Assembly: GCA_039621445.1 (NCBI GenBank)
Contig: CP154954.1
Span: 38,549,703 to 38,613,702, forward strand
Direction: 5' to 3'
Length of the DNA: 64,000 nt
Source: Euglena gracilis
Taxonomy: Eukaryota
This document shows, in pieces, positions 1 through 64,000 of the stretch. The notes below the pieces were generated by a model, which made no database searches, had not been told where the DNA came from, and saw only the letters and a list, made by a program, of their open reading frames with translations. Made by a program: the position numbers and the translations under genes. How positions within the stretch are numbered: the first letter of the stretch is position 1; each line of letters starts with the position of its first letter.

Positions 1-1
1 C

Positions 2-575
2 GGCAGCAAGATTTTAGTTGGCCCGGGAGGCAAGGAAAATCTCCAGGGGATTCCAAAAAATTTAGTGTTATTGATAGAGTTGTGTTCATACAATTTTTTA
101 CCGACCACCGAAAGGGAGGGGGGGGTCACTCCACTTTTCGAAAACCAGTCAGTCACTTTTTTCGGGAAACCAGTCAGTCACTACCCCCCCCCCCGGGGGG
201 GTCGGCCACTCTGGGATCCAAAGGAAACTTGATCAAAAACCAAAAATTTTCCGAAAAATTTCCAAAAATTTTCCGGCACCGGGTCACTTTGGTGGATTTT
301 TGCCCCCCCCCCCCCGGGGCGGGAGGGGGTCCGGGCCAAAAACCAGTCAGTCATTCCGGAAAAAACAGTCACCCCGGGGGGGGGGGGTGTCAGCCAGGGG
401 TTAGGGGTTCAGCCTAACTTTAGGCCTAACTTGTACACCTAACAACCGTCTAGGCCCAAAGTTAGGCCAAACTCCCAACCCTAACCCTATTCCATCAATC
501 CCAATTTTTTTGCGGACCCCCCCCTGGAGATTTAACTTGCCCTCCCCGGGGGGGGACAAGTGAAATCTTGCTGCC
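2..575. mobile_element. GGCAG...CTGCC-family element carrying a nested insertion
   Basis: GGCAGCAAGATTT ... AAATCTTGCTGCC; the internal CCTAACTTGTACACC..CCGTCTA segment resembles 37490-37520. Confidence 0.7.
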
Positions 576-1390
576 TTCCATTCACCCCCGCTGTTTCGGT
601 CCAGAAATGAAGCACGGTGCATTGCTGTGAATAGATGGATTTATTCACTTAATAAAAACCCGGCTTTCAGGGGGAGGCAGCACAATGCCCTGGCACAATT
701 TTTTGGGGCCCTCTAACACACTGCACAACACCTCCACTTTGTGGAGTCCTTGTCTGAGAGAGAAATAACCAATTTTAAGGCTTCAAAATTTAAAAAAAAT
801 GGTTTTGGTCCACTTGCGCAAATGCGCAAATGAACCATTCTTGTGATCATTTGCGCAACTGTGCAAGTGGCCCATTCAACGATCACAGCGATGTTCAAGG
901 GGGGGGGGGTCCAGCGGCACAGGGCAACATGGGAGAGGGAGCACCACAATTCTGTCTGTTGGTTGGCTTTGAAGTGGCCCTTTTGCGTAATTGTGCAAGT
1001 GGTCCACGTGCGCAAATGGACTTTGCATTTGCTGCTGTATGTCTGTCCCAGAGTGTCTCAACGCGAATGGGTGATGTGGTTTGCCTGCCACGGAACTCAA
1101 CTGGTTCTTTACCCCCTCCATCAACCGCAATTTCCAGAAGTCCGTTTCTAACTATCACATTTGTTTGTTGTGTGAAAATGCAGTGCTTTCGTGACCCACC
1201 TCAAAAACCTCCACAGGGTGCTGCACAACTTCAAAAAACATTCAAAAGGGTGGCCCGTCCTCCATTTACCGAACATGTACTCGCACATTGCAGTGCCGTT
1301 GTGCTCCAATGTTGTGGGTGTGGGTTTGGGGGTGTGGGTGTGGGTGTGGGTGTGGGTGTGGGTGTGGGTGTGGGTGTGGGTGTGGGTGTA

Positions 1391-1789
1391 CCTCCCCCCC
1401 TGTCTACGCACCGGAAAAGATGGGTAAGAACCGGGGGGGGGGGGGGTGCTTATTTTGCCAAAATATGGGTAAGAACCAGGGGGGCAGTGCTTAGACAAGG
1501 GGGAAAAATTGACTGCAAAAAAAAAATCCGGTGCTTCGCACCGAAAAGGAAAAATTCACCTTATTTTGGAAGTCCACTGTTGAACTTACACACATTTGGA
1601 TGCAGAAATCAGCAATACCACACCAAATCAGGTCTCAGAAGTTGCAGTCGAAATGTTTGAGAAATTTCCCTTAAAAAATGCACACAAAATAAACCTCCCC
1701 GTGACGATGACCAGATGGAAAAGATGGGTAAGAACCGGGGGGGGGGGGGTGCTTAGACAAGGGTGGTGCTTAGACAAGGGGGGGGGAGG
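1391..1789. mobile_element. MITE (TA-flanked) inserted into a GT-rich microsatellite
   Basis: TA-CCTCCCCCCCTGTCTACGCACC ... GGTGCTTAGACAAGGGGGGGGGAGG-TA. Confidence 0.8.
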
Positions 1790-1794
1790 TATTT

Positions 1795-1844
1795 GTGTGT
1801 GGTGTTCGTGTGGTGTTCGTGTGTGTGGGGTTGTGTGTGTGGTG

Positions 1845-1928
<84 letters not shown>

Positions 1929-1982
1929 TGTGTGTGTTTGTTGTGTGTGGTGTGTGTGTGTGTGTGTGGTGTGTGTGTGTGT

Positions 1983-2017
<35 letters not shown>

Positions 2018-2150
2018 TTGGTGGGTGGGTGTGGGTGGGTGGGTGGGTGGGTGGGTGGGTGTGTGGGTGGGTGGGTGGGTGTGTGGGTGGGTGGGTGGGT
2101 GTGTGGGTGGGTGGTGGGTGTGTGGGTGGGTGGGTGGGTGGGTGGGTGCG
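1795..2150. repeat. (GT)n/(GGGT)n microsatellite; (GGGTGT)n at 1330-1388
   Basis: Directly visible. Confidence 0.97.
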
Positions 2151-2876
2151 GGTGCCGCACCCACACCCGCACACCCGGGGTGCAGGGTGGTCCCAGGATG
2201 CTGACGGTCATGTGAAGGCGATCTGCATCAGAAACCTCGTTACCAGTCACCCCCCCAAATGATAAATCCCTGCTCATTGTGTGGGAACCCAAAAGTCGAA
2301 CCCAGGCTTCATTTCCAAACCCAAGGGACCTCCCAGGGAGGTATTCCGAGTCGTCAAAATGCAGGAAATGCCCAAAAACCCAACAGGACAGCAAATTTTT
2401 TGAGGAGAAAACCAAGGAATAAATTTTTGGATAAAAAAACGGAGCGAACGTCTACGGGAACTTGTAAACAGGAGTGTTATAAAGGGTTTGAAAAAAGTGG
2501 GTGCTGGCCAGTCTTTCACTGAGGTATTTGTGTCGTTTTGTGCAATTGCGTGAATTTCCCACTTTTTTATTTCTCAAGCTTCAGACTCAGTTTTTTGAAC
2601 CGCTGATGACTCCGCATGTGGATTGCCACCTTTTCCATGGGCGAAACCCAGGGAAAATGCACAATTTCAGTGTTTTTTTTGGTCCTCTGAAAAAGGGCGC
2701 CAAGTTGTGTTCCCCCCCCTGGGTTCACCCCAGGAAATAAGAAATTGCCCAAAAATAAACAGAAACTGCGGCTTTGTCCCCCACATTTCTTGTGTGGCAA
2801 CTGCACCAGATGATGTTCAAATTGGTTGGCTCCTGAGCCCCCTTCTGCACAAATAGCACCACGCAACAGCACAGAG

Positions 2877-2940
2877 TCACAACAGGAGTTTTTGCGAAGA
2901 TGGTGGCCAGCCGCAATCTGGAGAGTTATACGGCACCCTC
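2877..2940 (-). CDS. GT77 gene candidate last exon
   Basis: (W)[26 protein letters not shown] pairing at +4/-6 completes the TGG codon. Confidence 0.5.
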
Positions 2941-5900
2941 CATTCATGCACACAAAGACAGAGGAGGAGGGAAGGGGAGGGGGAATTTTGTTCAAGTGCG
3001 GGGAGTAGCCATTACACGAGACAGATCCCCTCCTCGTCCAGCCACCACAACCATAGATTCACTTAGACCCAGTGGGGGCCATATTCTCCTGGCTCCCAAA
3101 CACTCCCACCATTTTTTTCAAAAACACACCCATGTATTACCCCCGGGGGGCCGGGGGGGGGGGTCCACCCACCCACCCACCCCAAACCTACCCAAAATCA
3201 GCCGAAACCCTTGAAAGGAAGAAACAAGAAGCTTATCTTCCCCAGACTGGCTGGGCCAGACATGGCACACCCCTGGGGGGGGGGGGGGTTCAGCAGCTCC
3301 AACCCACCCACGCACAGAAGACCCACCTACTCACCCCCTCCCAGGAGGAGGGGTCACGCAGGTGTTAAGTGAAGCCATGGACATAACCCAGCCTTCTTCT
3401 GCCGGGTCAGCTTGTTGGCCAGGCTCTTAAGCAGACTTTCATTTTAGACCCACAGGAAATCACCCCCACCTGCCAAGGGACTGGGGGGGGGGGGGGGCAA
3501 GAGAGGGAGTTGCAAAAAGGTCAAAAAACCAGACATTGAACTCATTTTCAGTCGTTCTGACCATACCCCCTGATTTCTGGGGCCCACAAATCTTCGGTTT
3601 TGCCACAAAAAAACCTAAAACAACCAATTTTCCATCATTTTGGCCTTTATTTTTCAATTTTACTTGTTTTGAAAAAAAATTGGCACCAGGTTATTTTTTG
3701 ACTGGACCCATTCCCAGGCCCCTGGAAGGCTCTTCCGCGGACACCCGGCGAAGACCAGGGGGGGGGGTCTTCGGAAATGCAAGCCCGGCCTTGATGCAGT
3801 TGTTGTGCAGCGACATCTGCCCCGGCAGCACCGGCCGCAGCCCCCGGTAGGCGAAGGAGAAGAAGCCCCGCCGCTGGATGGCCCCGGCGGCACGCGCTGG
3901 GCCGCGGGGGGTCCCTCCGGGCACCCCAGCCTCTGCCCCCCCCCCCTTCGCGACAGGGGGTCAGGGGCCCTCCGGTCCGTTGATCAGGGGTGATCACTCG
4001 CCACAGGGCAGCCATTGGACGGGGGGGGGGGCAAAGTCTGTGTCCAAGGGGCAGTTGATCCGTTGGGGCATCGACGTGAACTCCGCGTGGCAGTTCCTGC
4101 CCCCCCCCCGCCCGCTGCGAGGCTGGCTTCAACCCTCATTGCACCACAAGTTGGCAAACTGGCTTGCAATAACACAGACCGGAGGCCAACGCACTGGGGC
4201 GGGGGTCGCTGCCACATTCTGGTTTCATAGTTTCCCGGAGTATGGTTTCTCGGCTGTGTACCTCCCTCCCTCCCCCCTCTCCCCTCTCTTCTTTCTCAAC
4301 GTGCACATTTTGTATATGTGGGTTTTTTCAATTTGTGGAATACGTGGAATGGATATAAACGAAGGTATTGATGGCATACCTTCGAGGCCAGTGAGGACAT
4401 GCCCCGGCGACACCCTTCTGGGGGGGGGGGGGGCGGTCCCCAGACGGACAGACCAAAACTGTGCCTGTGGTGCGGCGGGCCCCCGGCCGTCCACCGCGCC
4501 ATTCGCCGCCGTCATCTGCGGCCAGAACCGGACCTCCAGCGACGCCGTGGACGCTGGGGCGGTGAAGTGGCACGTCGTCGCGTTGCGCCGGCCGTGGGGC
4601 GGCCCCCGCCCCCACCCACCCACCCACCCATGCACCCAGTGACCATGAGAGCCTTCAACACTGGTATACCGAGGATCTGAACAAAGCCATGTCATCCGTA
4701 GGCCGAAGATGCCGATGGCATGAATTTTTAAGCCAGTTCAACCTAGTGGTTGTATATACCGCTGGCCATACACAAAAAGTAGCAGACCCGCTTAGTCGAG
4801 CACCCTGGCATTACCCCGGTAACCCGGATGAAGGTGATGCCACCTTTCATGGAAGCCAAGAGGCTGATGAATATGCACGTCGATATGACGCAGCCGACGA
4901 TATGTTGGATTCTTTTCCCGTTTCATCGATTTTTCGTTCGCTGCCAGTCTCTCCTATAAGGGGGAGAAGGCGGCGAGGCCGCACACCTGGTCCCGGTCGC
5001 ATTACGCGATCGGAATCTCCTTCCCCCCTCTTCTTTCGCGAATGGGATTATTCCCATGACCCTGTATATAGCACGATAGTGCACAGACTGCGCAATGGCG
5101 AAGTTGTACATAATTATAAACCCCCCCCAAATATAAGAAACCCATTTCTTATATTTGGGTGTCGGCCGATCGGCCCAAAGGGTTTCTTATACTTGGGGGT
5201 TTCTTATATTTGGGTGTCGAAGGCCGGCCCCAAGGGTTTCTTATAAATGGAACTTTTTCTTCCTTCGGTTCCTTCATATAATTTCTTTCGTGTGACCACT
5301 GTGTGTAGGATTGTCCTCATATTTGACAGCCATTCAAACAGTGGGGAAGGGGGTCGTGAAACGGACAGGTGTTTCCAAAAAGCAGTTGCTTCTGAACTCT
5401 TGCTTTGCAAAGAAGCAATAGACTAGATTGGCTTCATCTTTGTGTTGATCGTGCCTTGAGATTTGCTGTGACCCATGGTGAAAATGAGGGGTTTATTATA
5501 TTTGGATTGGCGTCCAACAGCCCAGGGGTTTCTTATATTTGGGGGTTTCTCATATTTTGGTGTCGGCTGAAAATCAGCCAAAGGGTTTCTTATATTTGGG
5601 GGTTTCTTATAGTGAGGGGTTTCTTATATTTGGGGGGGGGTTTACCCTTTCCCTTTTACGGTTGGTTTACCGCGATGATGCGGGATATAAATATTGTATA
5701 CCCCGTGACTTGGTTGATGAAGTACTTTTGTGTTATCACAACCAAGGTCACCCTGGGGCCCCCAAACTTCTTTCTTTGGTGGGTCGCAGGTACTGTACAA
5801 CCCTGAAAGAAAACGATTTGCATTCGCGCTGCTTGCAAATTTCGCAACGGTTCCAAATTTGTCAAGCGCTAAAACCGCGCAGAGGTACCCCCCCCTGGTA

Positions 5901-8900
5901 CGCTGGACTGTTTCCCCGTACCCCCTGACATTTTTACGTCCCTCTGCATGGATTTTCTGGAATTAGAACCTTGCAAAGGATCAGACGGCAAAATTTACGA
6001 TTATGTTTTTGTTGTCGTCTGTAGGCTGAGTGGTTACATAGTAGCCATTCCATGCCAAAAGGCAGGGTTGACCGCGCAAATTTTAGCGCAGATATTTATG
6101 GAGAAGTGTATCTGCCTAATGGGCTTACCGAATGAGATTGTCAGTGATCAAGATCATTTGATCTCCTCTCGATTCTTCACAACCCTATGTGGTTTACTGG
6201 GAATCGAACAGCATTTTTCCATTATATTGCCCGAAGGGCAATGGCCGCGCCGAGGCAGCAGTGAAAGCTGTTGTAAATATGCTCCGTCTTCAACTGGCTG
6301 ATTCGCGCAAGGCCTGGGTCCAGGTTTTGCCATGGTCCCTCTTTTATATAAACACCCTACCGGGTTTAGTTTTACCCCACTCCCCATACAAAATTGTTTT
6401 CGGGTGAGATCCCCCAGCAATTGGTGATATACCATCAGAGAGACCAGCTCGAAGTAGCGTAACCTGTGAGACATGGTTCTCTGAGGTAGAGTCTCTCAGA
6501 ACTACTGTTCAGAAACGCATTACTGACATCCATTCTCAAAAGAGAAATAAATTTTTACAAGAATTCAAATCACCTGGCTATAGTGCTGGTGATCGCGTAT
6601 GGGTTCGGAATAGCCGAATCCGTATGCAGGCTTCCAAGCTAGACCCCCTCTGGCTCGGGCCCTGTGAAATTCTCGAACGCGTTGGTAACAGTGGCCGCTA
6701 TAGGGTGGCACTGCCCAACGGGATCGAGGATGTTCACATGGATGATTTCAAGCCATATCTTTCCCCGCCTAATGGCAAAGCACTACCGTGCCTTTATTTC
6801 AAGCCCCGTTCCAAGTTACCCGAAACGGATGATTTTGTGGTGGACAATATTCTCGATCACAAAATTGATCGAGGAGTACATTACTGGAAGGTCAGATGGA
6901 AAGGCTATGGGCCAGAGGAGGATACCTGGGAGCCAGCCTCCAGTTTTATTGGTTATGTCCAACAGGACTGGAAGCTGTGGAATAAAAGAACCCTACTTCC
7001 CCCACCCCCTCCGGGGGTGGGGGAAGTGGCCTGGGGGCGGGGGCCGGCGGGGGGCGGCGCAGAAGGCGCGGTTGTAGAGCGGCTGGTCATCGGTGGTCAC
7101 CCGGCCGGCGTCCACCTCCCCGGCACGGCCCCTTCCCTTCCCCCCCCCCCCGGATCCGAGGGGGAGGCGGGGGCCGGGGGGCGTTGGGGATGGGCCTCGG
7201 AGCGCAAGGGGTCGGCTGACAAAGGAGAGGGGGAGGGGCGGCAAACCGAAACGAAAAGGCACTGGCCATGCGAGGCGATGGATGACATCGTCAGGCCGAC
7301 GACACCTGGCGGTTGTGCTTCCACCACTTTTTTTTCCAATTACGCTTCCGTGTACGTTATTTTCGGTTTGGGTTGTTCTTTCATTGAGTCTCCTTGGGCC
7401 AGAAAAAAAGTGGGCATCTCCAGTACCAAGTTCCAAAAATGCGAAAACTGGTGTATTTTATCGAACCTTTTTGTTCATTTTGGCAGATCTGCCTCCTGGG
7501 TTTTGCTACACAAGAGGGTTGATGAAGGGTCAACACAGAATCCCACCCCGACCCTAGACAAAACGGTGCAGACACCCAGGGCCAGGGCGTTCCTAAATCA
7601 ACAACATCAGCTGAACTCCAAGGGGAAACGGTCGAAAAAACGGGTATTCCTCGGCAAAAGCAGTGCGACATTGGAAAAGAAATTGATTCCTAGCACCCTT
7701 GGGCTTAGGCGGCGCTAATTGCCCAACCAATTTTTGCGGGTTTTTTTTGACGTTTTTTGAGTGTTTTAAAACCCCCATAAAAGGGCACAAAAATTCAGGC
7801 TGAGAGGTGTGTGTGGCAGCTTTTGGCAAAAATTTTCGGACGTGGTTTTGCGCGGTTATCCGCCTAAACAATTTCCGACTGTGTGTGAATTGTGTGACTT
7901 GGGTGTGTATTAGAACTATTTGAAATGGGTTCAAAAACACTGACTTTGAACAGGTGTGAAACGGGGACCATGGTTTATGTTATTACCCCCCCCCCTATGT
8001 CCAATGACCGGTAACCTCTGTCCTCTGACCGGGGGGTTGGTCGTTGGACATAGGGTAGTGACCAAAAAGGTGTCCTCTGACCGGGGGGTGGTCGTTGGAC
8101 ATGGGGTCAAAAGAAAGTTGGTGGGTACCCGGGTCCCTACCCACCCAAAAATGCCCAAATTTTCCCTTCCGGCGCATTGCGCCGAAAATTTTGGGCAATT
8201 TTGACAAATTTTTGTCCAAAAAGTGTCAAAAATGGCACTTTGGCCAAATTTTTGGCCCAGCCTGTGCCCCAAATGGGTAAAGCAGCCGGGAAAAAACGGA
8301 CAACATGTGCGAATGCATTGACAAAAAAAATTACCACAAAAAAAAACATTTACCAACAGCGCTCCTCCATTCCGTCCTGCTGTGGTATATGGAGGGTTCC
8401 TGTGTACGGAAGAAGCTGGACTTCTGGGGACATCCCACCCAGCAGATTTAAAAGGAGAGGGGGGTCAGCACCAGGCTGTTTTTTACCAACCCCGGGTGGA
8501 GGGGGGGGGGTCCGGAGTGCCTTGGGGTGCCTGCCCAGGCAGGCACCCCCCCCGGGGGGGGATCGGCACCCGACTAAAAAAAAAACAGCCTGGTCGGCCC
8601 CAGGAGGGTCAGAAACAACTTAATGCTGAAAAAAATAGGGGGCAAACCCCCCACGCCAAATCCCACCCCCCCCAAAGTCCCCAGTCCCATCCGTCTCCTT
8701 GTGAGAAGGCCCGGCTGGGGCATCCAGTGCAGCGATGACGTAGTGAGGCAGCTGGAGCTTCTCCAGGTTGCAGGCGAAATTCAACACGAAATGGCCACAA
8801 CCCCCTGCCCCTCTCGGCCCACCCCCCAGGAGAGGAAAATGCCGGCCCATCACATTCAACATGGCACGGCACTCAGGTATTCGTTTAAATACCCATCTGT

Positions 8901-11900
8901 CTGTGGTGCAGGTCTGCCGGTAAACCCGCCCCCCCCCTAATAAAAATGCGGGGCCGCTACAAGCGCAGGGTCCAAATAAAAGCGCACCCCCCCCGTCGTC
9001 GAAGGCGGCGGTCCATTACAAGCACCCCCCCCCATTTTGACAGGATTTTTGAAGGAAATCAACAAAAATTGGGCAGGGAGGGTCAAAATAGAAGCGCCGC
9101 CCCCAGAGGTAGCAGTCCGCCATCAGCGCACCCACACTTCTATCAGGGAGGGGGGGTTTACAACAAAAAGCAACAAAAGTCTCAAAATAAACACGTCATT
9201 GGTCGTATCAAACCTAATGTGGAGGCGATGCTGGTGCCATGAATTCTCTTCCCGTTGTTCTGGGGGTTAAAAGGGAATTAAACACACAGGGTGATAGTGC
9301 TGATAGGGCTAATGGCGCTGAAAGGGTGATAGAAATGGGCAAATAAGAAAATGAAATCCAATTTGATAACTCTGCCGTGATGTGGACATGGACACTGCAG
9401 GGACATTGTTCCCAACCTTGAATCTAGGGATGACAATTCACATCATGGTTATCTGTGTGTTCGCACGCATGGGCGTCCGTGTGCGTGCGTGCGTGCGTGT
9501 GTGCGTAATGTGTCTGTGCATGGGCGTGTGTGTGCGCGCACGTGTGTGTTTGTGTGTGTATGTGCGTGTGCGCGCGTGTGTGCGCATGAATGCGTGTGTG
9601 TGGGCGTGTGCTGAATTTTACCCCCCCCCCCTATGTCCAATGACCGGTAACCTCTGTCCTCTGACCGGGGGGTTGGTCGTTGGACATAGGGTAGTGACCA
9701 AAAAGGTGTCCTCTGACCGGGGGGTGGTCGTTGGACATGGGGTCAAAAGAAAGTTGGTGGGTACCCGGGTCCCTACCCACCCAAAAATGCCCAAATTTTC
9801 CCTTCCGGCGCTTTGCGCCGAAAATTTTGGGCAATTTTGACAAATTTTTGTCCAAAAAGTGTCAAAAATGGCATTTTGGCCAAATTTTTGGCCAATTTTT
9901 GGGCAAAATTTTTCGCCCCGGCGCTTCATGCCGGGACCAAAAAATTGGCCAAACCTCCGAAAAGGTGTCCTCTGACCGGGGGGGTGGTCATTGGACATAG
10001 GGGGGTCGTTGGACATAGGGGGGGGGGTAACGGTATTTGAGAAACGAATGTATATACAAGCGTGCGCGGAGGTGTCAGACACCAGAGTTAAATGTTTAGG
10101 CAGATATCCATGTAGGATAAACTTGTACACCGATTACCACCTAAAAGTGAAAACAAAGAATTGCACACAGATCACCGTCCACCATAATACAAACAGTTGA
10201 CGGTTTGTAGGAAGGAATCCGCCTGTTGTGCGTGTTTCCGTGGTGAGTGTATGGCGACTTGGTGTAGGCAGGAATCCTTCCGGACTGAGTAAGAAACACG
10301 GTGGTATCCTAATACTGTTGCCCCACCCCTCCCCTGTGCCGATACTGGCATTAACCAGACGTCCGCGCCTGCTGGGGTCTCTGGAATGGGGGACAATAAC
10401 ACCATAACCAATGGTAGCTGGAGAACTCCCTGACGACGTGAGCAGGTGCCACCCGATGATATCCTGTCCTCGCCAACGCTCTTGGATAGAAAATGGTGCC
10501 TGTCTAAAACAGCTCAAAAACAAAACAAAAAAGCAGAATTAACTGATTTAAGAAACTCTGCAGTCGTAGCATCCATAATGAGCCAAAACCCACAAAGTCT
10601 TTACACCACCAACAATTCTGTGTTAGGCGGTGAACCGCCCGACACATCCCCACACATCAATTTAAAAACACCATTGAGAATGGCATGGGGTTGGGTGGGG
10701 ACCAAGAGACGACGTAGGCGGTTATCCGCTGAAAACAAAATGAAGAACACCCGCTCAGGAGGCCAACAGCTGACTTGTCACACTTGAGCACTGAGGCTTG
10801 GTCTACTTTTATGAGTTGGGATGGAAACAGGGTTTGCAGTAACACAACTAATGAGAGATGGAGGGGGGCATACCAGCTGTGAGGACAGAGAAGTCAGGTG
10901 GGAAACTGCCTGGATGCGTTAAGGGTGGGCAGAAAAAGAAAATGAGTTGGTTGACGATTGGGGGGGGGGGTGGAAGATGGAAATCGCCCTGGAAATGGCA
11001 TCTGCTGGTTTGACTGCAAAGTTTTTAAACTCTATTTACCCCCCCCCTATGTCCAATGACCGGTAACCTCTGTCCTCTGACCGGGGGGGGGGGTCGTTGG
11101 ACATAGGGTAGTGACCAAAAAGGTGTCCTCTGACCAGGGGGGTGGTCGTTGGACAGGGGGTCGGGAATAAAAAGTTTGCCGAAACCCCCCCCCAAACAGG
11201 TCAAAATTTTTCTTCCGGCGCTTCGCGCCCCCATTTCCAGCCCTGTCAACAAATATTTACTCAAATAGCAAACAAAACTGACATCCTTGGACGATGGGGC
11301 TGCGGGGTAGAGGACAAGGGCGGAAGAAAAGCCTTTCGGGGCTGGCAAACCTCCGGTTTTCACACACCTGCAAAAAAACATCAAACCTCCGAAAAGGTGT
11401 CCTCTGACCGGGGGGTGGTCGTTGGACGTAGGGGGGGGGGGGGTAGGAAACCCGTCGCAGACGTGAACTTTTGCAGACACGGAAACGGACGACAGATTTT
11501 GTTGCCAAGCTTGCAACTGAATGGTGTCTGGCATGTTGTGCAGAGTTTGAGGGTTGGAGGTTCATGGAAATCAGGGAGAGGAGATTGCCCAAGCAGGGTT
11601 TGACCAAACAAGGAGAGACAGGAAGCCTTTAAACTTGGGCACTCAGAGCAGGGGTGGTTTCCAAAAGGACTGGACACACTTGTGCTGAGGGTGGTTACAT
11701 GGATGGAAGCCAAATGCATCGGGTCAAACATCGACCCGGCGTTGGTTGAGAACAACAACCTTCTGGTGTGCCCCCCTTCCACGTGGTTTCTAACTGTGGA
11801 GACCACCGTTGCCTCCTCTGGAGGCATGCTGCCGGACCCGAAGGAAGAAGAGCCAGAAAAAAAGAGGTGTTTTGGGCATTTTGTCTGAAATTCAGCAAAA

Positions 11901-14900
11901 ACTGCAGCTTTCAAAAGAAAAATGCTGTAAAACTTTTGCAAAAAAAACAATTAACAAGGCCTTGAATTTTTCAGAACTTGGAGAACTCCTTCCGAAAGCC
12001 CCCAAAATTTTTTCGAATGCTGCCACCAGCTGCTGAAACAGTCCTTGATTCCCGCTGTCGTGCAGCCGCCAGTGCATCTGAAGACTTCATTGGGCAGTCT
12101 ATTACCGGGGTCGGTGTCGCTTCATTCCGGCGGTGCAGCCCCGCGTGCACCACCGCGCCGCGGTGGTGCACGCGGGGCTGCACCGCCGGAAAGCGGCGCT
12201 CCAGCAGTGGACACAACAGAGGCTTTTTTATTCGGTGGGCAAAAGGGTCATCACTGGTCATGTGCTCTCGGGGGAGGCAAGCAGGGAGGGGACCCAGGCT
12301 GAAAAAGCCTGCTCGCTGGCTGGACAGGTCCCCCGGGCACGCAGCACACGCCCCGGTTGGGGCACTGCCACACAGCTGATTTGGAGAGCCAAGAGGAGGC
12401 AGTCCCCCGAGGGGCGGGAAGGGCCCTTGCGCGGCGATCATCCACTCGAACGCCGCGATGCTGGCCGGCGACGCGGGCACGAAGAACAGCCCCGCGTTGA
12501 ACGTGTCGGCGGGGCGGGGCCCGGTCATCGCGGCGCGCGGCGCTGTCCCTGGTCGGGGGGGGGGGCTTGATGTAATGGCAAAGCTGTGAGCCAAATGGTG
12601 CCTTGCGCGGAGCCGGCCAACAGATCGGGTGCGTTTGAAACGAGGGCGGCGCCACCTCAGCCGTGGTCTGCTCGAGGGGCAGCGGGTGGCTGTACGGCAC
12701 ATCGGACGGGGCCAGGCCCCGGCCGACCCCTCCCTGGGCAGTAGCCGTGCCCCGGAACGCTGTTTTCACACAGAGGTTCCCTCTGCTTCGTGCAGGAGGA
12801 CCCTAAATTCTCATTTGCGGGTTTGCGGAGTCCTCCATGAGCTTCCCAATGTTTCATCCACCGAAAAAATTGTTCGGTTTGATCCCTTGGGCATTTTCCA
12901 ATATTTTTCCGTTCAGATGGTGAGAATTTTTTGTTGGCCATCCAATGGGATTTGGCTCAAGGCAACTCCAATCACGAACCATCACAAATCAGATTCCTCG
13001 GGATCCTCCAGGTTTTGTGTACCGGCATCCTTATCAACAAGGTATATCGCCCCCCCTCCTCCATCTTTGGCACATCGATTGTATTTGACCATTACTGTTT
13101 CACTTTGTTAAACCAGTCAATTTGCCAGAACATGCCATTTCTGGAGCTAAACATATCCACACAGAAATGTGGCAGAGGAGAGAAATTTGAGCATCTGAAA
13201 TGCAAACAATTGGGAGGGGTTCAATTTGGGGGGGGGGGCAATAACATAACTGGGGAGGGGTACCATCTTTTTGATCTTGGTCATTCTGGGACACCACCCC
13301 ACGAAAGAAAACTTTTTGCACCATCTTTGATGGCCAAAAACGCACATACTCATAACCATAATTGGCTGAATCAAACTCCTATGTTTTTTTAAACACTCCC
13401 AAAGAAGCCCCTTTTTCCTTCACTTTTGTTGAATGAGGGCTTCATTGAACCATATTCTGATGTTTGGTACATTTCTCAAGTTTTTGTGGAAATCCTGAGG
13501 AGTGTGATATCATGACTGTCGCCGCAGAAACCGAATTCCCTGGACAGGAAACTGTCCTCTGTTCGTTCTTGTCAGCTGTCCCATGACAAATTTGAAGCAA
13601 AATTGTGAACATTGTTTTGAAGCCTCTGATCAGGAAAATATGCAAAATTGCCCTTTCTGTTCTTTGGGGGATTTTTGTGCCGGCTGCGGTCAAAAATTTT
13701 CCTATGCTTTGGGCCAGGTTGAAGGTGCCGACCCTGCCGGTCGACCGGCCGACCCCCCCCCCCCAATTAGAATCCCCCCAGGGCCACTATTCTGAGGAAA
13801 ACCTGAGGGGGGCCTCTAATTGGGTACCCTTGCCGACTTGCCTGGAGACTGCAGATGTTGATTTCTACACTCCATTCGATATTTTCGCGTGGACAAAATG
13901 TTTTTCAAACTTAATTTCTCAATTTGGTGTCAGACAGCTTTGTTCAAACAGAGGCACAGGAGTTAAACTGGTCAGCAATAACAACCTTGAGATCCCTTCC
14001 TCCTGAAGAGTTTGAAAGCAAATATGTCCATGACCCAGGAGGAGGGGGTCACTTTCAACTTTCAAAAAAACCACTGAGTCACTCTTTGAACCCAGTCAGT
14101 TCCTATCAGGGATTTTTCCCCTTTAAAACCCAGGGTCTACCCCACCCCCCGTCTGGTTGACCCGCTGTCTGGGTTATCATCAGGGGTTTTCTTAAATCGG
14201 AGGGGACTCAACCTCCCAGCCAGCCAGCACCATTTTCTCCAGCCAGCACCTCCTGGGCTGTGGACCCCCCCCTGTGGATCTGTTGAAACATAGTTTGGGC
14301 CAGCCCGGAAACCTTTTTGAGGTGAACCCCAAACAAAAAAAAACCCTAACCCTAACCCTAACCCTGACCCTAACCCCAGCCCTAACCCTGATCTCCTCAA
14401 AAATGCCATTTTGGCCATTTTTGACCCCCTCTTCCCCCCCCCCCAAAAAACTCGAGAAGATGGTCAAAAATGGCCAAAATGGCACTTTTGTGTGGTTTTG
14501 GGTTCTCCCCTCCAAAATGAAAATGCTAATCTAGCTGATTTGGGCATTTTTTTGTCTGGAGTTTGGGTACAGTCCAGCTGCCAGCCGACCAGTCCGGGGG
14601 CAGACCGGGAAAGCCGACCCCCCCTCCTGGACCCCCCACCCTGGGCCAGGTGGGGGGGGGTCCAGCCAGCACTTTTTTCCAGCCGGCCCGCAGGGCCCCC
14701 GGGGGTCCTTCAGAAAACACCTCGTCATGTTTGAGGGACATGCTCGTAATCACACACAATAGTCGCCCCTCAGCGGACCCACAAGACCCCTGGGGAGCCC
14801 CACCCACCTCTGGGGGGGTCCACCCTTCAACCCCCCTATGTCGAACAGAAAAAAGCGGTAATATCTGTCCTCTGACCAGAGGGGGTTGTTAGATGTAGGT

Positions 14901-17900
14901 CGTTAGATAGGGTGTTAACCAAAAAAAACGGCATCCTCCGACTGGGGGCGGGGTCGATCGGGATCCAAAAATAAAGTCCAGGGGCTGGGGGGTGTACCCG
15001 GAAACCCCCAAAAGGTAAATTTTTTCCTGTCAGCGTTTGCGCCGAAAACCTTTGAATTTTTGACAAGTTTATGCCCAAAAAGTTCCCAAAATGACATTTT
15101 TGGCCGATTTGGGCGGCAAAAACTCCAACCAGGTGGACAGCTTTTCAAAGGTATTTGCAAAGGTAGCAAAAATCTGACCAAACCTTCGAAAAGGTGTCCA
15201 CCAACCTGGGGGGGGGGTCGTCAGACATTGGGGGGGGGGGTCGTGGGACACGGAGGGGATAACCCCCTGTTTCCCAATTGGCCACTCAGGCTGAAAATGG
15301 CCAAAATCAATGTACTTTGGCAACTTTCTAAAAAAAATTCTGGCTGCATGTCAACGACATTTTGATTCGGACAAGTGCCAGTTGCAACTGCAGAAGAAAG
15401 ATTCCATTTTTTTCCTGGTGATTTGAGATCCTTCATGATTTTCGTGTGGCAGAGCCCTGCCTTATACAGCGGATCATGAGTTGCTAGAGAACAACCAGCC
15501 CAGGGGCCGGGGTCCCGCCCTCTGACGGATGAGGTCCCGTCCTCAGACGGGGCCTGCGCTGGGCGTACATCACGTCCCGCAGGGAAGGGTTCACCAGCGG
15601 CAGCGGGTTGCGGAACGCGGGAAGGGGGGCGCTCGCAGCAGTGCAGCAGTGGGGCTAAGCACTGCAAGGAAGGCTGTTCCAGAGACCTCCCAACCTGCCG
15701 CGAATCCCCTGCCCAGGTGTTGCCGTGAGGGTGTGAACGACACGGTGTGTGTTGGACAAAGGCGGGAGGTAGGTTGCTTCAGGTGGATGCTCGCTGAACA
15801 AAATACAAATACTTTGAAGATGACCCCTATTTCAGGGACAAAAAAAAACAGAGAACTCGCCGAGACTGAAACTAGAAAATGGAGATATTGAATTGGGGAG
15901 TACCTCTCCCCAGAAAATTCAGCCGACACCTTCCTGGTGTCGTTGCCTACGTGGTATTGCAGTTCAAATGATTTGCAGTGTGTTTTGGGGGAATCAGAGT
16001 AAAATGGTAATTTTTGGCGCTCACCATAGTTCCCTGCAATAAAAGCGACACCACCCTCTCCAAGACAACGTCCGAGTCGATGACGAACAGGGCGTGGATC
16101 CACGGCGGGTCACAGAAAAATGCAGACCGACCCTCGGTTCCACCTGTCTTGCCGAACCGGTTGGTGCGGTTCCTGCAACCCCAGGAACCCGGACCGCACG
16201 GGGAACAAGGCCTGACGTGTTGGGGTGGAGCCGCATCGGCAAGTCAACACCGGCGCACACCTGTGCCAACCTGGCCACACAGTTGCCTTGGTGATGTGGC
16301 GGTGTTCAAATTCATCTGGAAACGGAAACTGGAACCTGCATTGCTTTCGACCATAATATCCGCCCCTCCCCGGGCAATTGTCGCGTGACAAATTGGGCAG
16401 TATGGAGGGGGGTGACAATTTCCCGGGGTGACAATTTGGCCGGCACAGAGGGGGGTGACAATTGCTCGGGGGCGTCAAATGCCCAAGGCGTCAATTCACC
16501 CATGTAAGGTATATTTAAACCAAATCACCAAGACACCATCAGAAACACAAGTGAACGCAGCAAAAATGCAGCTATGGTCGTGATATATGGCCATCATCAT
16601 TCAAACCAACCACTCTTCTAGCAGCATATGATCCATCACTCCATTCATATTGCACAACCGAGTTCACAGAAAGAAGACATCTTCTGGGGGGGGGGGGAGG
16701 TGACAAATTGGGTAGCACGGAGGGGGGTGACAATTTCCCGGGGTGACAAATTGGCCGGTGACAATTGCCCGGGGGCGTCAATTGCCCAGGGGGAGGCGGG
16801 TAGCACAAAAGCATCCCTGGGAGCTATTCAGGAACCCAGGCAGGAAAAAAGGCCACCGACCATCCACCGGGGGTGAACCTCGGCGGCGGAGAGAACGACC
16901 GCCAGGGCAGCCTGACCCGGCCCTGGGCAGCCGAGCTGCAGGATGCGGTGGATGACGAAGATGCGCAGGCGGCACAGCAGGCGGTACACGCCGTTGCCGA
17001 ACCGCAGCGGCCCGCTGGGGACGGCCACCTTGGCGAACCACGGGAAGACGGGCAGCGAGCGCCGCACGCCGGCCTCGTACATCGGGCGGGCGGGGCTGCT
17101 CCGGCGCGTTGGGCAATGTGGGGGGGGGGGGCTCCACGCTCCAGCGGAGGAATGTGGGGGGGCATTCCTGGGAATTGCCACAGGACCCCCCCCCCCTGAC
17201 AGCCTGAGGGGTCCAGCTGGCTGGATGGGGGAAACACTTGGTGGCTGGACCCCCCCCCGTGCGTGAGAGGTCCAGCCAGCTGCAGTCGGGCCTGGCTGGC
17301 ACCCGAAAAGGGGGGGGGGAAACGAAATGCAGCTGGGTTTAGATTCTTCAGCCAAAAAATTGGGGAAATCCGAGGCTTTTGTTTTTGCCATTTTTTAGCC
17401 CTTTTTTCCAAATTTCTTTTTTCCAGAAAAAAAATTATCAAAAAAATTCTCAGCCCTTTGCGCTGGAAAATTTTTGGTCCAGCCTGTGCCCCAACTGGGT
17501 AAAGTAGTCGGGAAAAAATGGACAACATGTGCGAATGCATTGACATAAAAAATTACCACAAAAAAAACATTTACCAACAGCGCTCCTCCATTCCGTCCTG
17601 CTGTGGTATATGGAGGGTTCCTGTGTACGGAAGAAGCTGGACTTCTGGGGACATCCCACCCAGCAGATTTATAAGGAGAGGGGGGTCGGCACCAGGCTGT
17701 TTTTTACCAACCCCGGAGTGCCTTGGGGTGCCTGCCCAGGCAGGCACCCCCCCCCCCCCGGGGTGGGATCGGCACCCGACTAAAAAAAACAGCCTGGTCG
17801 GCCCCAGGAGGGTCAGAAATAATCCAATGCTGAAAAAAATAGGGGGCAAACCCCCCACGCCAAATCCCACCCCCCCAAAGTCCCCAGTCCCATCCGTCTC

Positions 17901-20900
17901 TTTGTGAGAAGGCCCGGCTGGGGCATCCAGTGCAGCGATGACGTAGTGAGGCAGCTGGAGCTTCTCCAGGTTGCAGGCGAAATTCAACACGAAATGGCCA
18001 CAGCCCCCTGCCCCTCTCGGCCCACCCCCCAGGAGAGGAAACTGCCGGCCCATCACATTGAACATGGCACGGCACTCAGGTATTCGTTTAAATACCCATC
18101 TGTCTGTGGTGCAGGTCTGCCGGTGAACCCGCCCCCCCTAAAAAAAAATGCGGGGCCGCTACAAGCGCAGGGTCCAAATAAAAGCGCACCCCCCCCCGTC
18201 GTCGAAGGCGGCGGTCCACTACAAGCACACCCCCCATTTTGACAGGATTTTTGAAGGAAATCAACAAAAATTGGGCAGGGAGGGTCAAAATAGAAGCGCC
18301 GCCCCCAGAGGTAGCAGTCCGCCATCAGCGCACCCACGCTTCTATCAGGGAGGGGGGTTTACAACCTCCCAACTTCCGCTCTGGCTGATTGGTGGCTGTT
18401 GCCGCTCAGTTTGGGGTGTGGGTGAGCCCTCAAAACACAGGCACAATTGGTTGGATGTGAGTTTGGGCATGTTTGGACCCACATAATCGCGCTAAGGAAG
18501 CGGACAAAAATAACACACAAAAAATGTGAGGAAAGTATTAAAAAATGGCTGTTTATTGGGAGAACTTATAGAAATCTTCCAAAAAATTTCGGAAATTTCA
18601 AAAAACTGCAGGGAATTGTGGGGAAATTGAACATTTTGGAGGGAATTGTGAAAGACTGGGATAAATGCAACATTGTGCAAGTGAAATGAAAACCTATTGA
18701 AAAAAATGAAAGCGAGGGAAAAAGTCACCAGACAAGGGGAAATACAAGAAAAAATCAATCCATTTTCCAAAAATTGTTTTCGCATTCTTACGTCATCCGC
18801 TGTGACATCCATCTGCCCTGCTTGTACACTGAAGCCAGAGGAAATACGAAAGAAGCCTGTGTGGTGAACAACATAAGCCAACAACTGCACAAGCTTTTTC
18901 AAAGACGCTTCTGGGGGGGGACAAGTCGCGAAGAAAAAGATGGCGGAGAAGGACAACAAAAAGCAACAAAAGTCTCAAAATAAACACGTCATTGGTCGTA
19001 TCAAACCTAATGTAGAGGCGATGCTGGTGCCCTGAATTCTCTTCCCGTTGTTCTGGGGGTTAAAAGGGAATTAAACACACAGGGTGATAGTGCTGATAGG
19101 GCTAATGGCGCTGAAAGGGTGATAGAAATGGGCAAATAAGAAAATGAAATCCAATTTGATAACTCTGCCGTGATGTGGACATGGACACTGCAGGGACATC
19201 GTTCCCAACCTTGAATCTAGAGATGACAATTCACATCATGGTTATCTGTGTGTGCGCACGCATGGGCGTCCGTGTGCGTGCGTGCGTGCGTGTGTGCGTA
19301 ATACGTGTCTGTGCATGGGTGTGTGTGTGCGCGCACGTGTGTGTTTGTGTGTGTATGTGCGTGCGCGCGCGTGTGTGCGCATGAATGCGTGCGTGTGGGC
19401 GTGTGCTGAATTTTATGTTGATCCTCCGCTGACTCCATTCTGCAGAGCCCATCCGCTTCCAGGCCGGAGGCTGGCCCCAGGTACCCGATGGTGGACGTCG
19501 TCAGCATGACCACCCCGTCCGGGCTGGCCCGCCGCCGCAGGAGGGCCCGCAGCTGGTCGTCACAGGAGCCGGGCTGCCCCGCCCCCCCCCCCACCCCCCA
19601 GTCAAAAGCCCGGCAATTCCGCCAGCACTCGACAGGCTGCGGCTTTGGGTGGCCCAACGTCAAGGCTCAACCCTGTCCCAATAACAGGGGTGTGGGGTCA
19701 CACCAGGTGGCGTGACCCCCACACCAGGTGGCGTGATCCCCAACACCAGGTGGCGTGACCCACCATTTGTTTGGCTCGTTTGAAGCCGCTGTGCCACTGG
19801 GCAGCCCTGCGGTCGGAGGCGGTGGACGGGCCCGAGGCGGGGAGGGCGTGGGCCCGAGCGACCTTGCGCGACCACTGCATCGGTCGCAGGGTCCGGGGGG
19901 GGGGGGGAGCGCTCTCCGCCCACGGAGGCCCCCCTCCAGCCACACCTCCAACCCCCCCTGCGACACATTGCGTTCGTCTGGGACGCATCGCCAGGGTCGT
20001 GTGTATGTGCAACACATGGGGAACCACCCCAGAAAAGCGACCCCACCCTCTCTGTCTCTCTGTGTGTCTGTGTTCCGTACCCGGAACCCCTGGGCGTCAT
20101 CTCTGCTGCCCGCGCGCAGTTGCCCGTCAGGATGGCGTCGGAGCTGCATCGCCGGCAGGCCCCTTCCCCCAGTGCGTCCGGACCCGCACCTCCCGGCCCA
20201 CATATGATGAAAGGCCGGGGCACTTGGATGAGGCTGAAACGAAGGGACCACTGTGTGGTGCGCGTCATATGACGCCTGTCCATGGGTGGCTAACACTCTC
20301 GGTACCCACCAATGTGCGGTGGGCACCTATTTTGAAACTATGGCCGAGCCATCTTGCGGAGTTACCAAGAGCAATCGTGCCAGCCGGAAATGGAAGAGCT
20401 CTGCTCACACCAAAAGCAACAATTGCACCAGCCTTGGAAAGGGTGCGGATGGCTGTGGTCTTTCTAAACGTCTCTGCGATTGTTTCTGTGTTTTTCTTGA
20501 CTTTGCAGTTTGGCACACACATGCGCGTGCGCATTGCTCGGGAGGTTGAACCGCGACTTCGGGAGCTGGGAGCGACTCATCAAATCTTTGAATGCGCCCA
20601 TGTCCATCCACTTAGCCATCAGCCGTGAAGTTTTGGGTCAAATTCATTTTTCTTGGATGCTGCAGAGCAGAGTTGGCACTCCACAAAAAGTGATATCCTG
20701 GCTGCTTGAACCCCGGCAGGTGCTTTGCCAAGGCCATGGGTCGAGGGGAGCGCCTGGGCGGCTTCGCAGCAGGATCCGGGGCAGCGAGTCCGCCGAGCCG
20801 TCGAAGTTGAGGCGCGCCACCCGTGGCTTGAGGCACGGGGCGTCCCGCCCGCCCTGCCGGCAGACCGCGGCGTGCCACGGCGCCTCCCACGGCGTGCCGA

Positions 20901-23521
20901 ACGCCGGCGGCAGGGAGGCCGGCCCGCCCCCAGCCGGCCCGCCCTGGCGGGGGCCTCCCTGACCACGGGGTACGTTACGGAGGCGTTGCTGGCTGGCCCC
21001 TGGCTTGGGATTGGCTGGGTTGAAAGGCTTGTCAAAGTTGGCCTTGCTTTTGCATTAGAGAGGGGTTTCAATAACAGCCCCAAAAAATTGGGACCCTGGG
21101 CGAAAATTTTGGCTGTTCGAAATTATGTTGGCAGAGACATGGAAAAAACATTTTCTCCAACGAAAGAAAACGTCATGCAACACAGGTCCCCCCAAGAATG
21201 ACACAATAAGAAAAAAACCAAAATCAGTTTTCACGAAATCCACAAAAATACCTCAAGCGGAAAGGAAGCTGTCAGTGGTCCAGTCTTCTAATTCCCCATT
21301 GGATGGTCCAGCCTGTGCCATTTGGGAGGGGATGTGCCCAAAACTGGCGATTTCACAGTTTTGCTGATCGGGGGGGGGGGGACTTCAGTTTGGCGCTTTG
21401 CGCCGTCCCTTAAACCGAAAATCGGTTACAAAATTGGTTATATTTGGAGGGGATTACCCCTTGGCAATCGCCCCCTCAGCTGCCCGTATGTCAACCAGTC
21501 CACCCAGAGATTTTGCTGATCCTTTGTAGCACGGGTGGGTGGGGGATAAGAACACCCAAATCCCAGAGAATTTGATTTTTCAGGGTGGGTAACCCCAAAA
21601 AAACACAACACCGGTTTCTTGGACCCCTTCCTTGTTGATACCCTGTTTCCATAAAAAGAAACTGTGTTTTGAAGATTTCCAAAAAAAATCGCCAGGAGGG
21701 CATTCGGAGTTTGGATTTCGACCAACAACTCCTTGATTTACGATCCACACCAAAATTGTCAAAAAAAAACCGAATAAAATGAGGCAGCAGGCTGAGACTG
21801 TTTGCATGCCATACATGCAGAAAGGGATGGCTGAAATAGAAATTTAGCCAGACCCCCCCCCAGAAAACTGTCATCAGACAGGTCTTACAATAGGGACCCT
21901 GACACACCCCGGAAGGGGGGGGGGTGGGTGAGGCGGCGGGAGAAAAGGGCGCCTGTGAGTTGGGGGCCAGGCTGTAGGACAGGGAGGTGGAAGGCTGGAA
22001 CAGCAGCCGCATCGAGGCGTCCCGCGTCTCCTTGGGCCCAGCGAGGCCTTGCCGGGGGGGGGGGGGGGGGCCCCCCGTTGGCCAGTCAGCCAGTGCCCCC
22101 ATTCACAACACGGAGAGGCAGGCGCTGGCCGGAAAGGGACCGCCGGGGGAGGCTTGCCAGTGGCAGTGGCAGCCCCCGCTCAGCCCCCGCGTTGTGTGTC
22201 GCGTTGTCACATTGAGGACTCTGGTGCAGGGCTGGGTTGGGCCTCATTGGGACGTTTGATCGAAACGCAACTGCCTCCCCTCCCCCACCCAGGGATGTAT
22301 GGAAAGCCTTGAGGGGGGGGGGTTCGACCCCCCCCCTCTCCCGCCTCGAAACTGAAGGGGGGCCGGGTTTCGGTTTTGTGGCCGGGCAATGGTCCAGATA
22401 CCACGCCAAAATTGGCCAAAAATGGCTGACTTTTCGGCATCAAACAATTCGAAGCCATATGCAACCATTAGAAGCACATGCAAATGGGGGACAGCGTTGG
22501 GGGAGTCCCCCCCCCCACGCTGGGTCCGGGTCTGACCGGGGGCTGGCCAGCACGGCGCTGATGTCCACCACGTGCCGCAGGCCGGTGCTGACTGCCGCCG
22601 CCATGAGCCACGCGTCCGCGGCGGGGGGGCAGGCCTCGCCCCGGAGGTTGGGGAGCCGGGGGGAAGGGGGGGGGGGTTTCCCGGCATAACTCTCCTATAC
22701 CGACCCGGCCCAGCAGCTTGGCAGCCCGGCCCATCCCAGCCTGGCCTGGCACAGAACAATCGATCCTTTTGCCCCCAAAAAGGCCGTGAACGGCAGACTG
22801 GTACAGTCGGAAGCCTGCAGAGCTGTTTTGGGGGGCAGATTGGCCAAACCTCAGGCTGTCCTTTCTCACAGCGCAGGGCCGGCGGGGGCCCACCCGGCAT
22901 GGCGGGCCGACCCGGGGAAGCAAGGCCGGGGCCGGGGGCCGGGGCGGGGGCCTGGGCCGGGGTGGCGCCGGGAAACGGGGGGACGGGGACGTCCGCGAGG
23001 GGCACCACCTCCCCGGCGAAGGTGTTCCACAGCCACAGGTACGGGTCCCGCGGGGCCGGCGGCAGCCAACGATGTGCCAGCAGCCAACGGTGGGTGGTTG
23101 TGGCAAACGCCAAAACCACCCAATAAACGCACAGATGCACCTTCCTTAGGTGTTGTGGGGGCTCATTTTGTATGATCCTGCCTGGAGTTGCTATTTTTAT
23201 TCAACTGAGTTGGTAACTATTTTTTGATGAGGTCAAATTCTTTGATATGACCTCAACTTGCGCACCAAACAATACCAGCAACGGCACCAATAAAAGGTCA
23301 AAAAATTGGGGGTTTTCAAAACTTTTTGTTACAAAATAAATGCATGCATACATACACATATAAACAATACATACATAATAATGTTAACTTTTGGGAGCAC
23401 ACAAATTGCACAACCTTCTAAAAAGAGAAGTGGTTTTTGTCTTCTCTGTACAGAAAATTGTGGCTGCCTCACACAAAGAGACCTCTGTTTCATACTCATG
23501 TGTGTGGGTGTGTTGTGTTGT

Positions 23522-23559
<38 letters not shown>

Positions 23560-26500
23560 TGTGTAGTCACGTACAGTGCTTGGATGCACATAGGTGGGTT
23601 GCCAAGCGGAGCACCATGGCAGGGGCTGAAGCCGAGCGACAATTTGCTGTCGTCAGACCGTGGCCCCGACACCGCCAGCCAGCCCGGCGCGTTGTGGCCG
23701 CGGATCCTCCGGAACGCCCGGAAGGGCAGCGCCACCCGGGGCTGGCGCTGGCGAGAGGGGCCCTGGCAGTAGGGGGGGGGGGGGACCCTCCCAGGCAGGG
23801 GACGGGTGAGTGGGCCGTGTTGGCGTCCTTGATTCCCCCTGTCGTGCAGCCGCCAGTGCATCTGAAGACTTCTTTGGGCAGTCTATTCCCGGGGTCGGTG
23901 TCGCTTCATTCCGGCGGTGCAGCCCCGCGTGCACCACCGCGCCGCGGTGGTGCACGCGGGGCTGCACCGCCGGAAAGTGGCGATCCAGCAGTGGACACTT
24001 GAGACTTTTTATTTGGTGGATTGTGCCGTCCCGGATTCCGTCGGCCCACCTTCTGACTCTGGCCATGGCGTGGGATGGGGGGGGGGCAGCACAAACCCGG
24101 CAAAGTGTACCAACAGGAAGCCCTCCTTGGGCCCTTCCAAAAGCGCTCAACATCTCCAGGGCGTTGTGCAACTGCCGCCTCCGCCAGGGCCCCGTTCCGG
24201 GGAGTGAGCCGCACTGCACGCATGGGCAGGCGGCCACACTGTGGGGGGGGGGGGGGGGGGGCCCCCCGGCCCAATCCAGCGTGTGTGGCCCAATCCAGTG
24301 TGGTTTACGGTGGCGGCTTATACGGATAACCCTCCCCCTTTCGGGAAACTGCGTCAGCAAAATGGAGGCGAAGATGGCGTTTCCAGGAGGTTCTTAGACT
24401 GCGGGAAAAAATCGACAGTGTTGAAGTAATTAGTAATTAGAAGTAAACAGAATTTCCGCCCAAGAGAAGCAATGTTTTTCATAAAAATAACATGTCAATG
24501 TTTCTGGAAACTTGGCGAGCAAAACGCTGAAGGTTTGGTTTGCACAAGGGGACAGTGGCCCAAACGAAGTTCGGGCAGTTTCCCGGAGTTCATGACGATT
24601 TCCAGTTCCGAAATTATACTTAAGAGCCACGAATAGAGGAGACTTGGGAGAAGGGAGGTTCCGCCTCTGCGCTTTCTGCCCCCCCCCCCTAGGACCTCGG
24701 GGAGGACTCCCGGGGACGGGCCCCTGGCCCAGAGCCCTGCAGGGCCGCCAGGGATCGCAGGAGGGCGACAGTGCCTGCCCGGTTCGGCCCACACGCAGTC
24801 TGGGCCGCCTGCACCACGGCGTTGAAGTAGACGCGGTGGTCCACTGTGGCCTGCGGCAGCGGCTGACTGGCCTCACCTGACCACACCGTGTGGGCCCCCC
24901 TCCCTGAGAGGGCACTTTTCCCGGGGGGGGGGGATTGATATCGGGGAAATTGCGGAAATTGCGGGAAAATTGCGGGAATTGCAATTTTGGGAATTACTGC
25001 CCTTCTGCTGGAGGGCACTTGGAGAAATTTCCCAAATTTGGTCATTTGCAACATGGATGTAAGTTTTGAGCCGCTGTCAACGTTTTCCCAACAAAAAGGT
25101 CAAAAACATAATTTTAGTAAATTTGGGAACATGCTGGTGCTTGGAAATATGGATTTCTTGGGTGAAAAATCCAAAAAAAAAGGCAAGTAAAATTGCTGAA
25201 AACTTTGGCATCAGTAAAATCTGGTCCAGGATGCGAAACTTTTCTTACTCGAAATTATTCCCATCAGAAATTGGGGGGAAACCTAAAAAGGGTCCAGAAG
25301 TTGCCAGTTTTTGTCAAAATTTGTGAAGTTTGGCAAATTTTGCAAAATTGTAACAAAAGAAGAAGAAAAGCCCCTGGGTTCCCTTGTGAACCGTTCAAGG
25401 GAGGGCCGGAACTCATTTCGCCTTCCGTTTCAGGTTCACGTGGAAAAACTGCGGAAAGGAAAAAGTGCGAAAAATTGTGGAAAAACTGCGGGAAAATGCG
25501 GGAAACTGCGGGAAATTGCGGGAAATTGCGGGAATTGCATTCAGCCTTGGGTTTTTTTTCATGTTTTGAGTGAGGTTGGTGGGATGACCCTTGAGGTGGG
25601 ATGACCCTGGGGGAGGGGGGCGTGGGTGGGTAGGCTCTGAAAAAAAGATGAATGGGTGAGTTCGGTTGGACCCCAGTGCACCTCACCTCCGGGGGGGGGG
25701 GGGGTCCAACGGCCGACACCCACCTCCATTCTCAAAACCCCCGAAGGTGGTGGGGCACCCCAGGAGTGCATACCCTCCTCCATGGCACATGGGCCCCAAC
25801 TGCTCATCGGGGACAACTTTAGGGGGGGGGGGGGGGGCAGCATGCTGACTCCGATATCCTGGGAAACAGGGGGCATTGTTGGCCCCAATGGACAACGGGT
25901 CAAAACTATGGGGAGGGAGACCAGTTGTGTCCAACAAGCAGGCTAGGGAGTGGGGACCAAAAGATGGGGGTGCAAATTAGCGAGGGGGCAGAGGGTGGGC
26001 AGGTCAGGCTACAGAGCTGTGTGTGGCCGCACCTGAGACCTGAGACCTGGCGATTCTTGTTCCTTCGTTTCCTGGGGGCCGTGTCCCCTCTTTTGAGTTC
26101 CCACACCGTGGGGGTGTGTCCAGCAAACCCCGCCGGGAGCTGGCTGAGTGATGATATCTGGCACACGGTGAGTTTCTGGGAGGTGCAGCCCCATAGCCCC
26201 ATAGCCCGCCGCTGGCCGACACACAGAGGCAGGGCAGCCGCTGACGGCGTGCCCAGGCCCCATCCTCCCGCCGGGAAACGAGATGCACGACGGTGACCGT
26301 GTCGCCGGGAGGGCGTCTCTCGGAACTGGCCCTGTGCTGGGCGGTTCTGGAATGGCCCACGAATGGCCTTCCTGCTCACCCACGTTTGCCTACTCGTTTC
26401 GGGTTCTGTATCTTGCAATTGCCCTCTTTCTGGGGCTGATTTCAGCGCACAAGAATGAAAATTTTCGAGGAAACAGACCAACAAACCTCCCAGCTTCGGG

Positions 26501-26881
26501 TAAAAGAGGTACGACCACCCCATCGCGAACACTTATCAGGGCACTCTCTCCGCATATAAACTTTCAAAACAGCTTAAATTATTCTGATCTGGACATTCGG
26601 TGTCACTGGGCGCAGGACACTAAAACCGCGGAAATTTTCTTCCAACGTGGCACGCCAGAAAATGCATATTTCCCCACTGTTTAAGCGAATTGCACGTTTT
26701 TGCATGTTTTGGTGTTTTCCACGCAAAAAGTGTTTAAAAACGTTCAAAAGCATGAAGGACGCCCCCTTCGCCCACGGCCTTGTGCCACGCCGTCACCGCC
26801 TCCTCCGCCTGGCGGTGATCCCATTCCGGCTCAGCCTGCACCATGAACAGGACCAGGGGGCTGCGGCAGCAGGGCATGCGG

Positions 26882-26970
<89 letters not shown>

Positions 26971-27018
26971 TGTGTGTGTGCGTGTGTTGTGTGCATGTGT
27001 GTGTGCGTGCGTGCGTGC

Positions 27019-27051
<33 letters not shown>

Positions 27052-27664
27052 TTGGTGTGTGTGTAGGGGGGGGGGTGGATGGGTGTGTGTGCATGTGTGG
27101 GGGGGCCTCACCCAACCCCATCACCCCCACAAGCTCAGGCCATGGGGGTGTCCCCCCAGTCCCCCGCCTGCCCCGCCCCCCAGCGGCCGTCCTCAGGGAT
27201 ACCCTGGGGGGCAGTGGTTGCTGTCCAGGTGGCTGGGGCATCGGAGACAGGCAGCCCCGTCGGTGGGAGGAGAGGTTGATGGGAGGCCTGGTGCCCCCTT
27301 CCACCAGGATAGGGGTGAGGGGACAGGGGGCAGCCACCCCCACCCACCACCATGGGGTGTCCAGGATCCCGTGCCGCCCTGTTGAACGGGGATTGAAACT
27401 GTCATTTATATTGTTTGTTGTTATTATCATGTGCGCAACGGTCAACGCACCGACAATCGACCTGTGTGCTGATTACTTTTGAAAGTAATTACTAATTGTT
27501 CCTTGCCCAACGGAGGCTGTTGAGAAAGAGCTGTCAAGGGCTTCCCAGCGCCAGTCTGTATGGGGCTTGCCTGGACCACAACGAGGGGCGTCCGTGTCGT
27601 CGGTCTCCCCGCGCGTGGCAGAGAGCAGCGCCAGCAGCCCCGCCACCCACAGGCACCATGGCAT
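2877..27664 (-). CDS. Multi-exon gene (~25 exons, ~710 aa): GT77-family nucleotide-diphospho-sugar transferase, RAY1 (beta-arabinofuranosyltransferase)-like, with N-terminal signal peptide
   Basis: Spliced translation gives GT77/RAY1-type motifs in the expected order: [16 protein letters not shown] (signal); [83 protein letters not shown] (DxD); [42 protein letters not shown]. About 19 of 24 junctions keep the frame under one fixed intron-end pairing geometry. Some boundaries are approximate. Confidence 0.85.
3382..3426 (-). CDS. GT77 gene exon 24
   Basis: [14 protein letters not shown](W), the K..RQ...GLW end motif; CTG at -8. Confidence 0.75.
3791..3894 (-). CDS. GT77 gene exon 23 (5' boundary approximate)
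   Basis: [35 protein letters not shown] (HNN motif). Confidence 0.8.
4483..4598 (-). CDS. GT77 gene exon 22 (3' boundary approximate)
   Basis: [38 protein letters not shown]. Confidence 0.75.
4638..6990 (+). mobile_element. Decayed Ty3/Gypsy chromovirus pol fragment (RNase H C-term, HHCC zinc finger, integrase core, GPY/F, chromodomain); no LTRs seen
   Basis: [95 protein letters not shown]. Frameshifts near 5890 and 6225, stop at 6405, MITE insertion at 5119-5642. Confidence 0.93.
5119..5642. mobile_element. MITE with TA target duplication inside the chromovirus pol
   Basis: TIR AACCCCCCCCAAATATAAGAAACCC / GGGTTTCTTATATTTGGGGGGGGGTT; TA at 5117-8 and 5643-4; removal restores HNYTLSLLR in frame. 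Confidence 0.9.
7046..7124 (-). CDS. GT77 gene exon 21
   Basis: [26 protein letters not shown] (DQ..YN motif). Confidence 0.85.
8256..9620 (+). repeat. Segmental copy of 17478-19415 (minus 592 bp), including GT77 exon 15
   Basis: Near-identical sequence; joins at an AAATTTTTGG microhomology (left) and TTA (right). Confidence 0.92.
8716..8792 (-). pseudogene. Duplicated pseudo-exon (identical copy of exon 17919-17995)
   Basis: 77 nt identical to exon 15; lies in a phase-0 intron where inclusion would shift the frame; upstream CTG reads TTG. Confidence 0.8.
9621..10027. mobile_element. MITE family A, complete copy (relatives: 7986-8255 left half, 11039-11443, diverged ~14830-15260)
   Basis: TA-C(n)TATGTCCAA ... 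TTGGACATAG(n)-TA, with internal repeats TCCTCTGACCGGGGGG. Confidence 0.88.
11039..11443. mobile_element. MITE family A copy
   Basis: Same termini and TA flanks as 9621-10027. Confidence 0.85.
12041..12238. repeat. ~195-bp interspersed repeat with a perfect 33-bp-arm palindrome (second copy 23825-24019)
   Basis: TTCCGGCGGTGCAGCCCCGCGTGCACCACCGCG-C-reverse complement, in both copies. Confidence 0.9.
12427..12540 (-). CDS. GT77 gene exon 20
   Basis: [38 protein letters not shown] (N.G.FF motif). Confidence 0.85.
12650..12707 (-). CDS. GT77 gene exon 19
   Basis: [19 protein letters not shown]; completes the AQSD motif. Confidence 0.75.
14343..14390. repeat. Interstitial telomere-like (CCCTAA)n; similar at 40258-40316
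   Basis: About 8 degenerate CCCTAA units. Confidence 0.8.
15560..15616 (-). CDS. GT77 gene exon 18
   Basis: [19 protein letters not shown]; next intron has a perfect CAGGCCCCG/CGGGGCCTG stem. Confidence 0.85.
16062..16107 (-). CDS. GT77 gene exon 17 (DxD motif)
   Basis: [16 protein letters not shown]. Confidence 0.85.
16359..16800. mobile_element. MITE (TA-flanked) with GTGACAATT subterminal repeats
   Basis: TA-TCCGCCCCTCCCCGGGCAATTG ... CAATTGCCCAGGGGGAGGCGGG-TA. Confidence 0.75.
16929..17082 (-). CDS. GT77 gene exon 16
   Basis: [51 protein letters not shown]. Confidence 0.85.
17919..17995 (-). CDS. GT77 gene exon 15
   Basis: [26 protein letters not shown]; upstream CTG-TGGCC junction in frame with exon 14. 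Confidence 0.85.
19477..19557 (-). CDS. GT77 gene exon 14 (start of catalytic domain)
   Basis: [26 protein letters not shown]. Confidence 0.8.
19813..19881 (-). CDS. GT77 gene exon 13 (Pro-rich linker)
   Basis: [23 protein letters not shown]; frame fixed by the flanking junctions. Confidence 0.6.
20112..20150 (-). CDS. GT77 gene exon 12
   Basis: [16 protein letters not shown] at -8 and CAG at +4. Confidence 0.65.
20760..20925 (-). CDS. GT77 gene exon 11
   Basis: [55 protein letters not shown]; high GC3; CAG/CTG flanks. Confidence 0.75.
22001..22033 (-). CDS. GT77 gene exon 10
   Basis: [11 protein letters not shown]; next intron pairs CAGCC/GGCTG. Confidence 0.6.
22131..22175 (-). CDS. GT77 gene exon 9
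   Basis: [14 protein letters not shown]; 3' boundary uncertain by about 1 nt. Confidence 0.6.
22549..22650 (-). CDS. GT77 gene exon 8
   Basis: [34 protein letters not shown]; next intron has a perfect CAGCCCCCG/CGGGGGCTG stem. Confidence 0.75.
22970..23079 (-). CDS. GT77 gene exon 7 (3' boundary uncertain)
   Basis: [36 protein letters not shown]; resembles the RAY1 N-terminal W.WN...PPF segment as I recall it. Confidence 0.65.
23666..23752 (-). CDS. GT77 gene exon 6
   Basis: [29 protein letters not shown]; frame-consistent on both sides. Confidence 0.65.
23825..24019. repeat. Second copy of the palindrome-containing repeat
   Basis: Aligns with 12041-12238. Confidence 0.9.
24138..24221 (-). 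CDS. GT77 gene exon 5
   Basis: [28 protein letters not shown]; next intron pairs GGGCCC/GGGCCC. Confidence 0.7.
24730..24851 (-). CDS. GT77 gene exon 4
   Basis: [40 protein letters not shown]; both flanks nonconventional and in frame. Confidence 0.75.
26218..26331 (-). CDS. GT77 gene exon 3
   Basis: [38 protein letters not shown]; next intron ends pair as CAGCGGC/GCCGCTG. Confidence 0.7.
26780..26864 (-). CDS. GT77 gene exon 2
   Basis: [29 protein letters not shown]; preceded by CTG at -8..-6; in frame with exon 1. Confidence 0.7.
26883..27063. repeat. (GT)n microsatellite
   Basis: Directly visible. Confidence 0.97.
27577..27664 (-). CDS. GT77 gene exon 1 (start codon, signal peptide)
   Basis: ATG at 27664, [29 protein letters not shown]; following intron begins GTC-CAG. 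Confidence 0.75.
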
Positions 27665-29163
27665 CGGAGGAGGGCCCCGAGGCAAAGGCCGCCCCAGGGC
27701 GGGCTTTTATGCGGAATGGAGTCGGGGGGGGGGGCAAATGCAACGCCAACAACGTCCAGGGAGGAGATGCGTCCGCGGGGCAAACCTTCAATTCCAGGAT
27801 GATGGTGCCTTTGTGGGTCCCACCGAGCAGCGCGGGGAGATATGGACCCTCAGAAGAAAAAAAAACAACGCAAAAAGCAAAAGGCGAAGCAAAAAAATGC
27901 AAAAGAAAAACGAAAGAGCAAATTTTCACAGAAATCGACATCGACAGGTGCAAACAGCGCAAAGGAGAAAACGACTTTGTGTGCCCCCTTGCCAGCAGGA
28001 GGCCGGTGACTGGGTCGTCTGGTGTACCTCAACACTCGAATAAAAAGGCCGACCCTGTCGTTCACTCTTCTGCTCCTATATGCCAGTTCGATACCTGTGC
28101 AGAGGAAGGGCAGCCGTGCAAACAATAAAGCACACGCAGTAGTCTTGAAAACCCTTGGAAAAGGTGGATGGGGTTGGGCCGCGGTCCTGTGGTGGCCCAG
28201 GGAGGGGGTGTAGCAGTGGGGCAGACGTTGCAGTTTGTGGACCAGGCTCTGCCCTTGGCCAACGAGCCACTCTCGCCCCCTCCCCCCTCGACCCCCGGTT
28301 GGCCAGGCCCCCTGGGATGTTCCGAGGGAAAGGAGTTCAGGTCAGGGAGGCGGCCCACGGGGCTGCTCCCCTCCCCAATGCTGACGCTGGCTCCGGCACC
28401 GGGTTGAGAGCAATGCGATGCGAAGAAATATGTGCCCCCCCCCCCCCAAATAAATAACCTGGCAGGGTGCCAGGTCATTGGAACCAACTTTTGGCCCTGC
28501 CCCCCCCCCCTGCCAGGTTATTTGGGCCCTTTTTTCAGCCTCGTTACTCTCAACTCTTTGAGTTAAGCTCAGAACTTTGCCAAAAGGGGGGTGCCAAGTT
28601 ACTGGAACCATCTTTTTTGCCCCTCCCCCTGCCAAGTTATTTGGCCACGTCCAGGAGCAAGGGCCCCGCCAGGTTATTTGGGGGGGGGGGTTACACCGGC
28701 GCTGATGCCTCTGTTGGCAGCGGCGGACCTGACGGGCAAAATGGGGGTGAAGAGGAAACTGCACCCTTGGAGGCCACTTCGCTTCCGCACTGTGGGGAAT
28801 GACCACCCGGGGCGGGCCTGACCCGCCAGGTTTCTTGGATGCTGGCATGCGCACGGGAGGCAGCAACAGCTGGGGGGTGGAGTACCACGTCCGAAATGGA
28901 CGGGCAAATATTAATTCCATTGATAGCGTGCATGCTGTGCATGAAGGCAGTGGGTATGCCCACTAGCGAAGGTTCAGGGGGATTTGCGATGCAGCAGAGG
29001 TCAGTGTGTGCGGGGCACAGAATCGCAGACCCTAGTCAGCTTCCACGGCGGACGTCGGGAGAGGCAAATGACATGCACCAGCGCGTCAACCCCCCAAACG
29101 CCGGCCCAAATGACAGCCTGCGCATTCGGAGGTTTGCCCCGCCACCGGTCCGGTGTGACTCCC

Positions 29164-30431
29164 CAAGGTTGGGTTTTGGGTTTTGGGTCCCCCCCCAAAA
29201 TTTTGTTTTTTGGGTACCCCCCCAAAAACACCAAAAATTTGTATTTTTGGGACCCCCTCTTTGAAAAATTTTACCCCTAACCCCTAACTACCTAAAAAGG
29301 CCGATTTTGGCCAAGAAAAGCCATTTTTTTCAAAATTTTCTGCGCCTGCGGCGCCAAAAAGTATATCTCACCCCCCTCTGGGCCCTCCGGGGGAGTCCGG
29401 CTGGACCCACCCCGGTAATCCCTGGGGCTGCAGCCGGGATCGAACCACCGACCCCGCGTGCAAAGCAGGATTCCTGTCCAACACGTCCAAAAGGATGGAA
29501 GCGCACCGGGGGGAGGGGGGGGCAGTGCTTATACAAGGCCAGTGTTTATACACCGGGAGGGGGGGATGGTACGACAAAATTGTGGATTCTGATAAGGGGT
29601 GACCGTTGGAATCCAGACTGTTATTTTCGGAGGGAAAATCATGCCCTCCAGAATTGTGGCCTCTGATTGGGGGGGGCAGGGGTGTGATCATTGTAAACCC
29701 TCCCCCCAAATAATCCCCCCCCAAATAATACCCCCCCCCTTGGGGTACGACTTCGGCCACCAAAATAATACCCCCCTCCCCCAGTTTCGGGCCGAAAGCC
29801 CGGATTTTGACCTGAAAATGTAGGTAAAAATCACAATCTCTGACAATAAATTACGAGAAAAAAAAGTCGATTTTTCTGGATTATCTGGCCTCCAAGAAAT
29901 GCTAAATTTCATGAGAAAGTACAAAAAAAATGATCCCAAAGGGGGGGTTTTGGCACTATTTTTGCTCCTACGGAACTTCGAAAATTTTCGAAAATTTTTG
30001 GGAAATAATACCCCCCCTCGGGCCGGGATTTCGGGCGAAAAAAATATTACCCCGGGGGGGGGGTATTATTTGGGGGGTTTTACATGTCTCGAACAGAAAA
30101 TTGCATTTTGGGGCATTTTGAAAAGCCTTGTGGCCCAAAAAATTTCAGGATCCAAAATTGTACTAGCTAAACTAACTGGACTAAGTGGGTGGGGGATGGT
30201 CTGACCACTGAAAAGTTAACCGCCAGAAAGTGTTTCAAGCAGGCGGGGAGTGTTCAGGACAACTCTGAGCGACAGCCCCTTCGTGACTTTGCGGATGTCG
30301 ACCGTTGTTTCCCATGGTTTTCTCTCATCGTCAATGGAGACCCAAAAATTTGATTTTTGGGTACCCCCCCCCAAAATTTTTGGGCCGATTTTGGGACCCC
30401 CCCAAAAATACAAAAACAAAACCCAACCTTG
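29164..30431. mobile_element. TIR element with 7-bp TSD, containing nested insertions
   Basis: CAAGGTTGGGTTTT ... AAAACCCAACCTTG; GACTCCC at 29157-63 and 30432-38; nested TA-MITE at 29696-30080. Confidence 0.8.
29425..29500 (-). pseudogene. tRNA-Ala(TGC)-derived sequence (possible SINE head)
   Basis: Anticodon arm CCTGC-TTTGCAC-GCGGG and B-box GGTTCGATCCC; D-arm and acceptor stem degenerate. Confidence 0.5.
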
Positions 30432-30469
30432 GACTCCCAACCGACCCCCTTCCCCAACGGCCCCAGAAG

Positions 30470-46477
<16,008 letters not shown>

Positions 46478-48299
46478 CGCACTCCCCGCTGCGGCCGGTG
46501 GGGGTGGGATGGCGCGCAGAACAACGCTCGGGCGGAGGGGGACTCGCGGGAAACCGGAGCAACGGCAGCCGCAGCGGAGGGCAAGAGGGACCGACCTCGG
46601 AGGGGGCTGGCGGCGGACAGAGCCCTCCACGGCATGGGCGTCGGTGGGGCGTCCAAAGCCTGAGGCAAGTACCCAGAGGCCGGCACAATGATGAGGCTCG
46701 CGCGACTCTGTGGAGTCTGCCATTCCGTCTATTTTGGGTTTAATGGGGATGAAGATCGTTCAATTTACATGACTCTCAACAACTCAGAAGAAAACGGTTT
46801 CACGGCAACCAGTGGACCGCATTTAAGTGGTATCTTGTTCCAAATGGAAAACTCCCTTTTATGAAATATCGAAAAAATATTGTCGAAAACCTTTGATACA
46901 CACTGGGATGTGGGTGCCCCTCGGAGGGGTTTGGACCACCCCCACCTGCCAAAACACTTCGGATAAGGGGGGGGCAACTGCCATCAAAACAATGGCGTAG
47001 AAAAAATGTGGAAATTTCTGGCAACCCACAGCACTGCACAGAAAAGTATTTTTAAGTATTTTTAAGTAAAAGAAACAAATGCGAAAATTAAACATGGCAA
47101 CAAATCCGGGCGTTTGTTGCTTGTTCTCACCAGAACAGAAATGTTGTGTTTGCTTGTTGTGATTATGCTTGAGTGAACTGCTTCTGCTTTCTGATGTTAA
47201 TTTATGAATAATTTTTTTTTAATTTTTCCTTCTAATTTTCCTTCAAAATTTGCCTTCGAATTAAAATTATCATGCTGAAAACAGACACTGCAAGCGTTCC
47301 TGATCTTCCAGTTGATGCATTTTTTTTTCCCAATGGGGACATTGCTTTTCTGTAATGTGGAGCTTGGAGAGATCTCTAGCACTCACAGCAAGCCATCCAA
47401 TTTGCACCAAATAAAAAAGAAAAAGATGATCATTTCCAACATTGTATTGGCCAGAAATTTGGAACGCTGCAAAAAGGTACCCTGCTCCTTGCAACCTGGT
47501 GTAATCTGGGACAGGAGGTTTTGGAGTGAACCTCGCCAACGGACGGAGTCTGGGTCTGGGATGGCCCATTAGGGGAATAGGAACTGAGCAGGGCACACCA
47601 CAGATTTCGAAGGCGGGAAATCGAATCCGGTGGTGTCCTCTGTGAAATTGGCCATCCCACCGGTAACCCTGCGATGCGGATCGAAGAGACCAAAGAGGCA
47701 GCCGGTGGGGGGGGGGTAAACAGAGAAACAAACAAAAGCGGGCAGAAGGACCGAGGTTTTTGTGTATTTTTGTGGAATTTCTCACTTCAACGGGTGTCAC
47801 CACTCAAAAAATTTGAAAATCAACAAATGGGGGGTGCAAGCAGTTCTAAAAACCTGGGCCCCAAAGAAAATAAATTGTTGGCGTGTGCACATGCACACAA
47901 CGACAAAAAAAACCCTGAAGTGCACCGCCTAAGAGGGTTGACTGACTGTGGTTGAACTGGGCACCAAAAAATCGAACCTGCAAAAAAGCCCCAGAAAACT
48001 GCCAATTATGGGGGAAAATTTTTTGAATTTCAAATTTTGGCCCAAATTTGTCCAGGCCAGCCCAAAATCGCCCATTTTTACCCCTTTTGACCATTTCTGC
48101 ACCCCCAAAAGCCAAAAATCCGTTACCATCTAGCCACCCGAACGAAAGGTGGCTGGAGAATAACTTGAACTCATCGATGGGGGGAGGGAGTCCAGGGCTG
48201 GAAAAAGGCTGCTGGCTGCTGGCTGGCTGGACCCCTCCGGGGGGTCCACTTTAAAAAAGAACCCCATTCAAGGTCAAGCACCCATTCACACCTGGACAA

Positions 48300-51200
48300 G
48301 GTTTCAAGGCTGAGATCCAGGCGGGAGAAAGGTGAACTGGGGCTTGTGCTGAACCTGAGGTGAAAGATCGATTACATTGAAGGCAGCTATCTTTCGATGG
48401 CGGAGTGAATTTGATTGACCAATCAATGGCCAATCACCCAATGGAGCAATTAACCAATTGACAAATGGAAATTGTGTGTGTGCTGCCTTTCTTTCGATAA
48501 GGATAATAAATCTTTTATTCAAATTTTCATGATCTTCAGGATGTTGACCGTAATAATGTTTCAAAAAGAAAACAACAATGTCTACCCTTGCAAAGGAAGT
48601 GATGCCCAAAAAGGGGCGATGGTGCACAAAGAACCACCAAAACTTTTCCCCAGACCTCCCAGAACAAAAATCACCATAACTCTGAGGGCACCCTTAAACC
48701 AACAAACATCAAATGACAAAAAACCAAAATACATTTTCAAATTTTTGAAACTTAAAATGACCATCAAAAATACATACGATCTTTGTGTGCTCGAAAAACA
48801 TTTGTCCTGTGTGCCATTGCTTTCTTTTCCTGGTTTTGTTTTGTTCTGTTTGGTACCTATTTGCCCCCCCCCATTCGGTTGGATTGGGTTGGTTATCCCT
48901 TGTGGTTATGCGGTAATTGAGGGGGGGTGCAATTTTGGAGAATCCCATATACCTTGGTTTTCTGTGATGATAAGAAAAACCACATTCCAGGTTTCCAAAA
49001 AAAGCATGCCAGAAAGGAATGACGAGGTTTTTTGTTTATTTGGGAGAAATTCCCTGTCAATCATAACAAGCGCGAACTTCTCCAGCCCAGATAAACACCC
49101 CATTTAATTGCACGGGTGCGCACATTATCAGACTGTAGTTTCGGACCCTAGGGATGTGACACTTATTTGGGCACTGTGCACTTAAATGGGGGGTTAACTC
49201 CTCCCTGTTGACATCACCGAAGAGGAGGATTACGTTTCTCCCTTGGTTCGGACAGGTAAATGGCAGACCTTCGAAACAGAGCCTCGAGGTCCGGGAAGTT
49301 CTCCACGCCGGATGCTTCAAAGGGGTTCGGCCTTCGGAGAAGAAAGCAGACGATTCAAAAGAGGGCGGGAAGCTGCGGACCTTCGCCCATTCATCTTGCT
49401 TCGAAACGTCAGAATGGCATGCGCAAAAAAGGGGGTCCTGTGGGATGATGACAAGCCGGCAAAAAGCAACACTTTTTGAGGGTAAAACATACATCCCCCT
49501 TATCCTTCTCACCCTTCAAAAACACTGTTGCTACCTCATTGCCAGTCATCCGAATCATTGCCAGTCATTCATTGGCAAATGTTGCAAAATTCTTGATTGT
49601 GAAGCCAAAATCAACACACCACTCAGGGTACTTTCGCCAGATTTCTGACCGTTTCTAATTGAAAAAAAAATCACACCAAACAAAAATGACTTTCTGGGTC
49701 ATCTGAGGTGTGTCTCAGAAAACTATCAGTTTTTGACCCAATTGTTTTGTACCTCTGGAATCTGGGCAGCAAAAAGTGACAAACTCCAGCGCAATGAAAA
49801 ACCCAAATATGCAGGGGGGGGGACATCGGAGAAATGCATATCAGAGGCCCTCGCAAAAAATACAAAAAAATTGTGGGATATTGCAAAGGAAAATTGTGGA
49901 AATTGCGATTTTGGGAATTACTACACTTCTGCTGGAGGGGACTCAGGAATTTCACAAAATTGGTCATTTTGCAATATAGGTGCAAGTTTTGAACCGTTAT
50001 TCCATTTTTTCCCAACAAAAAGGTCTAAAAGCATGATTTTTGCAATTTTGGGAACATGATGATTCTGGAAATATGGAATTCCTTGGGTGAAAAATCCAAA
50101 AATGGTAAGGGAAAAAATGCCAAAAACTTTGATAACAGGTAAAACCTGGTCCAGGATGCGGAATTTTTCTGTCGAAATTATTTCCCAGTGGAAATTGGGG
50201 GAAAACCTAAAAAAAAAAAGACCCAAAAATTGGCAATATTTTGTCAAAATTTGTAAAACTTGGCAAAATTTGGCAGATTTGCAACAAAGTATCAAAAAAA
50301 GCACCTTGGTTCCCTTGTGAAACATTCAAGGAATGGCCGGAACTCATTCCGCCTTCCTTCTCAGGTTCATGCGGAAAAATTGCGAAAAAGGAAAAAAAAA
50401 TTGCGGAAAATTACGGGAAAAATGCGGAAATTGCGGAAAATATAAAAAAAATGTGGACATCAATCCCCCCCTGAGTATGCAGCTCCTGTTGGAAAAATGA
50501 GCACTTTGAAAGTTTGGTTCTCACCTGATGTTTTTGGCACACATGAAAATATCGGTTCAACGGGCAGAAAAAATCATCTTCGGTTTGATCTCCCATTCTG
50601 GTACCATCACAAATAGAAGCCAAATGTCCACTCCTCAAAATATCTCCGACCCCTTTGGTCAGCTTTTGCATTCTCAAAATCAATGTCAAGATCTCCATTA
50701 GCTCCTGGTGCATTCATCAAACCAAAAATCATTCGTTTTGGCCGAAACAACGGCCACATAGCACACAAGAAGTTGACAAATTTGTCGTCCAGGCGGTCAA
50801 AGGTCAAAGGACCTGCCAGCACCCTGAGCAGGCTGAAATTGACCAACCCCGGAGGGGAGGGGGTGCCAGGTGTCAGGAGTGCCTGGGCAGGCAGGCACTA
50901 CCCGCCCCCGGTTCGACACCTGCCTGGCCGCGGGCCAAAAAGTGCCCCAAAATGGGCTTTTCTGGGCGTCAAACGCACCAGAAATGCCTTGGCCGAGTGC
51001 CAGGCGCCTTTGGCCGTGCCCCCCCCATTCAGATCTGGGATCTGGGTGCCTTGGACTGGGAGTGCCTGCCCACGCAGGCAACCCCCCCTCGGGTGGGGTC
51101 GGCACAGCCTCAAATTTCAGCCTGACCCTGAACACACTGAATGTATGTCCAAAGTTGACTTGAAAAGACATCGCAAGGCTTTCAATTTGGGCTTCCATAC

Positions 51201-51300
51201 TCATATTGGGAGATAGGCTGCATGGGGTCGGGTTCTTGAACTCAACTTTCCATCACGTATGACCATCTTGCGTGCTTGTGAGCCGCGTGAGTGAGTGAGC
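48300..51300 (-). pseudogene. Highly decayed Ty3/Gypsy reverse transcriptase/pol fossil
   Basis: RKMVI..L..RT.P.AAYLP..EAQIESLA..KSTLD; FRPKRMIFGLMNAPGA; KLSKCSFFQQEL; then YLGF resumes at ~49800. Many frameshifts; extent below 49.7 kb is weakly supported. Confidence 0.6.
49812..50473. mobile_element. TIR element CAGGGGGG...CCCCCCTG (relative at ~24921-25545) interrupting an RT fossil
   Basis: ~600-bp similarity between the two loci; GCGGAAAT repeats; A(A/G)TATG on both flanks. Confidence 0.7.
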
Positions 51301-53437
51301 ATATTGTCTTGTGGGGGCAAAAGAAGGACTTCAAATTTTTCATCTGGCAACACTTGGTTGGACAACTGCTGTGGAAAGACAAAACACCCCATCCAATCGG
51401 AATGCATTGGTGTGGCTCGGCCCCTGGTGAAATGCAAAGCATGGCATGACCCCGGAGCCCCTCCCTCCAGCCTTGCTTCCACGCTTTTGTGACAATTTCA
51501 CAACCCTTTCCCCAAACCACAATCAGGCTTTTCGAGAGAGTCCAAACCCCAAATTCATGAACATTTTTGAGGAGAATCCGAAGTTTTTACTACTTTTGCG
51601 AAAAAAAATATTAACTCCCTGGATGATGTACATAAAGGCTGCTGTTGCTGCAAGGGTAAAAAAAAAAACTGCAGATTCTGTGGAAACTGGTGTAATTACC
51701 AACTAAGCCCACCGAACAGTGGTTTAGATATCTTTTGACTTTGGTTCACACAAATTAATGAACATCCGTGCTCGAATGAAATATTTTATCGTTCATTGCT
51801 TCCTTGTTTTATCCTGTGGCAGGCACAGATGGATGCTCCTAGTACGACAATTGCTGGTTGGATAATGCAAGAATTTAATGGGTGTAGATCAGAATGCGTA
51901 ACACCAGAAGAAGCCAAAATTTGACATTGTTTTTTGACCCCTTGGTCAAATTTCCACACCAATATATATACCCACACATATCTACGCTGCATGCCATATG
52001 TATGTGACACAAGCACTTTACCCTCATTTTTTGGAATGATGGGGAAAGCATGGGGAAGATTTCAGCGAAAAACATTTGATTTGTTGGTCAAAATTCTTAC
52101 AAATGTCAACACGATCTTTGCTGCTTCTGGGATTGAGGATGTTGGGGGATTACGAAAGAATGCACGGACAAGACATTTTATTTTGAAGCACTGTCAGGAA
52201 AATTTTTCTTTGGATCATCAAACAATATGGAGTCCTGACCAAATTGCCTGGACAAACCCCAACAAATCCTGGCAAAATTGCAACAGCGTTGGAAACAATC
52301 TGGCCAGACAGTCATAGTGCGTTGTGGAAATGAGTTGTTGGTGTTGCCTGGGATCGAGGCTGCAACTCATTCTTCAATTCTGCTGCCAAGAATGGGCGAG
52401 AGTCACGTGGTTCCATTCCAATTCACCAGAATTAAGCCCTGAGGTCCCGATCGGTCCAATTCACCAAGAGTCAGTCGGGGGGGGGGGGCATGAAGAGAGA
52501 AGGAGGGTCTCACACAAAAACCAGAACGGAATGATTATTCATGTGATTCCAGATGGTCAAGCAGAGCCCATGTCCTGTCTCGAGCGCAAAGAGTACCACC
52601 GCCACACAAGAGAAAATCGCTCGACGTCGAACGTTGCAAAGGCGCTGCCAGGGTCAGCGGCGTGCACTGGCACCTGCGAGTGAGGCAGAAGACTTTTTGA
52701 AGCGGACTGGCGTGTGGGAATCAACCCTTGCTGACCAACAGCCTGGGAAGGGGTCGACTTCACTTCAAAAAAAAAAACACCTGTCCCTTTTGAAAACTAA
52801 TCACTTCAAACTCCCCAAGCGGGTTGATCCAGCCGCTCGGTCAAAAGAAGCTCGAACCCTGTGGATATCCACCCACCACTTCTTCAAAAATTCTGAAATT
52901 AATTTGGCGTCCCGCTGACTGGATTTCCAAAAAAAATGACTGACTGGTTTTCTGGAAGAGTGAAAATGAAAAGAAATGAAAGGAAATTCTCTGGAAGAAT
53001 GGATTGGTAAAAAAAGAGTGTCCCCCCAGCTGGGTGCCTGCCCCCCCCCCCCGCGAGAGTGGTTAGCAAGAAATGGCCAACAGTTGCCCACTGGGGGGTC
53101 GGCCACTCTGGAATCCAAGGGACAGTTGACCAACAAAGAAACAGGGAAATGCAAAAGATTTTCTGGTGCCTTCGGGGCCAGGTCATTTTACTGGTTGGTG
53201 TTTTGTTGACCACCACCATGGGAGGAGGTATGGACCAAAAAGCAGTTAGTTAATCACTCTGAAAAACCCAGTCACCCTCCCCCAGGGTATTAAATGAGAG
53301 GGGGGGAGGGGGGAGGGCCAGGGGAAACCCCCAGGCACAACCCCAGAAAAAATCTTGAGGGGCTTCAAAAATGCCCAAAATTGCGTTTTCAGGTGATTTT
53401 TTTCACTGAATTGACAAAGACAGATGATAAAAACATA

Positions 53438-53768
53438 ACCTCCCCCAATATAAAGCCCCCCCCCCCAACGTGGAGCCAGACGCTGGTGTCATTCAGGAAA
53501 AAGTGGGAATTTTTTGGGTGGATACAACATTTTTTTGCCAGAAATGCTCCATTTTGGAACATTTTTGCGAAAAATGGTACACAACGACAATTTGGCAAAA
53601 AAAAGGGAAAAAATTAGTATTTGGTCACAATTGAAGGCCGCCGAAGGTCATAGGGGCGACCTGAAAAAGTTTGATTTCTCCCCCCCCCAAAACATAAAGT
53701 CCCCCCTGAGGGTCTTGAAATCCCGTCCAAATATAAAGGCGGGGGGGGGCTTTATATGTGGGGAGGTT
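53438..53768. mobile_element. TA-flanked MITE (relative ~63135-63390)
   Basis: ACCTCCCCCAATATAAAGCCCC ... GGGGCTTTATATGTGGGGAGGT. Confidence 0.75.
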
Positions 53769-56700
53769 TAAGTTGCCCGGGTCGGGGGATAAGTTTTGGT
53801 TCCAGGGTCTCCGGACCCCCTCTGCCCGGAAGGGAGGCTTGTTCCGGACCCCCCTCCCCCCTTGGGGGGTTGAACCCCCCTGAACAAGACCAACGCTCAC
53901 TTAATGCCCTGCCCCACCCCTGGGAGGGGGTTGTCGGCCAGTGCCAAGTGATTGTATGGAGGGGGCACACAACCAAACAATACGGTACGGTACGGTACCA
54001 AACAATACGGTACGCAGGAGGGGATAAGTGCTCGCCAAATTACCTGGAAATGCTGCAGAAATTGCTTCATAATGGAGATGGCATTTCCCGCTAAATGTGT
54101 CTTGTTTTCTAAGAAAAATGTGCAAGGCACTCGCTTGTATTGCTCTTTGCAAATGAAGTGTTGAAATTTTCACTATTTGATGTTGAGGGCATCAAAATCA
54201 TGCAAGTTCATCCCACCATAGCAAGCTGCAACATGCAGCACATTTGGAAGCATTATTGGGCACTTATATTTTGAATGTTGCTGTAAACTTCCAGGCATAT
54301 GTTGCTTTTATTTCCCTCAGAATATTGGTGTTCATGAGCAAAAGGCCAACGGCCAACTTTAGGGGGGCCAAGTCTGCATGTGAGGAGGAGGGGGCCAAGC
54401 ACCCGGGGGGGGGGGGGGGGGGCAAGCAGAGTAGTCAGGCTGAGGCGTTGTTGCTGTTGTTGTTGCCATCTTTTGCCATCATCTAACAAATGAACACTCT
54501 GGCAGATGACTCATGCCAACCTTGGGAGAAAAAATGGCTTTTGATTGTTCTTTGCAGCAGCATGTGTACATGTGTTAGAGACGGATCAACAGGAAGAGAA
54601 AGGGAAAGGAGAACAAACACACCCAGCGGTCATCACAGTCGATTGCGGTGGCAAACCCGGTGGCGGCAAGCACGATTCCATCAGAAAGCTGGCCGGCGAA
54701 GTAAGAGAACCCGGACTTTGAAGTCACCTGGAAGCGAAAGCAACATGACCATTCTGGCCACAGCTGGGTGTGAGCGGGGGAGGGGGGGGAGGGGAGTGGA
54801 GGAAACGGCAACAGCTGGAGGAAAAATGCCCAAAGATGCTTGAACGCTAGGCCTCTGAAAAAGCGGCAAATCGTCCTCTTTTCTCCCTCCTTCGACCAGT
54901 TCTCATTCAGTATTCAGTCTTTTTTTTACAATTTCCTTGCCAATGTCCCGAGAGATAGTGGATATCTTTCATTCAATGCAAACCTGCCCACAGATATACG
55001 ACTCAGTTCCAGGAGAGCAAGAGCACTGAAAGCAGGGAGGAGGGGGTCAGGTCAACATGGACCCTCAAAAAAAAAACGGTGACACATAAAAAACAAAAAA
55101 ACGCATAAAAAACAATAAAAATAATATAATAAACAATAAAAAACGCAAATTTCAAGTAAAATCTTCCCCGGGATGTACTTTCTTCTGGAAAGGAAAGAAA
55201 AAATTTTCAAATGCTGAAGAAAATTGTTGACAAAAAATGCAAAAACAAAAAAAACTGACAAAAATTTTGGTCTCAGGGGGAAATCAAATCTGAGCGAAAA
55301 TGTCCAAATCGATTTTTGTTTCAGCAGAAAATCAAGAAATCACTAAGGGGAAAAAAGCAAAGGGCCACAAAAGTAATTTTTTGCCAAAACAGTTGGACAC
55401 AAAAAGATGCTAAAAAAAACGCGTTTGTATTTCCCCCTGCTGTAAATTGCTTCAGACCGTCCAAACATTCAGCGCACCCACCTTCTCTTCTCCAAGACAC
55501 ATCAAAGTTCCCGAAATGTGGCGTTGACAAGGGACGGGGTGTGTTTCAACGATGTGGTGTGTCTTGGACAAATTGGGGAAATACCCACCCACCTGCACAT
55601 CCACGCACACAACAGGAATGGATGGTGCATGTGCCTAAATATACCCCCCCCCGGGGCGCTTGGCCTGGGTCATGATTGAAGGAAGGCCAGGGGCAACCTC
55701 ATGGGGGCCAAGTTTGAATGTTGAGAATTTTGGGATCCATGTGCAAAAGGCCGAAGGCCAACTATAACAAGTCCGGGGGGGGCAAGTGCCCCCCCCCCCG
55801 GGCACTTGCCTGGGCGCTTGTCCTCCCTTCGTGCAAATTTGGCCCCTATTTGCACGGAGGGAGGACAAGCGTCCGGGGGCAAATGCCTGCACTGCGTGCA
55901 CCCCACTAGGCACCGCGTGCACCGTACTGCATGGCGCACCGCGTGCACTGCGTCAGAAGAACCATTTCCAAATGTAAAATTTCCACCAGTGCCCCATTTG
56001 TAGTTGACTTCCATTCGCTTTTTTTGTCTGGTTTCCTGCAAATCAGCAACTTTTGGCCTTTTTTGGTCTTTTTTTTGGTCATTTTGGACCACTTTTGGCC
56101 ACTTTTGGCCACTTTTGGCAGCTTTGGGCTGCATTTGGCAATTTAGACTACTTTTCGCTGTTTGAATGCATTTTTGGCTCATTTATATTAATTTAGGCTG
56201 CTTCTGGCCATTTTGCACATTTGTGGTACTGTAGGCCACTTCTCAGTGCTTTTAGGCACCTTTTGCCCATTTTGACCACTTTTGGTCATTTTGTGGCCAC
56301 TTGCACAGATTCAGTGGCCATTGGCACAGACTTGGCGAGATCTGGTGGCAAACCCAGATATTTGGGCCAAAGACAGCAAAAAAAAAATACTCAAAAATCA
56401 TCCAAAATGCTTTTTTATTTCAATTTTGTAATTCATGGGTGGTTTTACGTGTGTTTTTCTCTCATTCAGTCATTTCAGGTGCAACGTGATCCTTGTCACG
56501 CGGTGCCACATGCGGTGAATGCGGTGCTGCATGCCGTGCACGTGGTGCCGCACGCGGTGCGGAAGCATCCCCTGTGCAAGAAGAGGGGGGATGGGTTACG
56601 TTCTGTGAAGCCGGGAGGGAAACCCCGGTTGAGTGGTCGAAATGCCACAGAATGTGGGGCTGGGCACCATAGATCCAGGAAAACCAAGATGCGAAACAAG

Positions 56701-57995
56701 AACGACGGCACCGACAGCAGTCGCAGCAGCAAACCAGCAGGTCTGCCATGATGAGCCCATGCAGCGTATGAGTCGGGTCCCCGTTGATGTGCACCCGTGG
56801 CTGGTAAGCGCTCAGGCCCTCCACCAGTGGCAGGAATGCGACCGGCACTCCGTCCGAGCTGCGGAAGGCAATGGATGGTGAGGATTGGGACAGAGCGGTG
56901 GAGCACTGGAGCGGACTGGAGCACTGGGCACTTGTGGACCCCCTGGGAAGTCCCGTTCAGAGGCTGGAAAATTTGGGCTGACTGCAAAAAGGCTGCTGGC
57001 TGACCCCCCACAGGGGATCCCAGGGCTTGAACTGGCCCAACTGGGGGGTTGGTACCAAAAAAATTAAAACTTCAAAAATGTCCCAAAAAAACTACCAATT
57101 TGCAAAAAAAACCCAAAATTTGACTGACCTGGCCGGCCCATTTTTTTTGGCAGTTTTCATCCCATTTTTTTTTGCACCTACAAAAGCGAAAAAACCATCA
57201 CTGTCCTCGTTGATGGGGGGAGAGAGGTCTGAAAGGCTGGAAAGAGGCTGCTGGTTGGCTGGACCCCCCTGAGGGATCAAATTTTCTTCAGCAACGCCCT
57301 GATGTGCTCACCGCATCACACTGGGCCTGAACCCTCCCCCCCCCAAATGATAAAATGCCCCCCCCCCATGTGGAACGACTTTGGCTGCCCAAATAATAAC
57401 CCAATAGCTGTGAAAGGAAATAGGAGGGAAAATCTGCATGTTGCAAAAATTCGAGTGATAGCCCCACAGTAACCCCCCCCCACTTGTAACCAGGTGTTGA
57501 ATAGTGCTGAGCTCTTGATAAGCGCACCCCCACCACCGACAGTCCGGCCCGGCCCGGCCCGGCCGGCGGCCCGGCCCGGCCCGGCCGGCGGCCCGGCCCG
57601 GCCCGGCCCGGCCCGGCCCAGCCAGCGGCGGGCCGGCGGCCCGGCGGGCCGGCCAGCGGCCCGGCGTCCCAGCGAATCGTTTCGGGCCCCAAAATTTTTT
57701 TCAATTTTTTTCGACTTTTTTGACCCGGGTTTGACCCAAAGTCAATGGGTTGGCGGCTCAGAACGGGGCTCTGGCGGGTTGGTCAACGACGGCTTTTAGC
57801 CATTTCCAACCATTAGCTACCATGGACCAATTGCCTGAGTGGTCAAAGACTATGCTGTTGAAATCAGATATCACTTCGGCAGAGACGAATATAAAACATT
57901 TTGGTGGAAACATTTCACATTAATTCAGGGTTTTCGTTTTTTTTTAACTTGCCTCCTGAGCCCTAAATGCTCTCTAAGCGAATTGTACAGTCAGT

Positions 57996-58067
57996 ATACA
58001 CGTAGCTCAGTGGTAGAGCACTCGGTTCACAAGGTAGCGGTTGTGGGTTCGATCCCCACTGTGTATA
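57996..58067 (+). tRNA. tRNA-Val(CAC)-like gene with unpaired anticodon stem (probable pseudogene or Pol III unit)
   Basis: Acceptor ATACACG/TGTGTAT, D-arm GCTC/GAGC, T-arm GTGGG-TTCGATC-CCCAC, T5 terminator; anticodon stem CTCGG/GGTAG does not pair. Confidence 0.65.
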
Positions 58068-58120
58068 TTTTTGCTGAATTAAAACATACATAGAAGCATA
58101 TGTCATTTCAAACCAAAAAT

Positions 58121-58192
58121 TCATTTTTGAGGGAATCGAACCCACGACCGTTAGATTGTAAGTCGAGTGCTCTACCACTGAGCTATGCACCT
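58121..58192 (-). pseudogene. tRNA-Val(TAC)-like pseudogene convergent with the above
   Basis: A-box TAGCTCAGTGG, B-box GGTTCGATTCC, T5 downstream; acceptor and anticodon stems broken. Confidence 0.65.
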
Positions 58193-58412
58193 CTCTGACA
58201 CATGTTGTCTGAAGGGAAAAATACTAATACATACAGGGAGAATCTTTTTGCATTATTAATATGCAATGAAGGAAATCACACCAATGGAAACAAAAAATTT
58301 TCCGGTCGAATATTGCACGAATATTCGACAATATATTTCACAACATTCGAACGTTCGATTATTTTGAAACATTCGAATATTCGTCGAATATTCGAATGTT
58401 CGAAGCAGCCTT

Positions 58413-59663
58413 AGCAGAAATGCCAAAAATAAAACAATGAAAAGAGAAATGAAAAAAATAAAAAATAAACATAAAAAAAATAAAATTAAAAAAACGTCAC
58501 GTGAAATGATATGACATGTGGGGGGTGTGGGGGGTGTGAGGGGGTGTGTGGGGGGTGTGGGGGGGGGGGGGGGGGGGGGGGGGTGGGGGTGGGGGTAGGT
58601 GTGGGGGGGGGGGGGGTGTGTGGGTGTGGGGGGTGTACCTTGTAGAGACCAATCTAACAACGTTGAGCGGGAAATATTCTGCTGTTTGGACAAGAATCGT
58701 AACCCTGACCCTACTCCTTCAAATAACCTCACAAAATCTTTTTGGCCACAATGAAACACCATCGGGTTCTTTTGCAGAAATCCCAAAAATAAAAGAATGA
58801 AAAGAGAAATGAAAAAAAAAATAAACATAAAAAGAAAAATAAAAATGAAAAGGGTCACGTGAAATGATGTGACATGTGGGGGGTGTGGGGGGTGTGTGGG
58901 GGTGTGGGGTGTGTGGGGGGGTGTGTGGTGTGGGGGGGGGGGTGGGGGTGGGGGGGGGTGTGGGTGTGGGGGGTGGGGGGGGTGGGGGGGGGGGTGTGGG
59001 GGGTGGGGGTGGGTGTGGGGGTGGTGGGGGTGGGGGGGGGGTGTGGGGGGTGTGGGGGGGTGTGGGGGGGTGTGGGGGGGTGGGGGGGTGTGGGGGGGTG
59101 TGGGGGGGGTGTGGGGGGTGTGGGGGGGTCTTGTACAGACCAATCTAACAACGTTGAGCGGGAAATATTCTGCTGTTTGGACAAGGATTGTAACCCTAAC
59201 CCTACTCCTTCAAATAACCTCACAAAATCTTTTTGGCCACAATGAAACACCATCGGGTTCTTTTGCAGAAATGCCAAAAATAAAAGAATGAAAAGAAAAA
59301 TGAAAAAAAATAAAAAATAAACATAAAAACAAAAATAAAAATAAAAAAGGTCACGTGAAATGATGTGACGTGGGGGGTGTGGGGGGGTGTGGGGGGGGTG
59401 TGGGGGGGTGGGGGGGGGTGGGGGGGGGTGTGGGGGTGTGGGGGGTGTGGGGTGGTGTGGGGGGGGGTGGGGGGTAGTACCTTGTTGAGACCAATCTAAC
59501 AACGTTGAGCGGGAAATATTCTGCTGTTTGGACAAGAATCGTAACCCTGACCCTACTCCGTCAAATAACCTCACAAAATCTTTTTGGCCACAATGAAATA
59601 CCATCGGGTTCTTTTGCAGAAATGCCAAAAATAAAAGAATAAAAAAAAAAAAAAAAAAAAAAA

Positions 59664-59706
<43 letters not shown>

Positions 59707-59731
59707 AAAAAAAAAAAAAAAAAAAAAAAAA

Positions 59732-59768
<37 letters not shown>
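58413..59768. repeat. Three to four copies of a ~240-bp block separated by variable G(n)T tracts, ending in a ~125-nt A-run
   Basis: GACCAATCTAACAACGTTGAGCGGG at ~58647, 59138 and 59489. Confidence 0.9.
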
Positions 59769-59769
<1 letters not shown>

Positions 59770-59936
59770 GGGAGAAAAACCCCCCCGCCTGCCCCGCGCC
59801 CTGCCCCCCCTCCCCCTCCCCTCCTCCCCCCCCCTCCACCCCCCCCGGTCCCGTGCCCCTTGCTGTGCCCTGTGGGGGGTGTGGGGTGTTAGGGTGGGGT
59901 TGGGGGGTGTTGTGGGGGGTGTGGTGGGGGGGGGGG

Positions 59937-61565
59937 AAGTCAATGGGTCGGCGGCGCAAAACGGGGCGCCGGCGGGTCGAAAAACGCTCGTTTTCGGCTC
60001 AGAAACAGTTTTTCTGGGTCCGGGAGGCCAAAAAACATCGTTTCGGGCAAAAAAAAATTTTTTCGATTTTTTTCGACTTTTTGGACCCGGTTTTTACCCA
60101 AAGTCAATGGGTCGGCGGCCCAAAACGGGGCGCCGGCGGGTCGAAAAACGCTCGTTTTCGGCTCAAAAACAGTTTTTCTGGGTCCGGGAGGCCAAAAAAC
60201 ATCGTTTCGGGCAAAAAAATTTTTTCGATTTTTTTCGACTTTTTGGACCCGGTTTTGACCCAAAGTCAATGGGTCAGCGGCCCAAAGCGGGGCCCCGGCG
60301 GGTCGAAAAACGCTCGTTTCCGGCTCAAAAACAGTTTTTCCGGGGCCGGGAGGCCAAAAAACATCGTTTCGGGCAAAAAAATTTTTTCGATTTTTTTCGA
60401 CTTTTTGGACCCGGTTTTGACCCAAAGTCAATGGGTCAGCGGCCCAAAGCGGGGCCCCGGCGGTTCGAAAAACGCTCGTTTCCGGCTCAAAAACAGTTTT
60501 TCCGGGTCCGGGAGGCCAGGCCAAAAAACATCGTTTCGGGCAAAAAAAATTTTTTCGATTTTTTTCGACTTTTTTGACCCGGTTTTGACCCAAAGTCAAT
60601 GGGTCGGCGGCCCAGAACGGGGCGCCGGCGGGTCGAAAAACGCTCGTTTTCGGCTCAAAAACCAGTTTTTTTTCCGGTTCCTGTAGCGCAAAAAACATCG
60701 TTTCGGGCAAAAAATTTTTTCGATTTTTTCAACTTTTTGGACCCGGTTTTGACCCAAAGTCAATGGGTCGGCGGCCAGAACAGAACGGGGCGACGGCGGG
60801 TTCGAGAAAAACGCTCGTTTCGGGCAAAAAAATTTTTTTCGATTTTTTTTCGACTTTTTTGACCCGGTTTTGACCCATAGTCAATGGGTCGGCGGCCCAG
60901 AACGGGGCGCCGGCGGGTCGAAAAACGCTCGTTTTCGGCTCAAAAACAGTTTTTCTGGGTCCGGGAGGCCAAAAAACATCGTTTCGGGCAAAAAAATTTT
61001 TTCGATTTTTTTCGACTTTTTTGACCCGGTTTTGACCCAAAGTCAATGGGTCAGCGGCCCAAAACGGGGCACCGGTGGGGCGAAAAACGCTCGTCTTCGG
61101 CTCAAAAGCAGTTTTTCTGGGTCCAGGAGGCCAAAAAACATCGTAAAAAAAAAAAAAAATTTTTTCGATTTTTTTCGACTTTTTTGACCCGGTTTTGAGC
61201 CAAAGTCAATGGGTCGGCGGCCCAAAACGGGGCACCGGTGGGGCGAAAAACGCTCGTTTTCGGCTCAAAAGCAGTTTTTCTGGGTCCAGGAGGCCAAAAA
61301 ACATCGTTTCGGGCAAAAAAAAATTTTTCGATTTTTTTCGACTTTTTTGACCCGGTTTTGAGCCAAAGTCAATGGGTCGGCGGCCCAAAACGGGGCACCG
61401 GTGGGGCGAAAAACGCTCGTTTTCGGCTCAAAAGCAGTTTTTCTGGGTCCAGGAGACCAAAAAACATCGTTTCGGGCAAAAAAAATTTTTTTGACTTTTT
61501 TCGACTTGACCCAAAATCAATGGGTCGGCGGCCCAAAACGGGGCGCCGGCGGGTCGAAAAACGCT
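59937..61565. repeat. Tandem satellite, ~163-bp unit, ~10 copies (orphan partial unit at 57677-57790)
   Basis: AGTCAATGGGTC recurs near 59937, 60101, 60263, 60425, 60593, 60757, 60879, 61041, 61203 and 61366, with a variant near 61515. Confidence 0.95.
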
Positions 61566-61587
61566 TGCAATGAGTACATCAGTCATC

Positions 61588-61669
61588 GGTCAGTTGGTCA
61601 AGTGGCTAAAGACACCAGCTGCAAATGCTGGTCCTCTACGGGGGCGTGGGTTCGAACCCGCACTGATCG
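61588..61669 (+). tRNA. tRNA-Leu(CAA)-like gene, atypical (G at position 33, T-arm one nt short)
   Basis: Acceptor GGTCAGT/ACTGATC, anticodon arm CCAGC-TGCAAAT-GCTGG, long variable arm, GGTTCGAACC, T5 terminator. Confidence 0.65.
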
Positions 61670-61714
61670 TTTTTCTGTATGAGAATGGCCAGAAATGGCC
61701 CAAATTGGCCAAAA

Positions 61715-62075
61715 AACGCCCGTATCTCGGGCTGGGCGGGGAGTTGCGGGGAAATCAAAATACCGGTAGATAGAGCGTTCCAAGGGCTTCAATTCAGGTC
61801 TCCGGACATTTCCTTTGATTTTGCATCATTTTGGAGAAATTTTGAAAACATCGATTTTTTGACCCCCCACCCCCCGAAAACGGCTAAGTCGAACAGTGGG
61901 AAAAGTGTACAAAACGGCCGTCCGGGCCGAAAACGGCCGTATCTCGGGCTAGGCGGGGAGTTGCGGGGAAATCAAAATACCGGTAGATGGGGCGTTCCAA
62001 GGGCTTCAAATTAGGTCTCCGGACATTTCCTTTGGTTTGGCTTCATTTTGGAGATATTTTGAAAATTGACATTTT
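61715..62075. repeat. Two direct copies (~217-bp period) of a CCGTATCTCGGGCT... repeat
   Basis: 61720 and 61937 align over ~130 bp; a third partial copy at ~62146. Confidence 0.8.
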
Positions 62076-64000
62076 GAGGGGGGGGGGGCTCATCCAGGGG
62101 GGGCGGGTAAATCCTACCGAGTTTGGACCCCTTCGCGCGTGAATAACTCGGGCCTGGCGGGGAGTTGGGGGTCAAACCCAGGTGATTCGGAAACTAGGAA
62201 TCCAGTCGCTCGCGACTGAAAAAAAAAATTTCGGGAACCGGGCCGGGATCATGGTGATAATCCGTCGGTTCTCCAGGTGGCCCCGACCGGGGGGGGGGGG
62301 GGGCGGGGGGGGGCTGGACGGGGGGGGGGATTTCGACGGTGGTAAGCTTCGCTCTTACCCATAAAGGGATAAGAGCTCAGCGACCCCCCACCTATAAACC
62401 CCCCCCACTTATAAACCCCCCAGGCCGACCAACCAAAACGGGACCTATAACCCCCCCCCCCCTGGGGAAGAAAAATGAAAACTGCCGGAAATCTTTTTCG
62501 GCTGCAAACCACTCAAAAACTGATTTTTGGCAATTTTTTGAGACCGACCATCATCAAAAATGCCATTTTTGTCCAAACTTGCCAAAATTGTCAATTTGGG
62601 GGGGTTCATTTCTGGGGGGCGGATTTTCACCAACAATTCCGGGAACTATACCCCCCCCTTCGGCCGACCAACCAAACCGGATCCTATGAACCCCGGGGGG
62701 TTTACAAGTGGGGGGATTTACACCACAGTACCCCACCCCCCACCCACACACCACAGTGCCCCACACATGAAAAACATCTTTTTTGACTCACTAGGCATCA
62801 TTTTTTGACTGACTCGGCCTTCGGCCTCGTCCAGGGGGCTCCCCGGACCCCCCCATAACCAAAGTAAGAAGGTCCTTTCTGTGCAGCTGGGGGCATCCAA
62901 CAACTAATGTTTTAGGACACCCCCAACTCCCCCACACCCCCCACCCCCCACACACATCCCACACATTCCCTCACACACCCCTCCACCCCCACACATACCT
63001 CCCACAGTACCCCACACTTAAGTGTGGGGGCTCCACTTTATACCATTGGTGAAAGATTCACAAAAAAATGGAAATTTGCGCAGAAGATATGCCAACAAGA
63101 GCGTCCATTTTTAATATAAAAAAAACCTAACAATCTCCCCCCCCCCCAATATAAAGCACCCCCAGGGGGTTTGGTTTTGCTGCCCAAATATAATCCGATT
63201 TTGAGTGCGCAATAAACTGGGGGTTCATTATCTGGGGGAAGGTTAACACACCCATCGTACTGGGTGTCCAAAAATTTACCTGGCCATGTTTCCTGTCTCG
63301 CCCATCAACTTTCACTTGCATTGTACTCTACTCCCTTGTATTGGCCAAAAACAAACTCTTTTTGGGGGGGGGGCTTTATATTTGGGGGAAAATCAACTGG
63401 GTGGGCTTTAAAAATGTTGGTAGCTTTCCACCAGTCAACTAGCATTCTTATGCCAAATTTTGGTTACCAACCTCCTATTTTCCCCGAAATGTGCAATTGT
63501 AACCCAAAATGGAGCATTTCTGGTGAAAAAAAATGCATCCACCCAAAAAGTTTTCTGCTTTTTCCGGAATGGTATCATCGTCTGGATCAATATCAAGAGG
63601 GGGGGGCACCAAACCCAAGATGGTCCAAGGGCTTTGCCCTTGGGGGCAGGCATTTGCTTAAGGACCCCGGGGGGGGGGGTACTGGCTAGCCAATCGGCTA
63701 GACACTGAAAATAAGGACTAGCTAGAACCCCCCCCTGGGGGGGGGGGGGTCCGGGGGTTCCCCGAACTGGAAAAATGAGGTTTTTAATAGGTTTTTGGCT
63801 GATTTTGTTCCAAAAATTCCCAAAAATGGCTAAAAAAAACGGGCATTTTTGGCCATTTTTGGAGGTCCACAAAAAAATTTTCGGCACTTCGCGCCGGTCA
63901 CTGGAAAAAAAATTCCACTAGCTAGCCCTGCTAGCAGACCCCGGGGGGGGGGGTCTGCTAGCCACTAGCCAAATTTGGACTAGCTGCAGTCCAGCCCCCC

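Follow-up and report, generated by a model that had tools for sequence, protein, structure and literature searches.

Euglenid nonconventional introns, as described by Milanowski et al. (2014, PMC3935182; 2016, PMC4770533) and Nomura et al. (2025, PMC12501133), lack GT-AG ends and pair their termini at positions +4, +5 and +6 with -8, -7 and -6, mostly as CAG/CTG, with a 3-nt spacer at the 5' end and a 5-nt spacer at the 3' end. A purine opens the downstream exon, and short direct repeats make the junctions slidable. The pairing is conserved as complementarity and not as sequence, according to Milanowski et al. (PMC4770533). Knock-in mutagenesis showed that splicing needs a spacer of 3 nt at the 5' end and one of 5-6 nt at the 3' end; when the middle pair was swapped for another complementary one, splicing failed unless the swap gave CTG/CAG (PMC12501133). 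In the same report, the genetically defined code (N3-CDG/CH'G-N5-6, followed by R) accounts for 61.2% of the nonconventional introns of E. agilis, and 84.4% of all introns in that species are slidable. Nonconventional introns make up 57-72% of introns (PMC12501133, PMC11170887); they are described as being removed after the conventional ones and released as full-length circles (PMC11282704, citing J Mol Biol 2021 and PMC6221363).

Two other systems resemble this class in part. The noncanonical introns of hemistasiid diplonemids also combine non-GT-AG, G+C-rich ends with extensive end pairing, but belong to a different lineage, and a fixed-register CAG/CTG motif is not among the features described in PMC12621601. 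Introners and MITE-like introns share terminal inverted repeats and junction repeats that look like target-site duplications; elsewhere, however, introners are removed by the spliceosome at GT-AG sites created by the insertion, as set out in PMC11282704, whereas in the gene described below it is apparently the inverted repeat that serves as signal.

Here we describe a spliced gene on the minus strand of a Euglena gracilis window, a stretch of 64,000 nt from contig CP154954.1 in which RNA was compared over 20 kb. Over the interval from 24729 to 3880, RNA evidence supports at least 19 introns, and these split the gene into at least 20 pieces, none of the introns having GT-AG ends (Table 1). Fourteen of the joints were each found in one transcript contig per run in three runs and in raw reads of a fourth run, X21 (4 to 18 reads each); the four runs stem from four studies and agree in these 14 joints. 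Of the four, X21 is the one recorded as RNA, about 5% of its reads being examined; the three contig sets (X1, X2 and X5) are presumed to be RNA. The other five of the 19 junctions have indirect evidence: two come from loose-end consensus letters located in the window, and three were inferred from piece ends and contig-length arithmetic. For the junction of intron 4596..7048, the piece to the left of joint 7117>12432 is 69 nt long and a variant at 4555 lies 41 letters from the end of that piece, which fits a joint 4595>7049 and does not fit 4598>7046; positions 4597-4640 are masked as repeat. One further X21 joint, 22070>24243, is poly-G and was dismissed as a low-complexity artefact, and loose-end strings at 22924 and 22131 in other contigs are absent from the window and were taken as transcripts of other loci. 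A rule-based scan for candidate introns in the 5' and 3' parts of the gene outside the RNA coverage returned far too many candidates to be informative, and thus no gene model is proposed there.

Table 1. Features of the minus-strand gene, in window positions. The 5' and 3' ends of introns are given as spacer and helix strand and as helix strand and spacer, respectively.
Feature	Position	Strand	5' end	3' end	Next exon base	Helix	Basis or remark
Predicted intron (sequence-only reading)	24852..26217	-	GGC CAGCGGC	GCCGCTG CCGCA	G		Sequence ends only; fits the published code on paper
Intron, 550 nt	24180..24729	-	GGC CAGGG	CCCTG GCGGA	G	5 bp at +4/-6; 4 slides	Loose end at 24179, located at 24730 in the window
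Intron, 379 nt	23750..24128	-	AAG GAGGG	CCCTC TCGCC	A	5 bp	RNA joint 23748>24128, 3 contigs and 7 raw reads
Intron, 586 nt	23052..23637	-	GCT CGGC	GCCG GCCCC	G	4 bp	RNA joint 23049>23636
Intron, 335 nt	22623..22957	-	GCC CAGGCC	GGCCTG CCCCCCC	G	6 bp at +4/-8	RNA joint 22619>22955, both=3
Intron, 384 nt	22165..22548	-	GGC CAGCCCCCG	CGGGGGCTG CCACT	G	9 bp	RNA joint 22163>22548
Intron, 97 nt	22034..22130	-	GGC CAGCG	CGCTG GGCCC	A	5 bp	RNA joint 22033>22131
Intron, 986 nt	20988..21973	-	AGC CTGGCCCC	GGGGCCAG CCAGC	A	8 bp	RNA joint 20986>21973
Intron, 59 nt	20906..20964	-	GGT CAGGGAGGCC	GGCCTCCCTG CCGCC	G	10 bp	RNA joint 20903>20963
Intron, 609 nt	20151..20759	-	GCC CAGGC	GCCTG CCGGC	G	5 bp	RNA joint 20149>20759
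Intron, 214 nt	19882..20095	-	GCC CAGGG	CCCTG CGACC	G	5 bp	RNA joint 19880>20095
Intron, 253 nt, deviant	19559..19811	-					RNA joint 19558>19812, both=3
Intron, 1481 nt	17996..19476	-	GGC CAGCCTCC	GGGGGCTG TGGCC	A	8 bp including G:U; no slide	Exons 17920-17995 and 19477-19558 sum to 158 nt, as in the contig coordinates; joint itself unlisted
Intron, 836 nt, deviant	17084..17919	-	AGC CGGGC	GCCCG CCC	G	Spacers 3+3	Exon piece 16929-17083 = 155 nt, 0 mismatches, 3 contigs; length arithmetic agrees
Intron, 833 nt	16096..16928	-	GCC CAG	GTG GATCC	A	No slide	RNA joint 16095>16929, both=0
Intron, 445 nt	15617..16061	-	GGA GAGGG	CCCTT CCCGC	G	5 bp	RNA joint 15615>16061
Intron, 2852 nt	12708..15559	-	GCG CAGGCCCCG	CGGGGCCTG GCCCC	G	9 bp	RNA joint 12706>15559
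Run of 11 C	12555..12565	-					In exon 12706-12432; open reading frame shifts here
Intron, 5314 nt	7119..12432	-	GCG CAA..	..GTG CCGGG	G		RNA joint 7117>12432, 3 contigs and 15 raw reads
Unused copy of exon 17995-17920	8717..8792	-					76/76 nt identical; inside intron 12432-7119
Intron, 2453 nt	4596..7048	-	GCC GGCCCCCGCCCCCA	TGGGGGCGGGGGCC GCCCC	A	5 slides	Indirect evidence
Intron, 609 nt	3880..4488	-	GGC CGG	CCG GGGCC	A	3 bp	Loose end at 4489, located at 3854-3879

Whatever slide its junction repeats permit, no intron takes on GT..AG or AT..AC borders (0/19), as an earlier reading of the sequence alone (hereafter the sequence-only reading) had stated for GT and AG ends; GC..AG is possible in one. 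Counting Watson-Crick and G:U pairs contiguously inwards from +4/-6 at the best permitted slide, 15 of the 19 introns have at least three pairs, 14 at least four and 12 at least five. A grid of offsets has its maximum at the same register (14/19 introns with a helix of at least four pairs), in agreement with the register proposed from the sequence. Among arbitrary start and end positions in 3 kb of the gene, at least four Watson-Crick pairs occur at the register in 0.6% of pairs, and a helix of at least four with G:U included in 2.4%. The pairing is specific to the partners: mean helix length is 5.53 for true end pairs and 2.98 for 342 mismatched 5'/3' pairs, even with more sliding allowed to the latter, and none of 20,000 permutations of partners reached the observed helix sum.

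The junctions themselves have the base preferences given for euglenid nonconventional introns in PMC4770533. At the best slide, the downstream exon opens with a purine in 18/19 introns (in the remaining one it opens with G once the junction is slid so that CAG stands at +4), intron position +1 is a purine in 17/19, position -1 a pyrimidine in 17/19, and the last base of the upstream exon a pyrimidine in 16/19. Direct repeats of 1-4 nt make 17 of the 19 junctions slidable, next to 84.4% of all introns in E. agilis (PMC12501133). For the two shortest introns (20906..20964 and 22034..22130), the minimum-energy fold includes the terminal helix; the folding energy of each with its flanks was no better than that of shuffles (z = -1.03 and -0.44 for the 59-nt and 97-nt introns, respectively), which leaves the placement of the terminal helix as the one informative feature of these folds. 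The non-GT-AG borders, the partner-specific pairing and the RNA joints together bear out the assignment to the euglenid nonconventional class, from which these introns show no difference in kind.

Single introns do depart from the published code, which fits 11 of the 19 (eight CAG/CTG, one CTG/CAG and two CGG/CCG), a share close to the 61.2% given for E. agilis in PMC12501133, and leaves eight outside. Since the code covers just 61.2% of nonconventional introns even in that species, failing to fit it does not exclude an intron from the class, and the non-fitting introns here belong to the 38.8% that it leaves unexplained. The closing pair at +4/-6 is G:C in 23750..24128, outside the CDG/CH'G code, and G:U in 15617..16061. 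The 3+5 spacing is broken in four introns. In 22957-22623 the 3' spacer is 7 nt instead of 5-6 (3+7); in 19811-19559 the spacers of the CAG/CTG helix sum to 6 (2+4 or 3+3), and only AGGG/UCCU pairs at +4/-6; in 17919-17084, +4/-6 is unpaired in all four slides and the spacers again sum to 6; and in 7048-4596 they do so provided that its outermost C:G is paired. A mismatch at +6/-8 marks two further introns: in 16928-16096 the helix picks up again further in, and in 12432-7119 the order is C:G, A:U, mismatch and then a long imperfect helix.

Pairing and frame restoration are insufficient to place such junctions from sequence alone. The sequence-only reading had predicted 24 introns in a gene running from 27664 to 2877, ends that lie beyond the RNA-covered 20 kb, and had named nine example introns, eight of which lie within it (26217-24852 falls outside). 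Two of these, 15559-12708 and 16061-15617, coincide exactly with RNA joints, and 19476-17996 agrees by summed exon length only; the other five are misplaced by 1 to 11 nt. The acceptor placed at 22176 for the intron starting at 22548 lies 11 nt further on, at 22165, the second of two tandem copies of CGGGGGCTG being used and not the first. The intron placed at 24137-23753 runs from 24128 to 23750, so that its ends read GAGGG/CCCTC instead of GGGCCC/GGGCCC; that placed at 7045-4599 is 7048-4596 on the indirect evidence given above; and that placed at 17918-17083 is off by 1 nt, which in the true intron shifts the helix away from +4/-6. For 12426-7125, the RNA joint lies 6 nt further out on each side. 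Four of the five examples offered as using letters other than CAG/CTG thus had wrong coordinates.

Very probably, then, this is an ordinary transcribed euglenid nuclear gene, and all tested introns belong to the known nonconventional Euglena class, whose ends would pair to guide excision. The RNA junction positions, the complementarity, its partner specificity and its register are observed at this locus; formation of the helix in vivo, and its guiding of the cut, are what we infer. Each intron of the pre-mRNA would thus have its two ends paired with each other, in a helix usually opening with C:G at +4/-6 and most often reading CAG/CTG. A probably non-spliceosomal activity would make its 5' cut 3 nt upstream of this helix and its 3' cut 5 nt downstream of it, before a purine, and the exons would then be joined. 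The intron would leave as a circle, a step taken from the literature, as are the spacer requirement and the absence of the spliceosome. We know of no enzyme for Euglena nonconventional introns. In archaeal and tRNA bulge-helix-bulge introns, a splicing endonuclease cuts at an RNA structure around the junctions and not at a long consensus, and the products can be circular; the geometry there, two 3-nt bulges around a 4-bp helix, is unlike that of the Euglena introns.

The sequence-only reading had described the introns as defined by geometry rather than sequence, with a ruler that leaves 3 and 5 free nt. In its strict form, any helix closing at +4/-6 would suffice and CAG/CTG would be a relic. 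Other letters do stand at the register with RNA support (GAGGG/CCCTC in 24128-23750, GAGGG/CCCTT in 16061-15617 and CTG/CAG in 21973-20988, where the middle pair is swapped) and, on indirect evidence, GGC.../...GCC in 7048-4596; helices of at least four pairs, with G:U, are as rare there by chance as noted above, and PMC4770533 holds that complementarity is what is maintained. Complementarity is thus kept, but the description is overstated. C:G occupies +4/-6 in 13/19 introns, A:U +5/-7 in 12/19 and G:C +6/-8 in 15/19 (the last two counted with the 17918-17083 junction, not the corrected 17919-17084), and complementary middle-pair swaps, CTG/CAG apart, went unspliced in the knock-in assay (PMC12501133). 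Four of the 19 introns break the 3+5 sum, and +3/-5 is also able to pair in 10/19 with the cut unmoved (again counted with the 17918-17083 junction), so that the intron tails are not really free and the end of pairing does not define them. The cut of 12432-7119, moreover, follows a 2-bp CA/UG step and not the perfect 8-bp helix 6 nt inward that the sequence-only reading had chosen. We therefore regard purely geometric recognition as improbable.

Removal by an ordinary U2 or U12 spliceosome at highly degenerate sites, the end pairing being incidental, would find some room in the slide of the first RNA-supported intron to 24728-24179, which reads GC..AG, and in the non-GT-AG introns of tunicates, which are spliceosomal (PMC13326754). 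The other 18 introns have no GT-AG or AT-AC in any slide, however, the pairing is partner-specific at one fixed register, and E. gracilis GT-AG introns are reported to lack terminal pairing, zero pairing energy being found in 35.35% of them versus about 3% of nonconventional introns (PMC11170887); we consider this reading highly improbable. More improbable still is that the joints arose by reverse-transcriptase template switching at short direct repeats, or come from transcripts of an intron-less copy elsewhere. Both the 1-4-nt repeats at the junctions and the hairpin-forming ends would favour switching, and the RNA contigs differ from the window at five exonic positions. Against this, the same 14 joints recur across the four studies, all of them keep to a single frame with intron lengths ranging from 59 to 5314 nt, and X21 reads carry both the window letter and the alternative letter at the five variant positions.

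The requirement for both intron ends is supported by an unused exon copy with orphan half-sites inside the 5.3-kb intron (Table 1). By blastn, 8246-9164 matches 17468-18365 at 93.8% and 9160-9620 matches 18953-19415 at 97.8%. Both half-sites of the adjacent introns are present beside the copy, that on the acceptor side with its CTG mutated to TTG, and their partners are absent; none of the 15 joints listed involves the copy. Several introns of the gene also share repeat families, another point of likeness to introners.

Once spliced, the exons can be read in one open frame, about 470 codons long, which starts at 24850 and lasts to the C11 run at 12565-12555; another takes over there and continues to 3694. 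The frame before the run reads IDSDVV..., and that after it DTFNAGLFF... and DDQPLYN. Because the frame is interrupted at the run, the complete enzyme may not be encoded by this allele. In order, the spliced translation has blocks of 13 and 10 residues followed by DDQPLYN, which we compared with what we take to be the features of GT77/PF03407, a D-x-D type metal-binding motif and downstream conserved blocks. In PF03407 (Nucleotid_trans) profile searches, run on single exons only, a 41-aa exon piece (12555-12433) aligned with positions 108-130 of the profile at 12.9 bits (E=0.11), short of the 22 bits set as cut-off; none of the 12 remaining exon pieces matched. Among 136 stop-free minus-strand ORFs of at least 45 aa (chosen from 200 listed, low-complexity and flanking ones left out), none matched PF03407 at E<=0.1. 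The 41-aa piece had no match among 1.84 billion representatives; for the 51-aa exon 17082-16930, a comparison with longer proteins gave seven candidates, none at E<=0.001, and a protein atlas gave no usable match. As the single-exon searches were otherwise empty, the family assignment comes from one weak Pfam match, and the GT77 motifs claimed by the sequence-only reading are weakly supported. A glycosyltransferase of the nucleotide-diphospho-sugar transferase type is the probable product.

As a discovery, the locus carries little weight. The intron class, the +4/-6 pairing and the rule of a 3-nt and a 5-6-nt spacer are all in print, as is the ruler-like mechanism (PMC4770533, PMC12501133), and with 57-72% of introns being nonconventional, a euglenid gene built mostly of them is expected. 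What it supplies is a set of RNA-verified natural exceptions to the published code. They include a G:C or G:U closing pair, 3+7 spacing and, recurring in as many as three introns, a C[AG]G/C[CT]G helix spaced 3+3 or 2+4. The eight code-breaking introns might be more than noise and point to additional discrete registers used by one machinery, or to another excision activity, a tentative suggestion that we think rather unlikely. Were it right, this one gene would offer the published knock-in assay a ready set of natural introns to test.

The locus under test is the minus strand of 2877-27664, and the stretch mapped with RNA was 4400-24399 (20 kb), which includes three of the four CAG examples (all but 26217-24852) and all five "non-CAG" examples of intron ends offered by the sequence-only reading. 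Candidate sources comprised 19 contig sets of presumed RNA origin (7-12% of words each), with one set at 66%, and four raw RNA-seq runs carrying the same species label. Four were used: the contig sets X1, X2 and X5, which are RNA by guess only, and the raw run X21. Of the 150 joints and 625 loose ends from the mapping, the analysis covered the best 15 and 24, respectively. Each contig set contains one transcript contig (X1, 2111 nt; X2, 1936 nt; X5, 1732 nt); all three share 14 joints, and the same 14 are crossed by 4-18 X21 reads each. Indirect evidence underlies the other five of the 19 junctions, two being located from loose ends and three, outside the 15 of 150 joints listed, from exon lengths; 4597-4640, at one of these (4595>7049), is masked as repeat. 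Owing to short direct repeats, 17 of the 19 introns can be slid by 1-4 nt.

RNA joints (plus-strand coordinates) and introns with deviant spacing (minus strand)
Feature	Coordinates	Evidence or spacing
joint	3879>4489	loose-end letters located in window
joint	4595>7049	indirect: 69-nt piece left of 7117; variant 4555 is 41 letters from piece end
joint	7117>12432	X1/X2/X5 contigs, X21 reads
joint	12706>15559	X1/X2/X5 contigs, X21 reads
joint	15615>16061	X1/X2/X5 contigs, X21 reads
joint	16095>16929	X1/X2/X5 contigs, X21 reads
joint	17083>17920	indirect: exon piece 16929-17083 is 155 nt, no mismatch, all three contigs
joint	17995>19477	indirect: next two exons sum to 158 nt, matching X5 record coordinates
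joint	19558>19812	X1/X2/X5 contigs, X21 reads
joint	19880>20095	X1/X2/X5 contigs, X21 reads
joint	20149>20759	X1/X2/X5 contigs, X21 reads
joint	20903>20963	X1/X2/X5 contigs, X21 reads
joint	20986>21973	X1/X2/X5 contigs, X21 reads
joint	22033>22131	X1/X2/X5 contigs, X21 reads
joint	22163>22548	X1/X2/X5 contigs, X21 reads
joint	22619>22955	X1/X2/X5 contigs, X21 reads
joint	23049>23636	X1/X2/X5 contigs, X21 reads
joint	23748>24128	X1/X2/X5 contigs, X21 reads
joint	24179>24730	loose-end letters located in window
deviant intron	22957-22623	spacers 3+7
deviant intron	19811-19559	spacer sum 6
deviant intron	17919-17084	spacer sum 6
deviant intron	7048-4596	spacer sum 6 if outer C:G pair forms

G/C runs at 19577-19599, 22053-22070 and 24243-24263 drew hundreds of X21 poly-G or poly-C reads. 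The joint 22070>24243 (543 X21 reads) is false, made by long G or C runs, and is a pitfall for automatic junction calling.

Joining the exons gives an open frame of ~470 codons with recognisable enzyme-like sequence. The spliced translation contains blocks of 38, 13 and 10 letters, plus DDQPLYN, which we take to resemble the PF03407/GT77 domain. Against exon pieces, the PF03407 profile matched one 41-aa piece weakly (E=0.11). Single ORFs of the minus strand gave no family in a search of protein families, the 51-aa exon 17082-16930 no usable match among longer proteins and the protein atlas, and the 41-aa piece 0 matches among protein representatives. In exon 12706-12432, an 11-C run (12565-12555, minus strand) shifts the conserved frame by one, so that it meets a stop one exon later, whereas a run of 10 C would leave it open. 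The run could be a homopolymer assembly error, a pseudogene allele or slippage; none of the indels listed from the RNA mapping (best 12 of 15) falls there. At exonic positions 4555, 7092, 12475, 15598 and 23007, all three contigs carry a letter different from the window, and X21 reads hold both letters (e.g. 16/24 at 4555, 8/14 at 12475), which means that two alleles or near-identical copies are expressed.

Among the ends proposed from sequence alone, RNA places introns 15559-12708 (joint 12706>15559) and 16061-15617 (joint 15615>16061) exactly, and 19476-17996 agrees in length only, through the summed exons (158 nt). For 22548-22176 the donor was correct, and the acceptor lies at 22165 (joint 22163>22548): of a tandem pair of CGGGGGCTG, the second copy is used, giving 22548-22165. 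Four of the five examples said to swap CAG/CTG for different complementary letters without changing the register were misplaced: RNA gives 12432-7119 for 12426-7125 and 24128-23750 for 24137-23753, and the inferred joints 4595>7049 and 17083>17920 replace 7045-4599 with 7048-4596 and 17918-17083 with 17919-17084. Misplacement on this scale is as expected: 0.6% of arbitrary (start, end) pairs have a helix of at least four Watson-Crick pairs at a given register, and with a latitude of several codons at each end one can usually be met.

The introns also hold duplicated sequence. Within the 5.3-kb intron, 8246-9620 is a copy of the gene's own 17468-19415 with an internal gap (94-98% identity). It includes an identical 76-nt copy (8717-8792) of exon 17995-17920, with half of each neighbouring intron, neither partner end, and the acceptor-side CTG changed to TTG; none of the best 15 of 150 joints uses it. 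Two introns share a 198-nt repeat (12041-12238 and 23825-24019, 94% identical), possibly MITE-like; a 67-nt core within it matches in the opposite orientation as well (98.5%), indicating an element with an internal palindrome. Contig word depth reaches ~3700 (X1) over intronic 7735-11736 and 16406-17072 versus 10-50 over much of the rest, probably reflecting repeats expressed elsewhere in the genome. Outside the gene, two Rfam tRNA matches lie head to head, 60 nt apart: 57996-58067 (+, 48.3 bits) and 58129-58185 (-, 39.7 bits), the latter spanning model positions 8-63 only.

At the true junctions, end pairing at +4/-6 is real and far above chance. Taking the best permitted slide per real intron, with controls allowed all slide combinations and thus freer, the mean helix from +4/-6 (Watson-Crick plus G:U) was 5.53 in the 19 introns, reaching at least 3 pairs in 15, at least 4 in 14 and at least 5 in 12; 342 mismatched partner pairs averaged 2.98, with at least 4 in 31.9%. 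The pairing claimed by the sequence-only reading withstood comparison with shuffled partners in these 19 introns, 0 of 20,000 derangements reaching the observed helix sum or the observed count of at least 4. An offset grid peaked at +4/-6 (14/19), the runners-up being its sub-helices and slide equivalents. The +4/-6 letters are C:G in 13 introns, G:C in 3, and G:U, A:U and C/C in 1 each. A purine begins the downstream exon in 18/19; intron +1 is a purine and -1 a pyrimidine in 17/19 each. Intron 24729-24180 can be slid to 24728-24179, with GC..AG ends, yet has a perfect N3-CAG/CTG-N5 signature, which makes it a candidate for what the literature calls 'hybrid' or intermediate introns.

Whether geometry or sequence sets these ends was weighed on the same introns. 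For geometry, GAGGG/CCCTC, GAGGG/CCCTT (G:U), CTG/CAG and GGC.../...GCC still pair at the register. Against a pure ruler, C:G, A:U and G:C are markedly preferred at the three pairing positions, and +3/-5 can pair in 10/19 introns; as minimum-energy folds of two short introns also run through the spacers into the exons, the tails are not set by where pairing ends. The cuts of intron 12432-7119 leave 3 and 5 nt between them and a CA/UG step, which a mismatch follows, and do not lie beside the perfect 8-bp helix 6 nt further in. Spacing deviates in 4/19 introns; such exceptions in spacing and pairing are the sole part of the locus without a full explanation.

Published work describes much of this pattern. 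Across 55 nonconventional introns, positions +4,5,6/-8,-7,-6 were the most conserved element, with complementarity kept in preference to sequence, and all downstream exons began with a purine (PMC4770533); terminal pairing extends genome-wide in E. gracilis (PMC11170887), and a review covers circular products and a MITE-like origin (PMC11282704). A study that counted 71.8% of E. agilis introns as nonconventional found that one-letter changes to CAG or CTG abolished splicing, that pairing past the motif was also required, that the 5' spacer had to be 3 nt, and that the 3' spacer tolerated 5-6 nt, +2 or -1 being weaker and +3 giving almost nothing (PMC12501133). The code from that work, 5'-N3CDG-/-CH'GN5-6|R, accounts for 61.2% of nonconventional introns (PMC12501133) and fits 11/19 here (8 CAG/CTG, 1 CTG/CAG, 2 CGG/CCG). 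The 3/5 ruler that the sequence-only reading drew as an inference is therefore, as a spacing rule, established knowledge, and its tails are not truly "free".

Follow-up and report, generated by a model that had tools for sequence, protein, structure and literature searches.

Positions 57490 to 62383 of the Euglena gracilis stretch analysed here (the window, 64,000 nucleotides) are a real mobile element, a gene-less copy of a very abundant family. The best joint explanation, to which a probability of about 0.9 is assigned, is a high-copy transposon copy with subterminal inverted repeats, a non-autonomous derivative of Helitron2-like (HLE2) elements, which was inserted between GG and T without target duplication and is likely mobilised in trans by the rolling-circle Rep-helicase (RepHel) of HLE2 elements that share its repeats and lie elsewhere in the genome. 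The Helitron2/Helentron affinity proposed in the initial annotation holds: the ends are paired, an empty site exists, and a RepHel partner shares the subterminal repeats. The element differs from most of its known kin in that it lands after G-runs. Its features are collected in Table 1.

Table 1. Features of the element and its host site (window coordinates)
Feature	Positions	Strand	Remarks
Whole non-autonomous HLE2-type element, 4894 bp	57490..62383	-	Homology boundaries, empty site; orientation from RepHel ORF
3' terminal 16 nt ending CCTGG, then target T	57490..57505	-	T next in 70/72 ends
3' subterminal inverted repeat, 11 bp, 16 nt from 3' end	57506..57516	-	Weak overlapping fold only (z -1.8), none downstream
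(GGCCC)n microsatellite	57544..57665		Related runs in autonomous copies
Isolated partial monomer of 163-bp repeat	57669..57790	+	
tRNA-like unit 1	57996..58067	+	Rfam 48.3 bits; A/B boxes intact; acceptor stem 7/7, T stem 5/5, anticodon stem 2/5; T-run downstream
tRNA-like unit 2, faces unit 1	58129..58185	-	Rfam 39.7 bits; boxes intact; anticodon stem 3/5; 3' acceptor strand lost
Three A-rich/G-tract/145-bp units and poly-A run	58418..59768		Unit number differs among copies
162-163-bp tandem array, 11 monomer starts	59937..61565	+	74-95% like repeats in autonomous 5' region
tRNA-like unit 3	61588..61669	+	Rfam 40 bits; long variable arm, non-canonical anticodon loop
217-bp repeat pair	61700..62070	+	69-76% like autonomous 5' region; markers at 61721 and 61938
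5' hairpin containing subterminal repeat	62346..62381	-	Stem kept in variants
5' subterminal inverted repeat, 11 bp, 2 nt from 5' end	62371..62381	-	Identical in autonomous copies
Left end of host TA-flanked MITE (flank, outside element)	57470..57489	+	Empty-site comparison
Remainder of host MITE	62384..62720	+	3031 candidates; uninterrupted copies 81-90% identical

Ends, copy number and terminal structures

The initial annotation had bounded the block by two 11-bp inverted repeats. Both are present as described and are the only exact copies in the window (allowing one mismatch, 3 matches against 0.49 expected), but they are subterminal, since homology among copies extends 16 bp further left and 2 bp further right. 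Read on the minus strand, the element runs 5'-TC...CCTGG-3', with TC at 62383 and CCTGG at 57490, and because GGT occurs at both ends the insertion junction is ambiguous and can slide by up to 3 bp. The short, asymmetric subterminal repeats are those expected of HLE2, as is a 5' hairpin that includes the 5' repeat. This local fold of the right repeat was borne out (-13.5 kcal/mol, z -4.8), and its stem is kept through paired changes (variants CCC/GGG, CTC/GAG and ATCC/GGAT). The separate hairpin that the strict Helitron2 definition of Bao and Jurka places after the 3' repeat was not found there; only weak folds overlapping the repeat were seen. A second hairpin, proposed at 57481-57496 as a feature of the left end, lies half in the flank and half in the element; its folding energy of -1.8 kcal/mol (z -0.09) is equalled or bettered by 95 of 200 shuffles, and its flank half differs between copies. 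It is a chance fold across the insertion junction.

The 16-mer at the 5' end has 22,041 exact occurrences in the genome, a 33-mer of the element end has 6,561 and a 34-mer 1,852, with no match for the reversed-sequence controls. As the initial annotation had asked, both ends co-occur among different flanks: a left end lies within 10 kb in all 18 unselected right-end loci fetched, and across many contigs the ends are sharp and the flanks unrelated. The 22 complete copies, drawn from these 18 loci, two picked loci and the window, measure 1.8-5.3 kb. Nine left ends were picked for the absence of an exact right-end match nearby, and for three of these no 5' partner was found within 9 kb.

Target site, empty site and stacking

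The target is GG^T. GGGG precedes 13,738 of the 22,041 5' ends (62%), and CCTGG precedes another 5,358 (24%), which are stacked on the 3' end of another copy; the background for these figures is 1.5%. In a sample of 47 5' ends, GG was found before 46. The TT or TTTT^T/C target, usual though not universal in Helitron2/Helentron elements, is not used, and the T-rich target that had been noted as missing is absent because a G-run serves in its place.

A paralogous empty site was located at G000:C1:40698312-40698801, with flanks 95% and 91% identical. It reads GTAA plus one C-run without element ends, and demonstrates insertion into a TA-flanked MITE without target duplication. The proposed splitting of such a MITE is thereby established, and the uninterrupted host copies that were to be sought were found (Table 1). 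The reported lack of a target site duplication (TSD), also a mark of HLE2, was confirmed by this site and by a length of 0 in 22 of 22 complete copies. A TSD of 14-17 bp suggested by similar flanks was rejected, because the similarity is that of two monomers of a terminal repeat belonging to the host MITE. The head-to-tail joints contain a single GGT; they fit, without proving it, a circular intermediate and replicative transposition.

By analogy with the biochemistry of Helraiser (PMC5876387), the HUH Rep would open the 5' G^T junction by a nick and the Pif1 domain would then peel off one strand; joining of the 3' end to the 5' end would produce a circle whose junction, CCTGG^TC, would be transferred into a GG^T site. 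The sequence GG^T is common to the 5' junction, the 3' junction, the circle junction and the target; in our extension of this scheme, the 3' end of any copy would therefore serve as a target as well and give rise to head-to-tail stacks.

The autonomous partner

The search for Rep/helicase frames between like termini, suggested in the initial annotation, led to elements of 14-16 kb which have the same subterminal repeats and encode an intact zinc-finger/DUF6570/Rep/Pif1/OTU protein. Seven Rep loci of this group, among the many listed, were fetched. Six loci have an intact ORF: in four of them both ends surround a frame of 2,726-2,889 codons (14.4-15.7 kb), in a fifth the 3' end is degenerate, and in the sixth no 5' end was seen. 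The Pfam domains are zf-C2H2, DUF6570, Helitron_like_N, PIF1 and OTU, the last under the cut-off in one of two proteins. The frame is under purifying selection, with dN/dS of 0.15-0.20 in 15 of 15 pairs. Only two relatives were returned by a word-indexed protein search, against 2,163 at E <= 0.001 by a full scan, and DUF6570 was present in all 12 top homologues scanned.

The partner has a Y2 Rep with Pif1 helicase, DUF6570 and an S in Rep motif 2 (RGSLHGH), the set of HLE2 markers taken from passages of PMC11417382 and PMC4067079; an S at this position is placed on the Helentron side in the latter. The AP endonuclease fused to RepHel in Helentrons in the strict sense had no Pfam match at E up to 0.01 in either of two proteins. 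The six autonomous copies examined differ from the window's subfamily in the 5' hairpin loop and the last 16-17 nt; since their ends are not identical to those of the subfamily, the partner was assigned by the shared repeats.

Satellite and tRNA-like cargo

The (GGCCC)n run, G-tract repeats, 163-bp array and 217-bp pair are all present as annotated, the array monomers measuring 162-163 bp. Both the 163-bp and the 217-bp repeat are inherited from the 5' part of the autonomous element, to which they are similar (Table 1).

Three or four tRNA-like units had been reported, and three exceed the Rfam tRNA gathering score. The fourth, at 57824-57870 (+), is a stretch recognised by eye which we take to be a partial tRNA-Ser-like sequence; it has no B box and no Rfam or ARAGORN match. 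No complete cloverleaf with a paired anticodon stem was found among the three scoring units (Table 1), in contrast to plastid tRNA clusters taken for comparison, where the stem is paired 5/5 in three of three. Unit 3 forms a fourfold tandem in two loci (L045 and L046). A young subfamily of ~80-130 copies, 97.6-100% identical and amounting to <1% of the 5' ends, is distinguished by the tRNA-like units; 10 RNA reads fell on these units in ~46 million records. A Pol III-flanked satellite cassette as the defining mobile unit, as first proposed, is not upheld: nine of the 22 complete copies examined give no ARAGORN call, the 163-bp satellite has its origin in the autonomous 5' region, and the tRNA-like pair belongs to a minor subfamily.

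In the autonomous copies, relaxed ARAGORN gave 27 scattered calls over seven loci, and none of the window's units was matched there by BLASTN. A donor of the window's tRNA-like pair was not found among the 30 best loci, of which 26 have the element 3' end within 550 bp and all 30 a G-tract unit, nor among 20 other A-box loci, where the three close matches are element copies. Most likely, the tRNA-like and G-tract units are captured passengers amplified in one recent burst. The tRNA-like pieces are decayed, and any use of them would be putative.

Alternative explanations

The ACC/GGT at both junctions makes a 3-bp target duplication formally possible, and the block might be a cut-and-paste, MITE-like element with the 11-bp repeats as true terminal inverted repeats and ACC as the duplication. 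This reading is highly improbable, since homology among copies continues 2 nt beyond one repeat and 16 nt beyond the other, so that neither is terminal, the empty site holds one C-run and no element ends, the head-to-tail joints hold one GGT, and the long elements with these ends encode RepHel and not a DDE transposase. It is also very unlikely that a different enzyme of the same genome, such as an HLE1-type Helitron, moves the element. The 5'-TC and CTGG-3' ends do fit the TC...CTRR signature of Helitron1, and the genome has tandem clusters with an HLE1-type Rep (RGLPHAH); however, HLE1, as characterised in the relevant part of PMC11417382, has an A^T target and depends on a 3' hairpin, whereas the present family has G^T, subterminal repeats and 5' modules common to the DUF6570 RepHel, and does not display the HLE1 combination of A^T target, 3' hairpin, no inverted repeats and L in Rep motif 2. 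The Replitron HUH transposase profile PF21859 had no match in the genome, and its control likewise matched nowhere. The long homopolymer tracts of the block look error-prone, but an assembly artefact or segmental duplication without any mobile unit has a negligible chance in view of the sharp ends, the unrelated flanks on many contigs and the empty paralogue.

More room, though still little, is left for the same transposon with its tRNA-like A/B boxes under selection, binding TFIIIC/Pol III and shielding or opening chromatin. All three units keep both boxes despite broken anticodon arms, and a second subfamily (L042) acquired a different tRNA-like stretch, found also away from HLE2 ends. Among 15 non-plastid clusters the B box is kept at >=6/7 in 12 and the anticodon stem is complete in one, but this count is inflated, as the search started from the A box and each B-box score is the highest of those at 14 offsets. 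The boxes are not needed for spread, because the subfamily makes up so few of the 5' ends; its copies are too alike, hence too young, to reveal selection, and RNA reads on the units are scarce. This reading is unlikely. A broader proposal, in which unrelated transposons of this genome, this Helitron2 lineage included, would repeatedly acquire tRNA-derived A/B-box modules as TFIIIC/Pol III landing pads against silencing, and in which the transposase would select its targets by reading G-runs, perhaps as G-quadruplex-prone single strands via its Pif1 domain, is speculative and improbable.

Significance and comparison with known systems

With >22,000 5' ends, the family accounts for a sizeable share of a genome of 2.4 Gb; it disperses satellite arrays and is a source of spurious tRNA gene calls. 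As a well-measured Helitron2-type family with a GG^T nick site in place of T^T, and with thousands of junctions and intact transposases available, it opens target choice and head-to-tail stacking of Helitrons to direct testing. Its ends would be wrongly placed by annotation rules built on flanking TT and a 3' stem-loop. No description of HLE2 in euglenids, of a G-run Helitron target or of tRNA-like cargo in a Helitron stood out among the titles and abstract openings surveyed; Repbase entries could bear on the target claim. The HLE2 filing is probable on the basis of domains, Rep motif 2, repeats and 5' hairpin.

In the sections available of the account by Bao and Jurka (2013, PMC3627910), Helitron2 has likewise asymmetric repeats of 8-15 bp, with the 5' repeat 0-2 bp from the end and within a 5' hairpin, a 5' T, a single RepHel ORF without endonuclease and mostly no TSD. 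It differs in its TTTT^T/C target, against GGGG^T in the Euglena element, and in a 3' repeat ~20-30 bp from the end and followed by a hairpin, where the Euglena element has 16 bp and no such hairpin. The DINE-1/HINE Helentrons (Thomas et al. 2014, PMC4067079) and the oyster Cg_HINE (PMC7492417), as far as the text available of these sources goes, share the subterminal repeats with an inverted repeat nested with the 5' one, a microsatellite, tandem arrays in the centre, TSD-free insertion into other repeats, and non-autonomous copies that far outnumber the autonomous ones. They have, in contrast, a TT or T-rich target and a 3' stem-loop, and their partners carry an AP endonuclease, for which no Pfam match was obtained here; tRNA-like cargo was not found for them in these texts.

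According to excerpts of PMC5148889, Fusarium FoHeli3-5 resemble the Euglena element in their asymmetric repeats, a 5' hairpin without a 3' one and self-insertion that doubles the termini, and differ in end sequences, low copy number and the lack of an established target preference. Paramecium Helitrons, in the portion available of PMC13085455, share a non-TT target, satellite-rich interiors and ORF-less derivatives, yet form a separate clade inserted into telomeric C4A2 repeats at chromosome ends, whereas the Euglena element is dispersed, with the G-run on its 5' side. Helenus/TRIMp3, in the available part of PMC10886601, is likewise a non-SINE mobile element with a tRNA-derived sequence that is unlikely to be a functional tRNA; being an LTR retroelement, it could use a Pol III promoter, for which a rolling-circle DNA element has no evident need.

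Boundaries, copies and insertion site

The features listed in the initial annotation for a composite block were found in the window, where the 11-bp repeat has two exact copies and no others. These repeats had been taken as the boundaries of the element, but homology among copies extends outward to 57490 and 62383 and stops there, so the repeats are subterminal. The right-end hairpin is a strong fold (z -4.8), while the left hairpin described with it is not (z -0.09). Three tRNA-like units in the window score above the Rfam gathering threshold, and two are called by ARAGORN.

Coordinates of the element and related features
Feature	Position	Strand	Remark
Element	57490-62383	-	5' end at 62383, 3' end at 57490
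Left 11-bp repeat	57506-57516		subterminal
Right 11-bp repeat	62371-62381		subterminal
tRNA-like unit 1	57996-58067	+	facing pair with unit 2
tRNA-like unit 2	58129-58185	-	facing pair with unit 1
tRNA-like unit 3	61588-61669	+
Long imperfect hairpin	55801-55887		Rfam matches below threshold
Element-free paralogue	G000:C1:40698312-40698801
Copy with 3.5 kb of unrelated sequence (L053)	G000:C10:18428000-18437999
Second Helitron, HLE1-type (L120)	G000:C27:40006000-40015999		RGLPHAH motif
Plastid-type DNA (L166-L193)	G000:C1:74152-1748441		28 listed places, near-identical

A search of the genome (2.37 Gb, 46 contigs) for exact end sequences identified 6,561 occurrences of a right-end 33-mer, 1,852 of a left-end 34-mer and 22,041 of a right-end 16-mer common to all variants, with 0 for each reversed control. 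When 10 kb was fetched beside 20 of the 40 right ends listed (18 being the top-ranked ones apart from that of the window, and two chosen for a nearby left end), the left end was present at all 20. The complete copies, 22 including that of the window, measure 1,758-5,284 bp and have unrelated flanks. In the reverse check, a right end was paired within 9 kb at six of nine left ends chosen for having no exact right-end match nearby. The element family is mobile. At L045, L046, L048, L058, L129 and L135, 55-bp 3' ends that appear doubled are nested insertions, at a G-run^T site 55 bp before the sister subfamilies' own 3' end. The copy at L053 carries 3.5 kb of unrelated low-complexity sequence, possibly a captured piece, just inside its 3' end.

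The claimed lack of a target-site duplication holds, with a duplication abutting both junctions in 0/22 complete copies. An uninterrupted host copy also exists: the element-free paralogue matches the left flank at 95% over 1.5 kb and the right flank at 91% over 1.3 kb, and is continuous across the junction, with a difference of two C in a homopolymer. The interrupted host, described as a TA-MITE, is a TA-flanked inverted-repeat element of ~350 bp with 3,031 candidates.

Probable autonomous partner

The Helitron_like_N profile gave 172 matches in the genome, some in frames of up to 2,889 codons. Seven loci were fetched, with the long frame intact in six and broken in one. The Rep/helicase ORF that the initial annotation proposed to look for lies between the same two subterminal repeats at 4/6 intact-frame loci, in elements of 14.4-15.7 kb; of the other two, one has a degenerate 3' end and one has no 5' end seen. 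Because the autonomous frame starts from the hairpin end, the window copy is placed on the minus strand, reading 5'-TC, repeat, hairpin ... repeat, 16 nt, CCTGG-3'. The protein combines zinc fingers, DUF6570, Rep, Pif1 helicase and OTU domains, and the domain search gave no match to AP endonuclease in it. The HUH motif RGSLHGH, YxxxYxxK, Walker A and the cysteine motif of OTU are all preserved (6/6), and dN/dS is 0.15-0.20 across 15 pairs.

The first 95 bp of the window copy, then its 217-bp and 163-bp repeats, recur in that order in the autonomous 5' region (4/4 comparisons). Its hairpin loop and final 16 nt diverge from those of the autonomous copies examined, which indicates the same family but another subfamily under the criteria of PMC4067079. 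The Rep-helicase protein (RepHel) is the probable partner of the window copy, assigned by the shared repeats. Downstream of the RepHel stop codon and before the 3' end, L089 and other autonomous copies carry 2-3.5-kb tandem arrays that vary from copy to copy, and the N-terminal part of RepHel contains a Gly/Ala-rich repeat of variable copy number.

A second Helitron, of HLE1 (canonical) type, is present at L120 and on C2, C3, C16, C29 and C35, in local clusters with a spacing of roughly 10-25 kb; its frame is divided among several ORFs, perhaps owing to introns. The plastid-type DNA over the initial 1.75 Mb of C1 (rpoC2 end, trnV-trnN-trnR-trnL, split rps11, rps4 and a second tRNA cluster) represents either plastid reads placed there by misassembly or a large, recent insertion into the nuclear genome; the split rps11 would fit a euglenid host.

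tRNA-like cargo

The backbone of ~2 kb comprises both ends, the 217-bp pair and a 163-bp array that varies. In the window subfamily this backbone is joined by (GGCCC)n, the facing tRNA-like pair, the third tRNA-like unit and between one and three G-tract units, and the region unique to the subfamily shows 97.6-100% identity from copy to copy. Its copy number is 80-130 by two rough estimates: contigs C1-C4 (~361 Mb) contain 12 A-box pairs that face each other, and the diagnostic base of the subfamily is present in 7 of the left ends among the first 100. In units 1 and 2 the A box and the B box are both retained, but the anticodon stem has 2/5 and 3/5 pairs, respectively. RNA reads on 57790-58420 numbered 7, 1, 2 and 0 in four runs (~46 million records), the last being no test, and 150-nt libraries would lose tRNA-sized RNA.

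In the L042 subfamily the tRNA-like stretch is a different one, with 77-91% similarity to loci mostly without HLE2 ends, one of which has five confirmed tRNA-like units. Decayed tRNA-like units are common in repeats of this genome, and the plain reading is that the cargo was captured from that pool. The B box looks better kept than the anticodon stem (12/15 vs 1/15 clusters), an outcome that query and scoring favour. Repeat-borne units at L194-L215, L035 and L042 share one A-box/D-arm 18-mer (543 exact copies). Their anticodon arms vary or are broken, they end in T-runs, and they frequently form groups of two to five.

Target site and mechanism

In local samples, GG precedes the 5' end in 46/47 and T follows the 3' end in 70/72. 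Genome-wide and without query bias, 13,738/22,041 5' ends (62%) follow GGGG, 5,358 (24%) come directly after CCTGG, which is another copy's 3' end, and 2,945 follow neither. With stacked copies excluded, 82% of 5' ends lie after GGGG vs 1.5% of T positions (window and fetched loci). In place of the T-rich target, which the initial annotation did not see here, the family uses GG^T. One stack of six units (986-1,823 bp, identity 88-98%, two alternating pairs closest) fits serial insertion followed by duplication.

With ends, target, absence of duplication and partner protein directly observed, transposition would, by analogy with the Helraiser work (PMC5876387), start with nicking of the 5' end and proceed through peeling of a strand and a circle to integration. 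GG^T is read at each of the four junction types, so a single nicking specificity would suffice for donor, circle and target alike, and a copy's 3' end would itself be a target. A G-quadruplex role is speculation.

Comparison with known systems

As the initial annotation suggested, the element works like Helitron2/HINE elements, and the markers tested for the Helitron2/Helentron group (HLE2) are present; PMC11417382 and PMC4067079 name DUF6570 and a serine in Rep motif 2. HLE2 targets, according to PMC11417382, PMC4067079, PMC3627910, PMC5148889 and PMC7492417, are TT, TTTT^T/C or TNAT^T, and telomeric repeats serve as the target of Paramecium elements, which belong to another clade (PMC13085455). 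Since the window family lacks the 3' hairpin of strict Helitron2, the Helentron endonuclease and the TT target, it is filed as a variant within HLE2.
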